Shown: one piece after another, positions 1 through 64,000 of the stretch
How positions within the stretch are numbered: position 1 is the first letter of the stretch
How the letters are laid out: each line of letters begins with the position of its first letter
NCBI GenBank assembly: GCA_043807135.1
Contig: JAZDGF010000001.1
Coordinates: 68,573-132,572 of the forward strand
DNA from: Candidatus Levyibacteriota bacterium
GTDB taxonomy: Bacteria; Patescibacteriota; Microgenomatia; Levybacterales; UBA12049
Length of the DNA stretch: 64,000 bases
Reading direction: 5' to 3'
Notes under the pieces: model-generated
Seen by the model: the letters and a program-made list of their open reading frames with translations, nothing else
What the model was told of the DNA's origin: nothing
Databases searched by the model: none
Translations under genes and position numbers: made by a program

Positions 1-895
1 TTACAATCATTTCTGCAACAAGTTTTGTCCCTTTAGAATAGGCTTGATTAGGGTTTGAAGTCATACCCATTGGTCCATTCCAAACTATTGTTTCTCCTAA
101 AGAAATAATTTGTGCAAAATTTTCCGCACTTTTCTCGGTAATATCTTTTTTTTCTTCTGTTATGTCAGCAACCAGTAAAACCGGTTTTCTACCTATTACT
201 TTTTCGTGTTGCACTTTAAGAAGTACTTTATCTTGTTCTGCAATTTCTCCCCCAACTAAAATATAATCTGCAATTTTATGCATTTTTTCAACAACTGGAA
301 GTTTTGTTTCTATTTTTGCACCACCAATAATAACAACAAGTGGTCTTTTAGGATCCTCTAAAACCTTTGACAATATTTCAATTTCTCTTGCAAGTCTTAA
401 GCCGGCAAAAGAAGGCAAAAACTTAATAATTCCAGTAATAGAAGCATGATTTCTATGAGAAACTGCAAAGGCATCATTTACATAAACATTTGCTAGAAGG
501 GAAAGTTTTTTAGCAAATTCAGGCTCGTTTTTTTCCTCTTCTTCAAAAAAACGTAGATTTTCTAAAAGAGAAATTCTATCTCCTAACATCCAGCCGTTAA
601 ATTCTGAAAACTGTTTTTTTCTAAATTCAGAGTCTTTAATTTTAAGTTCTTTTTTAAACCATTCTGCAACAGGTTTTAAAGAAAAATTTTCTTCTTTTAA
701 AGAACTTGGTCTTCCTAAATGTCCTGCCAGAATTAAAGTTGCATCACTTTCTAATAAAAATTCTATTGTTGCAAGTGCCGCTTTTAGCCTTAAATCATCA
801 ATTATTTTTCCGTTTTCAACTGGAACATCAAGGTCTAATCTGAGAAACACCTTTTTATCCTTTATGTCATCTTTTTGAGGAGTTTTAATTTTCAT
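1..895 (-). CDS. pgk: phosphoglycerate kinase, partial; C-terminus lies beyond the window start
   Basis: Minus-strand translation starts at ATG 893-895 (MKIKTPQKDDIKDKKVFLRLDLDVPVENGKII...) and contains the PGK signature 'ETIVWNGPMG'. The frame stays open through position 1, so the apparent TAA at 1-3 is out of frame. Confidence 0.85.
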   Translation of the reverse strand, partial: MKIKTPQKDDIKDKKVFLRLDLDVPVENGKIIDDLRLKAALATIEFLLESDATLILAGHLGRPSSLKEENFSLKPVAEWFKKELKIKDSEFRKKQFSEFNGWMLGDRISLLENLRFFEEEEKNEPEFAKKLSLLANVYVNDAFAVSHRNHASITGIIKFLPSFAGLRLAREIEILSKVLEDPKRPLVVIIGGAKIETKLPVVEKMHKIADYILVGGEIAEQDKVLLKVQHEKVIGRKPVLLVADITEEKKDITEKSAENFAQIISLGETIVWNGPMGMTSNPNQAYSKGTKLVAEMIV

Positions 896-926
896 TTTCT
901 TAGTATACCACTAGTTTCATTTCTTT

Positions 927-1943
927 CTAATCCGTGAATTCCTGACAAAACATTTTACCATAAATGCCACCGTCCACAACTCCTACTCCTAGTTTGCCAA
1001 ATTCCGAAGAAAGGATATTTTCTCTGTGTCCTGGACTTTTCATTAACCCGTCCATAGCAATATCTGTGTTCGGCGCCAGGGCTAAATTTTCACCCGCATA
1101 AGTATAGAAAATATCTGCATGGCTCATGCGATCAAACGGTGAGATACCATCCGGAGTATAATGCGAAAAATATCCTCTTGTAAACATATCTGAACAATGC
1201 TTTCTTCCAACTTCTGTTAACTGTTCATTTGTATCAAGAGTGTTTAAATTATATTTTTCTCTTTGCTTATTTACTAAAATATGCATTTTTTCCTCTGCTT
1301 CTTTATCAAGAGAATAATCTTTTAGTTTAAAATTTAAATTAACAACTTCATTACCTGTTGGTTCAATTGTTAAAAAAGCCAAGCTTTCATTAATTGCTCC
1401 TTTAAAAACATTGTTTATATCTTTTGCAATACCACTAGTTGCAACAACTAGTTTATTTCCTATCTGAGAAGTAGATACTGACTTTTTTAAAACAACTGAG
1501 AAAGGTAAAGTAATTATTAAAATGAGTATAAAAGAAATAATTAAAAAACCTGAGAAAACAGATGGAATAATTCCTAAAAATAAATTTGCTTTTTTAAAAA
1601 AACTACTATTCAAGTCAATTTGCTTAGATAATTCTTTAATAATTATTTTTTTAAGAACGAGGCTTGCAAAAATTTCAACAATAAACCCTGCCATAAAAAA
1701 CCCTATGGCATTTGCAAATCCCTGAGGCATTGTAAAAACTAAAACAAGAAGCCCTCCAAAATAATTATAAAAGGAAATGCTTGCTGCAAAAGCCAAAATA
1801 AAACTTGCCAAATCAGATACCGCTTCTAAAAAACCCACTGCATAACCTTCAATAATATAAAAAAGGATTACAATAATTATTAAAAAATCAACCCAGTTAA
1901 GTCCAATATCTTTGATAAAAGAAAGGGGGGAGAAAATATCCAT
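927..1943 (-). CDS. CvpA-family membrane protein fused to a C-terminal CAP/SCP (PR-1-like) domain
   Basis: N-terminal ~160 aa form multi-TM helices typical of colicin V production protein CvpA (MDIF..LNWVDFLIIIVILFYIIEGY). C-terminal segment (HCSDMFTRGYFSHYTPDGISPFDRM..GHRENIL..FGKLGVGVV) matches CAP/SCP-like motifs. Confidence 0.65.
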   Translation of the reverse strand: MDIFSPLSFIKDIGLNWVDFLIIIVILFYIIEGYAVGFLEAVSDLASFILAFAASISFYNYFGGLLVLVFTMPQGFANAIGFFMAGFIVEIFASLVLKKIIIKELSKQIDLNSSFFKKANLFLGIIPSVFSGFLIISFILILIITLPFSVVLKKSVSTSQIGNKLVVATSGIAKDINNVFKGAINESLAFLTIEPTGNEVVNLNFKLKDYSLDKEAEEKMHILVNKQREKYNLNTLDTNEQLTEVGRKHCSDMFTRGYFSHYTPDGISPFDRMSHADIFYTYAGENLALAPNTDIAMDGLMKSPGHRENILSSEFGKLGVGVVDGGIYGKMFCQEFTD

Positions 1944-2010
1944 TGTGAAATTAATTATACAGCAAGTAATTAGTGTTGTCAGGTTTAAAGACGAATGGTA
2001 TTATATTACA

Positions 2011-4194
2011 ATGAAACAAATTATAAAAAAGGGGTTAAAGAAAAAAATCTCATTCTTAAAATACTGGAAAATCCCATTCATTATCATTATCATTTTAGGA
2101 TTACTCTTCTATTTTATTTCAAAAGACCTTCCTTCCCCATCTAAATTAAGTAGCTCTCACACTCCACAGTCTACCCAGATTTTTGATAGAAATGGAAATC
2201 TGCTTTTTAGTATTTATCGAGAAAGAGATCAAATCAATGTTCCACTTTCAACTATTCCAAAGCAAATGCAACAAGCAACTATCGCAATTGAAGACCGCAA
2301 TTTTTATAACCATGGGGCAATTGATTTAAGGGGAATTGCCAGAGCTTTTGTATTCACTGTTTTTCGTAAACAAATTCAAGGAGGATCTACTCTTACTCAA
2401 CAGCTTGTAAAAAATAGTCTTTTAACGCCTGAAAGGACAATTATCAGAAAAGTTAAAGAAATTATACTCGCCTATGCAACCGAGCTCCTATATTCCAAAG
2501 ATAAAATTTTAGAAATGTACTTAAATCAAACTCCATACGGAGGAACTGCTTGGGGTATTGAAGCAGCTTCTCAAACATATTTTGGAAAACATGCAAAAGA
2601 TCTGACTCTTTCGGAAAGTGCACTTCTCTCAGGTCTTCCTGAAGCACCAACTACGTTTTCTCCTTTTGGAGCCCATCCTGAACTTGCCAAGAAAAGACAA
2701 AAACAAGTCTTAGAAGCAATGACTGAAGAAGGATATATCACCAAAGAACAAGCCTCAAAAGCTTATGACGAACCTTTGAATTACAAAAGATTTGCAAGCG
2801 AAATTAAAGCTCCCCATTTTGTCTTATATGTTAAAGATCTTCTTATAAAAAAATACGGTGAAAAAACAATTGAAGAAGGAGGATTAAGAGTTATTACCAG
2901 TTTGGATTTAGATATTCAAAACTATACTCAAGACACAGTTGCATCTGAAGTTGCAAAACTCAAGAGATATAATGCTAGTAATGGATCTGCTATGGTAGCT
3001 GATCCCGCAACAGGAGAAATTTTAGCCATGGCAGGAAGTAGAGATTATTTTGATAAAAATATTGATGGAAACGTTAATGTAACAATTGCTCACAGGCAAC
3101 CAGGATCATCAATAAAGCCAATTAATTATGCAACAGGACTTATTCAGGGATACACTGCAGCAACTCCTTTTATAGATGAAAAAACCTGTTTTCCAAACCA
3201 AGGAGGAAAACTATATTGCCCTGTAAATTATGATGGGAAATTTCATGGAGTTGTGCAAATGCGTTACGCTTTAGGCAACTCTTTTAATATTCCTGCTGTA
3301 AAAATGCTTAAGGCAAATACGATTCCTTCAATGATTGCTACTGCGTCTGCTATGGGAATTACTACTTTTACTAATTCTGAGAATTACGGACTTTCCTTAA
3401 CTTTAGGAGGAGGAGAGGTTACCATGCTTGATATGGTTCAATCCTTTGGGGTGTTTGCAAACGGAGGATATAGAATTGATCTTCACCCTATTTTAAAAAT
3501 TACTAACAGAAATGGTAAAATTCTTGAAGAATATAAGCCTCCCAAAAGCCCAATTTTTGGTAAAAAAATTCTTCCCCCTGGAGTTTCTTTTATCATCTCT
3601 GATATTTTGGCTGATAACAATGCCAGACTTACCGAGTTTGGATCAAACTCTGCATTAAGAATTCCCAAAAAAACTGTTTCTGTAAAAACCGGAACCACTA
3701 ATGATTTCAGAGACAATTGGACTATTGGCTATACTCCTTCTTTTGTAGTTGCCTCTTGGGTTGGTAATAATAATAATGATCCAATGAATGGGCTTGCATC
3801 AGGCGTTACCGGAGCTGCTCCAATTTGGAATCAAATAATGTCTCATTTATTAGAAGATAGGCCTGATGAGCCAATGCAAAAACCGCCTGATGTTATTCAA
3901 AAATCTATTTGTGCTCTTACCGGTTCTCTTCCTTCCAAGAATAACGAATCTCAAGAGGAAAATCAGCAAGTATGCCAAACAAGATTTGAATATTTTATTA
4001 AAGGAACTGAAAAAAATCAATCCGGTATAAAAAACGAACAAGTATGGGTAGATAAGGATACTCAAGCAATTCCCCCAAAAGGACAAACTGATAACCTTGA
4101 GTTAAAAGATGCACAAATTATTATTGATGTAACAGGAGATCGTTATTGTTTAAATTGTGCTCATCCCGAGTCTTCTCCTACTCCAATTCTTTAA
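2011..4194 (+). CDS. class A penicillin-binding protein (PBP1A-type transglycosylase/transpeptidase), copy 1
   Basis: GT51 motifs (EDRNFYNHGAIDLRGI, GGSTLTQQLVKN) followed by transpeptidase motifs (SSIKP = SxxK; KTGT). The ORF is open from 1912, but the start is probably ATG 2011 (MKQIIKKG, TM helix follows). Confidence 0.9.
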   Translation: MKQIIKKGLKKKISFLKYWKIPFIIIIILGLLFYFISKDLPSPSKLSSSHTPQSTQIFDRNGNLLFSIYRERDQINVPLSTIPKQMQQATIAIEDRNFYNHGAIDLRGIARAFVFTVFRKQIQGGSTLTQQLVKNSLLTPERTIIRKVKEIILAYATELLYSKDKILEMYLNQTPYGGTAWGIEAASQTYFGKHAKDLTLSESALLSGLPEAPTTFSPFGAHPELAKKRQKQVLEAMTEEGYITKEQASKAYDEPLNYKRFASEIKAPHFVLYVKDLLIKKYGEKTIEEGGLRVITSLDLDIQNYTQDTVASEVAKLKRYNASNGSAMVADPATGEILAMAGSRDYFDKNIDGNVNVTIAHRQPGSSIKPINYATGLIQGYTAATPFIDEKTCFPNQGGKLYCPVNYDGKFHGVVQMRYALGNSFNIPAVKMLKANTIPSMIATASAMGITTFTNSENYGLSLTLGGGEVTMLDMVQSFGVFANGGYRIDLHPILKITNRNGKILEEYKPPKSPIFGKKILPPGVSFIISDILADNNARLTEFGSNSALRIPKKTVSVKTGTTNDFRDNWTIGYTPSFVVASWVGNNNNDPMNGLASGVTGAAPIWNQIMSHLLEDRPDEPMQKPPDVIQKSICALTGSLPSKNNESQEENQQVCQTRFEYFIKGTEKNQSGIKNEQVWVDKDTQAIPPKGQTDNLELKDAQIIIDVTGDRYCLNCAHPESSPTPIL

Positions 4195-4694
4195 TTTTAA
4201 TTTGCCTCTTTAAAAAAAGAGCTTTTAATAGTATAATTTGACCATTATCCTTATCCCATAGAACTTATCTTCTGTCCTAATTATTTATGGAACTTGTTTT
4301 AGATATTATTGTTTTCATTATAAAAACTCTAATTAAAATTGGAGATTTTATTATTCACGCTCTTTTTATTGTTAAAGAATTTATTAAGAGAATGTTTTTT
4401 TATTTTAAGAAAATGTTTTCCGTTACCGAAAATACGGAAAAAAGGATTATTATAGATAACAAAACCAGACTTACAAGAAGAAGGGTTAAGTTTCGTTTTT
4501 TTTATAAACAGAGATTATTTAAAACAGAACTATTTTTTTATAAATTACAAAAGGAGTTAAAAAAACTTCCCAGATTAATTTTTCGTAAAATTACCTCCGT
4601 TAAAAAATCAATTTTTATCTTCTTTTCTCAAGTTAAATTTATCCTAACGGAAAACACCTATAGTCTTGCAAGATCAAGTCTTAAAAGGAGGAAA

Positions 4695-6695
4695 ATGAAA
4701 AAATATAAAAAAATGGTTTCTTTCCCAACTCCTTTTACTGTTAAATTTAAATATTTCTTTATTGGAACAATTTTTTCTTTAATCTTCATTTTTGTTCCAG
4801 TTCTTCTTATTGTTTTTCTAACAAGCATTCCAAGCCCTAATGAACTAACTTCTCGAGAAATTGCACAAACAACTAAAATTTACGATCGAAATGGTATTCT
4901 TTTGTACCAAATTTATGCAAATCAAAATCGCACGTTAGTTCCTCTTTCTTCTATTCCTAGATATCTAAAAGAAGCATCTATTGCAATTGAAGATAAAGAT
5001 TTTTATAATAATCCCGGTTTTGATATTATGGCAATAACAAGAGCTGCTATTGCAGACCTTTCTGGAGAGCCTTTACAAGGAGGGTCAACTATCACCCAGC
5101 AGCTTATTAAATCAACGCTTTTAACTCCGGAGAAAAGTATCAGCAGAAAAGTAAAAGAGGTTATTTTAGCTTTTTGGTCTGAAAGAATTTATAGTAAGGA
5201 TCAAATTCTAGAAATGTATTTAAATCAAGTGCCTTACGGAGGGACTGCATGGGGAGTAGGAGCTGCATCAGAGGTTTATTTTGGAAAACATGTTAAAGAT
5301 ATTTCTTTGGCAGAATCTGCCTTTTTAGCAGGCTTGCCCCGTGCTCCGAGTATTTATACTCCTTACGGTGGCCACCCAGATCTTTGGAAGAAAAGACAGA
5401 AGGAAGTTTTAGCTCGGATGAAAGAACTTGGCTATGTTACAGAGGAGCAAAGAAAGCAAGCAGAAGAAGAGCAACTTGTTTTTCTTACTCCACAAACCCC
5501 AATCTATGCACCTCATTTTGTTATGCACGTCAAGGATTTTTTAATTAAAAAGTATGGACTTCCTATGGTTGAAAAAGGTGGTTTAGCAGTAACAACTAGC
5601 CTTGATTTAAAACTTCAGGATCAAGCTCAAAAAATTGTAACTGATGAAGTAATAAAAGAAGGAGAAATGTTTAATTTCAGTAATGCCGCAGCTTTAATAA
5701 CAAATCCTAAAAACGGCGATATCTTAGCTATGGTAGGAAGTGAAAACTATGATAACCCAAACGGTGGAAACGTTAATTTAACAACTTCTCTTCGCCAGCC
5801 TGGATCAAGTATAAAAATAGTTACTTATAGTGCTGCTCTTTCAAATGGTTTTACTTCGGCAACTATCTTAGATGACTCACCCATTACTTATACAAACCCA
5901 TGGGGATCATATTCTCCTGTAAATTATGATGGAAGATTTCATGGAAGAGTTCCTTTAAGAATTGCTTTTGCAAATTCTTTTAATATTCCTGCAGTTAAAA
6001 CTTTAAATAAAATTAGCATTCCAATAATGATTGAGACAGCGAGTAAAATGGGAATAACTACCTGGAATGATCCTGGTAAATACGGGTTATCTCTAACACT
6101 TGGTGCTGCTGAAACAAAAATGACTGATATGGCAACTGTTTACGGAACTGTTGCAAACAGTGGAAGACGAGTTGATCTTAATCCAATAATTAAGATTACG
6201 GATTATAGAGGAAATATTATCGAGGAAAAAAAGGAAGTAGTTGGCAAACAAGTCTTAGATGAAGGAATTGCTTTTATTATTTCAAATATTCTTTCTGATA
6301 ACAAAGCAAGATCTATTGAATTTGGGATAAATTCTGCATTAAACATTCCAAACCATACTGTTTCTGTAAAAACTGGAACCTCGGATAATAAAAGAGATAA
6401 CTGGACATTTGGCTTTACTCCTTCTTTTGTGGTAGGTGTTTGGGTCGGAAACAACAATAATCAACCTATGAATCAAACACTTGCTTCAGGAATTACCGGA
6501 GCTGCTCCAATCTGGAATCAAATAACAACTGCTCTTCTCTCTAATTCCCTTTCTGAAAAAATAGAAATTCCTGAAAATATTGTTACAAAACCTTGCAATG
6601 GTTATTTGGAGTATTTTGTTGCAGGAACTGAAAATTCTGCTTCTTGCAACTTTCGCTTTGCAAGTCCAAGTGCAAGACTAGTTCCTTCTTATTAA
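4695..6695 (+). CDS. class A penicillin-binding protein (PBP1A-type), copy 2 (tandem paralog)
   Basis: Same GT51 (EDKDFYNNPGFDIMAI, GGSTITQQLIKS) and transpeptidase (SSIKI, KTGTS) motifs. Likely start ATG 4695 (MKKYKKMVSF), preceded by RBS-like aaaggagg. The ORF track extends to 4287, but that N-terminal 136 aa reads like translated AT-rich spacer. Confidence 0.85.
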   Translation: MKKYKKMVSFPTPFTVKFKYFFIGTIFSLIFIFVPVLLIVFLTSIPSPNELTSREIAQTTKIYDRNGILLYQIYANQNRTLVPLSSIPRYLKEASIAIEDKDFYNNPGFDIMAITRAAIADLSGEPLQGGSTITQQLIKSTLLTPEKSISRKVKEVILAFWSERIYSKDQILEMYLNQVPYGGTAWGVGAASEVYFGKHVKDISLAESAFLAGLPRAPSIYTPYGGHPDLWKKRQKEVLARMKELGYVTEEQRKQAEEEQLVFLTPQTPIYAPHFVMHVKDFLIKKYGLPMVEKGGLAVTTSLDLKLQDQAQKIVTDEVIKEGEMFNFSNAAALITNPKNGDILAMVGSENYDNPNGGNVNLTTSLRQPGSSIKIVTYSAALSNGFTSATILDDSPITYTNPWGSYSPVNYDGRFHGRVPLRIAFANSFNIPAVKTLNKISIPIMIETASKMGITTWNDPGKYGLSLTLGAAETKMTDMATVYGTVANSGRRVDLNPIIKITDYRGNIIEEKKEVVGKQVLDEGIAFIISNILSDNKARSIEFGINSALNIPNHTVSVKTGTSDNKRDNWTFGFTPSFVVGVWVGNNNNQPMNQTLASGITGAAPIWNQITTALLSNSLSEKIEIPENIVTKPCNGYLEYFVAGTENSASCNFRFASPSARLVPSY

Positions 6696-7331
6696 ATCTT
6701 TAAGTTCTTGGTACTGATTAATTGGGTTTTCTCTAAAAATGAAACTGGTCGCGACAAATCTTTCCACGCCTATATTTTTTGAGAGGACAATTGTTTTATC
6801 ATTAATTCCCCCATCCACTTCTATAACCGGTTTTTTAAGTATTTTTTCTTCTTCAAATCTTTTTTTTAGTGCTTTTATTTTTTCAAGGTTAACAGGCATA
6901 AATTCCTGATCTGAAAAACCTGCTTTTATTGTCATAATTAAAATTGCGTCTAGATCCTCCAAGTTAACTTTCAGAGAATCTATTGAAGTAGGATTATCAA
7001 TTGCAAGACCTACTTCTCCGAGTAATTGTCCCTGAGCAACAAATTCCTCCTGACTTGACATTTTTTCAACATGCCCTAAAAAACGCTTAAACCCAGCTTT
7101 CGCAAATGGTTTTAGAAAATCTAGGGGTTCTTCAACCATCATATGAAGTTCTAAAAATAGACTATCAGAATATTTTAAAAAGGGATTAGGATCTAAAAAA
7201 GTTTTATTTGGTGCAAATTTTCCGTCAATAATATCAATATGTATTTTATTGGTAAAAGTTTTAACTGTTTCAATTTTCTTTTGAATACTCTCCCAATCTT
7301 TCTCTAAAATTCCAGGGATAATGTTACACAT
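6678..7331 (-). CDS. rpe: ribulose-phosphate 3-epimerase
   Basis: HIDIIDGKFAPN, LELHMMVEEP, DAILIMT..AGFSDQEF and VDGGIN motifs of the Rpe TIM barrel. Confidence 0.88.
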   Translation of the reverse strand: MCNIIPGILEKDWESIQKKIETVKTFTNKIHIDIIDGKFAPNKTFLDPNPFLKYSDSLFLELHMMVEEPLDFLKPFAKAGFKRFLGHVEKMSSQEEFVAQGQLLGEVGLAIDNPTSIDSLKVNLEDLDAILIMTIKAGFSDQEFMPVNLEKIKALKKRFEEEKILKKPVIEVDGGINDKTIVLSKNIGVERFVATSFIFRENPINQYQELKDLIRRN

Positions 7332-7336
7332 AATTG

Positions 7337-7783
7337 TTATGAATTTTCTATTTCACTAATCTTATTTATTCTTCTAATATGTCTTTCTTCATTTGTAAAA
7401 GGAGTGTTTACAAAAAGTTTTATTAGCTCTTTTGCATCCTCTAAGGAAACAAAATCTGAACCAAGAGAGAGAACATTGGCGTTATTATGTTCCCTTGCTA
7501 ATCTAATATTATCTCTATTAAAACCAAGGGCAGCTCTTACACCTTTTATCTTATTTGCAGCAATTTGCTCTCCTTGTCCGGATTTTCCTAAAACTACCGC
7601 AAAGCTCCCTGGATTTTGAACTACTTTTTCTGCTGCAATTTTTATAAAATCAGGGTAATCATCGTTTTTATCAAATGTAAAAGCACCACAGTCTTCAATC
7701 TCAAATCCTTCATCTTTAAGATATTCTTTAAGCTTTTCTTTTAAATCAAAAGCGCCATGATCAGTTGCTAGATAAATTTTCAT
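7337..7783 (-). CDS. rpiB: ribose-5-phosphate isomerase B (RpiB/LacAB family)
   Basis: MKIYLATDHGAF..., GSGQGEQIAANKIKGVRAAL, HNNANVLSLGSDFVS: RpiB family signature. Confidence 0.88.
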   Translation of the reverse strand: MKIYLATDHGAFDLKEKLKEYLKDEGFEIEDCGAFTFDKNDDYPDFIKIAAEKVVQNPGSFAVVLGKSGQGEQIAANKIKGVRAALGFNRDNIRLAREHNNANVLSLGSDFVSLEDAKELIKLFVNTPFTNEERHIRRINKISEIENS

Positions 7784-8685
7784 TTCTCTTTTCCTCTAAA
7801 AATATTAGTAAAATAAGTAAAGTTTTCACTTATTTTATGAATTGTTTCTTCTTTTGTAATTTTTCCCGATTTCAAATCTAAAAGTGGTTGCCAAAAAATA
7901 GTTCTCCCCACTGCAAAACCGATTATTCCTTTTACCTCTCTTGCAATTTTTATCCACCTTTCAACTTCTTCCCGCTCTTGCCCTCCTCCTAACACTATAA
8001 CTCCTACTTGATCTCTTTTCTCTCTTGTTGCAATTTTTACAATTTCTTCATAGCCCGTTCTGCTTTCTGTTCCTTCAAGCTTCCAAACATCCGGCTCAAT
8101 ACCTGAGTTTTGTAATTCTTCAATTGCTCTTGCTGCTAAAAATGGTCTTTGGGAGTTAATATATTCTTTTTTGCTTCCGTTTGCTTTTAATAATTGTTCT
8201 TTTGTAGCAATAACTAAAACTTCAAGTAAAAATTTATTGTTTTTACCCGCGCAATAGTCACTTAACTTTTTAAGCTTTTCTTGCTGTCTTTTTTTTGAAA
8301 GATTGTCATCATCTGGATTATAGCGGATCAAAACCTTTACAAAAGAAGGATTATACTTTTCAATGTGGTTTTCAAAATCATCATATTCAAAGGTGAATTC
8401 TTTTTGCCCACTTTTCTCAACTGTTAAAATAATGTTTATTCCATTTAAGCTTGCGTCTTTTAATATTTCATCTCCAAATTCTTCATCAATTAAGATTGCA
8501 GCATTTTCTTTAGGAACTTTTTCCTTAATTGCTTTTTTAAAAGCTTGATAAATAATCTTTTTTTGAGAAATGATATAATCCTTGTCTTCTGGAGTTAAAC
8601 TTCCTTCTTTGCCTAATAATTTTTTAACAAAAGATCCTCTATGATCAAAGGGGAGAATAAAAAGATTTTTTGTGTATCCTGGCAT
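7780..8685 (-). CDS. DUF2090-family protein (IolC C-terminal-like; putative class I aldolase)
   Basis: N-terminus MPGYTKNLFILPFDHRGSF resembles the DUF2090 domain that is fused to PfkB kinases (IolC) in other bacteria. Here it is a separate gene directly downstream of a PfkB kinase. Functional call is inference. Confidence 0.5.
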   Translation of the reverse strand: MPGYTKNLFILPFDHRGSFVKKLLGKEGSLTPEDKDYIISQKKIIYQAFKKAIKEKVPKENAAILIDEEFGDEILKDASLNGINIILTVEKSGQKEFTFEYDDFENHIEKYNPSFVKVLIRYNPDDDNLSKKRQQEKLKKLSDYCAGKNNKFLLEVLVIATKEQLLKANGSKKEYINSQRPFLAARAIEELQNSGIEPDVWKLEGTESRTGYEEIVKIATREKRDQVGVIVLGGGQEREEVERWIKIAREVKGIIGFAVGRTIFWQPLLDLKSGKITKEETIHKISENFTYFTNIFRGKEK

Positions 8686-8687
8686 AT

Positions 8688-9656
8688 TTAGACTTTTTCA
8701 ATTTCTTCTCTTGTTAATAAACCTACTTGTCCACCAGGCTGAAGAACTGTTGCACTTGCATTTAAAGTTCCCCAGCGCATTGCCCTTGGCAAACCAAGGT
8801 TAAGCATATATGCTGCTAGAAATCCGCTTGAATAAGCATCGCCCGCTCCGGTTCTTTCAACTGAATTATCTTCAACTTTTTTATCTTCAAAATAATTATT
8901 TGTTTCATCTAAGGAATATGATCCGTTTAATCCATTTGTTATAACAACTATTTCTGGACCTAATCTTTTTAGATCTGTTAAAAGCTCTTTAATATCTTTT
9001 CTCTCTTTATTTAATATTTTCTCTGCTTCCTCTTTATTTACAATTAAAACTTCTGTTTCTTCTAAGACATCTTTTACTTTTTCATACCCTGCATCAAGCT
9101 GTCTTGTACCGGGATTAAAAACAAGTTTTGCCTCAGAATCTTTAACAAGTTTAAGTGTGTCTTGATAAGCTTTTTCCCATTTTTTCCCAAGAGAGGTTAA
9201 GTATATCCATTTAGTTTTTAAGTTATTAAAATTAAAATTATGCTCTTTTTCAACATCTTCTGAAAAAATTGTTCTTTCTTTTCTATAGGTAAAAATGATT
9301 GAGATTGCCGAAGGAGTATTTTTTCTTTGGTTTATATGCGAGCAGTCTATGTTTTCTTTTTTTAAACCGTTTAGTATTTTTTCTCCAAATTCATCCTTAC
9401 CAATCTCTGAAAAAACTGCAATCTTAAAACCCAATTTACTAAGACCTACCCCCACGTTTGCCGCATTTCCACCTAAAGCAAATTTAACTCTGTCAACTAT
9501 TGTTTTGTCTCCCAAACGAATACAGAGTTCTTTTGTTTTTTCTTCCATTCGAAAGTGTTTGTTTGTGCTACTGATTGTAAAAAAGATATCGATTGTAGAA
9601 TTACCAATGGTTACTACATCAAAAGAGGGATTCATGAATTTATAATATACAAACAA
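8688..9656 (-). CDS. PfkB-family carbohydrate kinase (ribokinase-like)
   Basis: N-terminal GG motif region (ALGGNAANVGVGL) and C-terminal PfkB signature GAGDAYSSGFLAAYM. Confidence 0.85.
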   Translation of the reverse strand: MFVYYKFMNPSFDVVTIGNSTIDIFFTISSTNKHFRMEEKTKELCIRLGDKTIVDRVKFALGGNAANVGVGLSKLGFKIAVFSEIGKDEFGEKILNGLKKENIDCSHINQRKNTPSAISIIFTYRKERTIFSEDVEKEHNFNFNNLKTKWIYLTSLGKKWEKAYQDTLKLVKDSEAKLVFNPGTRQLDAGYEKVKDVLEETEVLIVNKEEAEKILNKERKDIKELLTDLKRLGPEIVVITNGLNGSYSLDETNNYFEDKKVEDNSVERTGAGDAYSSGFLAAYMLNLGLPRAMRWGTLNASATVLQPGGQVGLLTREEIEKV

Positions 9657-9690
9657 GGAGATTTAATCAATGGCTCTGATTCATCTAGGC

Positions 9691-10284
9691 TTATTTTCCT
9701 ATAATAATCAGAGCATCTGCTGAAGAGCTTGCGGAAAGATCAGAAAAGGTTGCTCCAATTGTATATTCTTCTCCTAAATCTTTTTTCAAAAGTTCAAGAT
9801 ATTTTGAACTACCACTTTTTACTTTAATAGTTAAATTTTCATAATCAAACTTATCTGCATTTCCTGTAGAAGTAATCTTATAGCCAAGACCTTTTAACAA
9901 GCTTGTTGCTTTTCCGGCTACCCCTGCCACTCCGCTTCCGTTTTCAACGCTAATTGAAAGTTCTGATCTATCAATCCCACTTTCTTTATCCACCGGGTTT
10001 GAAGTTGGTTTTAAAGTAGGTTCTTTTGTTGGTTCATCTGTTGGCGAAGTCTCAGGTGCTAGTGACTCCTCAGGAGGACTGGTTGGAAATTGAAATTCGG
10101 TTGGTGTTGGAGTTGGTTCTATTTTTTCTTCTGAAGAACCGCCAAAAAAAGAACGTGATATTGCAAATATGATTAAAAGAAGTATTACCACTGCAACAAT
10201 TAAGAAAATTGCTCGCGAAGGCAATCGCTTCTTAGGGCGAGGATTTATATTTAAGGAAGTTTCCCCAAGATTTAAATCTTCCAT
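9691..10284 (-). CDS. membrane-anchored LytR_C (LytR C-terminal) domain protein with Pro/Thr/Glu-rich linker
   Basis: TM helix (AIFLIVAVVILLLIIFAI), PT-rich linker, C-terminal LSISVENGSGVAGVAGKATSLLKGLGYKITSTGNA...LTIKV typical of the LytR_C domain. Probable start ATG 10284 (MEDLNLG); the ORF is open to 10392. Confidence 0.6.
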   Translation of the reverse strand: MEDLNLGETSLNINPRPKKRLPSRAIFLIVAVVILLLIIFAISRSFFGGSSEEKIEPTPTPTEFQFPTSPPEESLAPETSPTDEPTKEPTLKPTSNPVDKESGIDRSELSISVENGSGVAGVAGKATSLLKGLGYKITSTGNADKFDYENLTIKVKSGSSKYLELLKKDLGEEYTIGATFSDLSASSSADALIIIGK

Positions 10285-10397
10285 GATTACCCATAGTATA
10301 ACATATAAAGTCCAGTTTTCAAGCACATTCTCAAAAATAGAAAATAAGCAATCCTTTGAACAAAAATTGCGCTGTTTTGTTATAATTAACAAAACTT

Positions 10398-12149
10398 ATG
10401 AGAAAGATTTTTCCTTTATTATTTTTAGTTATTCTTTTGTTTTCTTTTTCTTTTGTTAACATATCTAAAAGCTCTTCTGATGAGCTTGAAAATATTACCA
10501 AGCAAATTAATGATTTAACCGATTCTCTAAATCAATCAATCAATGCAACTAAACCTCTTGAATCTCAGCTTAACGCTTTAAAAATTCAAGTTGATCAGAT
10601 AAAAACAAGGATTTCAGTTATTGAAACAGATATTCAGGTTAAGAAAAAAAATATTAACGAAGGATATAAGAACTTAGCAAAGCAACAAGAAATTTTAAAT
10701 AGAACAATTAGAGAGTATTATGTTAAAAGCTATTATAGCTCTCCTATTTTAATTTTTCTGTCTTCAAGTTCTGCATCAGACATAACTCAACTTCTTGCAT
10801 ATCACAGAGCAACAACTAATCGAGATAAAGCAATTATTACAAATATTGCTCTTTCCGTTACAAATCTTGAGGCAAAAAAGAAAAATCTTGAAAGTGAAGA
10901 AATAAGACTTACGGCTGCAAAAGCAGGACTTGATGAACAATCGGCAAAGCTTGATGAAATAGTAACTGGTGCAAAAAATTACCAATCAGACCTCTCAGGT
11001 CAAATTGCCCAGCTTTCTGCAAAACAACATGAGTTACTTGCACAAAAACTAGGCAGCTTAAATCTTCCAACCTCTGCTTATACTACCAAAGGTGGTTGCT
11101 CAAGTGACTTAACAAATGGTAAAGATCCTGGATTTAGTCCTAGGTTTGGATTTTTTAGTTATGGAGTTCCTCATCGAGTAGGCATGAGTCAATACGGTGC
11201 AAAAGGAAGAGCAGAGGCTGGACAATCATATAATGATATTTTAAGCTTTTACTATCCTAACACTCAAATTACTACTGTTGATACCTCAACAAATATTCAT
11301 GTTGTTGGAAATAATGAATACGGACAATCTTTTGATGATAATTGGAACATAGAAGAGTATGTAAAACATATTTATGAAATACCCACAAACTGGCCTTCTA
11401 ATTCTCTAAAAGCTCAGGCAATTGCTGCAAGATCTTACGGGCTTGCTTACACTAATAATGGATCAGGATCAATTTGCCCTTCTCAATCTTGCCAGGTAGT
11501 TAAAAAAGAACTTAATTCAGCTGCGTGGATTCAAGCAGTTGATGACACTGCAGGAAATGTTCTTACAAACGATGGAAATCCGATTAAGGCTTGGTTCTCT
11601 TCTACTGCAGGCGGATATACTTTTGGCTCAGGTGATGTTTGGGGAGGAGGAAATAAGCCGTGGACTAGAAATTCTCTAGATGCATCAGGATCAGTTAATA
11701 GTTTTTCAGATTTACAAAATAATGCTTATGACAAGGCTTCACCTTGGTTTTATTGCAATTGGGGTTCAAGAAGCCAGTATGCAAACACAGCTTGGTTAAA
11801 ATCAGATGAAGTAGCTGATATTGTAAATGTTTTAATGCTTGCTCAAAAAGATTCTTCAACACAAAAACATTTGCCTCAAGTAGACAAGCCAAATCCCGAT
11901 GGAGTAGAAACTTGGGATGCCGGAAGGGTAAAACAAGAATTGTCAAGCAGAGGCGGACAACCCTTTAACAATATTAGCGGAGCGTCAGTTGATTGGGATA
12001 AAGGGAGCGGAAGAACAACCTCAATTAGTTTTAACGGAGATGCAGGATCTGTTAGTTTTTCAGGGCCTGATTTTAAAAATTATTTTAACTTAAGAGCTCC
12101 AAGTAATATAAATATTGTAGGACTGTTGTATAATATCGAGCAGAGGTAG
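10398..12149 (+). CDS. secreted coiled-coil protein with C-terminal SpoIID/LytB domain
   Basis: Signal peptide (MRKIFPLLFLVILLFSFSFVNISKSS), ~200 aa coiled coil, then SpoIID/LytB motifs (GVPHRVGMSQYGAKGRAEAG; FSSTAGGYTFGSGDVWGG). Confidence 0.75.
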   Translation: MRKIFPLLFLVILLFSFSFVNISKSSSDELENITKQINDLTDSLNQSINATKPLESQLNALKIQVDQIKTRISVIETDIQVKKKNINEGYKNLAKQQEILNRTIREYYVKSYYSSPILIFLSSSSASDITQLLAYHRATTNRDKAIITNIALSVTNLEAKKKNLESEEIRLTAAKAGLDEQSAKLDEIVTGAKNYQSDLSGQIAQLSAKQHELLAQKLGSLNLPTSAYTTKGGCSSDLTNGKDPGFSPRFGFFSYGVPHRVGMSQYGAKGRAEAGQSYNDILSFYYPNTQITTVDTSTNIHVVGNNEYGQSFDDNWNIEEYVKHIYEIPTNWPSNSLKAQAIAARSYGLAYTNNGSGSICPSQSCQVVKKELNSAAWIQAVDDTAGNVLTNDGNPIKAWFSSTAGGYTFGSGDVWGGGNKPWTRNSLDASGSVNSFSDLQNNAYDKASPWFYCNWGSRSQYANTAWLKSDEVADIVNVLMLAQKDSSTQKHLPQVDKPNPDGVETWDAGRVKQELSSRGGQPFNNISGASVDWDKGSGRTTSISFNGDAGSVSFSGPDFKNYFNLRAPSNINIVGLLYNIEQR

Positions 12150-12150
12150 C

Positions 12151-12843
12151 ATGAAAGATATTTTTATTGCACCTAAGAAAGCAAAAAAGACAAATCAACC
12201 ATTAAGGACACTAAGAAGAGCTGTCGCAAGAAGCACCAGAGATATCAGAAGCGCCAGGAGTACAGAACCTGTTCTTGATGGAAAAAAAGTAGATCTTTTA
12301 ACTTCTTTTAGATTAAAACCTTCAGGTCTTACTTTTAGAGATCAAACTGAAGATGAAGAAATTTTCCTTTTTTTAAGAAGACATATTGTAACTAATGTTC
12401 CTTGGGCTCTCATAACTGCTTTTCTTATTATTTTACCTGCTTTTGGACTTTTAATATTCAATGCTTCACTTCTGCCCTTCAGGGTCCCTCTATCTTATGC
12501 TCTAGTTATCCTTGTTTTTTATTACTTAATAGTAATTACCTTTGCATTTGTTAGTTTTTTAAATTGGTTTTACAACATATCCTTAGTAACTGATAAAAGA
12601 ATTGTGGATATTGATCTCTCAGAGATTATTTATCATGACGTTGCCACAACTAACCTTGACTTAATCGAAGATGTTAGCTATGTTCAATCAGGCTTTATAA
12701 GATCGTTCTTCAACTATGGTGATATTTTTATCCAAACAGCGGGAGAAAAAATGCACTTTGATTTCCTAGCGGTTCCTCATCCTGAGAAGGTAATTGATGT
12801 TGTGCAAAATTTAATGGGAGGAGATAAGAAAAGTGTCCTTTAA
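12151..12843 (+). CDS. membrane protein with bacterial PH (bPH_2/YdbT-like) domain
   Basis: Two TM helices followed by DKRIVDIDLSEIIYHDV...YGDIFIQTAGEKMHFDFLAVPHPEKV (bPH_2-like). Confidence 0.55.
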   Translation: MKDIFIAPKKAKKTNQPLRTLRRAVARSTRDIRSARSTEPVLDGKKVDLLTSFRLKPSGLTFRDQTEDEEIFLFLRRHIVTNVPWALITAFLIILPAFGLLIFNASLLPFRVPLSYALVILVFYYLIVITFAFVSFLNWFYNISLVTDKRIVDIDLSEIIYHDVATTNLDLIEDVSYVQSGFIRSFFNYGDIFIQTAGEKMHFDFLAVPHPEKVIDVVQNLMGGDKKSVL

Positions 12844-13069
12844 CTCAGATCTCCTGCTGGAAATTTTAAAACCTTTTTTGTTAGTAAAAATAGGATTACT
12901 TTGTCTACTTGCTCTTTTTACCATCTTTCAAGTAATTATTCTTAACCAAACAATAACCATGAATAAAACCTTGACGCAGCGTCAAGGATCGGAATTATTA
13001 AAACTTTTTTGTTACATCCTTATCATCTTATCTGTTTCGCTTTTCTTGACAGCTATTGCTATACTATAA
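12833..13069 (+). CDS. small hydrophobic hypothetical protein
   Basis: 78-aa ORF with two predicted TM segments; overlaps the neighbouring genes by a few nucleotides in operon fashion. Confidence 0.3.
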   Translation: MSFNSDLLLEILKPFLLVKIGLLCLLALFTIFQVIILNQTITMNKTLTQRQGSELLKLFCYILIILSVSLFLTAIAIL

Positions 13070-14885
13070 ATTAATGCCTGACAAAAGCTTCAATTTTGCA
13101 AATATTGTTGCTACTCCAACCCTTAATTCCTGGGCTCAGGCATATAATGCCGGAAAATTGTTTGCTGTTCTATCACTTGAGAAAAAACATCATGAAAAAG
13201 TTCACGGGGAGCATGAACATCACGAACCTGTTAAAAACTTCGAACCTGAAGACGAACACTTATCTTTAAGTGGAATTGGGAAAGAAATATTAACAACACT
13301 TGAGCAAGAATATTTTTCCCTGGAAACAAAAAGTTTAGAATCTATTAAAGGTGTTGTTCAGATTGCGACCAAAAAAATACCTGATGATATTCATTATTCA
13401 TTTGTTGCCGCAACTGTTGTTGACAATATTCTTTATCTATATGCTATTGGCGGAGGAAAAATTGACATAAAAAGAGATAATGATTTTGGAACTCTTTTGG
13501 AAAGCATGCAGGAAGAACATATAAAATCGGCTTCAGGGTATCTTAAAGACAAGGATCTTATTATTATCCAGACCAAACAGTTTACAGAAGTAATTAATAG
13601 TGAAAAGTTAAACTCACTTTTAGACCATCAAGCTCCTTCTGATATTTCAGAAGCAATTGCTCCAATGCTTCACGAAGGAGAGGAGGGAGCAGCTGCTTCA
13701 GTAGTAATTCAATATTCAAAAGAGGAAGACACAGAAGATCAATCAGTTGAAGCAGAAGAAATAGACAAAAAAGAAGTTACGCTAGAGGCATCTGAAGAAA
13801 AACAAGAAACAGAAGATCATTCTCCTTTTGAAGAAAAACCCAAAAAAAATTATTTGGGTTTTGTTACTCCTTTTTTTGACAGAGTTAAAGGAAGTGGGAA
13901 AATCAAGTTTTCCCGCTCAAAAGGCGGGCTTATTGCAATAGCGATTGTTTTAATCACAGTTTTTATTATCGGTATTTTCCTAAATATTCAAAGGCAAAAT
14001 AATGTAAAAGTCGAAGCTCTTTTTAATGAAGTCTATCCTCAAGCTCAGAAAAAATACGATGAGGGGCAAAGTCTTTCTGATCTAAACCAAAATCTAGCAA
14101 GAGAAAGTTTTCAAGAAGCTAAGGAAATATTAAGTGATGCAAAAGACAAGTTTCCAAAAGATTCAAAACAAGAGGGTCAAATTGAAGAACTGACAAAAAA
14201 AGTAGAGGACGCTCTCTCTTCAGTTTCTGGCATTAACTCTATATCTGCAAAAGAAGTTGAGAATGATGCAAGCAGTCTTCTCTCTTTTGAACTTGATAAT
14301 TCAGGAATTGCATTTACAACAGATGGAAAAAGCAATTTCTACTTAACTGATAAAAGCGTATATAAAGAAGATAAAGAAATTATTGAAAACGATGATGACT
14401 GGAATAATCCAATAGGTCTTGGGGTGTATTTTGGAAATATTTATGTTTTAGATAAAACAGAGGGTGGAATTTTAAAATTTGTTGCTGCAGGATCTGGATA
14501 TTCTAAAACAAACTACTTTGCTTCAGGTGTTTCTCCTGAACTTTCAAATGCAAAAGCAATGGCTATTGATGGCTCAATTTGGATTCTTTTATCTGACGGT
14601 AATGTTCTTAAATACACCCGAGGTAAAGCAGATAATTTTAACATCTCAGGCCTTGATAAGCCGTTTTCAAACGCAACTAAGCTTTTTACTAATATTGATT
14701 TCGACAATATCTACATTTTAGATAACGGAAACAGTCGGATTGTTGTTTTAGGTAAAGACGGAAATTACAAAGAGCAATATCAGACAGGCATCTTAAAAGA
14801 TGCTAAAGATTTTGAAGTAAATGAAAGTGATAAAAAAATTCTTGTTTTATCTTCAGATAAGATTTTTCAAATTGATTTAAAATAA
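13056..14885 (+). CDS. hypothetical membrane protein with His-rich N-region, acidic linker and C-terminal repeated beta-propeller-like segments
   Basis: His-rich stretch (HHEKVHGEHEHHEP), acidic region, one TM helix (LIAIAIVLITVFIIGIFL). C-terminal repeats (GNIYVLDKTEGGILKF / DGSIWILLSDGNVLKY / DNIYILDNGNSRIVVL) suggest a beta-propeller. Confidence 0.45.
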   Translation: MLYYKLMPDKSFNFANIVATPTLNSWAQAYNAGKLFAVLSLEKKHHEKVHGEHEHHEPVKNFEPEDEHLSLSGIGKEILTTLEQEYFSLETKSLESIKGVVQIATKKIPDDIHYSFVAATVVDNILYLYAIGGGKIDIKRDNDFGTLLESMQEEHIKSASGYLKDKDLIIIQTKQFTEVINSEKLNSLLDHQAPSDISEAIAPMLHEGEEGAAASVVIQYSKEEDTEDQSVEAEEIDKKEVTLEASEEKQETEDHSPFEEKPKKNYLGFVTPFFDRVKGSGKIKFSRSKGGLIAIAIVLITVFIIGIFLNIQRQNNVKVEALFNEVYPQAQKKYDEGQSLSDLNQNLARESFQEAKEILSDAKDKFPKDSKQEGQIEELTKKVEDALSSVSGINSISAKEVENDASSLLSFELDNSGIAFTTDGKSNFYLTDKSVYKEDKEIIENDDDWNNPIGLGVYFGNIYVLDKTEGGILKFVAAGSGYSKTNYFASGVSPELSNAKAMAIDGSIWILLSDGNVLKYTRGKADNFNISGLDKPFSNATKLFTNIDFDNIYILDNGNSRIVVLGKDGNYKEQYQTGILKDAKDFEVNESDKKILVLSSDKIFQIDLK

Positions 14886-15014
14886 TCTTAAGCAGCTTCT
14901 CTTAATCTTTTCAATTTCTGTCAAAACTACCATTGATCTTTAAGCTAAAATATAGTTTGCAATACTAGAATTGTCAAATTTTACATTTTCTTTTTATTAT
15001 CGTATTATCAAGCT

Positions 15015-15461
15015 ATGAAAATTTATAATAAGCGAGCTCGTTTTGATTATGATATTAAAGAAACTTTTGAAGCAGGGATTAATCTTTACGGTGCTGAGGT
15101 AAAAGCAATAAGACTTAATCAAGTAGATATTAACGGAAGCCACGTTAGGATTATGGAGTCTGAGGCGTATTTAATCGGTGCAAAAATTTATCCTTATAAA
15201 TATGCAAGGCCTGAAGGATATACAGAGGCCAGAACCAGAAAATTACTTCTCCATAAAAAGCAAATTATTTCTCTAAAGTCAAAGATTGATGGACTTGGGC
15301 TTTCCTTAGTTGCTGTTTCGCTTTATACAAAAGGACATTTAATAAAAGTGGGAGTGGGTCTTGGGAAAGGTAAGAAAAAATATCAAAAAAAAGAAACAAT
15401 TAAGAAAAGAGATGTCCAAAGAGACATTGAACAGGAGCTTAAATTAGCTTCAAAAAGTTGA
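15015..15461 (+). CDS. smpB: SsrA-binding protein SmpB
   Basis: MKIYNKRARFDYDI..GAEVKAIR..INGSHV...LLLHKKQI full-length SmpB signature. Confidence 0.92.
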   Translation: MKIYNKRARFDYDIKETFEAGINLYGAEVKAIRLNQVDINGSHVRIMESEAYLIGAKIYPYKYARPEGYTEARTRKLLLHKKQIISLKSKIDGLGLSLVAVSLYTKGHLIKVGVGLGKGKKKYQKKETIKKRDVQRDIEQELKLASKS

Positions 15462-15497
15462 CTTTTGGGCATAAATAGCGTATAATTCCTAATTAGC

Positions 15498-15859
15498 GGG
15501 GATGAATTGACTCGACAAGATTGTACTTTAAAAAATTGCAAGCCGACACGATTAAAGTCGTTAAATCGATCAAAAATATAAATGCAGACTATTCTTATAG
15601 TCGTGGTCCAAAACTCGCTTACGCATTTGCTTAAGCAAGCTAAGACCTGTCTGTATATTTCACCCAACGGGAATATATAGGCACAAATTTAGTTGGGAAA
15701 ACAGTAAGGAAACGGTTATATCCTTACTTTGAATTTATAACCTAACCTTATTCTCTCCTGTCGATTGGATTAAGAATAAGGAGATTTAAAAAATCGACTA
15801 CGCTTGTAGAAGTTTTTTATTGTTATTCTTGGACTCCGGTTCACTGCCGGACATCTCCA
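15498..15859 (+). ncRNA. ssrA: tmRNA (SsrA)
   Basis: Immediately downstream of smpB. 5' GGGGAUGAAUUGACUCGACAAGA matches the tmRNA 5' consensus (GGGGnUGAUUnGAUUCGAC). 5' GGGGAUG pairs with 3' CAUCUCC, followed by discriminator A. T-arm-like CCGGUUCACUGCCGG. Candidate tag ORF 15583-15633 (ADYSYSRGPKLAYAFA*) ends in an AxAxA-like motif. Confidence 0.8.
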
Positions 15860-15892
15860 CAGAAAAACACGCGAAGGCGGGTTTTCTTATTA

Positions 15893-16603
15893 TTAACTTT
15901 TTGCAAGAGTAAGTCCTATTACTCTTTTTATTTTCCCTTTCTTTAACACTTTTGCCGCTTCCAACAAAGTTGAACCAGTAATAACAAAATCATCTACTAA
16001 AAATATATTTAAATTTGACGAATTAAGCTTTGCAACTGACTTATTTAAAGCAAATGCTCCGCTAATATTATCTCTTCTTCCTTTCTTCCCTTTTATTTTT
16101 GCTTGAGGCTTGGTATTTATTATTTTTTTTAGTAAACTTTCTGTTCTTATACCCATTCTTTTTCCTAATTCTTTTGCTAAAATTTCTGCCTGGTTATAAC
16201 CTCTTTTTTTAAAAACAGAGGAATGAAGAGGAATGTAAGTTATTGTCCACTTATTTTTTGGTATTTCTTTTAATTCGTAATTAAATGCTTCGTTTTGAAT
16301 TAAATCTTCGAAGAAAAAATCTGATAAAACTTTTTTAAGATCTGTTAAGTATGGTTTATTTTTAAAACTGTAAATTAATTTTTGAGTTGTTTTACTTAAA
16401 TAAAGACTTGAAAAACAACCATCAATCGTATGGTCTTTTAAACATTTTTTATGAGTAAGTCCGTTTATTGAAGGTTTTTTACAAGCAAAACAGGTGTTTT
16501 TTACATCAAACGAAAGAAAGGAAAAGCAATTATCGCAAATATAATTCCTTTCTTTTTTACAAACTACACATTTTTTAGGAAAGACAAAATCAAGAAAACC
16601 CAT
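15893..16603 (-). CDS. comFC: ComF family protein (ComFC-like phosphoribosyltransferase)
   Basis: N-terminal Cys4 zinc ribbon (CVVCKK...CDNC...C..C) plus C-terminal PRTase motif IFLVDDFVITGSTL. Confidence 0.8.
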   Translation of the reverse strand: MGFLDFVFPKKCVVCKKERNYICDNCFSFLSFDVKNTCFACKKPSINGLTHKKCLKDHTIDGCFSSLYLSKTTQKLIYSFKNKPYLTDLKKVLSDFFFEDLIQNEAFNYELKEIPKNKWTITYIPLHSSVFKKRGYNQAEILAKELGKRMGIRTESLLKKIINTKPQAKIKGKKGRRDNISGAFALNKSVAKLNSSNLNIFLVDDFVITGSTLLEAAKVLKKGKIKRVIGLTLAKS

Positions 16604-16641
16604 ATTGGATACTCTACACTAAATACTATATACTAATTTTA

Positions 16642-17202
16642 ATGGCCAAACTTTATATCTTTCGTCACGGACAAACTACTGATAATTTATCACATACTTT
16701 TTCAGGTAAAAGAGATGTTGATTTAACACCTGGGGGAGAAGAAGAAGCAAAAAGGATTGGAAAAGAACTATCAAATATTATTCCAACAATTGCTTATCAA
16801 TCAGAACAACTCAGATCGAAAAGAACACTGGATTTAGTTTTAGAAGGAAAAAAAGAAGGTCTTAAGATTATTGAGGACAAAAGAATTAGAGAGCGTGATT
16901 ATGGAGATTTAACAGGTAAAAACAAAGATGAAATTGCAAAAAAATTTCCTGATAAATATCCACTTTGGCATAGATCCTACGATACTCCACCTCCAAATGG
17001 AGAATCAATAAAAGATGTTTCAGACAGAGTGCTTTCTTTTTTAAAGGATGAGTTGCCAAAATGGGAAGAAGAAGACGTTATTTTTATCTCTGCTTCCGGA
17101 AATTCAATTCGACCAATGAGAATGTATTTTGAAAAGCTAACTCCTAAAGAAGCTTGTTTTTACGAAAATATTCGAGGGAAAGTCTATAGTTACGACATTT
17201 AA
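16642..17202 (+). CDS. histidine phosphatase family protein (phosphoglycerate mutase-like)
   Basis: LYIFRHGQTTDN catalytic RHG motif of histidine phosphatase superfamily branch 1. Confidence 0.75.
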   Translation: MAKLYIFRHGQTTDNLSHTFSGKRDVDLTPGGEEEAKRIGKELSNIIPTIAYQSEQLRSKRTLDLVLEGKKEGLKIIEDKRIRERDYGDLTGKNKDEIAKKFPDKYPLWHRSYDTPPPNGESIKDVSDRVLSFLKDELPKWEEEDVIFISASGNSIRPMRMYFEKLTPKEACFYENIRGKVYSYDI

Positions 17203-17210
17203 TTGATCTG

Positions 17211-17294
17211 CGGAGAGTATGGGAGTCGAACCCATTCAGGGCAAAGCCCTGCAGGTTTAGCAAACCTGTCTCGTAACCGTCTGAGTCACTCTCC
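17211..17294 (-). tRNA. tRNA-Ser (anticodon GCT), type II with long variable arm
   Basis: Reverse complement GGAGAGTGACTCAGACGGTTACGAGACAGGTTTGCTAAACCTG...ATGGGTTCGACTCCCATACTCTCCG. Acceptor GGAGAGT/ACTCTCC, anticodon loop TTGCTAA, 17-nt variable arm, T-loop TTCGACT. Confidence 0.85.
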
Positions 17295-17336
17295 TTTTAC
17301 CTAACTATTATATCATTTTTTTGTTATTATTAATTA

Positions 17337-19907
17337 ATGGATGAAATTTTAGAAAAAGCACAAGGTCTTTCTTCAAAAGAGGTTTTAGAAAGATTAAAAA
17401 AACACGGACTTAACGAACTCCCTTCTCAGAAAAATAAAAATGTTTTTTCCATGTTTTTTAAACTTATTAAAGAGCCAATGCTGCTTCTTCTTATGGCAGC
17501 AGGAGGAATTTATCTCCTTTTAGGAGAACCACGAGATGCCTCTATGCTTTTGGCAATGATATTTCTAGTTATTGGAACTACAGTTTATCAAGAAAGGAAA
17601 ACAGAAAAAGCACTTGAAGCTTTAAAAGGATTATCTAGTCCAAGAGCTTTAGTTGTAAGAAATGGAGAACAGATAAGAATTGCCGGAAAAGAAGTTGTTA
17701 TTGATGATTTTATAATTCTTCGGGAGGGAGATAGAGTTCCTGCTGACGCTTTGATTATCTTACAAAGAAACTTAATGCTTGATGAATCTCTTCTTACAGG
17801 AGAATCTCTTGCTGTTAACAAGTCCGATTGGGATAAAAAAACAGACCCAAGTCACTACAAAGCAGGAGGAGAAAAGATTCCTCTTGTTTTCTCTGGAACC
17901 ATGGTTACTCAAGGGCACGGACTTGCAAGAGTGCTAAAAATAGGCATTCAAACTGAAATGGGGAAAATCGGAAAATCGCTTCAGGGAATTCGTGAAGAAG
18001 ACACTTTGCTCAAAAGAGAAATAAATAAGTTAGTTAAGCTTTTTGCGATCTGGAGTGCATTTCTTTGCACGCTTGTAGTTATTTTGTATTTTCTTCTCAG
18101 AGGTAATCTTTTAGAAGGGATTCTTTCTGGAGTTTCTCTTAGTATGTCTTTAATTCCTGAGGAATTTCCAATTGTTTTTATTGTTTTTATGACTCTGGGA
18201 GCATGGAGAATTTCAAAAAGAAATGTCTTAACCAGAAACACTGCTGCAATTGAAACGCTAGGCGCTGCAAAAGTCTTGTGCGTAGATAAAACAGGCACAA
18301 TTACATTTAATAAAATGCAGCTTGAAACTTTAGTTGCAGAAGAAAGCGAAGTTAGCTTAGAAGATAAAAATGTGCTTGATGAAAAATTTCATCATCTTTT
18401 AGAATACGGCATTCTTGCTAGTCAAAAAGACCCGTTTGATCCGATTGAGAAAGAAATAAGAACTGCTGGGACAGAAATTCTTAAAAAAGATAAGCATCAA
18501 CATTTACATAAAAACTGGAATTTAATAAAAGAATATCCTTTGTCAAAGCATTTATTTGCACTTTCCCATGTTTGGGAATCACCTGACAAAAATAACTATG
18601 TAATTGCTGCTAAAGGAGCACCTGAATCTATTTTTGATCTCTGTCACCTTGAAGATGCAAAACAAAAAGAATTATTTAAAAAAGTCCAATCTTTATCAGA
18701 AAAGGGAATGAGGCTTATTGCAGTTGCCAAAGCAGAAACCAACAAAAAATCGCTTCCTAAAAGCCAACACGCTTTTAATTTTGAATTTATAGGACTATTA
18801 GCTTTCTCAGATCCAGTAAGACCAAGTATAAATCAAGCAATTAATGAATGTTACCAAGCAGGAATAAGAGTAATTATGATTACCGGTGATTACCCAGGAA
18901 CTGCTCAGTTTATAGGAAAAAAGATTGGACTTGGAAATGCTGATAAATATCTTACCGGAGAAGATATTGCAAAAATGGATGAATCCCAGTTAAGACAAGA
19001 AATAAAAGATGTGAATATTTTTGCAAGAGTAGTACCTGAGCAAAAACTTCTAATTGTAAAAGCTTTAAAAGCAAATGGAGAAATAGTTGCTATGACCGGA
19101 GACGGCGTTAATGACGCACCTGCTTTAAAAGCGGCTCACATTGGAATTGCCATGGGTGAGCGAGGAACCGATGTTGCAAGAGAAACAGCTGATCTTGTCT
19201 TATTAAAAGATGATTTTGCATCAATTGTTGAAGCAATAAAACTAGGAAGAAGAATTTTTGATAATTTAAAAAAAGCAATTGCATACATTATGGCTATTCA
19301 CGTGCCAATTGCCGGAATGACACTTCTACCAATTGTTCTAAATCTTCCTATTGTTCTTTTTCCTGCACATATTGCATTTCTTGAACTTATTGTTGACCCA
19401 TCTTCAAGTATTGTTTTTGAGGCAGAACCGGCTGAAAGAAATACTATGAATAGACCACCAAGAAGCCTTCGATCTCCAATATTTGATAAAAGAGCGTTTG
19501 CTATTAGTATGTTACAAGGAATAAGTGCTTTATCAATTGTCTTTATCGTCTATATGTTTTCTTTATATCTTGGTAAAGGAGAGGAAGAAACAAGAACTTT
19601 AACTTTTGCAACTATTGTATTTTCCAACTTAATGCTTGTTATAACAAATCTTTCTTGGTCAAAAAGTTTTATTAGCGTATTTCTTGAGAAAAATAAAGCG
19701 CTCTATGGAATACTCTCTCTTGCTTTTTTCTTCTTAGCGCTAATTATTTACTTACCTTTCTTCCAGGGCTTATTTCATTTTACAGCTCTTGGCTTAGACG
19801 ATATTATTATTGCGCTAGTCGCAGGAATTATAACCGTGCTCTGGTTTGAAGGGTTTAAAACTGTTATTCAGAAAAAAAAACTTTCTAAATTGCCTACACG
19901 AACCTAA
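17337..19907 (+). CDS. P-type cation-transporting ATPase (P2-type, Ca2+/Mg2+-like)
   Basis: DKTGTITFNKM phosphorylation motif, TGDGVNDAPALKAAHIGIAMG hinge motif, 8-10 TM helices. Confidence 0.92.
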   Translation: MDEILEKAQGLSSKEVLERLKKHGLNELPSQKNKNVFSMFFKLIKEPMLLLLMAAGGIYLLLGEPRDASMLLAMIFLVIGTTVYQERKTEKALEALKGLSSPRALVVRNGEQIRIAGKEVVIDDFIILREGDRVPADALIILQRNLMLDESLLTGESLAVNKSDWDKKTDPSHYKAGGEKIPLVFSGTMVTQGHGLARVLKIGIQTEMGKIGKSLQGIREEDTLLKREINKLVKLFAIWSAFLCTLVVILYFLLRGNLLEGILSGVSLSMSLIPEEFPIVFIVFMTLGAWRISKRNVLTRNTAAIETLGAAKVLCVDKTGTITFNKMQLETLVAEESEVSLEDKNVLDEKFHHLLEYGILASQKDPFDPIEKEIRTAGTEILKKDKHQHLHKNWNLIKEYPLSKHLFALSHVWESPDKNNYVIAAKGAPESIFDLCHLEDAKQKELFKKVQSLSEKGMRLIAVAKAETNKKSLPKSQHAFNFEFIGLLAFSDPVRPSINQAINECYQAGIRVIMITGDYPGTAQFIGKKIGLGNADKYLTGEDIAKMDESQLRQEIKDVNIFARVVPEQKLLIVKALKANGEIVAMTGDGVNDAPALKAAHIGIAMGERGTDVARETADLVLLKDDFASIVEAIKLGRRIFDNLKKAIAYIMAIHVPIAGMTLLPIVLNLPIVLFPAHIAFLELIVDPSSSIVFEAEPAERNTMNRPPRSLRSPIFDKRAFAISMLQGISALSIVFIVYMFSLYLGKGEEETRTLTFATIVFSNLMLVITNLSWSKSFISVFLEKNKALYGILSLAFFFLALIIYLPFFQGLFHFTALGLDDIIIALVAGIITVLWFEGFKTVIQKKKLSKLPTRT

Positions 19908-19927
19908 TTTGATATACTCAGGTTCGT

Positions 19928-20014
19928 GGTGAGGTGCTGGAGCGGCCGATCAGGATAGTCTTGAAAACTATTAAGAGTGCAAGCTCTTCGTGGGTTCGAA
20001 TCCCACCCTCACCG
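19928..20014 (+). tRNA. tRNA-Ser (anticodon TGA), type II
   Basis: GGTGAGGTGCTGGAGCGGCCGATCAGGATAGTCTTGAAAACTATTAAGAGTGCAAGCTCTTCGTGGGTTCGAATCCCACCCTCACCG. Acceptor GGTGAGG/CCTCACC, anticodon loop CTTGAAA, long variable arm, T-loop TTCGAAT. Confidence 0.85.
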
Positions 20015-20501
20015 CAGAAACCCTTCGGTCGCTCCAAGTCCCACCCACTATCCTCAATTAGCTTGATGGGGCTTGCTAAAAAAGCGAGGAAGAACGCAGT
20101 TGTCCCAAACATAGCCTGTAAGAGTGAAAAACGCCGAAAATACCCCTAAGGTATTTACTCTTGGTTCTAAGCTTTTGCAGAAAGCGCTATTTTTAGCCAT
20201 ATTTTTGAACTATCTTCATTCGAATCTTGTTTTCCCTAATGAAGTTTCCTGTTGGAGGATTTACTGAAGATTAAGTTGTCTGTCTCTCAAATCAAATTTT
20301 GAAGTTACTCCTTTTAAGATTTTAATTCGTTCTTCAGGAGTTCCGAACTGCAAAACATGGAGAAGATATTCTTTGAGCATCTCAGTCTGTGTTTCGGTAT
20401 ATTCTCTAGGGCTCTGGTTGCCAGTATTATGAGGAAATATTTCTTAAGATGCGCTTATTTTTAAGCGCTTTAATTTAAGGAAGCAACGTCATAACTTCTA
20501 A

Positions 20502-21236
20502 CTATAAATCGCCTTTAGGGAGAATAGAAATTTCTTTTTCTGTCGTATAGTCCAGTATAAACGCATGACGTTCTTTTGTTATCGGCTGCATAATGGCAGG
20601 AACATTATTTGCGAAAAGTATATCAATCATTTGTTCTACAGTGTTTGTATTAAACGGACCGTATTTTAATTCTATTTTAACTCCTAATTGTCTGTCCGGA
20701 GTACTTAATAAACAGATGTGTTTTATAAGGTCTTCAAATTTTGCAGACATTTTTGTTGTTAATTCTCCTTCGTTTGGGTCAAAAACCAAATTAAATTCTT
20801 TTCCAAATATATTTTCATGCAAAATAAATCCATGCTCTCCATAAACAGTTCCGGAAAAATCATTCGCGTCTATATCGAACAAATCTGTACCTTCATTAAA
20901 TGCAAGATCAATGTCTGCTATGGTGTTTCCGGCTCTATGTGTGTATTCATACATGCTGTCAGGATTTAAAAAACCTGAGGAATTATTTATGCGTACGTTT
21001 CCGTCACGCGGATTTATTACTTCTGCATATTCTTTTTGAATAGGAGTTGTATTGGGGGGAAACATGCGGCCTCCTCCTTCCAATAATACTTTTATTCCGA
21101 CCTCAGTTCCGAGAAATGAAGCGGCTATTAAGACATACGCAAAATTTCTTCTGCTGCGTCTTAATTGCTCTATGGTTTTTGGTTTTTGTGGTTTTCTAAA
21201 TCGTTCTAACATAGGGATGAATAGTAACAAAAACAT
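20502..21236 (-). CDS. hypothetical protein, weakly GDPD/PLC-like phosphodiesterase fold
   Basis: Segment EYTHRAGNTIADIDLAFNEGTDLFDIDANDFSGTVYGEHG loosely resembles the GDPD H-R-G...E-D...H-D arrangement. N-terminus is basic with one TM. Low-confidence functional call. Confidence 0.35.
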   Translation of the reverse strand: MFLLLFIPMLERFRKPQKPKTIEQLRRSRRNFAYVLIAASFLGTEVGIKVLLEGGGRMFPPNTTPIQKEYAEVINPRDGNVRINNSSGFLNPDSMYEYTHRAGNTIADIDLAFNEGTDLFDIDANDFSGTVYGEHGFILHENIFGKEFNLVFDPNEGELTTKMSAKFEDLIKHICLLSTPDRQLGVKIELKYGPFNTNTVEQMIDILFANNVPAIMQPITKERHAFILDYTTEKEISILPKGDL

Positions 21237-21657
21237 TAAATCAAAACAAGCCTGGCTAGATAATGGGAGTTAGGGGTTGAATTACTCAATCAAACTCCGG
21301 GCATTAGTGCAAATTATTCTTGGCAACGCCCTAATTGCTGCGAGCCAATTTCTTTTAGGCCAGCATTATCTATAACAAAATACAAAGACGCACCTTCAAA
21401 ATTACCCCTTTTAACCCCTAGCTTTTTTCCTACCATTCTTAAATCGCTTTATTGAATTTCCATAATTTACTTTAAGTACAAAAGCAACACATGCAACAGC
21501 ACAACTTAGAATATCTTCTTGCCTTGCGGGTTTCATTGGAAGATTGTAGAATTTATATATTTATTAACAAGAGGCAAAATAGCTTCTAACGTCGCCCATC
21601 CCACAGAGCAATTAGTAATTGTATCAAACTATATCATCTGTTGAAACACCTTTTTAT

Positions 21658-21689
21658 AGTGTCTCATTTAGCCTCTGTGATGAGACACT
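21658..21689. other. perfect 10-bp stem hairpin (AGTGTCTCAT-12 nt loop-ATGAGACACT) in an ORF-free region
   Basis: Inverted repeat read directly from the sequence; not followed by a U-tract on either strand, so not a canonical terminator. Confidence 0.5.
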
Positions 21690-21833
21690 GAAGTTGCAGT
21701 TATAAGGATCAGAATCTAGGGATTTGATACAATACTACTCACGGAGCTTATGGGATATTAAGGTTCCAGACCCAGCTGCTCCGCATTGATATTTCTTGGA
21801 AGGTTAAAAGAGGTTTTCAAGTTTTCCTACAGA

Positions 21834-23939
21834 TTACTTAAGATAAATTAGATAAGCTTTTCCATCCGTATAAAAAGCGTCTCCTGAAAAGTTTTTCCCT
21901 TTAGTTGGACTGACAAACTGGATTTTCTTATAATCCTCAATCATTTCTGTTTTTATCAAATCTGAGAATAAATATTCTCTTTCCTTGTCTATCTCAGGAT
22001 CAATTTTATGAGTTATAAACCATTTAATCCTGGTATCATAACTTGCAGTTCCTACATATAATCTCTTTTTATCAAGAGTAAAAATGTCCGTTTTCCAAAA
22101 TCTAGCATGGTGTCTTTCTTTAATCGTATCTTTTCCTGTAGGTTTTTGGAAACCAAAGTCATGAATTTTACTATTCCAAAAAGAAGGAGTTATTGGACCA
22201 GTTGAATAACTTTTATCAAGCAAGGTTGTTTCTAATAATTTTAACAGCGAATAGCGATTTACATAATCTGCCTCAAACCAACCAGCAAAAGAGAAAAATT
22301 CTTTTAATTCATCATCACTTTTTGCGAGAATTAAAAAGCTTATTGGTTCCTGAAGATTTCCTCTTAAGGTTTCAGAATATTTTGAAATGCCTTTTTCATT
22401 AAAGGGATCAAGCGGTGTGGAAGTTAAAATTTTTTCTTCTATGACAATTGCTTTGTTAATCGGTTTATTATATAAAATTCCAAAAGCTATATAAAAAATG
22501 ACTTCTGATAATAAAAGTATAATTAATATTTTTTTAACATTTAACGATAGAGACTTTTTAGAAATTTTCTTTATTGCTTGCTTATAAGTTGCCCATTCAA
22601 AAATAGAAATAGCAATTATTAACCATAAGAGGCCTAAAAGACAACCTCCAATTACATCACTTAAATAATGGAGCCCTAAATACATTCTGCTAAAACCGAT
22701 AAAAAGAATTATTATTAAAGATGTTATTAATACATTTATCTTCTTTTTTCTTCCCTCTCTTGTGCGAAGCAGAACATAAGAAATAAAGCCGTAAAAAGCA
22801 ACCGCGATTGCCGCATGCCCGCTGGGAAAGGAAGTTGAGCTTTCAATAAATATTGCACTACTCGGCCTTGGACGATTAAAAGTAATTTTCCCTAAGGTGT
22901 CAAAAAACTGTGTGCCGAAAATTGCAATCCAAAGTGCAAGAATATATACTCTTTTTCTTAGAATCCAGAAAATAACTGATAAAACAAGACCAAAACTTAT
23001 GATAATTTGCCAATTCCCAAGAAGAGTTATCCAATAAAAAAACTTAATAAATCCATCATCTCTAAAAACATAAAGCAAATTCTCAATTCTAATATCTGTT
23101 CCAAAAATTACTTCGGATAAAACAAATCTCTTTATGAATCCAAAAAATAAAAATAAACAATACAAAAAGGCAATTGTTAAAAATGTTAAGGGTAATCCAA
23201 AAAACACTTTTCTTTTAAAACGGTTTTTTAAAAATGCAAATAATTTTTCATTTTGTTTTGCAAAAGAAGATTTTTCAATTGTTTTTTTAATTAGTACTGC
23301 TAAGAGACTTATTAGCTTGAGGAAAAGCCTTCCTCTTCCTTTGATAAGAGATTGTTTAACTAAATATAAAAAGAGTAAAAATAATGCAATAGATACTATA
23401 AAGATTTGTGCCCTGGTTGCCCAATGTTCTGCCGCTTGCCATGTCTCCCCAAAGCTAAGACCAATAAATAAGTAAAAAATGGCCCAGGAAAATGCAGAAA
23501 TTACATTCCAGAATAAAAATCTTTTAAAATTCATTTTAAACGTTCCGGCAACAAACGGAGTAATTGACCTAAGCGGACCAGTAAATCTTCCCAAAAAAAT
23601 ACTTTTCCCTCCGTGTTTTTTAAAGAAAATTTTTCCTTTTTCAAATCTTGCAATTTTTAAAATTTTGTTTTCTTCTTTAAAAAATCCTGTCCCCTTTCTA
23701 CCTATTAAAAAACTTATTAAGTCTCCTATGGTAGCTCCAAGCATGGCAAGAAAAATAATTAGGGGGATATTTAAAAACTCTTCTGTAAGTAAAAATCCGA
23801 TAAAAATTAAGAAAAAAGAGCCGGGTATAAATAAACCTACTATAACCAGCGACTCAAAAAAAGAGAGCACAAAAACCAAAACATACCAAGGAAAATTGGT
23901 TTGAAAAGAAATTGAACTTAATAAGCTGTATAAATCCAT
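21834..23939 (-). CDS. DedA/SNARE-associated - PAP2 phosphatase - LssY_C-like three-domain membrane protein
   Basis: N-terminal DedA-type region (TIGDLISFLIGRKG), PAP2 acid phosphatase motifs (KITFNRPRP; SFPSGHAA; SRMYLGLHYLSDVIGG), C-terminal soluble domain resembling LssY C-terminal domain. Confidence 0.7.
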   Translation of the reverse strand: MDLYSLLSSISFQTNFPWYVLVFVLSFFESLVIVGLFIPGSFFLIFIGFLLTEEFLNIPLIIFLAMLGATIGDLISFLIGRKGTGFFKEENKILKIARFEKGKIFFKKHGGKSIFLGRFTGPLRSITPFVAGTFKMNFKRFLFWNVISAFSWAIFYLFIGLSFGETWQAAEHWATRAQIFIVSIALFLLFLYLVKQSLIKGRGRLFLKLISLLAVLIKKTIEKSSFAKQNEKLFAFLKNRFKRKVFFGLPLTFLTIAFLYCLFLFFGFIKRFVLSEVIFGTDIRIENLLYVFRDDGFIKFFYWITLLGNWQIIISFGLVLSVIFWILRKRVYILALWIAIFGTQFFDTLGKITFNRPRPSSAIFIESSTSFPSGHAAIAVAFYGFISYVLLRTREGRKKKINVLITSLIIILFIGFSRMYLGLHYLSDVIGGCLLGLLWLIIAISIFEWATYKQAIKKISKKSLSLNVKKILIILLLSEVIFYIAFGILYNKPINKAIVIEEKILTSTPLDPFNEKGISKYSETLRGNLQEPISFLILAKSDDELKEFFSFAGWFEADYVNRYSLLKLLETTLLDKSYSTGPITPSFWNSKIHDFGFQKPTGKDTIKERHHARFWKTDIFTLDKKRLYVGTASYDTRIKWFITHKIDPEIDKEREYLFSDLIKTEMIEDYKKIQFVSPTKGKNFSGDAFYTDGKAYLIYLK

Positions 23940-24025
23940 GTCTCACTATTCTATTCTTTAAGAATTAGTTTTTCAAATTATTGTAGCAAGTTGACTTAAA
24001 TTCTTAAGTGAGCTACATTTAAACT

Positions 24026-24601
24026 ATGACTACCTTTAAAAAGGAAGCTGAGGAGGAAAAGGAAGAGGAAAAGGAAAAAGATATAGCAGATAGATCTTTT
24101 GAAGGAGTAAGAACCCTTCTTTCCTGGAAAGCTCCTGGAAGACCGTTTAGGAAAAGAAGTAAACAATATTATTTAACCAGTATCTTAATTGCTTTTCTAA
24201 TTGAAACCATCTTATTCTTATTCTCTCAATATCTTTTAATGCTAGTTGTTGCATCTTTGCTTTTCCTTGCCTTTGCATTAGCTTCAGTACCTCCACGTGA
24301 TTTTCATTACCGCATAAGCACAGAGGGAATTATGGTTGAAGATCATTTTTTCCTTTGGCAAGAGCTTTATGACTTTTATTTTAAAAAAAATGATCACATA
24401 GATACCCTACATATTGGAACCCATGCTTTTTTTCCAGGAGAAATCACAATTCCTTTTCAAAATATTGACAAAGAGCATCTTAAAAACATTCTTGTTCCCT
24501 TTTTACCTTACAGAGAATTTGTAAAACCAACTTTTATGGAAAAATCCGCAGATTGGCTTACTCATAATTTTCCTCTTGAAAAAACTCATCAAGCATCTTA
24601 A
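24026..24601 (+). CDS. hypothetical membrane protein with acidic N-terminus
   Basis: EEEKEEEKEKD N-terminus, two TM helices, C-terminal soluble domain; no recognisable motif. Confidence 0.4.
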   Translation: MTTFKKEAEEEKEEEKEKDIADRSFEGVRTLLSWKAPGRPFRKRSKQYYLTSILIAFLIETILFLFSQYLLMLVVASLLFLAFALASVPPRDFHYRISTEGIMVEDHFFLWQELYDFYFKKNDHIDTLHIGTHAFFPGEITIPFQNIDKEHLKNILVPFLPYREFVKPTFMEKSADWLTHNFPLEKTHQAS

Positions 24602-24649
24602 GTTGCCCAAGCTCCTATAATACAGTAAAATACGGATGGATTTTAGTTT

Positions 24650-24722
24650 GTACCCGTAGTTCAATGGATAGAACACCTGGTTGCGGTCCAGGCGGTTGGA
24701 GGTTCGATTCCTCTCGGGTACG
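24650..24722 (+). tRNA. tRNA-Arg (anticodon read as GCG)
   Basis: GTACCCGTAGTTCAATGGATAGAACACCTGGTTGCGGTCCAGGCGGTTGGAGGTTCGATTCCTCTCGGGTACG. Acceptor GTACCCG/CGGGTAC, anticodon stem CCTGG/CCAGG, loop TTGCGGT so anticodon GCG, T-loop TTCGATT. GCG for Arg is unusual (ACG is normal), so confirm with tRNAscan-SE. Confidence 0.65.
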
Positions 24723-24727
24723 CAAAC

Positions 24728-24814
24728 GGTGGGATGCTGGAGCGGCTTAACAGGCTGGTTTCGAAAACCATGCGGGGCGAAAGTCCCACGGGGGTTCAAA
24801 TCCCTCTCCCACCG
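24728..24814 (+). tRNA. tRNA-Ser (anticodon CGA), type II
   Basis: GGTGGGATGCTGGAGCGGCTTAACAGGCTGGTTTCGAAAACCATGCGGGGCGAAAGTCCCACGGGGGTTCAAATCCCTCTCCCACCG. Acceptor GGTGGGA/TCCCACC, loop TTCGAAA, long variable arm. 5 nt downstream of the preceding tRNA. Confidence 0.8.
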
Positions 24815-24826
24815 CAATCTTTAGTT

Positions 24827-25243
24827 ATGAAATTTGAGTTTTCTGCAGGCGGAATTGTTTTTAGGAAAGATGATAATAAAACTTTTGTTCTTGTTTCAAA
24901 ACATTCCGAGCATCACGGATGGGTTTTTCCAAAAGGACTAATTGGAGATAGTATTAAAGGAGAAGATAGAAAAAGCACTGCCTTAAGAGAAGTTAAAGAA
25001 GAAACAGGTATTAATGCAAAAATTCTAAAATCTTTAAATCCTGTTTTCTACTTTTATATTTGGGAGGGAGAAAAAATTAAAAAAACCGTTTATTATTTTT
25101 TAATGGAATACTTATCAGGAGACTTTGAAGAAAGGGACTTTGAAATGGAAGAAGTTAAGTGGATTTTAAAAGAAAACGTTGAAAAAAGACTAACTTACAA
25201 ATCAGACAAAAAAGTTTGGCAAGAAGCAAAAGTTGATTTATAA
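24827..25243 (+). CDS. NUDIX hydrolase
   Basis: Nudix box GWVFPKGLIGDSIKGEDRKSTALREVKEETGI (GX5EX7REVXEEXGI). Probable start ATG 24827 (MKFEFSAGG); the ORF-track start at 24734 overlaps the tRNA. Confidence 0.85.
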   Translation: MKFEFSAGGIVFRKDDNKTFVLVSKHSEHHGWVFPKGLIGDSIKGEDRKSTALREVKEETGINAKILKSLNPVFYFYIWEGEKIKKTVYYFLMEYLSGDFEERDFEMEEVKWILKENVEKRLTYKSDKKVWQEAKVDL

Positions 25244-25254
25244 TATAAAGCCTT

Positions 25255-25341
25255 GGAGGGATCGCATAGTGGCCTAGTGCGCGCGCTTGGAAAGCGCGTA
25301 TGCCCGTAAGGGTATCGCGGGTTCAAATCCCGCTCCCTCCG
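25255..25341 (+). tRNA. tRNA-Ser (anticodon GGA), type II
   Basis: GGAGGGATCGCATAGTGGCCTAGTGCGCGCGCTTGGAAAGCGCGTATGCCCGTAAGGGTATCGCGGGTTCAAATCCCGCTCCCTCCG. Acceptor GGAGGGA/TCCCTCC, anticodon stem CGCGC/GCGCG, loop TTGGAAA, long variable arm. Confidence 0.8.
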
Positions 25342-25381
25342 CAACTTGACACGGAATATAAAATAATTCAAACTATACTTA

Positions 25382-26983
25382 ATGAAAACTGCCCGGTTTA
25401 TTAAGTTTTTTGTTGTTTGTCTATTTTTGGTTTTATTTCTCTTTTCCACTCAAAAACAAGCTTTTGCGCAAAATTATAATTATCAACCACGTTCAAGTTA
25501 TACAACTCCAGTAACAAATCCTGATGTTCCAAAAAATCTCCATACCTATAGTCAAAGTGTAATTATTGAACTTATGTCCTCTGTTTCTTGTCTTGTAGTA
25601 GGAGTTGACCCAGTTTCTGTAAATAGAAAATGCCTTGGAATAGATACTAATACGGGAAAAATCGGTTATGTAGAAAAAAATGGAGGACTTATTGGAGTCT
25701 CTGCTAATCTTATTGCAATGACTTATAAAATCCCAATCCATACCTCTGATTATGTAGATTATATGGCTAGTAATTTTGGTGTTACCAAAAGCGCTTATGC
25801 ACAGGATACCGGAGTTGGTTTTGAAGGAATAAGGCCATTGTTAAGTCTCTGGGTAGTTTTTAGAGACATCGTATATCTATTGTTTGTTATTGTATTTGTT
25901 TTAATTGGAATAGCCATTATGCTTAGGGTAAAAATTGATCCAAGGACTGTTATGTCTATTCAAAATCAGATACCAAGAATTATTGTTGCTTTAGTTTTAG
26001 TCACTCTCTCCTTTGCAATTGCTGGATTTTTAATTGACCTTATGTGGATTTTTACCTTCTTAATAATAAATCTTTTTTCTGATGCAAATATTTCTCCTAA
26101 ATTAAACGCTGCAGAGGTTGGCTCAAAGATTATGGGAAATCCCTTTGTATTTATAAATGATCTTTTAGGATGGGGCGGATTTGGTCTATTAAAAATTCCT
26201 GCATCAATTGGAGTTACTGTTTTTGAAATTTTGGCAAATTTATTAAAGTTTGACTTTGATTTGGGCGGTGGAGTGATAGCTTGGATTCTGAATGCTGTTA
26301 CAAGCCCTATACGTAATATTATAGGCGTGCTTGGCGGAATAGCTGGTTTTCTTGTTATTGCAATTGCTTTGGCAATTGCTTTGTTTAGGCTTTGGTTTAC
26401 TCTTATTCAAGCCTTTGTTATGATTATTTTAGATATTATTATTGCTCCTTTCTGGATTATGTCAGGAGTAATTCCGGGAAGATCAATTGGATTTGGTAGC
26501 TGGTTTAAAGACATTCTTGCAAATTTATCTGCATTCCCTGCTGTTGTTTTTTTGTTTATTCTCACTGAAAGACTTATGAACGCTTATGAAAGCACTACAA
26601 CCTCAGCTCCCTTTGTTCCCCCTCTTTTAGGTGGAACTATTGCCCAGGACTCAATAAAAGGAATTATTGCCTTTGGCATGATTATGGCAAGTCCAAAAAT
26701 TGTTAGCATGATAAAAGCCGCGCTAAAAGCTCCAAAATATGATACATCTTCTGTTATTGGGGGTGCTACTGCTGCAGCTGGAGTAATTGGTCAACCAAGT
26801 AGAGTTGGATGGAATAGACTTACTCGCAGAAGAGATCCGTGGGGCCATTATAGTGAAGGTAAGCTGAGAGGATTAGTTATGGGAAAACCTGGTACAGAAA
26901 ATAGAGCGCAGAAGTGGATAAGAAGGGTTGCTGAGGGAAGTTTTCAAGACGCTAAACAACTTGAGGAACAAAGAAGAAGATAA
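25382..26983 (+). CDS. polytopic membrane protein, VirB6/TrbL-like candidate (T4SS inner-membrane channel component)
   Basis: Signal peptide, ~150-aa periplasmic N-domain, then 6-8 hydrophobic helices and a basic C-tail. Architecture and position (first gene of the T4SS-like block) fit VirB6-family proteins. No sequence motif confirms it. Confidence 0.45.
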   Translation: MKTARFIKFFVVCLFLVLFLFSTQKQAFAQNYNYQPRSSYTTPVTNPDVPKNLHTYSQSVIIELMSSVSCLVVGVDPVSVNRKCLGIDTNTGKIGYVEKNGGLIGVSANLIAMTYKIPIHTSDYVDYMASNFGVTKSAYAQDTGVGFEGIRPLLSLWVVFRDIVYLLFVIVFVLIGIAIMLRVKIDPRTVMSIQNQIPRIIVALVLVTLSFAIAGFLIDLMWIFTFLIINLFSDANISPKLNAAEVGSKIMGNPFVFINDLLGWGGFGLLKIPASIGVTVFEILANLLKFDFDLGGGVIAWILNAVTSPIRNIIGVLGGIAGFLVIAIALAIALFRLWFTLIQAFVMIILDIIIAPFWIMSGVIPGRSIGFGSWFKDILANLSAFPAVVFLFILTERLMNAYESTTTSAPFVPPLLGGTIAQDSIKGIIAFGMIMASPKIVSMIKAALKAPKYDTSSVIGGATAAAGVIGQPSRVGWNRLTRRRDPWGHYSEGKLRGLVMGKPGTENRAQKWIRRVAEGSFQDAKQLEEQRRR

Positions 26984-27007
26984 GAAGGGTTGCTGAGGGA
27001 AGTTTTC
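26918..27007. repeat. 28-bp direct repeat (ATAAGAAGGGTTGCTGAGGGAAGTTTTC) x2, copies at 26918-26945 and 26980-27007
   Basis: Exact duplicate. Copy 1 encodes the C-terminal (W)IRRVAEGSFQ of the VirB6-like protein; copy 2 spans its TAA stop (26981-26983) in a different frame. Confidence 0.85.
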
Positions 27008-27050
27008 CGGCTCAAAGAGATAAAAAACCGTAAAATAAACGTGCTAATTA

Positions 27051-30000
27051 TTAATACCCTTTCATAACTGCTTGAAGAAACTTCAAAGTCCCTACAAATC
27101 CTGCGTGGGCAAATGCAGCAATGCCTTCTTTTTTAAATTCTTCTCTAAAAAGATCTTTATATCTCGACTGTGCCATTCCTTCTATTTGATCAAATTCTTT
27201 TGCAGTGAAAAAAGAAGACTTTTTCTTGGTTGTTTTATATTTTCCATCTTTATCGAGATCTTCTTCTTCTATTCCGTAAGGAAAATTCTTGAAAAGAAAC
27301 TCAATTGCTGCAATGTCCATTGAGCTATACCAAGAATATCCCTCATCTTCTTGTCTATGTGACCAAAGATCTTTTGCAATAAAGTATGCAAAAGGCAGTC
27401 TGGCAAGTCTTTTCCTTACATGTTCTGGAGCTTCACCTTCTCCTTCAAATTCTCGATCAAAAGGATCTCTATATCCATTTTTAAATAATCCACGATTAGT
27501 CCCGTCAGCTTCAGGCTTCCCATCTTTGTCTGCATATAAATTAAAGCTTAATACTTCTTCATTAAACATATGCTCCTCAAGCTTTTTTTCACCAAATTTT
27601 AGTATGGGGTCTTTTTCCTCTCCGTTTTCGTCAAGCCCCGATTCATCCTTTTCATACCACCACTCCCTTACTTCATGCCCATAAAGAAATTCCGGAAGAT
27701 CAAATGTATATCTTGTATTTTTCCAAAACTCTTTAAATACCTTGTCTCTTTCTTCTTCAATTATCTGAAGTCTTCCATAAGCACCCTTTACAACCATCTT
27801 TGAATAATCTATCCCGTGATGTGTTGTAATGAATTCATAAAACTTGAATGCATTAAAGACATGATCGTCTATAAATTTTCTTTGTGCATTTCCTTTGAAG
27901 CTAAAAGCTCGTATATCTTCATCTATAGAAACATTATTCCCCTGTCCTCCTTGTAAAATTTCAAGCAAAGTTTTCTTAAAGCTTTTTTCACCATAAGCGT
28001 CTCCTTCGCTTACGGTCGTTGCTTCAAGGAAGTTTAAACCAATTCTTTTCAGTCCAAAAACGTTTTGAATATTTCCTACAGCACTTTTTGCATCTTTATA
28101 TTGCCCTTTTCTATACTCAGCTGTATTAATTAGCTTAGACCATCCGTCAAAACCAATTGCCTTTGTGTCATTTCTTGCTTGTATTCCCATCCACCTTACC
28201 ATAGTACTTACCCATTCAACAGCATACTTTGCTTCTTCTTTTGCATGCATTATTTCTTTATCTTCTAGCTCTTTAATCGAAAATCTTAAACATAATTCTT
28301 TATATTCTTTAGGATAATCTTTTTTTAGAATCTCAAATACTATTCTTTCATCAGATATTGCTGCAACCATAGCCCCGTTTACTAGTTCTTTTATTGCCTC
28401 TGGTTTTTTTGGATGGTTAAATATATTAAGATCATTTAACTCAAGCTCCCAATTTTTTAAACATTTTTCTGCAGCGTCTCTTATTTCTTTAGTCATCTCT
28501 GTTTCCCCAGAGATTTTTTCTAACTCTTCTACTCCTCCTGTCTTGCCAATAATATATCTGTAAAAATTAAGTGTTCCTTCTTCTCCAAGAACTTCTTCAA
28601 ACATATTTTTTTCCTCACCATCTGGCTTATAAGCTATTTCTGAAAGATGATAATAAGCAAGTAGTATTTTTTGTATATCTTTTCCTACAGAACCTTGTTT
28701 TTCTTGATGCTCAATCTTGTCTTTACCTATGATCCACTCTAATTCTTCTGCATTGTTTCCTGAAAGCATCAGTATTTTAAGAAGTCTATTCCTATTCTTT
28801 GTAAAAATATTGTTATAATGTATTTCAGCTAGTGCATTTGGGAGATCTTTTTCTATCCCCTCAACCATATGGTATTTAACATTAAAGTTATGCGACATTT
28901 GAAAAAGCCATACTTCAATCAATAACAGTTCTTTTAAATTCTCCTGCTTTTTTGGAAGATGGTAATCTCCTGTTGGAAGCATCCCCATTTTGGGATCAGG
29001 TTTTTCTACCTTGGTCATAAAGTATTTAGCATAAGCCATCATTTCTCCGAAGTTAATTGATCTATAGTTAGTAGTAACGCCAATATCAGAAAAAAGATTT
29101 ACTTCAGCATCTGAATGTAGATCATGATAATAAAGAATTCTACTTCTAATCCATGCTAAAAAATTCTCTGCTTTGAATTTTCCTTCTTTATCTAAAAGCT
29201 CATGTTTTCCGCCGGTTCTCCATTCCGGATCTTGAGCACTCATAATAAGTCTTGCCAAATCTTCTGCACTATTAAGAAGAGTATCGTATCCAAACTGTCC
29301 CTCAAATCTTTTAATAAAATCTCCAAGTGTGACATCTCGTATTCCTTTCTCCTCTCTTGTTTCATGCTCTGTTTCTAGCCCAGACAGTCTTAAAAATAAA
29401 TTCCTAGCACTTCTAAAATCCTCTTCTCTCTCAAAATTCAACTCTCCTTTTCTTGCTTTTGTTATAAGTCCTCTTGCGATTTCTAAATCTTTAAGAAACT
29501 CATCTTTTTTGCTTTCATCTTCTTCAAACTTATTTACATTAAGGCTTCCATTCTTTATTCCACTTTCTATATTTGCTATCATACTAGCCCAGGCAACATC
29601 AATTGCTAAAAATTTTGTGAAATCTTCTTGAGATTCTGCTTTTATTAATTCTTGTATCATTTCTTGATAAATTTTCTCAGAAGAATTATCCCTATTTTCT
29701 TTTTCTGACTTATCTATTGCATTTGTAAGATCATTTGTAAATTCCTCTGTTTCTTTTCCTCCATCAGGAAAAAATTTTTCAGCAGTACCTTTTGCTATAT
29801 TTCTTTGATGACGCTTTCGTTGATTTTCTTGCGCAATTTCTCCTAAGCCAAGACCTTCCAGCACATTTTTTACAGATTCCTCCGATATCGACACTTCTGT
29901 TGCTGCTGACGAACTTTTAGATGAATGTTCCGTAGGACGGTCATGTTCTCCAGGGGGACCTTCTTCTGACATAAAAATATCTCCTTCTCCTCCAAGTTTA

Positions 30001-30080
30001 GAAGCATTAGGTTTGCTTGTCAACGCTTCTTGACTATCTGTTTGGCCATTTGATGAAATATTATTTTCTTTTTCTGTCAT
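27051..30080 (-). CDS. large (1009 aa) acidic hypothetical protein with disordered Ser/Glu-rich N-terminus
   Basis: Single uninterrupted ORF, no TM segments, no recognisable catalytic motifs, ~100-aa low-complexity N-terminus. Lies inside the T4SS-like block on the opposite strand. Confidence 0.6.
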   Translation of the reverse strand: MTEKENNISSNGQTDSQEALTSKPNASKLGGEGDIFMSEEGPPGEHDRPTEHSSKSSSAATEVSISEESVKNVLEGLGLGEIAQENQRKRHQRNIAKGTAEKFFPDGGKETEEFTNDLTNAIDKSEKENRDNSSEKIYQEMIQELIKAESQEDFTKFLAIDVAWASMIANIESGIKNGSLNVNKFEEDESKKDEFLKDLEIARGLITKARKGELNFEREEDFRSARNLFLRLSGLETEHETREEKGIRDVTLGDFIKRFEGQFGYDTLLNSAEDLARLIMSAQDPEWRTGGKHELLDKEGKFKAENFLAWIRSRILYYHDLHSDAEVNLFSDIGVTTNYRSINFGEMMAYAKYFMTKVEKPDPKMGMLPTGDYHLPKKQENLKELLLIEVWLFQMSHNFNVKYHMVEGIEKDLPNALAEIHYNNIFTKNRNRLLKILMLSGNNAEELEWIIGKDKIEHQEKQGSVGKDIQKILLAYYHLSEIAYKPDGEEKNMFEEVLGEEGTLNFYRYIIGKTGGVEELEKISGETEMTKEIRDAAEKCLKNWELELNDLNIFNHPKKPEAIKELVNGAMVAAISDERIVFEILKKDYPKEYKELCLRFSIKELEDKEIMHAKEEAKYAVEWVSTMVRWMGIQARNDTKAIGFDGWSKLINTAEYRKGQYKDAKSAVGNIQNVFGLKRIGLNFLEATTVSEGDAYGEKSFKKTLLEILQGGQGNNVSIDEDIRAFSFKGNAQRKFIDDHVFNAFKFYEFITTHHGIDYSKMVVKGAYGRLQIIEEERDKVFKEFWKNTRYTFDLPEFLYGHEVREWWYEKDESGLDENGEEKDPILKFGEKKLEEHMFNEEVLSFNLYADKDGKPEADGTNRGLFKNGYRDPFDREFEGEGEAPEHVRKRLARLPFAYFIAKDLWSHRQEDEGYSWYSSMDIAAIEFLFKNFPYGIEEEDLDKDGKYKTTKKKSSFFTAKEFDQIEGMAQSRYKDLFREEFKKEGIAAFAHAGFVGTLKFLQAVMKGY

Positions 30081-30154
30081 GGCAAGAGAATTTTAAAAGA
30101 ATATAATATCGATAGCTTGATATTAACCCGACAAAAAACTTACAATATATCTAC

Positions 30155-31484
30155 CATGGATCCTAAATACTTTGAATCCCTGTATCCTAATACATCGCGC
30201 TTTAAAGAAATTGAGGAAATTTTAAGCTTTGTTAAAAACGGAAACTCTTGCCAACTTATTTCCTTTCCAGGAACCGGAAGGTCTAATATCCTGCAGCTTC
30301 TTGCCTATAATAGAGGCGTTAGAGAGAAACATCTTGGTGAAAAACAAAAATATGTCCATTTTGTTTACATGAATTTTTCAGAGGTAAGAAATCGCACTCT
30401 TCATGATGTAAATAAATTTATCTTTCTTTCTCTTATTGATTCTTTAACTGAACGAGAATTTTTAGAAGAGCACAAAAAGCTTAATAGGATTTTTAAAGAA
30501 TATTCAAAAACAAATGACGAATTAATTTTTTTTCAAGGATTAAAAGAAGCTCTTAATTATTTATCTATTGAAAAAAAACTAACAATAGTTCTTCTTTTTG
30601 ATAGATTTGAAGAATATCTTCCCGTACTCACTGATGAATTTTTTGCAAATCTTAGAATTTTAAGAAATAAGGCAAAATATCGTTTTTCTGCAGTATTCAC
30701 GCTTAACCGTCCCCTTGAAGATTTATTAAAGCCAACACTTTTTAATCAATTCTATGAATTTTTAGCAGGACATCTTGTTTATGTTTCTTTGTATGACAAG
30801 CCGGGAATGGATTTTAGAATTTCTTACTTTGAAAAAAAATATCAAAGGTCATTAGATAAAAAAACTTTAACTATCATTTTTTCTCTTACCGCAGGTCACG
30901 GAAAATTAACTCGCATTGCCCTTGAAACAGTTTTTGAGCAAAATATAAAAACCTTAACAAAAGAGGAAATTTTGCAATTATTACTAGCCAAAAAAACTAT
31001 TACCAGAGCTCTTTTTGAAATTTATAGCTTTCTTTCCAAAGAGGAAATAGAAAGACTTAATAAAAAGAGTAATGATAGCTTTTTAGAAAACATTGGCTTA
31101 TTTAAAGACAATAAAATCACAATTCTTCTTTTTGAAAAATATTTAGAGTTAAAAAAAACTTTTATCTCTACTGAAGATGAAAAAGATAAAATATTTATTG
31201 ATCATGAAACAAATGAAATTAAAAAAGGAAAAGAAAATCTTTCCGATAAATTAACTTCTTCAGAGTTTAAACTTTTAAAATATCTGTTGCAAAATCCTGA
31301 AAGAGTTATTGAGAGAAATGAGATTATTGAAGCTGTTTGGCAAAATACTGCCTCTTTTGCCGGCGTTTCTGATCAAGCAGTTGATCAACTTGTTCTTAGA
31401 ATTCGTAAGAAAATTGAAGACAATCCAAACAACCCCAACTACCTTTTAACGATTAAGGGAAGAGGATTTAAATTTATTCTCTAA
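30155..31484 (+). CDS. P-loop NTPase domain fused to C-terminal OmpR/PhoB-type winged-helix DNA-binding domain (putative transcriptional regulator)
   Basis: N-terminal Walker-A-like FPGTGRSNILQLL plus hhhhD Walker-B-like IVLLFDRFEE. C-terminal trans_reg_C-like segment LTSSEFKLLKYLLQNPERVIERNEIIEAVWQ...AVDQLVLRIRKKIE...LLTIKGRGFKF. Probable start ATG 30155 (MDPKYFESL). Confidence 0.65.
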
Positions 31485-31535
31485 CACTATCTTGGGTAGT
31501 TGCATTTTGTTAAATATTTCAGCTATGCTTAGATT

Positions 31536-32150
31536 GTGAGAAAAATAATTATATCGTTGGGAATTTTTTATATATTTTCTTTCCAACTTCCTCCTTTACA
31601 TCTAATTCATGCTCTCTTACCAGACAACGCAATGTGTGACAAAGATGAAGAATGTGCTTCCGGTGCCTGTGTAAAATACACACTTCCCGGAGAAGGGAAA
31701 ATTCGCAATACAGAAAAGCGCTGCGGTCCAATAGAAGATAAGGAAGCTAAGAAAGTTATTAACCCCGATGGTACAAAAACAGATTTGGAAGATGAGAAAA
31801 AAGTAAAGCAAGAACCCCTGCGTAATTCTCCTTGTAAGCAAGTGGGGGGTAAAGACAACGCTTATTTTAATTGTGATACTGGTTTAGGAATAACAATTAG
31901 TTCAAACCCAAAAGATTTTGTTAAAACTCTGTTTGGTGTAATTTTAAGTATCTCTGGAATGATAGCTCTCCTGCTTATAATATTTTCAGGGTATAGACTA
32001 ATCACCTCTCGGGGAAATCCAGAAAAAATTACAGATGCAAAAGACAGACTTACTTCTGCAGTTATCGGGCTCTTGTTTGTTATCTTTTCACTTGTTATAT
32101 TGCAAATTATAGGAGTTGATATTTTACATATTCCCGGATTAACAGAATGA
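31536..32150 (+). CDS. pilin-like protein (VirB2/TrbC-like candidate) with Cys-rich N-terminal domain
   Basis: Signal peptide, Cys-rich ~100-aa domain, then two hydrophobic helices flanking YRLITSRGNPEKITDAKDRLTSAV. This is a hairpin-TM topology shared with the next three genes. Confidence 0.5.
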   Translation: MRKIIISLGIFYIFSFQLPPLHLIHALLPDNAMCDKDEECASGACVKYTLPGEGKIRNTEKRCGPIEDKEAKKVINPDGTKTDLEDEKKVKQEPLRNSPCKQVGGKDNAYFNCDTGLGITISSNPKDFVKTLFGVILSISGMIALLLIIFSGYRLITSRGNPEKITDAKDRLTSAVIGLLFVIFSLVILQIIGVDILHIPGLTE

Positions 32151-32458
32151 AAGAATTAGTTCTTAAAATTAATGGGCAAGAAGTTCAAGCGCCTGAAGGA
32201 GTTCCAGTAGGAGGAGCTGATACAGGAAGTCAAATAATTTCCTTGAGCGTAACAGTTCTTTTTATAGTAGCAATTTTGCTTGCTCTTATATTTTTAATTT
32301 GGGGAGGAATTGATTGGACTACGTCTCAAGGAGATAAGAATAAAGTTCATGCAGCAAGAGAAAAGATAGTATATTCTATTATCGGACTTAGTGTAGTTTT
32401 ACTATCTTTTTTTATTGTTTCTCTAGTATCTGGTATTTTAGGAGTGAAACTTTTTTAA
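32147..32458 (+). CDS. pilin-like protein paralog (VirB2/TrbC-like candidate)
   Basis: TM - LIWGGIDWTTSQGDKNKVHAAREKI - TM. Shares the motif 'GG(I/V)xW(T/I)xSQGDK(N/S)KV..AR' with the 32518 paralog. 4-nt overlap with the upstream gene. Confidence 0.5.
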   Translation: MKELVLKINGQEVQAPEGVPVGGADTGSQIISLSVTVLFIVAILLALIFLIWGGIDWTTSQGDKNKVHAAREKIVYSIIGLSVVLLSFFIVSLVSGILGVKLF

Positions 32459-32517
32459 TATTTAATAAAGGAAGGACTTGACAAGCCAAAAAAAACATCG
32501 TACGATAAAGAAAAGTT

Positions 32518-32934
32518 ATGAAAAAATTATTTGCCATCCCCACTTCAGTTGCTCTCTATCTTACTAACGCTCCTTTAGCTTTTGCACAAGGAACACCAAT
32601 TGATCCCTGCGCAGCATCAGACAGTAAATTCAATGTTCTTTGCGAGCTAAATGCTGGACAGTTTGGTAAGCTTGTTGGAACTGCTATTACTGCCGTTTTT
32701 GTAATTGCTGTTATTATCGCTCTTATTTATTTAATTTACGGCGGTGTTCGCTGGATAATGTCCCAGGGAGATAAAAGCAAAGTCCAAGAAGCAAGAAGTC
32801 ATATTATAGCTGCTGTTTTAGGATTAATAATTGTTTTCCTTGCCTACTTTATAATAAATATTATTCTCGGGGTGTTCCTAGGAATAAGTATTGATCAAAT
32901 AGAACTTCCTAACCTCAAGGACGCAATAAAATAA
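32518..32934 (+). CDS. pilin-like protein paralog (VirB2/TrbC-like candidate)
   Basis: Signal peptide (AFAQG), Cys pair, TM - LIYGGVRWIMSQGDKSKVQEARSHI - TM. Confidence 0.5.
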   Translation: MKKLFAIPTSVALYLTNAPLAFAQGTPIDPCAASDSKFNVLCELNAGQFGKLVGTAITAVFVIAVIIALIYLIYGGVRWIMSQGDKSKVQEARSHIIAAVLGLIIVFLAYFIINIILGVFLGISIDQIELPNLKDAIK

Positions 32935-32996
32935 AACAACTTCTAAAGCAGTCTTGCTATCTACATTTTTTTCTGCTAAGTTAAGTTTATGGATGA

Positions 32997-33332
32997 TATT
33001 CCAAAAGGAGACCTATAGGAGGAGATTGGGGGGATTGTGTTCAGGAGGGAGTAGCAACTCTTTCTTGCATTCCTGTTGTTTTAGCAAGTGTTGTTAACTG
33101 GGCTTTAATATTTGCAGGCGTAGTTGCTTTAGTAATTGTAATTTTGTCTGGGATTAAATTTATAACCTCTAAGGGAGACAAAAAACAAGTTGCAAGTGCT
33201 AAGAGTAGTTTATCCTATGCAATACTAGGGTTAATTTTAATCTTTCTTTCCTTTTTTATAATAAGACTTATTGGTTATATTACAGGAGTTGATTGTATAA
33301 ACACTTTTGGCTTTAATAATTGTACTAGTTAA
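32997..33332 (+). CDS. pilin-like paralog, possibly pseudogene or non-canonical start
   Basis: The frame is open from 32997 and encodes ...GDWGDCVQEGVATLSCIPVVLASVVNWALIFAGVVALVIVILSGIKFITSKGDKKQVASAKSSLSYAILGLILIFLSFFII..., the same TM-motif-TM layout. There is no in-frame ATG; the ORF track starts it at TTG 33144, which lies inside TM1. A G6 homopolymer tract at 33028-33033 sits after an AGGAGG at 33018-33023. Confidence 0.35.
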   Translation, partial: YSKRRPIGGDWGDCVQEGVATLSCIPVVLASVVNWALIFAGVVALVIVILSGIKFITSKGDKKQVASAKSSLSYAILGLILIFLSFFIIRLIGYITGVDCINTFGFNNCTS

Positions 33333-34369
33333 TTATTTGCTCCTGCTTTTGCAACTCCTTGAGTAACAACTATAGACAAAAGAAATAATCCCGCAATTAA
33401 AAAAAGTATGTTTTTCCCATATTTTTTTTCTAGATCATCCGCTTCTTTATCCCCCATCACAATACCTATCATCTCCGTTGCATCTTCCTCGCTTAGTTCT
33501 TTCCCAAGAATAGCGTCAACAACCCCTTTATATTTTTCAGGATCGTTATTCTGAAAAAAATTCTCGAAATCAAAATTGCCATCCAATATTGCTTTTTTTT
33601 GGACATCATTCAACGGAGCATCTTTTAACCCTTCGCTTATTAGCTCTTTTCCTTTATTTACCTTTTCTTGGTCAATTTCACTTAAAAATTTATCCACATC
33701 TATTCCTAACTCTTTTAATCCTTGAAGGGCTAATTGCCCATGGTATTCACCTCTTTCCCCCTCAGCCTTTTTTGCACAAAATATTTTCGACAATTGCATC
33801 CTTTCCAATGAAGTATCTTCGCTTTTATCTTCTTTCTCTTTTATTTTCTCTCTCAAAGAAACTTCCTGACTATTAAAAAGATCATTTATAGTTTCCGGAG
33901 GACTTTCTATCTCTGTTGCAGATTCTTCTGGAAACTCAAAAGCATATATCCCTTTTTCTTTAAGAATAGCCTTATCCCCAGGAGTTACTTTATCAAGTTC
34001 TTTTTTCCACTCATTTAGAGAATAACTTTTACCGTCTAATTCAACTTTAATATTTTCAGATATCTCATCTAATGTTCCCTTCGCTTCTTCATCATCATAA
34101 AGATCTTCTAATGCCTCTACGTTAGCTCGTAATGCTTTTGAATTTTCTTCTACTCCTTTGCTCGCATCATATGTAAGAGCAAGCTCTCCTTTTTCTTTAT
34201 CAAGTTCCCCTCTATCTATTTTCTTACGAATTATTACTTCTGAGGCGCCAAAAAACTGTTGAGCTCTTTCTTTCCCTTTTTCTCTTAAACCCTCTCCTTT
34301 TGGAACTACACTCTTTTCAGGAATTTTAACTTCTGGAACTGGTGGTCCTTCTGCTGCTCCTTCACTCAT
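33329..34369 (-). CDS. acidic coiled-coil protein with C-terminal transmembrane anchor (tail-anchored)
   Basis: 346 aa, E/K-rich, predicted coiled coils, single C-terminal TM (ILFLIAGLFLLSIVVTQGVA). No catalytic motifs. Confidence 0.5.
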   Translation of the reverse strand: MSEGAAEGPPVPEVKIPEKSVVPKGEGLREKGKERAQQFFGASEVIIRKKIDRGELDKEKGELALTYDASKGVEENSKALRANVEALEDLYDDEEAKGTLDEISENIKVELDGKSYSLNEWKKELDKVTPGDKAILKEKGIYAFEFPEESATEIESPPETINDLFNSQEVSLREKIKEKEDKSEDTSLERMQLSKIFCAKKAEGERGEYHGQLALQGLKELGIDVDKFLSEIDQEKVNKGKELISEGLKDAPLNDVQKKAILDGNFDFENFFQNNDPEKYKGVVDAILGKELSEEDATEMIGIVMGDKEADDLEKKYGKNILFLIAGLFLLSIVVTQGVAKAGANN

Positions 34370-34423
34370 ATTTATATATTAGTTTATATTGTAAAGGAAA
34401 ATCAACTGTGATACCTTTTAATT

Positions 34424-34759
34424 ATGTCCACTGGCAAAGCAGAAGCATTAGCAGCACAAATTAATCCTGAAGACAGGCCTATTGCAGTACGTGAATATCC
34501 AAAAGAAACCCCTGCTCCCAAGATTGAGATACCAACTCAAGCCCAGTCATCAGAACCAGTTAAGGCATCTGATATTAGAGAAGGTATGGTTAAAGGAGAT
34601 AAAGAAATAGAATTTAGCAAACATGCACAAAAGTTAGAGGCAGCAGATACTGATGCAAAAATTGAAGAAGTAAAAAGAGAACTAGAAGAACATTCTATAA
34701 GTCATAATCCTGTTTCTGGAGAAACTTCTTCTGATAATAATCCTTCTTTTTCCGAATAG
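34424..34759 (+). CDS. small acidic hypothetical protein
   Basis: 111-aa ORF, E/K/S-rich, no motifs; located within the T4SS-like block. Confidence 0.35.
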   Translation: MSTGKAEALAAQINPEDRPIAVREYPKETPAPKIEIPTQAQSSEPVKASDIREGMVKGDKEIEFSKHAQKLEAADTDAKIEEVKRELEEHSISHNPVSGETSSDNNPSFSE

Positions 34760-34856
34760 TTTTACCCACTTTTCACAGCCAGGCTCAAAAGTAACATTTT
34801 TTGAGCTATTTTGATTGTCTTGAATTGATATTTTTCACGTTATAAACTATTTTTAT

Positions 34857-36098
34857 ATGGAAAATCATCCAATTCCTCAAGATATTACCGGCTTTCAGTT
34901 TAAGCTTATAGGGAATATGACTGTTAGGCAATTTGCTTATCTTGCAGCAGGAATTATTATTGCATGGATTTTTTATATTCTTCCTCTTTATATTTTAATT
35001 AAACTCCCCTTTTCTTTAATATTTGGTTTATCCGGAGTTGCGTTTGCTTTTTTACCAATTGAGGGAAGGCCAATGGATCTTATGATTAATAATTTTGTAA
35101 AAGCTTTATTTAATCCAACTCAATTTATATATGCTAAAACAGGCGGACATTTTTATTCCCCTACTCATGTCCCAGTCCCTCACATAGCAGCCCAAAAACA
35201 AACTGCATCTTCATTATCAGGTGATAATTTAAAAAAATTCTTAGATAATCTTCCTAAAAGACCTCAAAATAAACTAGATGAGAAAGAAATGGTTTTTTTT
35301 CAATCTCTTACAAATATTTCAAACCCTACAGCTTCCCCTACAGCATCAATTATACCAACCTATACAGCTCCACATATTTTTTCAGCTGCCCCTGTTAGAG
35401 CAAGTGATCTTAAAAAGCTAGAACCTGAAAAAGAAAAAAAGCCAGAGCCTATTGATTCTCAGGAAGAAGAAAATCAAAATATTCTTCTAGGTAAAGCGTC
35501 TGTTTTAGAACAAGAGCTTCAAAAAGCAAAACAAGAAGAAATGAAAAAAACTCAAGGCTCTGCTGATTATAATGCAGCTCATCAAAAAGTACTTGAACTT
35601 GAAACTCTTTTAAATGAAACTGTAGCTCAAAAACAAGGACTTGAAAACAAAATTCTATCACTTCAAAAAAAGCTTGATATGCAGGGGAAAAAAGTTTATT
35701 CCCCTTCTTTAGCAGTCCCTGAAAAAGAACCTACTAAGAATATTCGAAGTATTCCAAAAGGCATGGGTAAAAGCATTGGTATTCCAAATGCTCCCGAATA
35801 TCCAAATCTAGTTACTGGAATTATTAAAGATCCAAGATCAAATCCTTTACCAAATATTTTAGTTGAAATAAAAGATTATGAAGGAAATCCAGTTCGGGCT
35901 TTTAAAACAAATGCCTTAGGTCAATTTGCATCGGCAACCCCTCTTGTTAACGGAACGTATACAATTGAATTTGAAGATCCTAATGGACAAAACAAGTTTG
36001 ATATTATACAGTTTAGTGTCAAAGGGGAAATAATACTTCCTGTTGAAGTTATTTCCGTTGATACAAGAGAAGAATTAAGGAGGACTCTTTTTAACTAA
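34857..36098 (+). CDS. membrane protein with PrgI/VirB3-like N-terminal two-TM module, coiled-coil region and C-terminal beta-sandwich (carboxypeptidase-regulatory-like) domain
   Basis: N-terminus ITGFQFKLIGNMTVRQFAYLAAGIIIAWIFYIL...LIFGLSGVAFAFLPIEGRPMDLMINNFVKA resembles PrgI/VirB3-family proteins that precede VirB4 in Gram-positive T4SS. C-terminus GIIKDPRSNPLPNILVEIKDYEGNPVRAFKTNALGQFAS...GTYTIEFE resembles a CarbopepD_reg/transthyretin-like fold. Confidence 0.45.
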   Translation: MENHPIPQDITGFQFKLIGNMTVRQFAYLAAGIIIAWIFYILPLYILIKLPFSLIFGLSGVAFAFLPIEGRPMDLMINNFVKALFNPTQFIYAKTGGHFYSPTHVPVPHIAAQKQTASSLSGDNLKKFLDNLPKRPQNKLDEKEMVFFQSLTNISNPTASPTASIIPTYTAPHIFSAAPVRASDLKKLEPEKEKKPEPIDSQEEENQNILLGKASVLEQELQKAKQEEMKKTQGSADYNAAHQKVLELETLLNETVAQKQGLENKILSLQKKLDMQGKKVYSPSLAVPEKEPTKNIRSIPKGMGKSIGIPNAPEYPNLVTGIIKDPRSNPLPNILVEIKDYEGNPVRAFKTNALGQFASATPLVNGTYTIEFEDPNGQNKFDIIQFSVKGEIILPVEVISVDTREELRRTLFN

Positions 36099-36100
36099 AT

Positions 36101-36766
36101 ATGAGTAAAGCTGCCCAAAGAATTCATGCAACAACTCAAAAATTTACAGAGATTGAAGAAATCTCTGAAGACATTGTCATTTTTCAAGGCGGAAATGCTA
36201 CTTTAGTAATTGAAGTAACCGCAACAAATTTTGCTCTTCTTTCAAGAGAGGAACAAGATACTAAAATCTATTCTTACGCAGCGCTTCTAAATTCACTTTC
36301 TTTTGCAATTCAAATAATTGTTAGAAGTAAAAAATTAGACATTACAGCATATTTAAAACTGCTCGATTCTCAAGCAAAGGCAACCCAGAATGAACTTCTC
36401 AAAAATCAAATAAGCTTGTATCGAGATTTTGTCCAGGAATTAGTTAAGGTAAATACCGTACTTGATAAAAAATTTTATATTTGTATTCCCTACTCTTATC
36501 TTGAAAAAGGAGTTGGTGCTACCGCAAGTTCGGTAAGCAAGGGCGGGCCAAAAGACAATTTTACAGAACAAGCAAAAGCTGCGCTTCATTCAAAAGCAGA
36601 AAGTATCTTGTCTCAAGTTGCAAGATTAAATCTTAGAGCAAAAGTTTTGGAAAAAGAAGAGCTTGTAAAGCTTTACTATGAAACTTACAACGATCAATCA
36701 ATTGAAACAAATCAAATAACAGATAATGTTAGAACACCAATTGTCAGAGGAGAGGAGAAAAAATAA
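36101..36766 (+). CDS. hypothetical soluble protein directly preceding virB4-like gene
   Basis: 221-aa ORF with no TM or motifs; its stop overlaps the VirB4-like start (ATAATG) suggesting translational coupling. Confidence 0.45.
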   Translation: MSKAAQRIHATTQKFTEIEEISEDIVIFQGGNATLVIEVTATNFALLSREEQDTKIYSYAALLNSLSFAIQIIVRSKKLDITAYLKLLDSQAKATQNELLKNQISLYRDFVQELVKVNTVLDKKFYICIPYSYLEKGVGATASSVSKGGPKDNFTEQAKAALHSKAESILSQVARLNLRAKVLEKEELVKLYYETYNDQSIETNQITDNVRTPIVRGEEKK

Positions 36767-38757
36767 TGTTTTTTGGAAAAAAGAAAAAAGATAACAAACA
36801 AACAATAGCACCTACTCAAAAAACGCCGACCTCAAAAGAGTTAGCAAAGGTGGAAAAAGGTATGGTTTCTTTATCAGATGTAATTGCACCTTCTTCTGTT
36901 GAAGTGGACTTTCATTATGTTCGAGTAGGAGAAAGGTATTACAAAACATTTTTTGTTGTTGGCTATCCACGCTATGTCTCCCCAAATTGGCTACAGCCTT
37001 TAATTGATTTTGATCATTCAATGAATGTGTCCATGTTTGCCTATCCCACCTCTTCTCCGGATGTTCTATCTGACTTAAGAAGAAAAATTGCTGAGATGGA
37101 AGCAACAATTTCTTCTCAGATTGAAGAAGGAAAAGTTGTTGATGCAAAAGTAAGAGCATCTCTTGATGATGCCCTGTCAATTCAAGAACAATTAGCAAAG
37201 GGGGTTGAGCGGTTTTTTCAATTCAGCTTATACATTACCCTTATCTCAGATCATCCAAAAGAACTTGAAGAGGCATCAAAAAGACTTTCGTCTACTCTTG
37301 GTTCAATCATGATGATTGCCAAAACTGCAACCCTACAAATGGAAGACGGATTTAAATCAAGTATTCCTATGGGTCAAGATAAATTATTTATTACCAGAAA
37401 CATGGATACAACTTCTCTTGCTTCTACATTTCCTTTTACATCAGCAACTCTTGCTCAGGAAAAAGGAGTTATGTATGGAATAAATGAGCAAAATGGATCC
37501 CTTGTTATCTTTGATCGCTTTTCCCTTGAAAATGCCAATGAGGTTGTTTTGGGAAAGTCAGGATCAGGAAAATCATACTTAATAAAGCTTGAGGTTTTAA
37601 GACAATTCATGTTTGGAACCGAAGTTATTATTATTGACCCTGAAGGAGAGTATGGACAAATTGCAAAAACTATGGGAGGAGAAGAAGTTGCCTTTACTCC
37701 TTCTAATCCAATTAAAATAAATCCGTTTGATTTATCAGGGCTTTACGAGGAAGGTGAAAATGAGCTTGGTCTTAAAATTCTTTCCTTGCATGGACTTTTA
37801 AGAATCGTTATGGGAGATTTGGATGCTGCCCATGACGCAATTTTAGATCGAGCACTGGTTGAAACCTACAGACAAAAAGGAATAACTACTGATCCGGCAA
37901 CACAGAAAAAAACTCCTCCTTTAATGGAAGATCTTTATAAAGTTTTATTGGGAATGGAAGATTCGCAAGCAGGAGAACTTGCGCTTCGCCTTGAAAAGTT
38001 TATTAAAGGAAGCTTGAACGGCATTTTTAATCAACAATCAAACTTTGATATAAAAAACGCTTTAACAATCTTTAATATTAAAGCCTTAGAGGAAGAACTA
38101 AGACCAGTTGCAATGCATATTATTCTTGATTTTGTTTGGACTAGGGTTAGAAAAACCCTTAAGAAGAGACTTTTAATACTAGATGAAGCTTGGTATATTA
38201 TGAAATATCCTGATTCAGCTTCCTTTGTATATGGGATTGCCAAAAGATCAAGAAAATACTATCTTGCCTTAACAACCGCAACCCAGGATGCTCAGGACTT
38301 CTTATCAACTGATTATGGAAGGGCAATTCTTTCCAACTCCTCTATCCAGATGCTTTTAAAACAAAGCCCAACGGAAATTGATTTGATCTCAAAAGTTTTC
38401 TATCTTTCCGAAGGAGAAAAAGAGCTACTTCTTTCAGCAGACATTGGAGAGGGGTTATTTTTTGCCGGACAAAGTCATGTTGCCATGAAGGTAATTGCAG
38501 CACCTTTTGAGCACACTTTAATTACGTCTAATCCTCAAGAAATTTTAAACATAAGGGAACAAGAGGAAACGGAAATAAAAGCTCAGGAAACAACTCAAGA
38601 TATGCCAATACAGCCAATTGCTCCTCCTATAGATCAAAAACCACAACCGCCATTGGAAGATAACATTTCAGAAACAAAACCACCTACTCCGGTAAATCTA
38701 GAGAGTGCCCCTCCAATAAATGATGCTCAAAGCACAATTCCGAATTCAAATACATAA
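36766..38757 (+). CDS. virB4: VirB4/TraE/PrgJ-family type IV secretion ATPase
   Basis: Walker A VLGKSGSGKSY, Walker B RLLILDEAWYIM, VirB4-like N-terminal membrane-associated domain, ~660 aa like Gram-positive VirB4 homologues (TcpF/PrgJ/TrsE). Confidence 0.85.
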   Translation: MFFGKKKKDNKQTIAPTQKTPTSKELAKVEKGMVSLSDVIAPSSVEVDFHYVRVGERYYKTFFVVGYPRYVSPNWLQPLIDFDHSMNVSMFAYPTSSPDVLSDLRRKIAEMEATISSQIEEGKVVDAKVRASLDDALSIQEQLAKGVERFFQFSLYITLISDHPKELEEASKRLSSTLGSIMMIAKTATLQMEDGFKSSIPMGQDKLFITRNMDTTSLASTFPFTSATLAQEKGVMYGINEQNGSLVIFDRFSLENANEVVLGKSGSGKSYLIKLEVLRQFMFGTEVIIIDPEGEYGQIAKTMGGEEVAFTPSNPIKINPFDLSGLYEEGENELGLKILSLHGLLRIVMGDLDAAHDAILDRALVETYRQKGITTDPATQKKTPPLMEDLYKVLLGMEDSQAGELALRLEKFIKGSLNGIFNQQSNFDIKNALTIFNIKALEEELRPVAMHIILDFVWTRVRKTLKKRLLILDEAWYIMKYPDSASFVYGIAKRSRKYYLALTTATQDAQDFLSTDYGRAILSNSSIQMLLKQSPTEIDLISKVFYLSEGEKELLLSADIGEGLFFAGQSHVAMKVIAAPFEHTLITSNPQEILNIREQEETEIKAQETTQDMPIQPIAPPIDQKPQPPLEDNISETKPPTPVNLESAPPINDAQSTIPNSNT

Positions 38758-38764
38758 ATAATCT

Positions 38765-41700
38765 ATGAATGGAAACAATAATCCTCTAGCAAAAATTTTA
38801 GCAATTTTAATTACCACTTATCCCGATCACGCCGAAGAGTTAGGAAGAATAACAAATCTTTTTCTAAAAGATCCTGAGAAGGCAAAGCTTGAATTATATA
38901 AATGGGAAAAATCTTCTAACATAAAACTTCCTGATCATATAACGCTTTTGATAGAACAAGAGTTACAACAGGGAAAAGAAGTCTCCTCTCGGGACAATAA
39001 TGAAAATCAAAAAAAGAAGAACAGCAAGGATTCAAAAAATCAACCATACAATGACGGTGCTTATATAGCTAAAGACCCAACCCCTGCAGAAAGATATAGA
39101 AAGGCCATAGTAAATAAATTTATTAGAAAACAATCAAATGAAAGAACAAGCAAAGATTACCTTGAAGAAAAAACGGTCTCTGAAAAAGATGTTTTTGACA
39201 AATGGTACGAGGAGAATACAAGGCTTGGAAAAACAAAATTTTCCGAAGAAGAAGTTAAGGCATATAAAGAAAGTGAAGAGTTTAAAAAAAAATTAATTTC
39301 AATAGTAGATGAAAAATATAAAAAAAAATTCGAAGGAGAAATTGCAGCATTTATCATTGCTGAAAAATCTAGGATATATGAAAATCCAAATGAAGATCCT
39401 GTAATAAAAGAGTATAAAAAAATTCTAGCAGAAGCTAATAAAAAATCTCCTGAAGAAGCAGAAAAAATAAAAAAAGAAGCCTCAAAAATCCTTCATGAAG
39501 AATTTACTCAAAAAACACTTTCCTACTCTAAGGACCTCCCAGAAATAAAAGAATACTTAATTAAAGTAAATAAAGAAATCCTAGTAGCTCCTTCGATAAT
39601 CATGCCTTCTTCTGTGTTTGAAGAAGAATCTTATTCATCAGAACCATTTGAAAATGATAACAATAATGAAGAAGTTTTCCCTTATTTTCAGGGAAATCAA
39701 TCTGAGCCCGAAAATGAACCTGATAAATCTGGGAATCAATCCTCGTCAAACAGGCCCAGCAGACCCAACAGAAGAACAATTAGAGAAATTAATCCGGAAA
39801 AAAATGTTGCTAGAAGAGCGGCTGGAAGAACGAGGGGGAAAGGTCAAAAAGCGCTTTTGCGATTTGGAAGAGTAGCTGTCCAAGTTGTTTCAAAAATCCC
39901 CCCGCATGTCTGGATTGTAATTATTGCACTTATTATTCTTGTTATTCTTATTTTTATGCTTTTTGGACTTTTCGACGATCCATTAGAAAACGGTGGTGTA
40001 TATAATATATCAAAATCTGCAGATAAAGAGGCTGTGGCCAATCCTCCTGACGATCTTAACTATCTTACGGCATTATCTACTCCTCAAGATATTACATACA
40101 CAATTACTGTTTCTTATTCTGGAAAAGCCCAATCTGTTACGGTTACAGATCCCATTCCAGAAAACGCAATCTTAGTTTCTGCTGATAACGATGCTGAGTT
40201 TTTAGATGAAAATGGCAATATAATAACTGATAAAAACCTTGCAAGAACAGTTACTTGGACTATCACTCCTGAAGCATCATCAGGAGGAAATCTGTCTAAT
40301 CCAGCTAATACGACATTGGGAGATTGGTTAAATAAAAAGCTTTCAGAAAATCCACTTCGCTTAGGGCTAAGCGGCATGGGACCAACGATTGCAAATTTAT
40401 CAGCAAAATACAATGTCCCAATTGAGCTCGCGCTGGGACAATTTGCCTTAGAAACCCAATGGTATTCAGATAAAGGAGTTACTGTTACCCAAGGATCAAA
40501 TAATCCAGGCAATATTTTATGCAATCCTGATCTTAGGCTTGGAGCAATTGGAAATGATATTGTTGACCGCCTGGGAACCCATTATTGTAGATTTTCCTCT
40601 CTTGAGAGCGGACTTGAAGCATATTTTAAACATTTAGATAGTTCTACTTATCGAAGTGCAGTTGATGAGTTTATTAAAACAAGCAATCCTAGACCCGTTA
40701 TCCATATTTACTATTCATCTTCAAATGACCCAAGTAGCGGAAACGAAAACAGCTATGTAAATACTGTAAACAATATTACAAAAGATTTAAGAGACGCTGC
40801 TGTAATAGATGGTGTAAATCTTGCTGTTTCCTCTTCTTTCAATGAGCAGTATAATAACGCTACTTCTAGTTTTACCCTAGCTTTAAGACCCAAACCTGGT
40901 GCGAAAGATACATATATTATTAACCAGGCATTTGCAAGTGGAGCTGGAATATCAATATGCACAGGAGGATCAACAGTTGTTCTTGACCCCGGACATCCAA
41001 GCGAAGTTGGTATTGGAGGGGCGGGAAATGGAGTTAATGAAGTTGAAAAAGTCTTAGAGATTGCAAATATTATAAAACCAAAGTTAGAAGCAAAAGGATA
41101 CAGTGTTATCTTAACCAGAAATAATAATACAACTAGGGTTACAAATAAAGCGAGGGCGGAAACCGCAAATAGTGCAAATGCTTCTTTAATGTTCAGAATT
41201 CATACTGACGCTGGAAGAACTGACAGGGGAGTTGCGTATTATTATCCAGCAGAACAAGGAACAGTTGATGGAGTTACAGGCCCAAGCAGTGAAGTTATTG
41301 AAAAAAGCAAACAAGCAGCGACTGCCATCCTGAACACAACCAGGGATACTCTCATTGGAAACGATATGCCACTTTTTAGAGGAGGCCTTCTAACTGATGC
41401 TGATACTGCGGTAGGAAAGAAAAATGGGGGAGCTTTAGCGGGGTCTATTTATTCATCGGTTCCAACTGTGCTTGTGGAACTGGGAAGCCTCACCAACGCT
41501 ACCGATGCCACCTGGCTTAAATCAACTGATAATTTAAATAAATATGCTGATTCATTAGCGTCTGGAATTTCCAATTTTGCAGGGACCTCTACCTGCGCCG
41601 ATTCTAATAACGATTTTCCCACTAATTATGTTGGCACTGGAGGGTATACTCCTCTTCAGGGTCAATGGGAAGGAACTACTCAAAAGCTTACTGACTATCT

Positions 41701-42145
41701 TCTTGCAAATAACCCTTCTCCCAAATTTACTGTTTCAACATTAACTCTTGCGGGATATTATATAAAATATGCTGCAGAAGTAAATCTTCGAGCAGACATT
41801 CTTTGGGCACAAATGATTCATGAAACAGGTTTTGGAAAATATGGAGGAGATGTTTTGCCAAGCCAAAATAACTTTGCTGGTGTTGGAGCAACCGGAAATG
41901 GAGAAGAAGGAATATCGTTTGTCACCGCAGAAGCTGGTGTAAAAGCACAAATTGCCCACATGGCAGCTTACGTATACACAACTGATATTACTTCATGGAC
42001 TAATTCCCAAACAGATCCCCGCTATGACTTAATAATCCCCAGAGGAATCGCAAAGTCCTTAAATAATCTTGACGGAAGATGGGCTATTCCCGGAAACGGA
42101 TATGGAACAACTATTGAAAATTATGTAAGAATTATTAATCAATAA
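38765..42145 (+). CDS. membrane-anchored multidomain peptidoglycan hydrolase (glucosaminidase-like + Amidase_3 + glucosaminidase-like); T4SS-associated lytic enzyme candidate
   Basis: K/E-rich ~370-aa N-region, single TM (VWIVIIALIILVILIFMLF). Glucosaminidase-like segment (LGQFALETQWYSDKG...NNPGNI). Amidase_3 motifs (VVLDPGHPSEVGIGGAGNG...LTRNN...ANSANASLMFRIHTDAG...PTVLVELGSLTN). Second glucosaminidase-like segment (ADILWAQMIHETGFGKYGG...NNFAGVGATG). Confidence 0.75.
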   Translation: MNGNNNPLAKILAILITTYPDHAEELGRITNLFLKDPEKAKLELYKWEKSSNIKLPDHITLLIEQELQQGKEVSSRDNNENQKKKNSKDSKNQPYNDGAYIAKDPTPAERYRKAIVNKFIRKQSNERTSKDYLEEKTVSEKDVFDKWYEENTRLGKTKFSEEEVKAYKESEEFKKKLISIVDEKYKKKFEGEIAAFIIAEKSRIYENPNEDPVIKEYKKILAEANKKSPEEAEKIKKEASKILHEEFTQKTLSYSKDLPEIKEYLIKVNKEILVAPSIIMPSSVFEEESYSSEPFENDNNNEEVFPYFQGNQSEPENEPDKSGNQSSSNRPSRPNRRTIREINPEKNVARRAAGRTRGKGQKALLRFGRVAVQVVSKIPPHVWIVIIALIILVILIFMLFGLFDDPLENGGVYNISKSADKEAVANPPDDLNYLTALSTPQDITYTITVSYSGKAQSVTVTDPIPENAILVSADNDAEFLDENGNIITDKNLARTVTWTITPEASSGGNLSNPANTTLGDWLNKKLSENPLRLGLSGMGPTIANLSAKYNVPIELALGQFALETQWYSDKGVTVTQGSNNPGNILCNPDLRLGAIGNDIVDRLGTHYCRFSSLESGLEAYFKHLDSSTYRSAVDEFIKTSNPRPVIHIYYSSSNDPSSGNENSYVNTVNNITKDLRDAAVIDGVNLAVSSSFNEQYNNATSSFTLALRPKPGAKDTYIINQAFASGAGISICTGGSTVVLDPGHPSEVGIGGAGNGVNEVEKVLEIANIIKPKLEAKGYSVILTRNNNTTRVTNKARAETANSANASLMFRIHTDAGRTDRGVAYYYPAEQGTVDGVTGPSSEVIEKSKQAATAILNTTRDTLIGNDMPLFRGGLLTDADTAVGKKNGGALAGSIYSSVPTVLVELGSLTNATDATWLKSTDNLNKYADSLASGISNFAGTSTCADSNNDFPTNYVGTGGYTPLQGQWEGTTQKLTDYLLANNPSPKFTVSTLTLAGYYIKYAAEVNLRADILWAQMIHETGFGKYGGDVLPSQNNFAGVGATGNGEEGISFVTAEAGVKAQIAHMAAYVYTTDITSWTNSQTDPRYDLIIPRGIAKSLNNLDGRWAIPGNGYGTTIENYVRIINQ

Positions 42146-42184
42146 TGTTGTCTATGTTTTTTATCTTTGTTATTCTAAATATTA

Positions 42185-42841
42185 ATGTTTAAAAAAACAC
42201 TTTTGCTATTTTTTTCACTAACAGTTATTTTTATTGTGTTTAAAAATAACGCCCTATTCTATGGAGGGGATTCTTATGCCGCAACTAACCAGGGCTCTCA
42301 AACAGCAAGTGAATGTGTAATCGTTAAGGTAGGAAATCCAACAGCAGATCCTGACACTTCAAAATGCAACACCTTTTTGGGCACTGCTTCAAGTTATGCT
42401 CTAAAAGCTATTGAGCTCGCGAGAAGCCAAAAAGGGAAAATGTATTTATGGGCTGCTTGTCATGGTGATTTATCAAAAAGCCCACCCCCCGGGGGATGTG
42501 CAAATTATGATTGTTCGGGTCTTACAAGATGGACTTGGTATTGGGCAACTGATGGAAAAGTCAACGATCTTGACCAAACGGCTACTAACTGGGATGCGGG
42601 ATATGGTAATTTTGAGAAGTTTGACAAGAGTCAGGTTGCCCTTATTCAACCAGGAGATCTTGTTTATTTTGGGCCATCAAAAGCCGACGCATCCCATACA
42701 GGAATCTACGCTGGCCTAGGTGACTGTGGCGCAAACGACTGCTTTATTCATGCTCCTGGAACAGGAAAAGCTGTTACAGAATATAGTTTATCTAAAAGAA
42801 CAAATTTTATTGGTTTTCTTAGGCCTATTGTTGTAGAATAA
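42185..42841 (+). CDS. secreted NlpC/P60-family peptidoglycan endopeptidase
   Basis: Signal peptide; catalytic Cys region KMYLWAACHG...GGCANYDCSGLTRWTW and His region HTGIYAGLG...FIHAP, consistent with NlpC/P60 (Cys-His-His). Confidence 0.75.
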   Translation: MFKKTLLLFFSLTVIFIVFKNNALFYGGDSYAATNQGSQTASECVIVKVGNPTADPDTSKCNTFLGTASSYALKAIELARSQKGKMYLWAACHGDLSKSPPPGGCANYDCSGLTRWTWYWATDGKVNDLDQTATNWDAGYGNFEKFDKSQVALIQPGDLVYFGPSKADASHTGIYAGLGDCGANDCFIHAPGTGKAVTEYSLSKRTNFIGFLRPIVVE

Positions 42842-42845
42842 AAAT

Positions 42846-43331
42846 ATGAATTTAACATCTTTCTTTCAAAACAAAAAATTTTTAATAGGTTCTCTTATTG
42901 CTCTTTTTTTTATCGTAGCTTTAATCGTTATTTTTGTCATTAGCAGTCTTTTTAAAACCGTCGATGAACAGCCCCTTATCAACACAGATGAATTCGTAAG
43001 CCCTACAACAATGCCTGTTATCACTACAAAAATTATTCAAAATATTGAAAAAGAAATTAGGGAAAATATAGAAGCTGCCATACCTAGTGAAAATATTAAT
43101 ATATATGAACCAAGGCTTTATGAAGATTGGGCAATTGTAACTATTGAACCAAAAGATCACATAACCGATGCTGCAAATCTACTTTTACATAAAGAGGAAA
43201 ATCAATGGAAAATAATCCTCGGACCGGGTACTTTTTTCGACGAAGAGTCACTGATTGAAGTAAGTGCCCCCATCTATCTTTTTGATGAGATAAACCGAAT
43301 GTCTATTCCTGCACCCGAATCGGCATTATAA
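42846..43331 (+). CDS. hypothetical membrane-anchored protein
   Basis: 161 aa, N-terminal TM (IGSLIALFFIVALIVIFVISSLF), no motifs. 3' end overlaps the dnaN 3' end (convergent) by ~29 nt. Confidence 0.45.
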   Translation: MNLTSFFQNKKFLIGSLIALFFIVALIVIFVISSLFKTVDEQPLINTDEFVSPTTMPVITTKIIQNIEKEIRENIEAAIPSENINIYEPRLYEDWAIVTIEPKDHITDAANLLLHKEENQWKIILGPGTFFDEESLIEVSAPIYLFDEINRMSIPAPESAL

Positions 43332-44412
43332 GATGTAGGAAGTTAGAATTTCCTTTAATTTTAAAAACTCCAGGGCTTAATGGGCCGCTCATTTCAAGAA
43401 TTAAATCTTCATCTTCTACGTTCCCTAAAAAATCTAGAAGGTATCTTGCATTAAAAGCTATCTCGTTTTCTTCTCCTTCTGTTTTTGCCTCAACCTCTAC
43501 CCTGTTTTCTCCAACAGAGGGGGTATTTGCTGAGACGATAATTTTATCTTCTTCAATCGAAAATTTAACAATGTTTGCAGTATCTCTTGCAAACACGGAG
43601 CAGATTTTGACAGCATTTAACATTTTTGCCTTTTCAAATAAAGATACTGTGGAAGAACTTGTTGGTAATATTTTTTCAAAAGCAGGATACTCTGCTTCTA
43701 TCAGCCTCCCCACAAGAATTGTTTCCCCTTGAGAAAAAATCACCTGGTTTGATTTATCAGAAACCAAAACAGAGACATAATCTCCCTCTTCTTTAATGGA
43801 AAAAAGTTCTCTTAAAACACGGGAGGGAATCAGCATTGAGACGGATTTCCCTTTTTTTCCTCCAGCTGAAAAAGCTCTTCTTAAAGAAAGTCTGTATCCA
43901 TCTGTTGCAACCATTGTAAAGTCTTTTGCGTCTTGGGTCATTAAAACGCCTGATAATGCCGGTCTTCCGCTATCTTGAGCTGCTGAAAAAACAATCTTTG
44001 AAAGCTCTTTCTCAACATCTGTTCTTAATATCCTTGCAACCTCTTCTCCTTTCCCCTCGTAGATGTTAGGGAAGTCTTCTGCTGGCATTGTTTGGAAAAT
44101 TGCTTCTACTTTCTCCCCTTTAAGCATTAAGTTTTGCTTTTCATAAGATAGTTCTATTTTTCCCTCCCCCATGTTTAAAAGCAGGTCTGAAAATGTCTTT
44201 GCTGGCACAGTTATGGCCCCCTCTTTTTCAATGCTTGCAGAAACGTGAGCTATTATTCCAATCTCTAGGTCTGTTGCGCTTATTTTAAGTCTCCCCTTTT
44301 TTGTTTCTATAAGAAAGTTTGAAAGAATAGGAAGCTGACTTCTTGTCGAAACAGCGTGGTTTAAAAATGATATTTTCTTTTGTAAATTTTCCGCTAAAAG
44401 TATTGCTTTCAT
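43303..44412 (-). CDS. dnaN: DNA polymerase III beta subunit (sliding clamp)
   Basis: MKAILLAENLQKKISFLNHAVSTRSQLPILSNFLIE...three-domain clamp, 369 aa, immediately downstream of dnaA. Confidence 0.9.
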   Translation of the reverse strand: MKAILLAENLQKKISFLNHAVSTRSQLPILSNFLIETKKGRLKISATDLEIGIIAHVSASIEKEGAITVPAKTFSDLLLNMGEGKIELSYEKQNLMLKGEKVEAIFQTMPAEDFPNIYEGKGEEVARILRTDVEKELSKIVFSAAQDSGRPALSGVLMTQDAKDFTMVATDGYRLSLRRAFSAGGKKGKSVSMLIPSRVLRELFSIKEEGDYVSVLVSDKSNQVIFSQGETILVGRLIEAEYPAFEKILPTSSSTVSLFEKAKMLNAVKICSVFARDTANIVKFSIEEDKIIVSANTPSVGENRVEVEAKTEGEENEIAFNARYLLDFLGNVEDEDLILEMSGPLSPGVFKIKGNSNFLHLIMPIRVQE

Positions 44413-44540
44413 AGTATGTTTATATTAATAGTTGTAGTAGTTTATATGGATAAGTGGAAAAAAGCAAGACTGTGTGGGTACAAAAATGTTGATAACATGT
44501 TGATAAAAAAGTGGAAGAAATGTTTATAAAAAAAGGGGGC
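44413..44540. promoter_or_regulatory. candidate oriC / DnaA-box cluster in dnaA-dnaN intergenic region
   Basis: AT-rich 128 bp with two TGTTGATAA (44487-44495, 44498-44506; 1 mismatch to the TGTGGATAA DnaA box), ATGGATAAG (44445-44453), and two AAGTGGAA[A/G]AAA repeats (44451-44462, 44509-44520). Confidence 0.5.
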
Positions 44541-45917
44541 CTAGTATTCCACACGTTTTTCACTATTTATTTTAGTTATTCTCATTATATCCTCACCAAT
44601 TTTAGTTTTTTTCATTAAAGCTTCTATTTTTTCCACACCATACATAATAGTTGTGTGATCCCTTCCCCCTAAAAGGTTGCCAATTTCAACAAGCGTGAGA
44701 TTTAATTCGGTTTTTAAAAGATACATTGCAACTTGCCTTGCCCTTACTAAAGAGGAATCTCTCTTTGCTCCTTTAATTTGAGTTTGTTTAATTCTATAAA
44801 AAGAGCAGACGTTTTTTATTATGTCATCTGGATGAAAAACGCTAGCATCTTCCCTTTTCTTGCTTTCTAAAATTTCGTCTAGGATATCATCAGTAAGCTC
44901 CCCGTTTGCTGTACTTGCCCTAGTGACAACTCTAAGTAAAACTCCCTCCAAGCTTCTTCCATCAAGATCTTGTTCAGCAATCCTTTTAGCTGCTTCCATA
45001 GATAGTTCAAAGTTATATTTTTTTGCTTTTATTAAAAGAATTGCAGTTTTTAACTCAAAATCAGGTGGTTCAATATCAACGGTTAGCCCCCCTGAAAATC
45101 TTGATAAAAGTCTTTTTTCAACCTTTTTCATTTCAGAAGGAGGTCTGTCTGAAGAAAGAACGATTTGAGATCCGTTATCAACAAGAATGTTAAAAGTATG
45201 GAAAAGTTCCTCCTGAATCTTTTCTTTACCAGCAATAAACTGGATATCATCGATTATTAAAAGGTCAAGCCCTCTAAATCTTTTCTTCATCAAAGAAGTT
45301 GCATTTGTTCTGATTGCTTCTACTACCTCATTTGTAAACTCCTCGCTTGTGATATAAGCAATTTTTTTTTCAGGATGTTTTGCATAAACATCATTTGCAA
45401 TCGCTTGCATTAAATGGGTTTTTCCTACTCCTACCGGTCCGTATATAAAAAGAGGGTTGTACGCTTTCCCAAGTTTTTTAGCAACTGTTGTTGCACTAAC
45501 ATAAGCAAGTTGATTACTTGAAGAAACCGCAAGATTTTCAAAAGTATATTCAGATCTTACTCTTGGCAGGTGTCCAAGCGTTTTTTTTGTCTTTTCGTTT
45601 ATTGAAAAAAGGGGGCCTGGGTCATTTGTTTTATCCTTAATAATAGTTTTTGGGACAAAAAGTAAATCAATATTTTTTTTAGTGTGTTTGTCAAGAGATT
45701 TTTTAATAATTTGATAAAACCTTCTTTGTAATAGGTCAATAATCATACTTGAAGGAGCAGCAACGGTTGCCGTAGTGTTATCCATTGTAAAAAGAATAGT
45801 TGGCTTAAAAAGTGTTAAAAAATTTGCACGAGAAACTTCAGTTTCAACTTCTCCCAAAACTATTTTCCACAACTGATCAAGATCTTTTTTTTCCATAAGC
45901 AGAATTAGCCACCCCAT
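44541..45917 (-). CDS. dnaA: chromosomal replication initiator DnaA
   Basis: AAA+ Walker A GPVGVGKTHL, Walker B LLIIDDIQF, C-terminal DNA-binding helix-turn-helix (RQVAMYLLK...TLVEIG...GGRDHTTIMYGVEKI). Confidence 0.93.
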   Translation of the reverse strand: MGWLILLMEKKDLDQLWKIVLGEVETEVSRANFLTLFKPTILFTMDNTTATVAAPSSMIIDLLQRRFYQIIKKSLDKHTKKNIDLLFVPKTIIKDKTNDPGPLFSINEKTKKTLGHLPRVRSEYTFENLAVSSSNQLAYVSATTVAKKLGKAYNPLFIYGPVGVGKTHLMQAIANDVYAKHPEKKIAYITSEEFTNEVVEAIRTNATSLMKKRFRGLDLLIIDDIQFIAGKEKIQEELFHTFNILVDNGSQIVLSSDRPPSEMKKVEKRLLSRFSGGLTVDIEPPDFELKTAILLIKAKKYNFELSMEAAKRIAEQDLDGRSLEGVLLRVVTRASTANGELTDDILDEILESKKREDASVFHPDDIIKNVCSFYRIKQTQIKGAKRDSSLVRARQVAMYLLKTELNLTLVEIGNLLGGRDHTTIMYGVEKIEALMKKTKIGEDIMRITKINSEKRVEY

Positions 45918-45957
45918 TTTATATGAGCAGAAGAATATGTATGGGTTTAAATTAAAT

Positions 45958-45966
45958 AATGTGGAT
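45958..45966. promoter_or_regulatory. perfect DnaA box (TGTGGATAA) upstream of dnaA
   Basis: Exact reverse complement of consensus TTATCCACA, 41 bp upstream of the dnaA start; a second degenerate box (TGTGGAAAA) lies at ~46043. Confidence 0.6.
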
Positions 45967-46043
45967 AACTTTTTGTCAAGATACCGAAAGTAGATAAAAC
46001 TACATCTTTTAAAAGAAACAGCTTTCTGATATACTTTAATTCT

Positions 46044-46178
46044 GTGGAAAAGCTTACAAAATTAAAAAAGAAAAAAAGAAAAAGAAAGCATGGATTTTTA
46101 TCTAAAATGTCCAGCCACTCAGGAAAGAAGCAAATTAAAAGAAGACGAGCCAAGGGTAAAAAACAGTTAACAGTTTAA
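46044..46178 (+). CDS. rpmH: 50S ribosomal protein L34 (bL34), GTG start; not in supplied ORF track
   Basis: Translation VEKLTKLKKKKRKRKHGFLSKMSSHSGKKQIKRRRAKGKKQLTV* matches the bL34 pattern (KRTxQPSxxKRKRxHGFRxRMxTxxGRxVLxRRRxKGRKxLTV). Ends 1 nt before rnpA, the conserved rpmH-rnpA arrangement. Start codon assignment (GTG 46044) is inferred. Confidence 0.7.
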   Translation: MEKLTKLKKKKRKRKHGFLSKMSSHSGKKQIKRRRAKGKKQLTV

Positions 46179-46179
46179 A

Positions 46180-46509
46180 ATGCTCAAAAAAGAGTATCGA
46201 CTTAAAGTACGAACAAAGTTTAAAAATTTTAAAACTGTTTCAACTCTCCTTTTCACACTCAAATATGAAAAAAATGAAAAGGAGGTTAGCAATTTTGGGG
46301 TAATTGTCTCAAAAAAGGTTGATTTAAAAGCAACTGTCAGAAACAGAATTAGAAGACAAATTACAAGTTGTCTTGAAAAAAACCTTGGGAAAATAAAACC
46401 AGGTTTTAATTTTTTGTTTATTGCAAAAAAAGAAGCAATTGATAAAAAAACAGAGGAAATTAACAAGATGATAATAGCTATAATAAAGGAAGAAGAATTA
46501 ATTAAATGA
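46180..46509 (+). CDS. rnpA: RNase P protein component
   Basis: RLKVRTKFKNF...GVIVSKKV.LKATVRNRIRRQI matches the RnpA signature; conserved position after rpmH. Confidence 0.85.
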   Translation: MLKKEYRLKVRTKFKNFKTVSTLLFTLKYEKNEKEVSNFGVIVSKKVDLKATVRNRIRRQITSCLEKNLGKIKPGFNFLFIAKKEAIDKKTEEINKMIIAIIKEEELIK

Positions 46510-46718
46510 AAATATCAATTTTATTTTTAATTACTGCTTATCAGGAAATATTTTCAGCAAGCTTAAAATCTCTACTTGGTGTTGGCTCGTTTTGTAGGTA
46601 TTCCACAACCTGCTCCACGTATTCAAAACAAGCAGTACAAACTCATGGAGTTATTAAAGGGCTTGGATTATCCATTAAAAGAATAATGAAATGTCAACCA
46701 TTTAACAAAAATATATGA
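46506..46718 (+). CDS. yidD: membrane protein insertion efficiency factor YidD
   Basis: CRYSTTCSTYSKQAV..HG..KGL.L...RIMKCQPF matches the YidD motif (C.F.PSCS.Y...RC.P). Confidence 0.85.
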   Translation: MKISILFLITAYQEIFSASLKSLLGVGSFCRYSTTCSTYSKQAVQTHGVIKGLGLSIKRIMKCQPFNKNI

Positions 46719-47545
46719 CTGATCCCGGATTATATAATCAAATATTAATTTGGCCAATTACAAATATCATGCTGATTCTATATCAGATGTTTTATTTCCT
46801 TCATCTTCCTTACGCATTAGGATTTGCAATTATTGCAATGACTGTAATAATTAGAATTATTCTTTATCCTTTAACTAATGCGCAACTTAAAACTTCAAAA
46901 AGAATGCAAGACCTAGCGCCGCACATTGCAAAACTAAAGGAAGCCCATAAAAATGACTCTAAAAGATTACAAACAGAAACTATGCGGCTTTATAAAGAAC
47001 ATGGAGTTAATCCTGCTGCTGGATGTTTGCCTGTGCTAGTTCAATTCCCCTTTATAATTGCTCTTTATCAATCTATTTTTACCTTGTTTAATCAAGATTT
47101 TGGGTTAACAAGCATTAATAAAATTCTTTATTCTTTTGTGCCTCCTCTTGACAAAATGCCGGATCTTAATTTTTTTGGTTATAACTTAGCACATAAACCG
47201 AATGAATTTAGTCAATACGGACCACTGTTGTTTTTAATTCCGATAATTACGGTTATTCTTTCATTTATTCAATCAAAAATGATGCCATTCCCAGTTAAAA
47301 AGTATAGTTCTGATTCTTCTAAAGAAAAAAAAGAAAAACAAAAATCTTCGGATTTTGCAAGCACGATGCAAACCCAAATGATCTACATGATGCCTTTAAT
47401 GATTGGATTTTTTTCATGGCAATTTCCAGTAGGGGTATCTTTATACTGGAATACTTTTACAGTTTTTGGTATCATACAGCAATATAAAATTTCTGGGCTA
47501 GGAAGTTTGGAAGGAATTGTAAATAAGATATATGTCAAAAAATAA
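46715..47545 (+). CDS. yidC: membrane protein insertase YidC (short Gram-positive/CPR-type)
   Basis: IIRIILYPLTNAQLKTSKRMQDLAPHIAKLKEAH...GVNPAAGCLPVLVQFPFIIALYQ; 5 TM core of the YidC/Oxa1 family. Confidence 0.88.
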   Translation: MTDPGLYNQILIWPITNIMLILYQMFYFLHLPYALGFAIIAMTVIIRIILYPLTNAQLKTSKRMQDLAPHIAKLKEAHKNDSKRLQTETMRLYKEHGVNPAAGCLPVLVQFPFIIALYQSIFTLFNQDFGLTSINKILYSFVPPLDKMPDLNFFGYNLAHKPNEFSQYGPLLFLIPIITVILSFIQSKMMPFPVKKYSSDSSKEKKEKQKSSDFASTMQTQMIYMMPLMIGFFSWQFPVGVSLYWNTFTVFGIIQQYKISGLGSLEGIVNKIYVKK

Positions 47546-47981
47546 AAAGCTTGAAAAAGAAGTTAAAGATTTTTTCAAAAATATTGGGGTTGACGGAAAG
47601 CTTAAAATTTCTGAAGATGATGATATCATTGAAATAGATTTAGAAACAGAAGATAGTGGAATTGTTATCGGGCATCATGGCGACACACTTGAATCGTTGC
47701 AGCTTATCTTAGCATTAGTTCTTCAAAAAAAACTCGGAGAATTTAAAAGAGTTTCTATAGAGATTGGAGATTACAAAAAGAATAGATCTGATTGGTTGAC
47801 AAATTTGGCAAATGAAACAAAGGAAAGAGTGCTTTCAGAAGACAGAGAAGTTCATCTTTACGATTTAAAATCATGGGAAAGAAGAGTTGTTCACTTAATT
47901 TTACAAAATGATAAGGAAGTTGTTTCCGAATCAACAGGTGAAGGTAAAGATAGGGTCTTGGTTGTCAAGCCAAAAGAATAA
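47532..47981 (+). CDS. jag: Jag/KhpB RNA-binding protein (KH + R3H)
   Basis: KH-like IVIGHHGDTLESLQLIL and R3H-like ERRVVHLILQNDKEVVSESTGEG.RVLVVKP; conserved position after yidC. Confidence 0.8.
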   Translation: MSKNKKLEKEVKDFFKNIGVDGKLKISEDDDIIEIDLETEDSGIVIGHHGDTLESLQLILALVLQKKLGEFKRVSIEIGDYKKNRSDWLTNLANETKERVLSEDREVHLYDLKSWERRVVHLILQNDKEVVSESTGEGKDRVLVVKPKE

Positions 47982-49212
47982 CCCTTCCCTTCTTTTCTTT
48001 TATCTTCTTATTCTATTTTTACCAATACAGTTTGGAAAACATTTTTGGCCAAGCTCCTCTTTTGTTTATGGGATTAGAGTAGATTACCTCTCCCCCACAC
48101 TTTATCTGACAGATATTTTAATTTTGCTTATATTAGGAACATATTTTTTTAAAAAAATAAATTTAAAAAAACTTATAACCAAGAAAGTAATTTTAGTAAT
48201 TGCAATATTTATTTTACTTACTACATCAGCCCTTTTTGCAAAAAATCAATTATCAGCTTTTTACGGAATTATTAAATTCTTAGAGTTTTTGCTTCTTGCA
48301 ATATTTATTTCAAGAAAATTAAAAAACCTAGCCCCAATTTACTTATTAATGTCTTTTTCCGTAATTTATGAAAGCGTAATTGCGACTGCTCAATTTATAA
48401 ATCAGGGATCTTTGGGTGGATTGTTTTACTTTCTTGGGGAAAGAACTTTTAACGGACAAACTCCTGGAATTGCAAACGCGTCCCTGGGAGGGGAATTAGT
48501 GCTTAGGGCATATGGTACTTTTCCTCACCCAAATGTGCTTGCGGGATTTTTAGTTGTTTTTATGGCAGTAATTTTAACAAGCATGACTAAAGAGAAAGGG
48601 GCAAGACTATTTTATTATTGGACTGCCTTAGTTGTTGGAACTCTTGCTCTTTTTTTAACCTTAAGTAGAACTTCAATTATAGTCTGGGTATTTGCAATGA
48701 TTTTTATATTACTGTTAAAAAAAGGATTTGGCAAAAAAACTAATTTAGCGTTGATATTAACAATTATATTAATTCTTTCGTTTTTTCTTCTGTCTCCTCT
48801 TTTATTAAGATTTACACACATCACCTTTGAAGATCCGTCTATTTATGACCGAAGAATTCTATTTGACGCGGGAGTTGCAATGTTTTTTAAAAATCCTGTT
48901 TTAGGAGTTGGGTTCAATAATTTCTTGGTTAATTTGCCAGTATTTATTAAAAACATAAGTCTTCATTTTCTCCAGCCGGTACATAATATATATTTGCTAA
49001 TTCTTGTTGAAACGGGAATCTTTGGATTTTTAGCATTTCTATCATTACTTTTTTTGACCTTTAGAAAAATCGGTAAAAAATCTGTATTTTTTCCAGCTTT
49101 TTTAATAATCATTTTCATAGGATTATTTGATCATTATTTCCTAACGCTTCAGCAAGGTCAGATTCTTTTTGCTATTACGTTTGGTTTCTGCTGGGCAAAG
49201 AGTTTTAAGTAG
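47908..49212 (+). CDS. O-antigen ligase / Wzy_C-family membrane protein
   Basis: ~10 TM helices with Wzy_C-like loop motif (LSRTSIIVWVFA...; PVHNIYLLILVETGIFGF). ATG 47908 overlaps jag by 74 nt; the true start may be an in-frame GTG 47938 or TTG 47962. Confidence 0.65.
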   Translation: MIRKLFPNQQVKVKIGSWLSSQKNNPSLLFFYLLILFLPIQFGKHFWPSSSFVYGIRVDYLSPTLYLTDILILLILGTYFFKKINLKKLITKKVILVIAIFILLTTSALFAKNQLSAFYGIIKFLEFLLLAIFISRKLKNLAPIYLLMSFSVIYESVIATAQFINQGSLGGLFYFLGERTFNGQTPGIANASLGGELVLRAYGTFPHPNVLAGFLVVFMAVILTSMTKEKGARLFYYWTALVVGTLALFLTLSRTSIIVWVFAMIFILLLKKGFGKKTNLALILTIILILSFFLLSPLLLRFTHITFEDPSIYDRRILFDAGVAMFFKNPVLGVGFNNFLVNLPVFIKNISLHFLQPVHNIYLLILVETGIFGFLAFLSLLFLTFRKIGKKSVFFPAFLIIIFIGLFDHYFLTLQQGQILFAITFGFCWAKSFK

Positions 49213-49226
49213 TATAAAATAAAAAA

Positions 49227-50465
49227 ATGCATAAACTTATTGCTGCAAATACCTTTTTTCAAGTTTTAGGAAAGATAGCAACCTCTGGAACTGGTTTTTT
49301 AATAACAATACTTCTGGCAAGAGAATATGGCGTTTTAGGATACGGTGATTTTGTAAAAATTACAACCTTTGTTGGATTTTTCTACTTACTTTTAGATCTT
49401 GGATTAAATGCAATATTCTTGCAAGAAAAAGACACAAAAAACTATAAATATCTTTTTACCTTAAGGATTATTATTGCCTTTTTAGTATTAGTTCTTTCAA
49501 ATCTTATTGCACTTTTTCTTCCATTTAATAAAGAGCTTGATATAGGATTTTCAAATATTGCAAAACTAGGAATCTTTATTTTCTCTTTTAGTTATTTTAA
49601 TCAGGCAGTAATTTTATCAACAAGCGCAATTTTTCAAAAAAAATTAAATTATTATTCATATTTAAAAGCAATAGCCATTGGTTCTTTCGTAAACCTATTT
49701 TTAGTTTACCTTTTTGTCTTAAATAAAGCTCCACTTCTCTATGTTTTATTTGCATTTCTAATTAGTGGAGCATTTGCGTCATTTATCTCAGTAATTTTAG
49801 CGCGTCAAAAAAGCTTATTTGCTTTTAATTATAAATATACGAGAAAAATAATTATTGCAGCTTTCCCTCTTTCCGTAATGCTTATTTTTAACTTGCTTTA
49901 TTTTAGAGCAGATACATTTTTACTCTCAATATTAAAATCTACAAAAGACGTTGGGGTATATGGGTTGTCTTATCGTTTTTTTGAGTTTTTAATTGCTCTC
50001 CCTTTATTTTTATCAAACGCATTATACCCATTTCTTTTGAGAGACAAAAAAAATTCACGAAAATTCTTTATTGTTATAAAACAATACCTTTTCATATTTA
50101 CAATTGCGGGGATATTATTAGTTATACCCTTTTGGTTTATATCTCCTCTTTTTACCTTAATAAAAAATGATTTTGTTTTAGCTATTCTTCCTTTTAGGAT
50201 CTTGCTTTTTTCCCTCCCTTTATTTTTTGTGACAAGTCTTTTGCAATGGGCTCTTATTGCACTTGGAAAACAAAAGTTCTTAATGAAAGCATATCTTTTT
50301 GCTGCGATAATAAACATTGTGCTTAATTTAATATTTATTCCAAAAGCCTCCTACATAGCATCTGCTATAATAACTGGGGTTTCAGAATTTGCAGTAATGT
50401 CGATTTTGTTTATTAAGCTGTTTAATCTTAAAATTTTATCAGAAAGGGATTGTGAAAGTAAGTAA
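49227..50465 (+). CDS. polysaccharide biosynthesis flippase (MOP/Wzx-like)
   Basis: 412 aa, 12-14 TM helices, Wzx/MurJ-like topology; adjacent to Wzy_C gene. Confidence 0.6.
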   Translation: MHKLIAANTFFQVLGKIATSGTGFLITILLAREYGVLGYGDFVKITTFVGFFYLLLDLGLNAIFLQEKDTKNYKYLFTLRIIIAFLVLVLSNLIALFLPFNKELDIGFSNIAKLGIFIFSFSYFNQAVILSTSAIFQKKLNYYSYLKAIAIGSFVNLFLVYLFVLNKAPLLYVLFAFLISGAFASFISVILARQKSLFAFNYKYTRKIIIAAFPLSVMLIFNLLYFRADTFLLSILKSTKDVGVYGLSYRFFEFLIALPLFLSNALYPFLLRDKKNSRKFFIVIKQYLFIFTIAGILLVIPFWFISPLFTLIKNDFVLAILPFRILLFSLPLFFVTSLLQWALIALGKQKFLMKAYLFAAIINIVLNLIFIPKASYIASAIITGVSEFAVMSILFIKLFNLKILSERDCESK

Positions 50466-50880
50466 GATAAGTATTTTTGCAGACGGAGGAGCTAGGGGAA
50501 ATCCAGGACCTAGCGCAATTGGTTTTTACATAGAGGGGAGTAGTGGAGAGGAAATAATATCTATTGGAAAAAAAATTGGAATTGCAACAAACAATGTTGC
50601 AGAGTACACGGCGATTTTAGAAGCGTTAGATTGGATTTGTCAAAATAAAGAAAAAATAGAAAATAATGCAAAACTTGATTTTTATCTTGATTCTCAACTT
50701 GCGTCTTCTCAGCTTTCAGGTCTATACAAAGTAAAGAATTCAAAACTTCGGGAATTGATATTTTCCATAAGACAAAAAGAAGCAGAACTTGGAATAGATG
50801 TTTCATACAATCATATTCCTCGGGAAAAAAATGAAAAAGCAGACAAACTGGTAAACCTTGCTCTGGACAACCTGCTCTAA
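50452..50880 (+). CDS. rnhA: RNase H (type 1-like)
   Basis: IFADGGARGNPGPSAIGF (DGG/S..NPG motif), EYTAILEALDW, D..YLDSQL, NHIPREKNEKADKLVNLA: catalytic DEDD arrangement of the RNase HI family. Confidence 0.8.
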   Translation: MKVSKISIFADGGARGNPGPSAIGFYIEGSSGEEIISIGKKIGIATNNVAEYTAILEALDWICQNKEKIENNAKLDFYLDSQLASSQLSGLYKVKNSKLRELIFSIRQKEAELGIDVSYNHIPREKNEKADKLVNLALDNLL

Positions 50881-50901
50881 TCTCGTTTAAAATAGGCTTA
50901 C

Positions 50902-53571
50902 ATGAAACCTGCCCTTGTAACAGAAGAAAAAGAAGAATCTCCAATCTTAATAGTTGATAAAGTTGGTTTAATTGGGAAAAAACTTTCTGAGCACTTAGAA
51001 AAAGGAACATTAGTAGTTTTTGTAAGCAAAGAAGAGCCAACTCTTTCCAAAAATACTGTACATGTCCCTTTTGCTGAAAAGTTCCCCAAGATCCCGGATA
51101 ATAATTATTCTCACATTATCGTAATTGATGATAATGATAAAGCGACCAGAGAAGCACTTCCTTCGTTTATAAAAAAAGCAGAAGCTGATAAGTCGATATT
51201 TTTATTTGCAGTATCTCTTTCGGATATGGATGAAAAAACAATAAGTTACATTCTTGACTCTTATTCACAAGCAAGAGTTGTAATATACGGTGAAATTTTT
51301 TGCAAAGAACCTTTTTTCAATACGGCTATAAGCAAATTAATTTATCAAGCAGAACACATGGGCAGGATAGAGGTTCCGGGAGACGGAATGAAAAATATTT
51401 ACCCTGTTTTATATGAAGATGTTATTTTAGGAATATTAGAAGCACTTTTTGGAACAGATAAAGAAAGTAAAACTTATTACCTTCTTTCTAAAAAACCACT
51501 TACACTCTTAACTTTTGCACATCTTGTTCAAAGAGTAGTCCCAGGCGTAGGAATAGATTTTGTGAAAAAAGAAAAAGAAACAACTGAAATAAAACCTAAA
51601 AAAGGCAAGTACATTTTTGGCGAGAATTATGATATTGAGCAAAGAATAAAAAATCTTGAACTGGAAGAGTGGCCTGAAAGTAACTTAAAAGAAAATAAAG
51701 CTAAACCTGAAGTATTTAAAGCAAAGAATAAAAAATCTCGCATTTTATTTTCTCTTTTATTTTCTCTTTTATTCCTCTTATTACTTCCACTCTTGTCAAC
51801 TCTTATGTTTTCATTGCTAGGGGCACAATCTTTAGATATTGCAAAGAAAAACATAGAAAAAGGAGACTCAAAAAATGCCATAGTTGCAGCTGAGTCAGCC
51901 AGTATGCTTTTTAAGTATGCATCTAAAACAATGGTTCCATTAACAATGGAGTTAAAACTAATAGGTCAACAAGTACATGCCGAAAACTTTTTACTACAGA
52001 TAAAAAAAGGGGAAGGAGTGTCGCAAACTGCAGCCTCTCTTGCAAAAGCAGCAAGTTCATTCAAAGACGTGTATTACGGAAGCTCAAAAGAACAGGGTAA
52101 GGATTTTAATGAAGCAATAAGCAATTTACGAGAATCAATTATTTTTGTACAAAAAGAAAAAGCTAAAGGCGATGATTTTCTCGGTGTCTTAAAAAATAGT
52201 AGTTCGATGATTAGCTTTGCTTCAGCAACAATTGACATATGGCCTGAAATTATGGGAATTAATGGAAAAAAAGTTTATCTTATGCTTTTTCAAAATAATA
52301 TGGAATTAAGACCAGGAGGGGGATTTATAGGATCATACGGACTTGTTACAATAGACAAAGGAAGAGTTGTTGATTTTGTAATACATGATGTATACGATGC
52401 AGATGGACAACTAAAAGCTAAAATTGAGCCCCCTCTGGCTATAAGAAGATATCTTAAAAACAATAGCTTGTTTTTAAGAGACAGTAATTTTAGTCCAGAC
52501 TTTACTGAGAATGCTGCTAGGGCTGCATATTTCTTAAATCTTGAAACTGATCAAAAAGTAAACGGAGTTATAGGGGTTGATTTGTTTTTTGTTAAGAGCC
52601 TACTTGAAAACATAGGCCCTGTGGAAGTACCTGAATATAATGAAAAAGTTGATGCAAAGAATTTTTTCTATTTAACAGAATCACACGTAGAAAAAGATTT
52701 CTTCCCTGGATCTACTCAGAAAAAAGACTTTTTAAGATCTTTATTTAATGCAATTGAAAAATCAATTAGCAATAAGAAACAAATTTCATATTTAAATTTA
52801 AGTAAGTCAATTTTTGAATCTCTTGATCAAAAACACTTACTTTTGGTATTTGATCAACCAGAAGTTCAAAACATTTTTACAATTAATAACTGGTCTTCAT
52901 CTTTATGGGACGGGAGAAATGAAGGACCATCTATGATAAACGATTTCCTCGGTATAAGTGAAGCAAATATTGGAGGAAATAAGGCAAACTATTTTGTTAA
53001 AAAAAATGTTTCCTACAATGTTTCAATAAAAAAAGATGGAGAGATTGTTTCAGAACTTGAGATAATATATAAGAATACAAGCGACGGATCATGGCCGGGA
53101 GGGGATTACAAGAATTATCTAACTATTATTGTTCCAAAAGATTCTAAACTAGACAGTATTCAAATTGACGATAAAGAGCAAACTTTAGTAGATGCAGTAA
53201 CAGAGCCTTTACTTTATGAAGCAACTCATTTTATTCCACCAAAAGGGTTAGAAATCGAAGAGACTGAGGAAAAAGGAAAAACAAAATACGGTTTTTTTGT
53301 AAATATTCCCAAAGGAGAACTTAAAAAAATAAAAATAAGCTATATAAATCCAAAACAGATGTCTTTTGTTTGGCCTGACTTTATTTATAGTCTCAGGCTT
53401 TACAAACAGCCTGGAGAAGATAATAATCCGTACACATTTTCACTTAAATACCCGGAAGAGTTTGAAGTGGTCGATGAGTCTAGTGAATTTTCCAAAGGAA
53501 GTACAGGGATAAGCAGCTCATTTAAATTAGAAAAAGATTTAGACTATTTTGTAAAGCTTGGAAAAAAATAG
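50902..53571 (+). CDS. DUF4012-domain protein (cell-envelope associated), 889 aa
   Basis: N-terminal Rossmann-like region, TM (ILFSLLFSLLFLLLLPLLSTLMF), then a large extracytoplasmic domain with the DUF4012-like conserved core LMLFQNNMELRPGGGFIGSYGLVTIDKGRVVDFVIHDVYDADGQL. Confidence 0.55.
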   Translation: MKPALVTEEKEESPILIVDKVGLIGKKLSEHLEKGTLVVFVSKEEPTLSKNTVHVPFAEKFPKIPDNNYSHIIVIDDNDKATREALPSFIKKAEADKSIFLFAVSLSDMDEKTISYILDSYSQARVVIYGEIFCKEPFFNTAISKLIYQAEHMGRIEVPGDGMKNIYPVLYEDVILGILEALFGTDKESKTYYLLSKKPLTLLTFAHLVQRVVPGVGIDFVKKEKETTEIKPKKGKYIFGENYDIEQRIKNLELEEWPESNLKENKAKPEVFKAKNKKSRILFSLLFSLLFLLLLPLLSTLMFSLLGAQSLDIAKKNIEKGDSKNAIVAAESASMLFKYASKTMVPLTMELKLIGQQVHAENFLLQIKKGEGVSQTAASLAKAASSFKDVYYGSSKEQGKDFNEAISNLRESIIFVQKEKAKGDDFLGVLKNSSSMISFASATIDIWPEIMGINGKKVYLMLFQNNMELRPGGGFIGSYGLVTIDKGRVVDFVIHDVYDADGQLKAKIEPPLAIRRYLKNNSLFLRDSNFSPDFTENAARAAYFLNLETDQKVNGVIGVDLFFVKSLLENIGPVEVPEYNEKVDAKNFFYLTESHVEKDFFPGSTQKKDFLRSLFNAIEKSISNKKQISYLNLSKSIFESLDQKHLLLVFDQPEVQNIFTINNWSSSLWDGRNEGPSMINDFLGISEANIGGNKANYFVKKNVSYNVSIKKDGEIVSELEIIYKNTSDGSWPGGDYKNYLTIIVPKDSKLDSIQIDDKEQTLVDAVTEPLLYEATHFIPPKGLEIEETEEKGKTKYGFFVNIPKGELKKIKISYINPKQMSFVWPDFIYSLRLYKQPGEDNNPYTFSLKYPEEFEVVDESSEFSKGSTGISSSFKLEKDLDYFVKLGKK

Positions 53572-53604
53572 CTCTGCATTTAAAATATGCTAGAATAGCA
53601 ATCT

Positions 53605-55725
53605 ATGGATAAGATTTATAACAACAAACAAGTTGAAGAAAAAATATATAAAGAATGGGAAAAGGAAGGATTTTTTAAACCTGAAATAAATCCAAAAGGA
53701 GAGCCATACTGCATTATTCTTCCCCCTCCAAACGCAAATGGAAATCTTCATTTTGGCCATGCAATGATGTCTCTTGAAGATATCTTAATTAGATATCAGC
53801 GCATGAAGGGAAAATCTGCATTATTCTTGCCCGGAGCAGATCATGCTGGGTTTGAAACGCAATTTGTTTTTGAAAAAAAGCTTCAATCAGAGGGAAAAAC
53901 TCGCTTTGATTTGAAAAGAGACGAGCTGTACCAGATGATTTGGGATTATGTTGCAGAAAATAAGAAAAACATGGAAAACCAGCTTAAAAAATTAGGGTTT
54001 TCTTTGGATTGGACTAGAGAAAAATTCTCACTAGATAAAGATGTTATTAATTTAGTTAATAAAACATTCAAGAGACTAGCAGATGATGGGTTAATCTATA
54101 GAGGTGATCGTTTGGTTAATTATTGTACTTTTGATGGAACAAGTTTTTCAGACCTAGAGGTTATATATGAAGAAAGAAAAAATCCTCTTTACTACATTAA
54201 GTATGGACCTTTAATTTTAGCAACAACCAGGCCAGAGACAAAATTTGGAGATACAGCAGTAGCAGTTAATCCAAATGACAAGAGATATAAAAAGTATATC
54301 GGCAAAGAGGTTGATATACAAACTGTAATAGGAAAAGCAAAAATTAAAGTTGTTGCAGACAAAATGGTCGATCAAGAATTTGGAACAGGTGTTGTAAAAA
54401 TTACCCCAGCTCATGATTTTGATGATTTTGAAGTTGCCAAAAAACATAAACTCCCCATGGTTCAGGTCATAAATCATGATGGAAAAATGAATGAAAAAGC
54501 AGGTAAATTTAAAGGATTATATGTAAAACAAGCTAGAAAAGCAGTTGTTGAAGAAATGCAAAAGAAAGGCTTAATAGAAAAAATAGATGAAAACTATGTT
54601 CACAGAATTGGCCTTTGTTATAAATGTAAGCATCCAATAGAGCCGCTTCCTCTTAAGCAGTGGTATATAAAAGTAGAAGATTTAGCAAAAAATGCAATAA
54701 AAGTTGTTAAAGAGGAAAAAATTAAGTTTTATCCAAAAGGTTTTGAAAAACGTTATTTCCAATGGCTTGAGAACTTAAATGATTGGAATATATCACGTCA
54801 AGTTGTATGGGGGATTAGAATTCCTGCATGGCAATGCAAGAAATGCAGCGAGTGGATAATAACAAGCGGGGAAGAACCTAAAAAATGTAAATGTGGAGGG
54901 GATAAGCTTGTTCAAGACAAAGACACTTTTGATACTTGGTTTTCTTCAGGACAGTGGCCGATTATAACACTAAAGACAGGTAAAAGTGAAGATTTTAATA
55001 AATTTTATCCAACATCTGTTATGGAAACAGGTTATGATATCTTGTCTGCTTGGGTATCAAGGATGGTTATGCTAGGAGTTTATCTTGAAAAAGAAGCCCC
55101 TTTTAAAAATGTTGTTTTACACGGTTTAGTAAAAGATCCGTATGGTAAGAAAATGAGCAAAAGTAAAGGTAACGTTGTTAACCCCTTGGAAATTGTTGAT
55201 CAATACGGAGCTGATGCAGTTCGTTTTGCCTTAGTATATGGTACAGCTTTAGGAAATGATCAGTCTCTTTCATATCCAAAACTTCAGGCAATGCGTAATT
55301 TTACAAATAAGCTTTGGAATATGGCACGTTTCATTGAAATGAGTGAGCCTAAAAATATAAGTAAAAAAGTAAAAGAGCAAGGCTTTAAAGACTTAGAAAA
55401 AATAACTATTAATAAAAAAGATAGAGAAATGATTTTAAATACTAAAAAACTGGCAAAAGATATCACAAGATTATTAGATAAATACGATTTTAACCATGCA
55501 GCACAAAATTTGTATGATTTCACTTGGCACGAATTTGCAGATAAATACATAGAAGACGTTAAAGATAGAATAGGTGAAAAGTCATATTTAGTGTTAAGGT
55601 CATCATTCTTAATCCTACTTAAACTGCTTCATCCATTTATGCCTTTTATTACAGAGGAAATTAATAAAAGACTATACGGTAAAGATAATTACTTAATTAT
55701 TTCTACGTGGCCAATTTATGAGTAA
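53605..55725 (+). CDS. valS: valyl-tRNA synthetase (short form)
   Basis: HIGH region PPPNANGNLHFGHA, ..GADHAGFETQ (ValRS-like), KMSKS at KMSKSKGNVV. 706 aa, so it lacks the long C-terminal coiled-coil extension. Confidence 0.8.
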   Translation: MDKIYNNKQVEEKIYKEWEKEGFFKPEINPKGEPYCIILPPPNANGNLHFGHAMMSLEDILIRYQRMKGKSALFLPGADHAGFETQFVFEKKLQSEGKTRFDLKRDELYQMIWDYVAENKKNMENQLKKLGFSLDWTREKFSLDKDVINLVNKTFKRLADDGLIYRGDRLVNYCTFDGTSFSDLEVIYEERKNPLYYIKYGPLILATTRPETKFGDTAVAVNPNDKRYKKYIGKEVDIQTVIGKAKIKVVADKMVDQEFGTGVVKITPAHDFDDFEVAKKHKLPMVQVINHDGKMNEKAGKFKGLYVKQARKAVVEEMQKKGLIEKIDENYVHRIGLCYKCKHPIEPLPLKQWYIKVEDLAKNAIKVVKEEKIKFYPKGFEKRYFQWLENLNDWNISRQVVWGIRIPAWQCKKCSEWIITSGEEPKKCKCGGDKLVQDKDTFDTWFSSGQWPIITLKTGKSEDFNKFYPTSVMETGYDILSAWVSRMVMLGVYLEKEAPFKNVVLHGLVKDPYGKKMSKSKGNVVNPLEIVDQYGADAVRFALVYGTALGNDQSLSYPKLQAMRNFTNKLWNMARFIEMSEPKNISKKVKEQGFKDLEKITINKKDREMILNTKKLAKDITRLLDKYDFNHAAQNLYDFTWHEFADKYIEDVKDRIGEKSYLVLRSSFLILLKLLHPFMPFITEEINKRLYGKDNYLIISTWPIYE

Positions 55726-56131
55726 GCAAAGTTTGAAAAAACGTAAGCCTAGATTCCCGAGGATTTCCCGATTTATTACCGAAAAGTCAGGTTTTTTACT
55801 AAATAACAAATACTCAAGAGTTGTAATCTATAGCCTTATCTATATTTCATTAATTTCAATAACAGTTTATCTTGGCCTTAATTTTTACAATAATTATAAT
55901 ACCCAAAAAGAATTGAGCTTAGAAAGAGAAAAAGTATCAGTTCAGATAAAAGTCTGGCAAGGGGTAATTGATAAGTATCCAAATTTCAAAGACGCTTACC
56001 TTCAGCTTGCAGTACTTGAATATAGAGTGGGAAATATTAATAAATCTAGAGTTTATGTTAAAAAGGCTTTGGTTTTAGATCCTGAATACTCTGATGCAAT
56101 TGAACTTGATAAAAAATTAAGAGGAAATTAG
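55718..56131 (+). CDS. TPR-like membrane-anchored hypothetical protein
   Basis: N-terminal TM (VVIYSLIYISLISITVYLGL) followed by a TPR-like helical region (AYLQLAVLEYRVGNINKSRVYVKKALVLDPEY). Confidence 0.45.
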   Translation: MSKQSLKKRKPRFPRISRFITEKSGFLLNNKYSRVVIYSLIYISLISITVYLGLNFYNNYNTQKELSLEREKVSVQIKVWQGVIDKYPNFKDAYLQLAVLEYRVGNINKSRVYVKKALVLDPEYSDAIELDKKLRGN

Positions 56132-56132
56132 T

Positions 56133-56840
56133 TTATTCTTTTTTCTGTTCATACTCTTCCTTTATAGGTCCTTCTTTTTTAACTTCTCCTTCTGCGCCTT
56201 CCTCGCCTTCGGCTGGTTCTTCACCTTCGGCAACTTCTCCTTCTGCGCCTTCCTCGCCTTCGGCTGGTTCTTCAGGTTCAGGCTCTTCAACAATTAGTTC
56301 TGCAATCTTTGCAACCACTTGTCCTGGATCTGTAAGAATAGTGACCCCAGAAGGTGACTTAAGATCAGCAACTGTAATCTGATCATTAACTGCAGCTAAA
56401 TTTTCTACATTTACCTCGATATTTTCAGGAAGCTCTTCAGGTAATGCCTCAACCTCAATTTCATGTAAAATTTCCATTAAAAGTCCAAGCTTTTCAGAAA
56501 CAGCAATAGGTTCTCCAATAAATGAAAGAGGAACCATTGTTTTTATTTTCTCTTTAAGATTTACTTTAAAAAAATCTGCGTGAAGGGGAGTTCTATGATA
56601 ATTAGTTTGAACACTATGGATAAGAGAAGGTATGGTTTTTCCATCAAACTCCACATCAACAATTCCCGTTGCACCAACTTGTTTGTAAATTTTATCAAAA
56701 TCATTAAAAGAAACCTGAACTGAAGCAGATTTAATGTCTTTGCCGTAGATATTGGCAGGAAGTATTCCTTCGCGTCTTAAATTCTTTACTTTTTTTCCTA
56801 AAATCTTTCTTTTTTCAACGCTAAGTTGAGGGTGTTTCAT
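56133..56840 (-). CDS. rplY: ribosomal protein bL25 / general stress protein Ctc with acidic repetitive C-terminal tail
   Basis: N-terminus LSVEKRKILGKKVKNLRREGILPANIYGK matches bL25. C-terminal (EGEEGAEGEV)x tail is encoded by a 43-bp tandem repeat. Confidence 0.82.
   Translation of the reverse strand: MKHPQLSVEKRKILGKKVKNLRREGILPANIYGKDIKSASVQVSFNDFDKIYKQVGATGIVDVEFDGKTIPSLIHSVQTNYHRTPLHADFFKVNLKEKIKTMVPLSFIGEPIAVSEKLGLLMEILHEIEVEALPEELPENIEVNVENLAAVNDQITVADLKSPSGVTILTDPGQVVAKIAELIVEEPEPEEPAEGEEGAEGEVAEGEEPAEGEEGAEGEVKKEGPIKEEYEQKKE
56182..56275. repeat. tandem direct repeat (~43 bp x2, period 51) inside rplY 3' end
   Basis: ACTTCTCCTTCTGCGCCTTCCTCGCCTTCGGCTGGTTCTTCA occurs at 56182-56224 and 56233-56275; it encodes the acidic AEGEEGAEGEV repeats. 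Confidence 0.85.
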
Positions 56841-56899
56841 AACTTGATATTTTACAGGAAAGAAATATGGATTACAAGAGTGCTATAATTTAAAAGAAA

Positions 56900-57385
56900 A
56901 TGCGCATTTTAGGAATTGACCCAGGAATAGGAAGAACAGGATGGGGGATTATTGAGGTACAAAGTTCAAAAATAAAAGTTCACAATTTTGGATGCATTGA
57001 AACACCTGCAGATGAGAGTGTTTCAAAAAGACTTGAAAGTATTTATGATAAAGTCTTAAAGCTTATAAAGATTCACAAACCCGAAGAAATGGCAGTAGAA
57101 GAACTTTTTTTTAATACAAACAGCAAAACTGCATTTATTGTAGGGCAGGCAAGAGGAGTAATTGTCTTAGCAGGAGAAAAAGCAAAGATTCCCAGCTTCT
57201 CCTATACTCCTCTCCAGGTAAAAATTGCCGTAACCGGTTACGGGAGGGCGGAGAAAGAACAGGTAGGAATAATGATTAAGAACCTGCTTGCTCTAAAAGT
57301 TATTCCTAAACCAGATGACGTAACAGATGCGCTTGCTGTTGCAATTACTCATAGCTCTTCAAGATCAAGTCAATTTAAAAAATAG
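56900..57385 (+). CDS. ruvC: Holliday junction resolvase RuvC
   Basis: MRILGIDPGIGRTGWGIIE (catalytic D7), EELFF, ITGYGRAEKEQV, DALAVAITH. Confidence 0.9.
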   Translation: MRILGIDPGIGRTGWGIIEVQSSKIKVHNFGCIETPADESVSKRLESIYDKVLKLIKIHKPEEMAVEELFFNTNSKTAFIVGQARGVIVLAGEKAKIPSFSYTPLQVKIAVTGYGRAEKEQVGIMIKNLLALKVIPKPDDVTDALAVAITHSSSRSSQFKK

Positions 57386-57408
57386 CTATGTTATAATCAG
57401 AAAGCTTT

Positions 57409-57984
57409 ATGATAGGTTCTTTAAAAGGAGTAATTGAAATATTAGACCATCCGTATGCGCTAATCAATGTTAATGGAATAGGATATAAGGTTTTACTTCA
57501 TGGGACACTTCTTTCAGGTCTTAAGCTAAATGATTCAATAAAGATATTTACATACACACATGTAAAAGAAGATGCCTTAGAGTTGTTTGGTTTTTCAAGA
57601 TTTGAAGATCTTAAGCTTTTTGAAAATTTAATATCAGTATCGGGAGTAGGTCCTAAAACAGCAATTTCTATTTTTTCCTGTGGAACAAGAGAGGAAATAA
57701 TAGAGGCAATAGTGAAAGGGGACGTAAGTTTTTTTACAGATGTTCCTAGACTTGGGCGAAAAAATGCTCAAAAGATTATTATCGAGCTTAAAAATAAAAT
57801 GGGGAGCATTGAGGATCTTGATTTGTCAAAAGAAGGAAAAAGTGAAAATAATGAAGTAGTAATGGCGCTTAAAGGATTTGGGTTTTCGGTAAAAGAAGCA
57901 CAAACTGCTTTAAGAGCTGTAAGAAATGAAGCAAAAACAGTAGAGGAAAAAATCAAATTGGCTCTTAAGCATTTAGGAAAATAG
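57409..57984 (+). CDS. ruvA: Holliday junction branch-migration protein RuvA
   Basis: MIGSLKG...; HhH motifs LISVSGVGPKTAISI; C-terminal domain III. Confidence 0.9.
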   Translation: MIGSLKGVIEILDHPYALINVNGIGYKVLLHGTLLSGLKLNDSIKIFTYTHVKEDALELFGFSRFEDLKLFENLISVSGVGPKTAISIFSCGTREEIIEAIVKGDVSFFTDVPRLGRKNAQKIIIELKNKMGSIEDLDLSKEGKSENNEVVMALKGFGFSVKEAQTALRAVRNEAKTVEEKIKLALKHLGK

Positions 57985-57999
57985 TCTTTATTACTTGTT

Positions 58000-59046
58000 A
58001 TGGATAAATCAAAAATAAAATCAAAAAAAGATATTGAAGAAAATAACCCTGAAGAAGAAGTTTTATTTATTTCTCTTCGTGCCAAAGAGTGGAATGATTT
58101 TGCAGGGCAAAAAAATATCAAGGAATCTTTGAAAATTGCAATTACTGCCGCAAAAAAGCGAAAAGAAGCAATAGAGCATATTCTTCTTTATGGTCCTCCA
58201 GGGCTAGGTAAAACAACACTATCTCACTTAATTGCTAAAGAAATGGAAAGTAATATTAGGGTGACTTCAGGACCTGCTATAGAAAGAGCAGGAGATCTTG
58301 CTTCAATCTTAACAAATCTAGAAGAGGGAGATATTCTCTTTATTGATGAAATTCATAGACTGAATAAGGTTGTTGAAGAAACCCTTTATCCGGCAATGGA
58401 AGATTATGCATTAGACATTATTATAGGAAAGGGTCCTTCTGCACGAACTTTAAGACTTGATCTTCCGCATTTCACAATTATTGGAGCAACAACCAGAATT
58501 GGTCTTTTGTCTTCTCCAATGAGAGATCGCTTTGGTGTTGTGCATCGTTTAAATTTCTACTTTCCAAATGAGCTTGAAGAAATTATTTTAAAAGCAGCAA
58601 AAAAATTGTCGGTTCCAATTGATAAAGAGTCTGTTAGGGAAATTTCAAAAAGAGGAAGGGGAACACCAAGAATTGCTTTAAAGCTTTTAAAAAGAATAAG
58701 AGATTTTGCCCAGGTAAGAGGAGAAGGTAAGATTAATAAAACTTTAATAAAAGATGCCTTAAAAATGCTTGAGGTAGATGAAATAGGATTGGATAACTCA
58801 GACATAAGATACATAAAAGCAATTATTGAAAAACACGCTGGTGGTCCAGTTGGGATAGAAACAATAGCAGCAACAATTGCAGAAGACATTGGCACAATAG
58901 AGGATGTAATTGAACCATTTTTAATGCAAACAGGTCTTTTAAAAAAAACTAATAGAGGTAGAATGGTGACAAAAGCAGCATATCATCATTTTTCTCTAAA
59001 TTTTCCTAAGGAAAATTTAGAGAAAAAACAACAGAAGTTATTATAG
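58000..59046 (+). CDS. ruvB: Holliday junction branch-migration ATPase RuvB
   Basis: Walker [14 protein letters not shown], Walker [11 protein letters not shown], sensor motifs, winged-helix C-terminus. Confidence 0.93.
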
Positions 59047-60795
59047 CTATTTACAATTCCCCTGGTACTTGAACAAATAAATATTTGAAAGCTTCTTGTT
59101 TGATGTTGAATAAAAAGATGCAAGGTTATGTAAAGCAGGACAGAAAAAAGGATCAAGTTTTAATATATTTTCGTAAATTTTAATTTCCTGATCTTTTAGT
59201 CCTGTTTTATTTAAAAACACTGATAGTTTTATTAATGACACTTTATTATCAAAATCAATATTAGAAAACTTTAGATCATTAACATCCATTTTATATTTTT
59301 CAATAACATCTTTATTTTCTAAATTATCCTTAACAAGAATTATTACATAATCATCGATGTAAATAATTTTCCAGTTATTATTTCTTACAATTTTAAAAAG
59401 AAAAGAATTTGCCCAAGGTGTTTGGTCAAGATACGAAAAAAAGATAACATTAAATTTATATTTACTATCTACTCTGTTAAAAACACTTTCTTCATATTGC
59501 ATAGGAATATACACATCTTTAAAGAATTCTGCGGGGTATTCTCCCGGTCTCCCGTCAATAAAAACCTTAGTTTTTGGGTAAAAACGGTAATCAAGGTAAC
59601 TTCCGATGTCAAAGTTGTTAAAAATTGGATTTTTCAAATTATTTTCAATAAAAAAGTTAGCTGCCTTTTCAGCACCCATATCAACTCCGAATCCAAATCC
59701 CTTTGACCCAGAAACCTGAAATATCTGTAAAATTAAAACTAGCAAAAGAATATAGTAGATATATTTATGTATTGTTTTTGGAATATTTTTTGCAATAATT
59801 GTGTAATTATACGTAAAGGCAATAAATGTCCCAAATACAAAAAGAGGAAAGTTTCTGATTGCTATTACACAGAGATAAATAAAAAGAACTGAAAGAAAGA
59901 AGTCAATTAACCTTGCCTTTTTTAAAAGAACAATAAAACTAAGAAGAAGAAGAGTAGCTGAAATTACAAAATAGATAATTGTTTGTTTTTGAAAATAATT
60001 CCATAATAATAAAATGTTTTGATTTTCTTCTATAGTATATCCATAATTTTGCTGAAAGATAAAAGGATAGATTGCGCCTTTTAGATAATTAGGGTTTAGA
60101 AATGTTGAAAAAAGAGAAAGGGTAAAAACTAAGAAAAAAACCTTTGTTTTAGTTGAGAGTAAATCTTTTTTATTTATTATTAAGTTTTCTACTAAGAATA
60201 AAAATAAAACAGCAAGGCCAACAATAAAATAGATATGCATGTTTACCCATAAAAGTTCTATAAAGGGGAGTATTAAAATCCAGTAAGTAAATTTTTTACG
60301 GTATTTATAAAGAATAAAAATAAAAATAGATAAAAATAAATAACTAAAGATTTCTGGCCTTATATCAGTTCTTTCAAAAAGAATACGTAAATAAAGTATG
60401 GAACCTATAGTAATAACAATAGGAGAGTTTTTGTTTTTTAATGCTTTTAAAAATATTAATAAAAATGCAACTATTACAATAATTGTAGAAAAAATTAAAA
60501 GACCGTTAAAATTTATTAATTTAAAGACTAGATAAAAAATTACCTCAGATAGCCAATGCAAATTTATAAATGGAAAGTCTGGGTATGTGTAAGAGAAAAG
60601 ATTTGTTTTTGGAATACTAAAATTTTTTAAAATTATTTCTCCCAGTAGCAAATGACGTCCCAGGTCTTGGGTTATCGCTCTTATTGGATGGAAAAAACCA
60701 ACAAATAAAAGTAAAAAAATACCAAAGAATGCAATATACTTTTCAATTTTCATAGAAACATAATTTATCTTGCATTGTAAGCTATATAATACCAT
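59047..60795 (-). CDS. large polytopic membrane protein, putative glycosyltransferase (GT-C-like) with C-terminal TPR segment
   Basis: 582 aa, >10 TM helices, periplasmic loop region; C-terminal IYENILKLDPFFCPALHNLASFY is TPR-like. Family assignment is inference. Confidence 0.45.
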   Translation of the reverse strand: MVLYSLQCKINYVSMKIEKYIAFFGIFLLLFVGFFHPIRAITQDLGRHLLLGEIILKNFSIPKTNLFSYTYPDFPFINLHWLSEVIFYLVFKLINFNGLLIFSTIIVIVAFLLIFLKALKNKNSPIVITIGSILYLRILFERTDIRPEIFSYLFLSIFIFILYKYRKKFTYWILILPFIELLWVNMHIYFIVGLAVLFLFLVENLIINKKDLLSTKTKVFFLVFTLSLFSTFLNPNYLKGAIYPFIFQQNYGYTIEENQNILLLWNYFQKQTIIYFVISATLLLLSFIVLLKKARLIDFFLSVLFIYLCVIAIRNFPLFVFGTFIAFTYNYTIIAKNIPKTIHKYIYYILLLVLILQIFQVSGSKGFGFGVDMGAEKAANFFIENNLKNPIFNNFDIGSYLDYRFYPKTKVFIDGRPGEYPAEFFKDVYIPMQYEESVFNRVDSKYKFNVIFFSYLDQTPWANSFLFKIVRNNNWKIIYIDDYVIILVKDNLENKDVIEKYKMDVNDLKFSNIDFDNKVSLIKLSVFLNKTGLKDQEIKIYENILKLDPFFCPALHNLASFYSTSNKKLSNIYLFKYQGNCK

Positions 60796-60850
60796 TTTAA
60801 AAAAAAGATAACTTACAAAGCGTTGACAATAAAAATATAAAACGGTAAAC

Positions 60851-62005
60851 TTGGTTATGGAGTCTGGTAAAATTAATTCCTCACCTGGCTTAACCTTCGA
60901 TGACGTTCTACTTCTCCCAAATTATACTGAATTTTTAAGATCAGAAATAAATCTTTCTACAAAGCTTACCAAAAAAATAAAACTTACAATTCCTTTTGTT
61001 TCTGCCCCAATGGATACTGTTACGGAAAGTAAGCTGGCAATTGAACTTGCAAGATTGGGAGGAATTGGAATAATTCATAGAAATTTAACAATAGAGAATC
61101 AAGCAAATGAAGTTAAAAAAACAAAAAAACAAAAACTTTTAGTAGGCGCTGCAATTGGAGCAAGCAATGGAGTTGAAGAAAGAATAAAAGTCTTACAAAA
61201 AGCAGGAGTAGATGTGCTAGTTGTTGATTCGGCGCATGGCTATTCAAAAGGAGTAATAGCCACAGTTAAGTATATTAGAAAAAGCTATCCTAAGATGGAT
61301 ATAATTGCCGGAAATATTGCAACCTATGATGGAGCAGTTGCTTTAATAAAAGCAGGCGTTGATGGTCTTCGTGTTGGTATGGGTCCTGGAGCAATTTGTA
61401 CAACCAGAATAATTTCCGGCATGGGGGTTCCTCAAATTACTGCAATACTAGAGACTGTAAGAGCTGTAAAAAAAACAGGAATACCGATTATTGCAGATGG
61501 TGGAATTAAATATTCAGGAGATATAACAAAAGCTTTAGCAGCAGGTGCGTCTACAATTATGATGGGAAGTTTTTTTGCGGCAGCAAAAGAATCTCCTGGG
61601 AAAACATTCCTTCTTAAAAAAGAAGAGGTACCGGATAGATTTAAGAGTATCTTTAATCATAAACATACGAGTTTCCTTTTCAAGCAATACCGAGGTATGG
61701 GATCAATTTCTGCAATGAAAAAAGGTGCAAAAATAAAATCAGAAGATGAATTCCATGGTAAAAATTATAAAGACAGAACATTGGTTGCAGAAGGAGTAGA
61801 AGGAATGGTACTTGTTAAAGGAACAGTAAGGGAATTACTTGATCAGGCAATTGGAGGAGTTAAATCAGGAATGTATTATGTGGGAGCCAAAAACATTGAA
61901 GAGCTCTGGAAAAATGCAAAGTTTATTCAAATAACTCAAGCGTCTCTTGGAGAAAGTCATCCTCATAGTATTTTGGTAACAAATCCTGGAAAAAACTACT
62001 CATAA
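60851..62005 (+). CDS. guaB: IMP dehydrogenase family protein lacking CBS subdomain
   Basis: GLTFDDVLLLP..., GGIGIIHRN, catalytic Cys loop GMGPGAICTTR, IADGGI, GASTIMMGS. No CBS pair between IIHRN and LLVGAAIG. 384 aa. Confidence 0.82.
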   Translation: MVMESGKINSSPGLTFDDVLLLPNYTEFLRSEINLSTKLTKKIKLTIPFVSAPMDTVTESKLAIELARLGGIGIIHRNLTIENQANEVKKTKKQKLLVGAAIGASNGVEERIKVLQKAGVDVLVVDSAHGYSKGVIATVKYIRKSYPKMDIIAGNIATYDGAVALIKAGVDGLRVGMGPGAICTTRIISGMGVPQITAILETVRAVKKTGIPIIADGGIKYSGDITKALAAGASTIMMGSFFAAAKESPGKTFLLKKEEVPDRFKSIFNHKHTSFLFKQYRGMGSISAMKKGAKIKSEDEFHGKNYKDRTLVAEGVEGMVLVKGTVRELLDQAIGGVKSGMYYVGAKNIEELWKNAKFIQITQASLGESHPHSILVTNPGKNYS

Positions 62006-62088
62006 TTATGATTTATATTATTGATTTTGGATCACACTAACTCATCTTGTTTAAAGAATATTTAAAGAAGTAAATATTGAAACAAGAA

Positions 62089-63501
62089 TTATAGTTTTTT
62101 TAAAAATCTTTCAGTTCTTTCTCTTGCATTTCCTGTATGTTTTTCTGGAGTAAAATATTTTAAAATTTCTTCTCCCTTTATATATTTATTAATCCTTTTA
62201 TCTTTTATTAAGAGTTCAATTAAATTATTTTCTTTTCCGCTTGAAACATTTTTCCAGGCAAGCATAGAGTTTTCTCTAATTGCTTCATGCACTCCTTGTC
62301 TGTCTGCGCCCCTTTTTACAAGTCCCATCATTAAGCTTTCTGTGGAAGAAAAAATTCCATACTTTTTAAGATTTACTTTAATAACGTTTTCAAAAATAAC
62401 AAGGTCTTTTATAATTGAATTAGTTGTTTTTAAGCATTCATCTATTGCCAAAAAAGCTTCTGGCATGAAAACTCTTTTCGCAGCAGAATCATCAAGAGTT
62501 CTTTCCAAAAGACTCATTGCCGGATTTGACCAAGCTACCTGAAAAAGAGAAGAAGCAAATCTACACAGTGAACAAATCTTTTCTGCCTTGTCCGGATTTT
62601 TTTTAAAAGGCATTGCAGAGGAACCAACCCTTTTTTTGCTTATTGGCTCACTCCACTCTCCGAAATTTGGAGACTGCATAATTCTTAAATCAAAACTAAA
62701 TTTATGTAAAGAAGAGGCAATATTTGCTAAAGCTTCAATTATTAATAAGTCAATTTTTCTTGGATATGTTTGTCCTGAAACATCAACAGCATCAATTTTA
62801 AGATTCTTCATTACTTCTTTTTCTAAATCAAAAGAATTCATTTTAGTATCTTTTAATAAATGTTCATAGCTTGCAGAAGTTCCGACAGCTCCTTTTATAC
62901 CTTTCCCTTTAATAAAGCTTTCAATTTTTTCAATAAATTCAAAATCCCATAAAAGATCCTGAGCATAAAGACTTAATCTATATCCAATTGTTGTTGGTTC
63001 CGCTGGTTGGAGATGCGTATATCCCATGCAGGGAGTATTTTTATATTTTCTAATTTGTTTTTCAAAATTTTTTATTACTTCTTTTAATTTACTTTTAATT
63101 AAATCAAGAGATTTTTTAGTAAGTAAGAGATCGGCATTATCAACGATATCCATAGAGGTTGCTCCCAAATGAATTTTCCCTCCTCCTATTTTGCATTGTT
63201 CGGCATAAGTTTTTATTTCAGCCATTAAGTCATGATAAATTTCTTTTTCGATTTCATGAGCTCTTTTTATATCAATATTGTCTTTATGATTTTCAATATC
63301 TTTTAATTCTTCTCTAGTGATAATTCCTGCTTTGTGTTGTGCTTTTGCAAGCTCTACCCAAATTGTTCTCCAAACTTTTCTTTTATTTTCCTCAGACCAT
63401 ATTTTTCGCATTTCATGAGATCCGTAACGCCAAGAAAAAGGCGAGAGATATGTATCAAAATTTAATTTATCCATAGGGAAATTATAGTATAAACTTTTCA
63501 A
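62089..63501 (-). CDS. purB: adenylosuccinate lyase
   Basis: Fumarate-lyase signature GSSAMPFKKNP, GATSMDIVDNA, purB-like length and C-terminal domain. Confidence 0.88.
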   Translation of the reverse strand: MKSLYYNFPMDKLNFDTYLSPFSWRYGSHEMRKIWSEENKRKVWRTIWVELAKAQHKAGIITREELKDIENHKDNIDIKRAHEIEKEIYHDLMAEIKTYAEQCKIGGGKIHLGATSMDIVDNADLLLTKKSLDLIKSKLKEVIKNFEKQIRKYKNTPCMGYTHLQPAEPTTIGYRLSLYAQDLLWDFEFIEKIESFIKGKGIKGAVGTSASYEHLLKDTKMNSFDLEKEVMKNLKIDAVDVSGQTYPRKIDLLIIEALANIASSLHKFSFDLRIMQSPNFGEWSEPISKKRVGSSAMPFKKNPDKAEKICSLCRFASSLFQVAWSNPAMSLLERTLDDSAAKRVFMPEAFLAIDECLKTTNSIIKDLVIFENVIKVNLKKYGIFSSTESLMMGLVKRGADRQGVHEAIRENSMLAWKNVSSGKENNLIELLIKDKRINKYIKGEEILKYFTPEKHTGNARERTERFLKKL

Positions 63502-63502
63502 T

Positions 63503-64000
63503 TACATAAGCAAGTCCATCTTCTTCAACCGTTGGCGCAACAAAATCAGCAATATCTTTTAATTCTTCAACAGCATTTCCCATGGCAACTCTAAACCCTG
63601 CTGCCATAAAAAGCGGAAAATCGTTATGTCCATCACCAACAACAATAATTTCATGAGTATTAATTTTTAAATGTCTTGCTAGTTTTAAAACAGCGTATTG
63701 TTTTGTAGCTTTAACATGGGAAACAAGAATTGCCCTTGTTCCTGTTCTCCAGCCGGAAATTTCATGAATAGAGATTGTTGGTACATGCGAAATTGAAGCA
63801 ATTGTTTTACCTGCCTCTTCAGGAGTTAATCCAGGAACGTAAATATTAAAAGGCTTTTCAGGATTATACTTATTAGTAAATTCAATGTCTCTTTCGTTAT
63901 CTTGAATAAATATAGGTACGGGAAGTTTTAGTTTTTTTAAAAGTTTACAAGTTTTAACAACATCTTCTTTATTAATTGTTTGCTCAAAAACTATTTTTTT
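63503..64000 (-). CDS. HAD-superfamily Cof-type hydrolase (partial; N-terminus beyond window end)
   Basis: C-terminal region ...THEIIVVGDGHNDFPLFMAAGFRVAMGNAVEELKDIADFVAPTVEEDGLAYV* matches the HAD-IIB Cof family (GDG.ND..M). Confidence 0.7.

What the first reader, a model, noticed from the sequence alone, without database searches (positions are those of the whole stretch)
25382..43331. ~18 kb type-IV-secretion/pilus-like gene block wedged between a tRNA array and the replication origin
The block combines a VirB4-family ATPase (36766-38757), a VirB6-like polytopic membrane protein, a VirB3/PrgI-like membrane protein, four small hairpin-TM pilin-like paralogs and two cell-wall hydrolases (an 1126-aa triple-domain enzyme plus NlpC/P60). 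It also holds an ATPase-wHTH regulator, several coiled-coil or tail-anchored proteins and a 1009-aa acidic orphan. This composition parallels Gram-positive conjugative T4SSs (PrgI-PrgJ-PrgK, TcpF/TcpG). However, no VirD4 coupling protein, relaxase or VirB11 is present. That absence argues for a dedicated pilus, adhesion or DNA/protein-transfer apparatus rather than a mobilisable element. Its placement immediately after five tRNA genes and directly abutting dnaN/oriC is unusual.
Basis: partly seen in the sequence, partly recalled or inferred. Interest (0 to 1): 0.85.

Follow-up and report, generated by a model that had tools for sequence, protein, structure and literature searches.

The report
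Known Patescibacteria type IV secretion locus
This 18-kb block is the chromosomal, non-conjugative type IV secretion/pilus system that ultrasmall Patescibacteria (here a Levybacteria genome) carry next to their replication origin; it is real, but its make-up and position were already published in 2023-2025.

Summary
Window 25382-43331 encodes these parts:
- a VirB4 ATPase that passes a curated equivalog cut-off;
- a separate TrsD-like VirB4 N-terminal fragment;
- a PrgI/VirB3 protein;
- four VirB2-like pilin paralogs (Pfam PF18895);
- an OmpR-type wHTH regulator;
- a multi-domain peptidoglycan hydrolase plus an NlpC/P60 enzyme.

The block converges on dnaN-dnaA. No VirD4, relaxase or integrase was found in the window, or within ±10 kb of virB4 in 80 related Levybacteria loci. 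Gene order is conserved in those loci, the tRNA flank is shared by two relatives that extend far enough upstream, and GC3 matches the flanks. It is therefore a core chromosomal system, not an ICE.

All of this matches the Patescibacteria T4SS described by Quiñonero-Coronel et al. 2025 (PMC12102498) and shown essential in Southlakia (PMC10633639). That includes the pilin arrays, TrsD, the missing relaxase and the position beside dnaA.

Corrections: three adjacent tRNAs, not five. The 1009-aa protein is not an orphan (158 family representatives at E<=1e-10). VirB4 is split in two.

Small additions: a VirB6 candidate for Microgenomatia, and a hypervariable hydrolase cassette between virB4 and dnaN. 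Function remains unknown.

The parts
25382..26983 (+). Divergent VirB6/TrbL-like polytopic membrane protein (533 aa, about 10 hydrophobic segments)
27051..30080 (-). Conserved large acidic cytoplasmic protein of unknown function (1009 aa); a locus-associated 'dark' family, not an orphan
   Evidence: 193 representatives at E<=1e-3 and 158 at E<=1e-10. No Pfam domain in 30 members. No PDB relative. No TM segment or Walker A motif. It is always on the minus strand between the VirB6-like gene and the regulator, in 14 of 43 loci with >=9 kb upstream. A no-Pfam minus-strand protein of 942-1008 aa holds the same position in L081-L083.
30117..31484 (+). Regulator: OmpR/PhoB-type winged-helix DNA-binding domain (residues 378-453) after a roughly 340-aa conserved N-terminal domain with a deviant P-loop-like motif
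   Evidence: Trans_reg_C 74.7 bits. PDB profile hits fall only on the wHTH domain. Orthologues occur in 36 of 80 loci at about 51% identity. The motif reads SFPGTGRS in the window and GLPGVGRS in relatives. There is no receiver domain.
31536..32150 (+). VirB2-like T4SS pilin paralog 1, with signal peptide and a Cys-rich N-terminal ectodomain (204 aa)
   Evidence: PF18895 43.7 bits against 26.6. NCBIfam Mbov_0395 pilin-like, 35.3 bits, below its cut-off of 40. Orthologue in 54 loci.
32147..32458 (+). VirB2-like T4SS pilin paralog 2 (103 aa, two-TM hairpin)
   Evidence: PF18895 34.9 bits. Orthologue in 54 loci in conserved order.
32518..32934 (+). VirB2-like T4SS pilin paralog 3 (138 aa, signal peptide plus hairpin)
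   Evidence: PF18895 34.2 bits. Orthologue in 55 loci.
33015..33332 (+). VirB2-like T4SS pilin paralog 4. The reading frame is intact, but ATA stands at the position of the orthologues' ATG (non-canonical start or start loss)
   Evidence: Translation. PF18895 25.7 bits on the 62-aa TTG-started fragment. 25 orthologues start with ATG before the conserved DWxxC..GVATLxCIP motif. Orthologue in 56 loci. Paralogs are 25-30% identical to each other.
33329..34369 (-). Lineage-specific acidic tail-anchored protein (346 aa); an insertion between pilin 4 and prgI, probably not a core part
   Evidence: No Pfam hit. C-terminal hydrophobic segment at residue 317. No homologue in 80 related loci, where pilin 4 and prgI are typically only 100-700 bp apart.
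34424..34759 (+). Lineage-specific small acidic protein (111 aa)
   Evidence: No Pfam hit. No homologue in 80 loci.
34857..36098 (+). PrgI/VirB3-like membrane protein with a long C-terminal extension ending in an Ig-like (CarboxypepD_reg-like) domain
   Evidence: PF12666 38.4 bits against 27. CarboxypepD_reg 28.3 bits, below its cut-off. Full-length orthologue directly upstream of trsD-virB4 in 75 of 80 loci.
36101..36766 (+). TrsD-like protein, the separately encoded N-terminal domain of VirB4 (221 aa)
   Evidence: NCBIfam VirB4_plasma positions 102-233, E 2e-10; TrsD/TraD E 8e-4. Present in 79 of 80 loci. Its stop overlaps the virB4 start.
36766..38757 (+). VirB4-family T4SS ATPase (663 aa)
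   Evidence: NF045971, 392 bits against 325. Pfam P-loop_TraG, DUF87 and AAA_10. PDB 4ag5 E 1.2e-45. Walker A at residue 263. 7999 homologues at E<=1e-10, the best 120 being 70-94% identical.
38765..42145 (+). Bitopic multi-domain peptidoglycan hydrolase in the PrgK position. Layout: charged N-terminal region 1-369, TM 370-408, DUF11 Ig-like 440-518, glucosaminidase-like about 541-643, Amidase_3 738-937, Glucosaminidase 998-1087
   Evidence: Only 4-6 of 80 relatives show partial matches, in the N-terminal and DUF11 parts and never in the enzymatic domains.
42185..42841 (+). Secreted NlpC/P60 cell-wall peptidase (218 aa)
   Evidence: PF00877 38.4 bits against 23. N-terminal hydrophobic segment. 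No homologue at this position in 80 loci.
42846..43331 (+). N-terminally anchored small protein (161 aa), a sequence singleton. It occupies the PrgL/VirB8 position; its role is undecided (VirB8-like, or hydrolase immunity)
   Evidence: Only itself among 5.8 billion proteins. Single-sequence AF2 gave pLDDT 64: a TM helix plus one helix and a four-stranded sheet. Foldseek found only weak cystatin/NTF2-like hits: Tai3 E 0.11, TcpC rank 42. In relatives, 72 of 76 small ORFs in this slot have an N-terminal hydrophobic segment.
24650..25342 (+). Upstream border: tRNA-Arg(GCG), tRNA-Ser(CGA), tRNA-Ser(GGA)
   Evidence: The same tRNA set lies upstream of the VirB6-like gene in L081 and L083. No att-like repeat at the far border.
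43303..45917 (-). Downstream border: dnaN (43303-44412) and dnaA (44541-45917), convergent with the T4SS operon. DnaA-box clusters flank dnaA
   Evidence: dnaN lies downstream of virB4 in 63 of 80 loci.

Best explanation
This is the chromosomal type IV secretion system of the Patescibacteria clade, derived from MPF-FATA (monoderm conjugation machinery). The genome is a Candidatus Levybacteria (Microgenomatia) genome.

Shown by sequence and structure comparison: a membrane translocon of VirB6-like channel protein, PrgI/VirB3 and a two-piece VirB4 ATPase (TrsD plus VirB4). Four anciently diverged VirB2-like pilins accompany it. A tightly packed downstream cassette (prgI to the 161-aa gene, gaps of 0-40 bp) supplies membrane-anchored and secreted peptidoglycan hydrolases. 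A conserved OmpR-type wHTH regulator and a conserved roughly 1000-aa cytoplasmic protein of unknown function sit between the VirB6 gene and the pilins.

Inferred:
- VirB4, docked on VirB3 and VirB6, powers extraction and polymerisation of the pilins into a pilus or conduit.
- The hydrolases open the cell wall, its own and probably the host bacterium's.
- The machine mediates contact-dependent exchange of macromolecules with the host cell on which these ultrasmall bacteria depend.
- It does not transfer its own DNA, because it has no relaxase or coupling protein nearby and is a vertically inherited core locus.
- The direction and cargo are not known. My rough split is effector or hydrolase export about 45%, import of host nucleic acids or nutrients about 30%, adhesion only about 15%, and cryptic conjugation about 10%.
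- The position beside oriC may raise gene dosage, as the literature suggests.
For: - Component identities: VirB4, TrsD, PrgI, pilins, hydrolases, regulator; VirB6.
- Taxon: the best hits are named Candidatus Levybacteria/Levyibacteriota.
- Core, not mobile: the order regulator, 4 pilins, PrgI, TrsD, VirB4, [variable], dnaN, dnaA, rnpA, yidC is conserved in 80 loci (VirB4 80, TrsD 79, PrgI 75, pilins 54-56, dnaN 63).
- The VirB6-like gene, the ~1000-aa minus-strand gene, the regulator and the pilins sit in the same order in L081-L083.
- The same tRNAs lie upstream in L081 and L083.
- GC3 is 0.14-0.30 in the block and its flanks alike.
- No att-like repeat.
- No T4CP, relaxase or integrase in the window. 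No T4CP or relaxase among ORFs near virB4 in the 80 loci.
- Each pilin paralog has its own orthologues (45-50% identity) in fixed order, while paralogs are 25-30% identical. This suggests non-redundant roles.
- Literature: the same architecture, the lack of relaxase and the dnaA proximity are described for 2,417 Patescibacteria genomes (PMC12102498). The T4SS and its pilin array are essential for epibiotic growth of Southlakia (PMC10633639; PMC12857230). Tubular structures that may be T4SS pili were seen at a parasite-host interface (bioRxiv 10.64898/2026.06.21.733656).
Against: - No experiment exists for any Levybacteria, and no host is known.
- A coupling protein could be encoded elsewhere in the genome. 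The window covers only 64 kb of a contig of at least 143 kb, and T4CP homologues far from virB4 are common in Patescibacteria.
- No VirB8-like subunit was identified with confidence.
- The fourth pilin may be non-functional here.
- The VirB6 assignment rests on transitive homology and a medium-confidence model (pLDDT 68.5).
- I did not place this VirB4 in a phylogenetic tree.
Confidence: 0.88

Rival explanations
1. A decayed or cryptic integrative conjugative element that inserted at the tRNA-Ser gene and lost its relaxase, coupling protein and integrase.
For: The block starts 40 bp after a tRNA-Ser gene. Its components are homologous to Gram-positive and Mycoplasma ICE conjugation genes. One relative carries an rve integrase and toxin-antitoxin genes in the neighbourhood.
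Against: The locus and both borders are syntenic across Levybacteria: 80 loci for the block, L081/L083 for the tRNA flank, and 63 loci for dnaN. VirB4 is 59-94% identical across those species, and the literature describes inheritance as mostly vertical. GC3 is indistinguishable from the flanks. There is no direct repeat of the tRNA 3' end. No integrase, relaxase or T4CP occurs in the window or near virB4 in relatives.
Confidence: 0.03
2. A DNA or RNA uptake machine, analogous to the Helicobacter ComB or archaeal Ced systems. It would import host nucleic acids to feed a cell that cannot make nucleotides.
For: NCBIfam gives weak VirB4 similarity to the archaeal DNA-import ATPase CedB (61.5 bits, far below its cut-off). 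Reviews propose nucleotide acquisition as a role because competence is dispensable in Southlakia while the T4SS is essential (PMC11665869). A cultivated relative feeds on host RNA and shows pilus-like tubes. Absence of relaxase and T4CP is compatible with import.
Against: No ComEC-like or nuclease partner lies in the block. VirB4's best family is a conjugative export type. There is no experimental link between any Patescibacteria T4SS and uptake. This rival is a sub-case of the main explanation (about 30% of it), not a different identity.
Confidence: 0.25
3. The genes are unrelated housekeeping envelope genes (autolysins, small membrane proteins) that happen to lie beside a lone VirB4-like ATPase, with no shared machine.
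For: Several members (the 1009-aa, 346-aa, 111-aa and 161-aa proteins) have no recognisable T4SS family. The hydrolases downstream of virB4 are not conserved in sequence.
Against: Five independent T4SS families co-occur: VirB4, TrsD, PrgI/VirB3, VirB2-like pilins and VirB6. They stay linked in the same order in dozens of species. The orthologous cluster behaves as one essential unit in Southlakia Tn-seq.
Confidence: 0.02

Closest known systems
Patescibacteria-clade T4SS (Quiñonero-Coronel et al. 2025, PMC12102498). Experimental prototype: Southlakia epibionticum ML1 SEML1_0006-0019 (Wang et al. 2023, PMC10633639)
   Same: VirB4 of MPF-FATA ancestry, TrsD directly upstream, PrgI/VirB3, an array of divergent PF18895 VirB2-like pilins and cell-wall hydrolases immediately downstream of virB4. 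No relaxase and no nearby T4CP. Chromosomal position beside dnaA/dnaN/rnpA.
   Different: Only in detail. The paper reports VirB6 as scarce, and VirB3 as mostly unlinked to virB4, in Microgenomatia. Here PrgI is adjacent in 75 of 80 Levybacteria loci. A divergent VirB6 family sits about 10 kb upstream. This locus has four pilins against six in Southlakia. It also carries a conserved ~1000-aa protein and a wHTH regulator that I did not see discussed.
Enterococcus pCF10 Prg/Pcf conjugative T4SS (prgH-prgI-prgJ-prgK-prgL), the MPF-FATA prototype
   Same: Gene order VirB3 (PrgI), VirB4 (PrgJ), multi-domain membrane-anchored peptidoglycan hydrolase (PrgK position), then a small N-terminally anchored protein (PrgL position). 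A VirB6-like polytopic protein is also present. The monoderm architecture has no VirB7/9/10. The pCF10 gene order and PrgK/PrgL features are from established knowledge.
   Different: pCF10 has the T4CP PcfC, the relaxase PcfG, an oriT and the adhesin PrgB, and it has no VirB2 pilins. Here there are pilins and none of the DNA-processing parts. The hydrolase domains differ: amidase_3, glucosaminidase and NlpC/P60 here, against LytM/SLT/CHAP in PrgK. VirB4 is split.
Staphylococcus pGO1 / pIP501-type Trs/Tra systems and Mycoplasma ICE T4SS (Mbov_0395 pilin-like, Mbov_0397 VirB4)
   Same: A separate TrsD protein resembling the VirB4 N-terminus (TrsD is specific to the pGO1 subclass). There are weak NCBIfam matches of pilin 1 to the Mycoplasma ICE pilin-like protein and of TrsD and VirB4 to Mbov_0397.
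   Different: Those are mobile conjugative elements with a relaxase and T4CP. All the NCBIfam scores to them are below the curated cut-offs.
R388 TrwI/VirB6 and Legionella DotA (solved T4SS channel/stalk subunits)

Membership tests
Patescibacteria-clade T4SS | VirB4-family ATPase of MPF-FATA type | tested here: met
   NF045971, 392 bits against a cut-off of 325. PDB 4ag5 E 1.2e-45. Walker A present.
Patescibacteria-clade T4SS | VirB4 falls inside the monophyletic Patescibacteria clade of the VirB4 tree | not tested
   No tree was built. Indirect evidence: the best 120 hits are 70-94% identical, and every named one is Patescibacteria or Levybacteria.
Patescibacteria-clade T4SS | TrsD-like protein encoded next to virB4 | tested here: met
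   36101-36766 matches VirB4_plasma positions 102-233 (E 2e-10) and TrsD (E 8e-4). Present in 79 of 80 loci.
Patescibacteria-clade T4SS | PrgI/VirB3 homologue | tested here: met
   PF12666, 38.4 bits against 27.
Patescibacteria-clade T4SS | Array of divergent VirB2-like pilins (PF18895) | tested here: met
   Three genes are above the gathering score. The fourth scores 25.7 against 26.6 on a truncated ORF. Paralog identity is 25-30%.
Patescibacteria-clade T4SS | No relaxase, and no coupling protein near virB4 | tested here: met
   None in window ORFs of >=250 aa. None near virB4 in 80 relatives. The rest of the genome was not visible.
Patescibacteria-clade T4SS | Chromosomal location beside dnaA/dnaN (Microgenomatia, Paceibacteria) | tested here: met
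   The block's last gene overlaps the 3' end of dnaN by 29 bp. Conserved in 63 of 80 loci.
Patescibacteria-clade T4SS | Required for epibiotic growth on a host bacterium | not testable with these tools
   Known only for Southlakia.
Conjugative T4SS / ICE of monoderms (MPF-FATA) | VirD4/TcpA-type coupling protein | tested here: not met
   Absent from the window and from ±10 kb in 80 relatives.
Conjugative T4SS / ICE of monoderms (MPF-FATA) | Relaxase (MOB) and oriT | tested here: not met
   No relaxase family hit (same calls). oriT was not searched.
Conjugative T4SS / ICE of monoderms (MPF-FATA) | Integrase and att repeats, variable presence among relatives, foreign composition | tested here: not met
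   No integrase in the window. No tRNA-derived repeat. Locus present in all 80 relatives. GC3 equals that of the flanks.
Conjugative T4SS / ICE of monoderms (MPF-FATA) | VirB8-like (PrgL/TcpC, NTF2-like) subunit | tested here: inconclusive
   The 161-aa protein has the right position and topology. It is a singleton, and its low-confidence model gives only weak NTF2/cystatin-like hits.
VirB6/TrbL (PF04610) | Match to the family HMM | tested here: inconclusive
   The window protein has no hit at E<=0.01. Two of 40 full-length homologues score 32 bits against 25.9. The link is therefore transitive.
VirB6/TrbL (PF04610) | Polytopic membrane protein with the VirB6 fold, encoded with other T4SS genes | tested here: met

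The most novel reading that the evidence does not exclude
The slot between virB4 and dnaN is a diversification hot-spot. The flanking VirB4 (median 74% identity) and DnaN (55%) are conserved. The slot itself ranges from 23 to 6557 bp.

It always keeps the same architecture: a bitopic protein with a variable ectodomain, followed by one to three small N-terminally anchored proteins. The enzymatic domains, however, are swapped between close relatives. They include amidase_3, glucosaminidase, NlpC/P60, CHAP, M23, SLT, C39-like, M15 and M74, and once a PT-TG pre-toxin domain.

This pattern would fit host-directed cell-wall-breaching enzymes or effectors that set host range. The small anchored partners would act as immunity or VirB8-like adaptors. 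A housekeeping VirB1-type autolysin would not be expected to vary this way.

In addition, the conserved ~1000-aa 'dark' cytoplasmic protein could be a new T4SS accessory component, for example a substrate or a platform replacing the coupling protein.
Probability: 0.25. Interest if true: 0.6.

Novelty: already known. Interest (0 to 1): 0.3.

Why it matters
Patescibacteria make up a large share of bacterial diversity and live attached to other microbes. Their T4SS is one of the few machines shown to be essential for that lifestyle, yet reviews call its role 'completely unknown' (PMC11665869).

This window adds no new kind of system. It does give a clean Levybacteria example that fills two gaps in the published survey for Microgenomatia: a structurally supported VirB6 candidate, and near-universal PrgI adjacency in Levybacteria.

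It also points to two testable leads. One is a hypervariable hydrolase cassette that may reflect host cell-wall specificity. The other is a conserved uncharacterised ~1000-aa partner protein.

Tried and rejected
- Homologue search for the 161-aa protein found only itself. Its single-sequence AF2 model has low confidence, and the fold hits are generic. No VirB8 call was made.
- Profile searches against PDB sequences gave nothing useful for the VirB6-like family, for the 1009-aa family (only low-complexity noise) or for the regulator's N-terminal domain.
- A Pfam scan of 30 members of the 1009-aa family found no domain at all.
- Cluster look-up of ten 1009-aa homologues gave no organism names.
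- I tried to see beyond the window ends to look for a T4CP. The first look-up returned a 5.8-kb contig that lies almost wholly inside the window, and the second protein was not on record.
- ICE signature: no att-like repeat of the tRNA 3' end and no GC3 deviation. The ICE reading was rejected.
- Single-linkage BLAST clustering of the virB4-dnaN gap ORFs merged 81 proteins into one loose chain without a common domain. I did not treat them as one family.
- DnaA-box counts over the whole window are not significant (27 against 17 ± 4.5). Only the local clustering near dnaA is informative.

Full report
**Observation**

The window is low-GC (33%) DNA from a Candidatus Levybacteria/Levyibacteriota (Patescibacteria, Microgenomatia) genome. 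The VirB6-like and 161-aa proteins match, at 100%, NCBI proteins V1697_00485 and V1697_00555 from a 142,870-bp contig. The closest VirB4 relatives that carry a name are called Levybacteria or Patescibacteria.

ORF listing gives 15 genes between 25382 and 43331.
- VirB4 (36766-38757): NCBIfam conju_CD1110 at 392 bits against a cut-off of 325; Pfam P-loop_TraG; PDB 4ag5 at E 1.2e-45.
- PrgI/VirB3: PF12666 above threshold.
- Pilins: three PF18895 T4SS_pilin genes above threshold and a fourth just below.
- The 1126-aa protein: Amidase_3, two glucosaminidase-like stretches and a DUF11 Ig-like domain behind a TM segment.
- An NlpC/P60 enzyme.
- A regulator with an OmpR/PhoB wHTH domain.

The block ends inside the 3' end of dnaN, with dnaA, rnpA and yidC beyond. 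DnaA boxes cluster around dnaA, and the cumulative GC skew has its minimum at 44-46 kb.

- Only three tRNA genes abut the block. A fourth tRNA and a tmRNA lie 5-10 kb further upstream.
- VirB4 is in two pieces. ORF 36101-36766 is a TrsD-like N-terminal VirB4 domain.
- The '1009-aa acidic orphan' belongs to a family with 158 representative clusters at E<=1e-10. No member has a Pfam domain or a PDB relative.
- The fourth pilin has ATA where 25 orthologues have ATG.
- The regulator's 'ATPase' half is only a deviant P-loop-like motif without HMM support.

**VirB6**

The 533-aa polytopic protein has no direct Pfam hit. Two of 40 full-length homologues reach TrbL/VirB6 above the gathering score.

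**Core or accessory?**

A scan of one genome per species returned 80 Levybacteria loci with VirB4 at 59-94% identity. tblastn of the window's proteins shows a fixed order: regulator, pilins 1-4, PrgI, TrsD, VirB4, a variable stretch, then dnaN(-), dnaA(-), rnpA, yidC. Hit counts were:

| Protein | Loci with a hit (of 80) |
|---|---|
| VirB4 | 80 |
| TrsD | 79 |
| PrgI | 75 |
| Pilins | 54-56 |
| Regulator | 36 |
| dnaN | 63 |
| dnaA | 58 |

Most misses are contig ends.

The VirB6-like gene lies at about -10 kb, at the limit of the fetched flank. It is visible in 17 of 43 loci with enough upstream sequence. The 1009-aa family gene is always on the opposite strand between the VirB6-like gene and the regulator, in 14 of those 43 loci.

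Three further contigs show the same order: TrbL-like gene, a ~1000-aa minus-strand gene, Trans_reg_C regulator, then four pilins. Two of them also carry the same tRNA-Arg(GCG), Ser(CGA) and Ser(GGA) genes upstream, and one of these (L083) additionally has the tmRNA and the P-type ATPase.

Other tests agree:
- GC3 is uniform across the block and its flanks.
- No att-like repeat exists.
- No integrase, relaxase or coupling protein is present in the window.
- No relaxase or coupling protein appears among ORFs near virB4 in the 80 loci.

The block is therefore a vertically inherited core locus, not an ICE.

**What is variable**

The 346-aa tail-anchored and 111-aa acidic genes (33329-34759) have no counterpart in any relative. 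They interrupt an otherwise short pilin 4-prgI spacer.

The stretch between virB4 and dnaN ranges from 23 to 6557 bp (median 2284) in 63 relatives. The NlpC/P60 enzyme and the 161-aa protein have no homologue there. The 1126-aa hydrolase has only partial matches in 4-6 loci, and never in its enzymatic domains.

The architecture of this slot is nevertheless conserved. A bitopic protein of 84-1243 aa comes first. It is followed by small proteins, 72 of 76 of which have an N-terminal hydrophobic segment.

Pfam finds many different wall-active domains in the slot across relatives: CHAP, M23, SLT, SLT_3, C39-like, M15_4, M74, YkuD, Ig-like domains and one PT-TG pre-toxin domain. This looks like domain swapping at a fixed position.

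**Comparison with what is known**

Quiñonero-Coronel et al. 2025 surveyed 3,035 Patescibacteria genomes (PMC12102498). Their findings:
- VirB4 is present in 2,417 genomes and forms a monophyletic clade nested in MPF-FATA.
- TrsD is the most common partner, and PrgI/VirB3 is widespread.
- Arrays of 2-11 divergent PF18895/VirB2-like pilins are especially frequent in Microgenomatia.
- Almost no relaxases occur, and T4CP genes lie far from virB4.
- virB4 lies next to dnaA, dnaN and rnpA in Microgenomatia and Paceibacteria.

Wang et al. 2023 showed that the orthologous cluster, including its pilin array, is essential for epibiotic growth of Southlakia. They noted the missing coupling protein and relaxase (PMC10633639). 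A 2025 review treats these systems as established newcomers to the superfamily (PMC12857230).

**Mechanism**

Shown: the identity of the translocon parts and pilins, their linkage, the lack of DNA-processing genes nearby, and core status.

Inferred from established T4SS biology:
- VirB4 docks on VirB3 and VirB6 and drives pilin extraction and pilus or channel assembly.
- The hydrolases open peptidoglycan.
- The apparatus serves contact-dependent exchange with the host cell.

The direction and cargo are unknown. Effector or hydrolase export and nucleic-acid or nutrient import are both proposed in the literature.

**What is new here, modestly**

1. The survey reported VirB6 as scarce, and VirB3 as mostly unlinked to virB4, in Microgenomatia. 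In Levybacteria, PrgI is adjacent to virB4 almost always, and a divergent, structurally supported VirB6 family is part of the locus.
2. The four pilins are ancient paralogs, each with its own orthologues in fixed order. That argues for distinct structural roles rather than antigenic variation.
3. The virB4-dnaN slot is a hot-spot of hydrolase domain shuffling.
4. A conserved 'dark' ~1000-aa protein and a wHTH regulator belong to the locus.

None of these changes the category.

**Verdict**

Novelty: already known. Interest: 0.3.

Noticed in passing
window 38765-43331; L002-L080, virB4-dnaN gaps: The slot between virB4 and dnaN varies from 23 to 6557 bp among 63 Levybacteria. It holds mosaic membrane-anchored proteins with swapped cell-wall hydrolase domains (CHAP, M23, SLT, C39-like, M15, M74, amidase, glucosaminidase, NlpC/P60; one PT-TG pre-toxin domain). 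These are followed by small N-terminally anchored proteins.
   Followed up: partly
window 27051-30080 (-): The large acidic cytoplasmic protein belongs to an uncharacterised family: 158 representatives at E<=1e-10, 850-2300 aa, no Pfam or PDB match. In relatives it stays between the VirB6-like gene and the regulator, on the opposite strand.
   Followed up: partly
window 33015-33017: The fourth pilin gene has ATA, preceded by AAGGAG four bases upstream, where 25 orthologues have ATG. This could be a non-canonical start, loss of the start codon or a sequencing error.
   Followed up: partly
window 33015-33332 and orthologues in L002-L077: Most members of the pilin-4 family (about 19 of 25 orthologues) conserve four cysteines: two just before TM1 (DWxxC...GVATLxCIP) and two at the C-terminus (CIxxFGFxxC). 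Both ends would lie on the same side of the membrane. Disulfides could tie the termini together, functionally recalling cyclised T-pilin. This is speculation.
   Followed up: no
window 26910-26945 and 26972-27007: A 36-nt direct repeat (94% identical, 62-nt spacing) straddles the stop codon of the VirB6-like gene. It looks like a small tandem duplication at the gene's 3' end.
   Followed up: no
window 34857-43331 (+) versus dnaN/dnaA 43303-45917 (-): The prgI-to-161-aa operon converges on dnaN. If oriC lies upstream of dnaA (DnaA boxes at 45863-46051), this conserved operon is transcribed head-on to the leftward replication fork, right beside the origin. The same orientation holds in all 63 relatives that have dnaN.
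   Followed up: no
L081 203-13842 (and L082): In one relative the T4SS genes are interleaved with toxin-antitoxin and abortive-infection genes (MazE-PIN, AbiEii, PrlF-PIN), a 23S_rRNA_IVP gene, GIY-YIG and an rve integrase. Small mobile or defence genes evidently insert into this locus.
   Followed up: no
window 42846-43331: The 161-aa anchored protein is a true singleton in a 5.8-billion-protein database. Its weak fold hits include Tai3, an immunity protein to a T6SS cell-wall amidase. It lies directly after the NlpC/P60 gene.
   Followed up: partly
window 24816-25254: A 440-bp gap between tRNA-Ser(CGA) and tRNA-Ser(GGA) contains only a 169-aa ORF (24734-25243) that overlaps the first tRNA. 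No Rfam family was found there.
   Followed up: no
window 15498-15860: The tmRNA has the tag peptide ADYSYSRGPKLAYAFA. The gene order tmRNA, P-type ATPase, tRNA-Ser(TGA), tRNA-Arg, tRNA-Ser, tRNA-Ser, VirB6-like is shared with L083.
   Followed up: partly

Follow-up and report, generated by a model that had tools for sequence, protein, structure and literature searches.

The closest described systems to the locus studied here are the MPF-FATA-like T4SSs of Patescibacteria, as covered in sections of two reports (Quinonero-Coronel et al. 2025, PMC12102498; Wang et al. 2023, PMC10633639). According to those sections, epibiotic growth of the sole genetically tractable species requires the T4SS, and this system may export proteins, with no relaxase present and its substrate not yet known; VirB6 is described there as scarce in Microgenomatia. 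The locus in our window, a 64,000-nucleotide stretch of DNA from a member of the Levyibacteriota (CPR, ultra-small), shares with these systems a VirB2-like pilin array, PrgI/VirB3, TrsD, VirB4 and wall hydrolases beside dnaA. It differs from them in an AAA+–wHTH regulator and a large variable protein, neither of which is mentioned in the sections and term searches of the two papers that were covered, and in a candidate divergent VirB6/TrbL-like gene that is present in every locus, in contrast to the scarcity reported there for Microgenomatia. Our preferred reading, to which we assign a probability of roughly 40%, is that the regulator, the large protein and the VirB6-like protein form a conserved accessory module, in which the large protein would be a lineage-variable accessory or docking part of the T4SS.

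A conserved triad in the T4SS locus

The regulator and the large gene form the upstream edge of a chromosomal, oriC-proximal T4SS/pilus locus that contains T4SS pilins, PrgI, a TrsD-like gene, VirB4 and wall hydrolases; dnaN and dnaA adjoin it, ~13 kb from the regulator gene. The initial annotation had reported a 1,009-aa ORF on the opposite strand and an ORF divergent from it, and both are present (27051..30080, − strand, and an ORF ending at 31484, + strand). Convergent with the large gene is tm533 (25382..26983, + strand), which encodes a 533-aa polytopic membrane protein and is a candidate divergent VirB6/TrbL-like gene. The Pfam TrbL family (PF04610) matched 3 of 29 tm533 homologues (best E 1.9e-7), and the window copy had no match.

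From 168 matching stretches we kept 80 Levyibacteriota loci. In nearly all of these, the regulator lies directly upstream of the pilin array and the regulator/large-gene unit lies inside the T4SS block. Exactly one large gene, of class A or class B/C, adjoins the regulator in 70 loci, either divergent from it or directly downstream, and this adjacency is kept through rearrangements that shift its position relative to the pilins. Every locus has the tm533 gene within its T4SS block, and in each the gene converges with the large gene, whether the pair lies to one side of the regulator or the other. A reciprocal scan begun from the large protein returned the same triad of regulator, large gene and tm533 gene. 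A scan of the locus genes gave no match to a coupling-protein family, an Rfam scan of the region found no known RNA elements, and PADLOC gave no defence match.

An AAA+ module joined to an OmpR/PhoB winged helix

The regulator (442 aa; 30156..31484, + strand) comprises an AAA+ NTPase-like domain with a lid (about residues 1–340) followed by an OmpR/PhoB winged helix (residues 365–440). Pfam and a high-confidence structure model back the earlier description of an NTPase with a C-terminal OmpR/PhoB winged helix, an order reversed relative to AfsR. The proposed comparison with Trans_reg_C (PF00486) gave a match at 31248..31475 (+ strand; E 6e-21) that, with a score of 74.7 bits, exceeds the cut-off of 26.2 and spans profile positions 5–77 of 77; the same family matched 55 of 55 regulator relatives. 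Sequence matches of the winged helix in the PDB are response-regulator DNA-binding domains, and Foldseek aligned it to 2d1v (YycF; TM-score 0.76 on the target, r.m.s.d. 2.2 Å, 97 columns) and 4nhj (RstA; TM-score 0.77). A Pfam search for a receiver domain gave no Response_reg match, the N-terminus folding as AAA+ instead, and NCBIfam response-regulator models align only to residues 338–454, with scores far below their cut-offs.

In the AF2 model (pLDDT 91.2), the N-terminus forms a P-loop AAA+ α/β core with a lid. The top Foldseek matches, at probability 1.0, are Cdc6/Orc1/ORC4, with CED-4, MuB, TnsC, RFC, Vps4 and archaeal ATPases also matched at that probability; TM-scores to ORC are low (0.33–0.40). 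Among the 55 relatives, Pfam matches to AAA_35, AAA_16 and STAND families are weak but recurrent, and ORC-CDC6-like matched a single member weakly (E 0.0025). Neither nucleotide-binding motif of the family (n = 55) has the canonical form, which is GxxxxGK[ST] for Walker A and hhhhDE for Walker B. The variant Walker A, S-F-P-G-T-G-R-S in the window (30261..30284, + strand; family consensus GxPGxGRS), is invariant at G39 and G41 across all 55 members, with R42 in 52 and Lys in the other 3; the Walker-B-like motif, hhhhD-R-F-E, has D149 in 54 of 55, and the residue that follows the Asp is not acidic. Given the Walker-A Arg and the missing catalytic Glu after the Walker-B Asp, the regulator would most likely be a nucleotide-binding switch that oligomerizes on DNA, not a hydrolysing motor.

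Like other members of the OmpR/PhoB family (PhoB, YycF/WalR, CadC and ToxR), the regulator carries a C-terminal 77-residue winged helix that scores above the Pfam threshold, and this domain superposes on YycF and RstA. Unlike OmpR/PhoB response regulators, it has neither a receiver nor a partner kinase, takes its input from an AAA+ NTPase-like module and has no direct-repeat operator that we could find. With AfsR, the large SARPs and the MalT/LAL STAND proteins it shares the union of a P-loop NTPase and a DNA-binding domain in one transcription factor. However, the AfsR order of wHTH, BTAD, NB-ARC and TPR is the reverse of that found here, MalT bears a LuxR HTH in place of the OmpR-type winged helix, and the regulator, at only 442 aa, has no BTAD, TPR or other sensor repeats; Pfam found no BTAD, NB-ARC or TPR match that would indicate an AfsR/SARP architecture. 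Archaeal Orc1/Cdc6 and eukaryotic ORC4/Cdc6 provide the best fold matches and share the order of AAA+ base, lid and C-terminal winged helix, whereas the regulator is set apart by a TM-score of ~0.4, an OmpR-type winged helix, the Walker-A Arg, its bacterial host, its T4SS context and the coexistence of DnaA. We propose that an Orc1/Cdc6-like AAA+ domain takes the place of the receiver ahead of the winged helix.

The divergent control region and the start of the large gene

The initial annotation placed a divergent intergenic region of ~36 bp at 30081–30116. In homologues and in the NCBI annotation, the regulator begins at Met14 of the earlier ORF (ATG 30156), and because it does, the region measures 75 bp (30081..30155). 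We rejected TTG 30117 as the start, this triplet being part of the −35 box of the regulator's own promoter (30117..30146, + strand), which consists of TTGATA (30117–30122), an 18-nt A-rich spacer and a −10 box TACAAT (30141–30146) that ends 9 nt before the ATG. The heptamer CTTGATA is invariant in the regulator promoters of 13 loci. In most of 16 readable loci the divergent intergenic region measures 69–81 bp; one is 98 bp long, and two values were trimmed. Back to back with the regulator promoter lies P1, whose −10-like box TAAAAT (30090..30095, − strand) stands 9 nt before the first start codon of the large gene (ATG1, 30080..30078), a leaderless-type arrangement with no good −35 box. An A(G/T)TTTAA block at P1 is invariant in 13 aligned intergenic regions, and the layout of a −10 box and ATG-AAA-GAR also occurs in loci in which the large gene lies downstream of the regulator.

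Direct repeats of the OmpR type had been suggested as possible binding sites; neither a repeat finder nor inspection of the pilin promoters downstream revealed a shared operator. One candidate, CTTAYAA-N4-CTTAYAA in the spacer of the regulator promoter, was rejected: the window holds 5 matches where 5.6 would be expected, and the local copy is degenerate.

The 36-codon N-terminal extension that starts at ATG1 (29973..30080, − strand) is a dual-use sequence, because its frame is kept open and it also carries a second promoter, P2. The P2 −35 box TTGACA (30018..30023, − strand) reads 'Leu-Thr' in the long ORF; the −10 box TAAACT (29995..30000, − strand) follows after 17 nt, and then come 22 nt including GGAG before the ATG. 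The Shine–Dalgarno-like element GGAGGAGAAGGAG (29981..29993, − strand) reads 'GGEGD' and lies 8 nt before the second start codon, ATG2; such an element otherwise precedes only 3 of 48 other genes in the window. TTGACA is present at P2 in 29 of 30 loci, whereas just 15.5% of the Leu codons of these genes are TTG (binomial 8e-23), and the −35 box has an ACA codon in 29 of 29 (1e-12). Upstream of ATG2, the frame is open for 29–66 codons in all 38 strict-signature loci, with one to six stops in each of the other two frames, and the distances from the P2 −10 box to the ATG (13, 16, 19, 22 and 43 nt) are all 1 mod 3. Two relatives (L058 and L073) lack ATG1 and keep P2 and ATG2, and in many loci the P2-type motif is a leaderless promoter 6–9 nt before ATG2. 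A main product probably starts at Met37 (29972), the ATG2 behind the internal promoter, and has 973 aa (27051..29972 with the stop, − strand), an acidic protein with a class A body.

Translated, this segment yields a motif common to all classes of the large protein, ELT..N..L..GDIFM. A secretion or trafficking peptide ELT..GDIFM was considered and rejected, as the motif corresponds to TTGACA-N17-TAnnnT-N19/22-ATG with extreme codon bias. With its consensus −35 and −10 boxes, Shine–Dalgarno element and in-frame ATG inside upstream in-frame coding sequence, the arrangement resembles genes in which internal promoters produce N-terminally different isoforms. It differs from the known examples in that P2 is conserved at the nucleotide level though the downstream proteins are mutually unrecognizable.

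Two tandem promoters drive the large gene, P1 acting leaderless at ATG1 and P2 serving ATG2. In the mechanism that we propose, the regulator would bind the ~170-bp control region (29970–30156), from which it would govern its own transcription and that of the large gene, and probably also that of the pilin operon immediately downstream.

The large protein and its possible roles

The large protein had been called an unannotatable orphan. It indeed had no family or fold match in Pfam, NCBIfam, PADLOC, PHROGs, a PDB sequence profile search, Foldseek PDB or BFVD. The orphan label does not hold: there are three full-length homologues (36–64% identity) and 282 clusters in a profile search, and the ORF is intact in relatives. 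The disordered N-terminus is borne out by the AF2 model (pLDDT 78, pTM 0.71), in which residues 1–66 of the 1,009-aa protein are predicted to be disordered (pLDDT <50). We found no signal peptide. The model ends in a long helix (residues 974–1008; 27057..27161, − strand) that includes a stretch of hydrophobic or amphipathic character and a tail with Lys; a hydrophobic, positively charged tail closes a protein that is otherwise acidic. C-terminal hydrophobicity distinguishes 67 proteins encoded in this slot from 457 other ORFs (Mann–Whitney p 1e-9); it is only moderate in the class A helix, and class B/C tails are hydrophobic enough for membrane anchors.

The two classes are mutually exclusive and never occur together in 70 loci, and positional homologues of classes B and C have no Pfam domain. 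A single divergent family was rejected on profile comparison (hhalign probability 0.1% for A versus B and for A versus C, against 97.8% for B versus C), and A and B/C are apparently unrelated in sequence, though they may share a fold. The large gene is the fastest evolving of the locus, its products sharing 21–36% or undetectable identity across loci versus 54–81% for VirB4. On the regulator tree the two classes intermingle, and 8 of 64 nearest neighbours belong to the other class. Co-variation of the VirB6-like or regulator sequence with class was rejected, as within-class and between-class identities differ by only 0.5–3 points.

As part of an accessory module, the large protein, acidic, made in the cytoplasm and with a disordered N-terminus and a C-terminal membrane-type helix, would sit at the inner membrane face with the VirB6-like protein as a T4SS accessory or docking component. 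The anatomy of the genes, their folds and promoters, the synteny, the classes and the relative divergence are shown here, and we infer the DNA targets and nucleotide switching of the regulator, the membrane association and any secretion role of the module; that the regulator is dedicated to the block, which the initial annotation had thought plausible, and that the large protein has a T4SS role would follow from synteny only. Several observations speak against the accessory module: the regulator has no operator or direct repeat among those looked for, the large protein matches no known family or fold, its class A C-terminal helix is only moderately hydrophobic, P2 is near consensus and could be constitutive, the regulator could act on unlinked genes instead, gene order is the sole tie of the large protein to the T4SS, and the divergence and two classes of this protein are unusual for a core structural part and fit host-facing cargo. 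The last of these leads to an alternative that we consider rather unlikely yet the strongest competitor, in which the protein is a translocated cargo, effector or host-contact factor and A and B/C are host-matched alternative payloads. The substrate, effector or adhesin suggested initially would accord with its rapid divergence and class switching. The missing signal peptide, the undetectable homology of classes that exclude each other and their interleaving among neighbouring genes that are not themselves split by class all favour cargo, as does the reported possibility of protein export (PMC10633639, PMC12102498, in the sections covered); the hydrophobic, positive tail is only suggestive. 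Yet the sole element present in every class turned out to be promoter DNA rather than a peptide signal, the scanned locus genes include no detected coupling-protein family, and class B/C tails could be membrane anchors. Exactly one copy occurs per locus, always paired with the VirB6-like gene, which counts against cargo; together with the C-terminal membrane-type helix, these features suit a machine-associated protein just as well.

Adjacency that outlasts rearrangements relative to the pilins, and a large protein that matches no T4SS family, would also suit a self-contained module (for example stress, envelope or defence) that is unrelated to secretion and lies beside the T4SS near oriC by chance. 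We regard this as doubtful and as less probable than cargo, given that the unit always includes the VirB6-like gene, lies in the T4SS block in nearly all fetched loci and has no PADLOC defence match. A regulator that serves as an Orc1/Cdc6-like chromosome or replication factor at the nearby origin, and not as a transcription factor, is highly improbable: the Cdc6/Orc1/ORC4 matches, the shared domain order and the proximity of dnaN and dnaA point that way, but it carries a genuine OmpR/PhoB transcription-factor winged helix, MuB, TnsC, STAND and RFC match alongside low-scoring ORC, DnaA and DnaN are already present, and the linkage is to the large gene and pilins rather than to dnaA.

The locus offers candidates for T4SS regulation (the AAA+–wHTH family), for a Microgenomatia VirB6 (the VirB6/TrbL-like gene) and for cargo (the class-switching large protein). 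A bolder and unlikely version, a little less probable than cargo in general, would make A and B/C cargoes or host-contact factors that are matched to the host and can replace each other behind an unchanging promoter cassette, under an ATP-sensing Orc1/Cdc6-like wHTH regulator; if true, they would be the first candidate substrates of a T4SS essential to the epibiotic lifestyle. The locus also carries a warning: where genomes are leaderless and AT-rich, as here, what looks like a conserved 'N-terminal motif' can be promoter sequence in translation, an effect that touches both start-site annotation and motif-based effector prediction.

A three-gene module in the T4SS locus

The 1,009-aa ORF at 27051–30080 on the minus strand, named hypothetical protein V1697_00490 at NCBI, and the regulator gene divergent from it (30156–31484, plus strand) come from a MAG of Candidatus Levyibacteriota (CPR/Patescibacteria). 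They are part of the T4SS-like pilus locus that members of this group typically have on the chromosome. The locus includes three T4SS_pilin genes (31536–32934), PrgI/VirB3 (34857), a TrsD-like gene (36101) and VirB4 (36766–38757), followed by an amidase/glucosaminidase, an NlpC/P60 hydrolase, dnaN and dnaA. This arrangement agrees with a published account of Patescibacteria T4SSs, which are described as MPF-FATA-like, equipped with pilin arrays, without a relaxase and close to dnaA (PMC12102498). According to a second paper, a Saccharibacterium cannot grow epibiotically without its T4SS, which has no known cargo (PMC10633639).

On the contigs of homologues, the large gene lies between the regulator, from which it diverges, and the gene for a membrane protein of ~533 aa, with which it converges. 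Across ~80 regulator-anchored loci, wherever the flank suffices, exactly one large gene adjoins the regulator, either divergently or directly downstream, and in every case the large gene and the membrane-protein gene converge. A reciprocal scan starting from the large protein recovered the same triad. In two metagenome loci (L093 and L094), the regulator is directly upstream of a large gene of the window's sequence class (class A) on the same strand, with PrgI and TrsD on the other strand; the regulator, large gene and membrane-protein gene are still together in this local inversion.

The polytopic 533-aa membrane protein (25382–26983, plus strand) has no Pfam match in its window copy. Because 3 of its 29 relatives match Pfam TrbL/VirB6 (best E = 1.9 × 10−7), we consider it a candidate divergent VirB6. 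The gene is found in every related locus, and the candidate is notable because VirB6 is reported, in excerpts of the first paper, to be scarce in Microgenomatia (PMC12102498).

Several other features of the region were observed. A fourth pilin-like reading frame (~33000–33332, plus strand), containing …VVNWALIFAGVVALVIVILSGIKFITSKGDKKQVASAKSSLSYAILGLILIFLSFFII…, has no ATG, GTG or TTG ahead of its first membrane helix; either the pilin gene has decayed or its translation begins at a non-canonical start. The frame runs up to the stop codon of a second opposite-strand gene within the block (33329–34369, minus strand). The product of the latter, a very acidic 346-aa protein, carries a membrane helix at its C terminus (…ILFLIAGLFLLSIVVTQGV…) and matches no family. 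A 111-aa acidic ORF (34424–34759, plus strand) diverges from that gene, and in one related locus (L008) a similar minus-strand gene also comes after the pilins. The relatives L005, L006 and L007 carry small 23S_rRNA_IVP/bAvd-like four-helix-bundle genes and toxin–antitoxin pairs (HicAB, BrnT/CopG and AbiEii) inserted in the T4SS/pilin block between the large gene, regulator and pilins; none of these insertions is present in the window. Two ORFs overlapping the tRNA-Arg/tRNA-Ser cluster on its opposite strand (24503–24817, 104 aa, and 25195–25449, 84 aa, both minus strand) are almost certainly spurious. The tmRNA gene (15498–15862, plus strand; Rfam, 128.8 bits) specifies the tag peptide ADYSYSRGPKLAYAFA.

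The regulator and its control regions

Both divergent ORFs reported in the initial annotation are present, but the start it assigned to the regulator is incorrect. A conserved promoter has its −35 box at that TTG (30117), and the NCBI entry and the homologues begin at Met14 (ATG at 30156). The regulator therefore has 442 aa, and the intergenic region, put at ~36 bp when measured from the wrong start, spans 75 bp. The proposed architecture of a P-loop NTPase with an OmpR/PhoB winged helix is correct. The C terminus clearly matches Trans_reg_C (E = 6 × 10−21). An AlphaFold model built from 55 homologues has a pLDDT of 91, and the best Foldseek matches of its N-terminal 340 residues are Cdc6/Orc1/ORC4, with further matches to CED-4, MuB, TnsC, RFC and archaeal ATPases, all at a probability of 1.0 with a TM score of only ~0.4. 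Pfam matches to AAA_35, AAA_16 and STAND are weak but recurrent. The Walker A motif reads GxPGxGRS, with Arg in 52/55 members and Lys in 3/55; in the Walker B motif, Arg-Phe-Glu comes after the Asp. What is established about P-loop NTPases leads us to infer that the domain binds nucleotide with little or no hydrolysis, in which case it would be a switch.

A word-indexed search with the regulator returned more than 1,000 hits at E ≤ 1 × 10−3, the best 120 of which are 52–75% identical over nearly the full length. Scanning species-representative genomes gave 168 matching stretches; the best 80 are nearly all titled Levyibacteriota, Microgenomates or Patescibacteria.

The direct repeats expected as OmpR-type sites were looked for, as was a shared operator, and neither was found; the conserved elements in the control regions are the promoters themselves. 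It is thus from position only that we infer that the regulator acts on the T4SS block. A separate conserved promoter precedes the first pilin gene at 31485–31535, directly after the regulator stop codon (~45 loci compared), with a leaderless-type layout of CTTGCA(T/A)TT, ~17 nt, TAC(G/T)AT, 6–8 nt and the start codon.

Promoter sequence within the large gene

An N-terminal peptide apparently common to all classes of the large protein, M[KT]E…ELTxxxNxxxLxxxGDIFMxExG, was considered as a trafficking signal and rejected when codon analysis revealed conservation at the DNA level. The 'LT' of the motif is TTGACA in 29/30 loci, with TTG making up only 15.5% of Leu codons in these genes (P = 8 × 10−23). 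TAnnnT lies exactly 17 nt past TTGACA, and an ATG preceded by AGGAGAT comes 19 or 22 nt past TAnnnT. On the minus strand of the window, these elements correspond to a −35 box at 30023–30018, a −10 box at 30000–29995, a GGAG run at 29993–29981 and an internal start, ATG2 (Met37), at 29972–29970.

In many relatives, the same −35/−10 pair lies only 6–9 nt ahead of ATG2, which would make the transcript leaderless there. Such a layout is normal for this genome: throughout the window, only 4 of 49 gene starts have an SD-like motif and 45 genes have none, many of the latter with a −10-like box (TATAAT, TAGAAT or TATACT) no more than ~12 nt from the start codon. The pattern points to leaderless mRNAs as a common feature of the organism. 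The other SD sites mostly precede closely packed genes, such as VirB4, that are probably operon-internal.

A separate −10-like box, not accompanied by a good −35 box, precedes the upstream start, ATG1 (30080), by 9 nt. No locus has a stop in frame from ATG1 to ATG2, the length of this stretch changes in multiples of three, and two relatives lack ATG1. The best reading is that two tandem promoters would give rise to two N-terminal isoforms, with ATG2 as the universal start.

Sequence classes and role of the large protein

The large protein had been described as an orphan without recognizable motifs. It does have homologues, but it indeed matched no family or fold in any library searched. Three full-length homologues share 36–64% identity with it, and when 1.84 billion representatives were searched with a profile, 282 clusters matched, including 140 at E ≤ 1 × 10−30; the core common to homologues spans approximately residues 260–995. 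Its AF2 model is usable for residues 67–1009 (pLDDT 78, pTM 0.71), residues 1–66 being disordered. The large proteins have a disordered Pro/Glu-rich start after ATG2 and a C-terminal hydrophobic/amphipathic helix with a Lys-containing tail, which is enriched relative to other ORFs (p = 1 × 10−9).

Three classes of large gene are distinguished: A, to which the window copy belongs, and B and C, in which the C-terminal helix is stronger. By hhalign, B is remotely homologous to C (probability 97.8%), whereas no relation of class A to either was detectable (0.1%), and none of 70 loci combines A with B or C. On the regulator tree the classes are intermingled, nearest neighbours belong to different classes in 8 of 64 cases, and identities of the neighbouring genes within and between classes differ by ≤3 points. 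Measured against the window copies, identity is 54–81% for VirB4, 40–70% for TrsD, 46–64% for the regulator, 33–58% for PrgI (full-length matches) and 29–60% for the VirB6-like protein (matches over ≥70% of the query). For the large protein, it is 21–36% or undetectable, the close homologues in loci L001 and L004 aside.

We tentatively favour a role for the large protein as a membrane-associated accessory working with the VirB6-like protein (probability roughly 0.35–0.4). The main rival reading, in which it is a translocated cargo that switches class, appears to us less likely; the protein may be an effector or adhesin, as in the earlier proposal. The literature searched, excerpts of Patescibacteria T4SS papers, contains no description of such a module. 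Together, the regulator, the large gene and the VirB6-like gene make up an accessory module that is real and conserved in the T4SS locus of Levyibacteriota.

Follow-up and report, generated by a model that had tools for sequence, protein, structure and literature searches.

Four adjacent genes on the forward strand, designated c1 to c4 here, occupy positions 31536 to 33332 of the window, i.e. the 64-kb stretch of DNA from Candidatus Levyibacteriota (Microgenomatia, Patescibacteria/CPR) that was analysed (Table 1). Each encodes a two-helix membrane hairpin with a common loop motif. The coordinates agree with those of the preliminary description, and all four loop peptides quoted there were found verbatim in the translations. 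The loop is short and basic, joins two predicted long hydrophobic helices and carries the family signature S-x-G-[D/N]-x-x-K-[V/I]-x-x-A-[K/R]. In an alignment of the four paralogs with their orthologues, the invariant columns included A-L, G, S-x-G and A. Identity amounts to 20–33% between c1 and the other paralogs, to 27–36% among the copies of the window and to 47–87% among orthologues. A family HMM detected exactly four ORFs of this kind in the window. The gene directly 5' of the pilin genes encodes a regulator, and a 439-aa Trans_reg_C gene occupies the same position in L001, one of the loci found in relatives.

Table 1. Features at and around the pilin array (positions refer to the window).
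Feature	Position	Strand	Description
Upstream regulator	30117–31484	+	C-terminal OmpR-type winged-helix; PF00486 Trans_reg_C, E = 6e-21
c1	31536–32150	+	204 aa, GTG start (ORF list)
c2	32147–32458	+	103 aa; 4-nt ATGA overlap with the stop codon of c1
Sigma-70-like promoter before c3	32478–32506	+	TTGACA, 17-nt spacer, TACGAT; 10/12 consensus match only
c3	32518–32934	+	138 aa
True 5' end of c4	32989–33018	+	ATG 32989–32991, eight more codons (MDDIPKGDL), TAG 33016–33018; frame 1
A_AAA_G	33003–33007	+	Within CCA AAA GGA as read in the ATG frame; no other plausible -1 slippery site 5' of the TAG
c4 body	33015–33332	+	Frame 0; IGGDWGDC…NNCTS; ORF track only 33144–33332 (TTG start)
G6 run	33028–33033	+	Codons TGG GGG GAT (Trp-Gly-Asp), 3' of the frame break
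Acidic protein	33329–34369	-	Single C-terminal hydrophobic anchor (317–343); conserved neighbour
PrgI (VirB3-like)	34857–36098	+	C-terminal CarboxypepD_reg-like domain; PF12666, 38.4 bits
TrsD/TraC-like protein	36101–36766	+	Resembles N-terminal part of VirB4; NF045975 VirB4_plasma N-terminal region, E = 2e-10; NF041427 TrsD, E = 8e-4
VirB4-type ATPase	36766–38757	+	Predicted motor; NF045971 conju_CD1110, 391.9 bits (cut-off 325); PF19044
Cell-wall hydrolases	38765–42841	+	1126-aa amidase + glucosaminidase, NlpC/P60 protein; PF01520, PF01832, PF00877
dnaN	43303–44412		
dnaA	44541–45917		

The four proteins differ in their termini. c1 starts with a signal-peptide-like N-terminus, followed by a Cys-rich extension (approx. 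residues 27–98), a P-C...C-DTGLG module and the pilin hairpin (125–191). Among its homologues, the N-terminal extension is the hypervariable part and the P-C...C-DTGLG module is conserved; the extra domain is a plausible candidate for a tip or adhesin. The protein is 100% identical to MFH1186632.1, which is listed at NCBI as ‘MAG: pilin [Candidatus Levyibacteriota bacterium]’. c2 has neither a signal peptide nor Cys residues and corresponds to MFH1186633.1, labelled ‘hypothetical protein’ at NCBI; its orthologues are 78–81% identical with dN/dS values of 0.10–0.16. c3 combines a signal-peptide-like N-terminus (…APLAFA/QG) with a single Cys pair, and its orthologues are 59–74% identical (dN/dS 0.11–0.19). 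The signal peptides of c1 and c3 were read from the sequence alone by a basic N-terminus, a hydrophobic stretch and A-x-A. With six, zero, two and four Cys residues in c1 to c4, respectively, the earlier statement that two of the four carry signal peptides and Cys pairs applies to the signal-peptide-like N-termini of c1 and c3, but Cys pairs are present in three proteins (c1, c3 and c4).

All four proteins matched the Pfam family PF18895 (T4SS_pilin) with 43.7 (c1), 34.9 (c2), 34.2 (c3) and 37.5 bits (c4) at a gathering threshold of 26.6 bits. The E-values between 3e-11 and 2.7e-8 are far beyond chance, and the 71-position model was covered from position 6–11 to 70–71. No other family exceeded its cut-off for c1–c4 as a whole, and PF18895 also matched 18/18 members of the c4 alignment, namely the copy in the window and 17 orthologues. 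A profile built from the four paralogs retrieved 77,953 cluster representatives at E <= 1e-3. The TrbC/VirB2 family PF04956 weakly matched 12/18 members of the c4 alignment (best E = 1.4e-5), while c4 of the window scored 11.5 bits (E = 0.36) and did not attain the gathering threshold of 27.9 bits. Homology to PF04956 is remote and falls short of membership. The NF045849 model of the pilin-like proteins Mbov_0395 and MMCAP2_0565 from Mycoplasma ICEs likewise describes a small hairpin encoded beside VirB4, and its 80 residues were matched nearly over their full length by c1–c4 (E = 3e-9 to 3.6e-4). However, scores of 20–36 bits are below the cut-off of 40 bits, so that c1–c4 are not members of this equivalog and the relationship is a distant one.

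The AlphaFold model of c4 consists of two helices (residues 22–57 and 62–96) joined by a loop of four residues. c1 was modelled with AlphaFold as well, and Foldseek found no significant match for either protein in the PDB. The best TM-score for c4 was obtained with the conjugation pilus of Aeropyrum pernix (8dfu), at a Foldseek E-value of 9.3 and for a helical hairpin, which is a very simple fold. A profile search of the PDB sequences returned only noise (E >= 0.2) and no sequence-related solved structure. Thus, the comparison with VirB2/TrbC pilins that had been proposed earlier yielded a predicted hairpin and 8dfu as the top TM-score, but no significant fold match.

The genes around the array belong to a type IV secretion system. 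The product of the PrgI gene is identical to the ‘PrgI family protein’ MFH1186638.1 at NCBI, and in relatives the gene at the position of the TrsD/TraC-like protein carries PF26593 (TraC-like). One Candidatus Levyibacteriota MAG encodes proteins identical to c1, c2, c3, PrgI and VirB4. The acidic protein encoded on the reverse strand had no match in Pfam, and it shares 30% identity with its positional counterpart in L001, the product of a 420-aa gene. Neither a relaxase nor VirD4 was detected among the 37 large ORFs of the window in a Pfam scan, and the window contains no recognisable VirB6. The T4SS of this Candidatus Levyibacteriota bacterium resembles the monoderm type. L001, L003 and L005 share the order regulator-c1-c2-c3-c4 with the window, and L006 contains c2-c3-c4 at the end of a contig. 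More distant loci have arrays of four to six genes, the first of which carries a long N-terminal extension in L012, L013 and L016. As judged from sequence comparison, the four genes thus represent old, separate orthogroups whose order is conserved in relatives. A 704-aa gene that belongs to the cluster in close relatives is absent from the window; together with the break in c4 described below, its absence means that the system could be undergoing erosion in this genome.

Helical hairpins are generic in shape, and the fold search in the PDB gave no significant pilin match, so c1–c4 might in principle be other small two-helix membrane proteins such as holins, which had been named beforehand as a family that would speak against pilins, or else PilA-type pilins of a type IV pilus. 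The probability of this is close to negligible. None of the four proteins matched a holin in Pfam or PHROGs: c1, c2 and c4 had no match at all in PHROGs, and c3 only matched a family of unknown function (E = 9e-4). No N_methyl match was found for c1–c4 in Pfam at E <= 0.1, their sequences contain no G-F-T-L-x-E prepilin motif, and each has two hydrophobic helices. PF18895 alone exceeded its cut-off for all four, and the genes are kept beside PrgI and VirB4 in relatives. Homology and gene neighbourhood hence suggest a pilin function for c1–c4 in this lineage. The preliminary description of pilin-like, VirB2/TrbC-related proteins in a CPR genome was borne out by the PF18895 matches, the weak PF04956 matches of the orthologues and the neighbouring PrgI, TrsD-like and VirB4 genes.

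c4 had been described as start-less. Indeed, frame 0 contains no ATG, GTG or TTG between a stop codon at 32994–32996 and position 33144, and it is open from 32997 onwards with TM helix 1 included. The out-of-frame orthologous ATG listed in Table 1, however, had been missed. In a DNA alignment of the 5' region with seven relatives, this ATG is invariant, as is TTTCTGnTAAnTTnAnnTT upstream of it, and a single one-base gap is present in the window at GGAGA^CCT, approximately at position 33011. This position is given by the alignment; a loss within the A4 run at 33003–33006 would lead to the same product. Since one base is missing just 3' of the conserved ATG, the ATG frame ends at the TAG and the body continues in the -1 frame, which is why c4 looks start-less, independently of the G6 run. 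Translation accordingly gives MDDIPKGDL and a stop in the ATG frame and …PIGGDWGDC… in frame 0, while the closest c4 orthologues begin with ME[V/N]IPI…DW. The break may have arisen as an error of assembly or consensus or by a mutation of very recent date; it could possibly also be a recoding site. The only second assembly found (L018, Logan SRR10598176) is 100% identical, but covers 31202–32319 and ends inside c2. Exact look-ups of c2, c3, the 346-aa gene and the 62-aa c4 ORF returned no second copy from the protein collection, and scans of genome and metagenome contigs yielded only relatives with up to 87% identity and no contig of the same species. At NCBI, a CDS (V1697_00515 / MFH1186635.1) is annotated in the interval from c3 to the following gene; none of seven candidate c4 translations was present in the protein collection.

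Downstream of the break, c4 is intact. Its body comprises an N-terminal Cys pair, both helices with the SKGDKKQV loop and a C-terminal Cys pair, and it is 81–87% identical to intact orthologues of 110–113 aa. These occupy the corresponding place in the arrays of relatives, so that c4 is conserved, a point that the preliminary description had left to comparison. The idea of a decaying paralog, i.e. a plain old pseudogene, draws on the lack of a usable in-frame start codon and on the loss of the neighbouring 704-aa gene in the same genome. It does not accord with the state of the body and is very improbable. Over the 102 codons compared (105 from the ATA at 33015), there is neither a stop codon nor a further indel, and all 14 invariant residues of the orthogroup are kept. 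The dN/dS of 0.07–0.09 is the same as among the intact orthologues themselves (0.06–0.12), and conservation among the four orthogroups is highest for c4 and c2. With a dS of 1.2–1.5 to the nearest relative, the intact body shows no more than that the lesion is recent relative to this divergence.

The AGGAGG at 33017–33022 and the G6 run are located as reported before, when a slipped-strand switch at the run, turning c4 on and off by phase variation, was among the proposals. Loss of one base to G5 would in fact bring a TTG at 33026, 3 nt after AGGAGG, into frame (MGDCVQEG…). A reading of AGGAGG as a ribosome-binding site is, however, not supported: a spacing of 3 nt is too short for a normal site of this kind, and AGGAGG represents the codons GGA GGA in a Gly-rich stretch that is common to the relatives. 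The run itself encodes Trp-Gly-Asp of the conserved DW-x-x-C segment, where relatives have G4 (TGGGGA). As the break lies 5' of the run and the ATG frame has already ended at the TAG, adding a G cannot restore c4. G6 runs occur at chance frequency, with four in the window compared with about 3.5 expected under a first-order model, and one of them is located inside c1 (31844–31849); these counts ruled out G6 as an unusual feature. A phase-variation switch at this site is hence even harder to credit than an old pseudogene. It is somewhat less improbable, yet still doubtful, that c4 is expressed despite the break, either by a -1 slip on A_AAA_G after the ATG or from a weak ATA start at 33015. The perfectly intact body under purifying selection equal to that in relatives would fit expression, although it also fits a lesion that is merely recent at a dS of 1.2–1.5. 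On AAAA, a tRNA-Lys shifted back by one base can again pair perfectly, and the slip product would read MDDIPK-RRPIGGDWGDC…. The ATA follows AAAGGAG (33004–33010) at a distance of 4 nt, overlaps the TAG stop codon and, from the stop codon at 32994 up to the conserved DW, is the sole near-cognate start in frame; bacteria initiate very inefficiently at ATA codons. A programmed -1 frameshift was judged by a slippery sequence, a stimulatory element 5–9 nt downstream and conservation. It was rejected, as A_AAA_G is present without a nearby structure and without conservation in relatives. When folded as RNA, the region 32989–33100 did not surpass shuffled sequences in stability (z-score -0.53), and the closest hairpin (33042–33067) begins 35 nt downstream. 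At the break, 7/7 aligned loci of relatives (four distinct sequences) are in frame, so nothing is conserved there as a recoding site.

With a probability of roughly 85%, c1–c4 are conserved VirB2-like pilins of an origin-proximal chromosomal T4SS, and c4 is an ordinary orthologue that is one base short near 33011. The array is an ordinary, already described kind of CPR VirB2-like pilin set. Arrays of 2–11 VirB2-like genes, defined as at least two PF18895/PF04956 genes in tandem or one gene apart near virB4, have been described in 383 Patescibacteria assemblies (Microb Genom 2025, PMC12102498). Microgenomatia and Saccharimonadia have such arrays most often; virB4 and dnaA are located nearby, and the copies share a mean identity of 25% and a maximum of 54%. 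The window agrees with this description in the family PF18895, in four tandem genes with about 20–33% identity, in the position beside PrgI, TrsD and VirB4 and close to dnaA/dnaN, in the lack of a nearby relaxase and in its Microgenomatia host. It differs by the one-base break in c4 and the missing 704-aa neighbour, and nothing essential differs. According to the same study, T4SS genes, including a pilin array, were essential for epibiotic growth in the one Saccharimonadia strain tested, and it cites Ca. Southlakia epibionticum ML1 for its essential pilin array. It also states that the monoderm class of T4SS normally lacks VirB2 and suggests that the copies vary to adapt to different hosts (PMC12102498). 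In the window, the copies are stable orthogroups under purifying selection, and four fixed roles therefore fit better than host-adapting variants.

Compared with the VirB2/TrbC/TraA pilins (PF04956; F TraA and the archaeal 8dfu), the proteins of the window are similarly small hairpins with a short basic loop, have a leader in some copies (predicted here) and are encoded next to VirB3 and VirB4 homologues. In contrast, they are below the PF04956 cut-off without a significant sequence or fold match to solved pilins, comprise four different paralogs in place of a single major pilin, and belong to a CPR host with an otherwise monoderm-like T4SS rather than to a diderm system. By analogy with the solved VirB2/TraA pili, the subunits would first reside in the membrane with the loop towards the cytoplasm. 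The VirB4/TrsD/PrgI machine, aided by the adjoining wall hydrolases, may then extract the subunits, which would be stacked into a pilus or an envelope-spanning tube. In the assembled structure, the lumen would be lined by the loop, with the Cys-bearing termini, among them the variable extension of c1, exposed outside. Such a tube might serve contact or exchange with a host cell. It is also conceivable, but rather unlikely, that the four pilins are no exchangeable variants but fixed parts of one heteromeric T4SS filament, in which c1-type subunits would expose a fast-evolving, disulfide-knotted N-terminal module for host recognition on the outside and c2–c4 would form the shaft. To our knowledge, every conjugative pilus with a solved structure is built from only one VirB2-type subunit, and a heteromeric filament, if it exists, would be a new architecture for that reason.

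The four stable pilin orthogroups are a small argument for distinct structural roles over antigenic variants. Otherwise, the results have little consequence beyond correct annotation: c2 and c3, both ‘hypothetical protein’ at NCBI, should be named ‘T4SS pilin (PF18895)’, and the proper annotation of c4 is a frameshifted orthologue with its start at the ATG at 32989.

The four consecutive genes c1 to c4 were located in the ORF list at the positions given in the preliminary description, and all four loop peptides quoted there were found in the translations. In all four proteins, a charged loop separates two long hydrophobic segments. Cys pairs, formerly ascribed to two of the four proteins, are present in three of them (c1 with 6 Cys, c3 with 2 and c4 with 4), and c2 has no Cys. 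The pilin-like reading held, as all four proteins exceeded the curated cut-off (26.6 bits) of PF18895, 'Type IV secretion system pilin', with 43.7 (c1), 34.9 (c2), 34.2 (c3) and 37.5 bits (c4). No other Pfam family was matched above its cut-off, the NCBIfam model of the Mycoplasma ICE pilin-like protein Mbov_0395 gave sub-threshold matches for c1–c4, and no holin was among the PHROGs matches of the array proteins. The PF18895 family has its signature in the SQGDK-x-KV-x-A-R loop that c1–c4 share. Columns A-L, G, S-x-G, A, G and I do not vary when the four paralogs are aligned with their orthologues. The NCBI protein MFH1186632.1, 'MAG: pilin [Candidatus Levyibacteriota bacterium]', matches c1 with 100% identity, and c2 (MFH1186633.1) and c3 (MFH1186634.1) are both labelled 'hypothetical protein'.

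At E ≤ 1e-3, a profile of the four copies matched 77,953 cluster representatives, of which 14,196 passed E ≤ 1e-10. Its top matches (proteins P0123–P0270) are single polypeptides with 2–17 tandem pilin hairpin repeats, for example, P0123 (552 aa) with 6 repeats after a signal peptide, P0131 with 395 aa and P0127 with 17 matched stretches in 1775 aa. Fused 'poly-pilins' appear to exist beside gene arrays, because the two sequences read are continuous.

The array is surrounded by a type IV secretion system (T4SS) of the monoderm kind. dnaN and dnaA come after the wall-hydrolase genes, and the remainder of the window consists of housekeeping genes. Neither a relaxase nor VirD4 was detected by a Pfam scan of the 37 large ORFs in the window. 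A survey of 3,035 Patescibacteria genomes with profiles including PF18895 and PF04956 reported 441 VirB2 arrays of 2–11 pilin genes each in 383 assemblies, with copies within arrays being 25% identical on average (PMC12102498). Those arrays are associated with VirB4, TrsD and PrgI and often lie near dnaA/dnaN, a relaxase is usually absent, and T4SS genes, among them a pilin array, are essential for epibiotic growth of Ca. Southlakia epibionticum (PMC12102498). The array is a textbook case of this arrangement, a real feature that is already known.

Features in and around the pilin array, with amino acid identity and dN/dS to orthologues
Feature	Position	Strand	Description	Identity (%)	dN/dS
tmRNA gene	15498-15860	+			
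tRNA cluster	24650-25342	+	tRNA-Arg, two tRNA-Ser		
Flanking gene	27051-30080	-	1009 aa, hydrophilic, Glu/Lys-rich		
OmpR-type gene	30117-31484	+	455 aa		
c1	31536-32150	+	204 aa, GTG start	47-61	0.37-0.38
c2	32147-32458	+	103 aa, ATG overlaps c1 stop (ATGA)	78-81	0.10-0.16
c3	32518-32934	+	138 aa	59-74	0.11-0.19
c4	33144-33332	+	listed only as a 62-aa TTG ORF at this position	81-87	0.07-0.09
Flanking gene	33329-34369	-	346 aa, acidic		
Short ORF	34424-34759	+	111 aa		
PrgI	34857-36098		VirB3-like		
TrsD/TraC-like	36101-36766				
VirB4	36766-38757		392 bits on CD1110-type model (cut-off 325)		
Wall hydrolases	3' of VirB4		1126-aa amidase + glucosaminidase, then NlpC/P60 protein		
ORF	47532-47981	+			
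ORF	47908-49212	+	O-antigen ligase (Wzy_C) domain		

Directly upstream of the pilin genes, the 455-aa protein carries a C-terminal OmpR-type DNA-binding domain without a receiver domain and has a counterpart at the same position in the related locus L001; it is a candidate for a dedicated regulator of the array. The two reverse-strand genes that flank the array have no family match. The 1009-aa protein is 33% identical to the product of a 965-aa gene in L001, and the 346-aa protein has a single C-terminal hydrophobic anchor. Their positions are kept in relatives, and both may be unrecognised T4SS parts.

The contigs with the closest c4 homologues were compared. The order regulator, c1 (189–196 aa), c2 (104 aa), c3 (133–136 aa) and c4 (112 aa) is found in L001, L003 and L005, and L006 begins within the array with c2 (104 aa), c3 (138 aa) and c4 (110 aa). 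The reverse-strand gene and the next cluster genes follow the array in L001, L004 and L006, with PrgI being reached in all three and the TraC-like gene and VirB4 also in L001. The farther loci L012, L013, L016 and L017 contain 4–6 pilin ORFs, the first of which has a long N-terminal extension in L012, L013 and L016. Paralogs are 20–33% identical to each other, and c1–c4 are four orthogroups rather than recent copies. Such a pattern would be more in line with four fixed roles than with a set of antigenic variants.

The fourth copy had been regarded as start-less. Only the TTG ORF is indeed listed, but a conserved ATG exists with a one-base break after it. Upstream of the TTG, frame 0 is open from 32997, with the first of the hydrophobic helices and a Cys pair encoded there (…PIGGDWGDCVQEGVATLSCIPVVLASVVNWALIFAGVVALVIVILSGIKF…). 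Homologues of c4 numbered 34 at E ≤ 1e-3; the four closest (81–86% identical, 110–113 aa) have the N-termini ME[V/N]IPI…DW or MRNPRGGDLDW; in homologues farther away the protein begins with MDW. In a DNA alignment from the c3 end to the c4 start, covering the window and seven loci, an ATG (32989–32991 in the window) is invariant, as is the TTTCTGnTAAnTTnAnnTT before it. Read from there, the window has ATG GAT GAT ATT CCA AAA GGA GAC CTA TAG (MDDIPKGDL, stop at 33016–33018), and the rest of c4 lies in the -1 frame with CCT ATA GGA GGA GAT TGG GGG GAT TGT (PIGGDWGDC). By the alignment, a single base is missing from the window at GGAGA^CCT (~33011); adding an A to the AAAA run (33003–33006) would restore the frame equally well. 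The apparent lack of a start is explained by this one-base frame break 3' of the conserved ATG. NCBI numbering of locus tags and accessions (V1697_00515 / MFH1186635.1, between V1697_00510 and V1697_00520) implies a CDS at the place of c4, somewhere between 32934 and 33329. Of seven candidate c4 translations, the protein collection contains none, and no 100% match was among the homologues retrieved for c4.

AGGAGG (33017–33022) and the G6 run (33028–33033) are present as first described, yet the proposed G-tract switch found no support. Because the c4 body reads in the -1 frame according to the alignment of relatives, AGGAGG represents Gly-Gly codons within a Gly-rich stretch common to all relatives (GGAGGAGGA, GGAGGTGGAGGC). 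The G6 run encodes Trp-Gly-Asp (TGG GGG GAT) and corresponds to TGGGGA in relatives. A longer run cannot rescue c4, since the TAG sits upstream of it; G5 would put the TTG at 33026 in frame, which is not conserved. Within the 64 kb, G6 runs occur at chance frequency (4 observed versus ~3.5 expected), and c1 itself contains one. The notion of a decaying paralog did not hold either: long-term decay is excluded because c4 keeps 14 of 14 orthogroup-invariant residues and its dN/dS against four relatives (0.07–0.09) equals that among intact relatives (0.06–0.12), with dS of ~1.2–1.5. Recoding by a -1 slip at A_AAA_G would be allowed, as this site permits perfect -1 re-pairing of tRNA-Lys; however, it is not conserved in relatives, local RNA structure is no greater than in shuffled sequence (z-score -0.53) and the sole hairpin (33042–33067) is too far downstream. 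The only in-frame near-cognate start codon is ATA at 33015, 4 nt after AAAGGAG. The c4 break is most consistent with either a recent mutation or an error in the consensus; look-ups for a second assembly spanning it found none.

No Shine-Dalgarno sequence was found upstream of the c4 ATG in the window (32954–32991) or in L001, L004, L006, L011, L012 and L013. In the four close relatives, an invariant TGnTAAnTT similar to an extended -10 element stops 6 nt short of the ATG; TTGAC(T) lies ~18 nt farther upstream. L012 and L013 have a -10-like hexamer 6–8 nt before the ATG. The lack of a Shine-Dalgarno sequence and the promoter-like motifs suggest transcription of c4 as a leaderless mRNA. In the window, the -35 element has decayed to TTGCTA.

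Conservation among 20 c1-type homologues is high in the C-terminal ~105 residues (P-C…C-DTGLG, hairpin, IPGF end). The N-terminal part cannot be aligned; some homologues lack it, and in others it reaches several hundred residues. It is mostly rich in Cys, and CC-x-G-x-x-C motifs are frequent. In c1, the extension covers residues ~27–98 (31614–31829); its length ranges from none to ~250 aa in A4, the alignment of c1-type homologues, and reaches ~560–580 aa in L012 and L013. The c1 model shows a small β-hairpin at residues 43–65 (pLDDT 74–85) followed by a disordered Lys/Glu-rich linker. The best PDB match, spider knottin toxin 1axh, was not significant (38 columns, probability 0.98, E = 0.16). 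Because the termini lie on the outside in solved conjugative pili (F, T), where the loop lines the lumen, the variable module would by analogy be surface-exposed. It is a reasonable candidate for a tip or adhesin, as proposed earlier.

The AlphaFold model of c4 (18-sequence alignment, mean pLDDT 71.6) consists of helices 22–57 and 62–96 joined by a 4-residue loop. Foldseek gave no significant match in the PDB; the best TM-score was obtained for the Aeropyrum pernix conjugation pilus 8dfu (0.54 query, 0.68 target; E = 9.3, not significant). A profile search of PDB sequences returned noise only. PF04956 (TrbC/VirB2) was weakly matched by 12 of 18 c4 orthologues (best E = 1.4e-5) and not by c4 of the window (E = 0.36). 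Therefore, c1–c4 are members of PF18895, and a remote kinship with classical VirB2 is only suggested.

Family membership, the predicted two-helix hairpin shape, the T4SS neighbourhood and the conservation of four orthogroups are shown. In the proposed mechanism, the subunits would enter the membrane with the basic loop inward, c1 and c3 by cleavable leaders and c2 and c4 as hairpins. The VirB4/TrsD/PrgI machine would pull out and stack them, while the adjacent hydrolases would open the wall. Such a filament or tube may serve host-cell contact or exchange, as proposed for Patescibacteria (PMC12102498).

Besides the c4 break, the cluster appears to contain a second lesion. In the close relatives L001 (7659–10189), L004 and L006, two genes separate PrgI from the reverse-strand gene, a hydrophilic one of 704–707 aa and one of 130 aa; in the window, only the 111-aa ORF lies there. 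Its promoter and ATG are orthologous to those of the 704-aa gene, and over its last ~46 residues it shares 65% identity with the C-terminal end of the 130-aa protein. It looks as if a ~2.3 kb deletion fused the two genes. Outside the cluster, the Wzy_C ORF and the same-strand ORF before it overlap by 74 nt, which could be a further frame break or just an early alternative start codon. The tmRNA gene (tag peptide ADYSYSRGPKLAYAFA) and the small tRNA cluster are ordinary chromosomal features.
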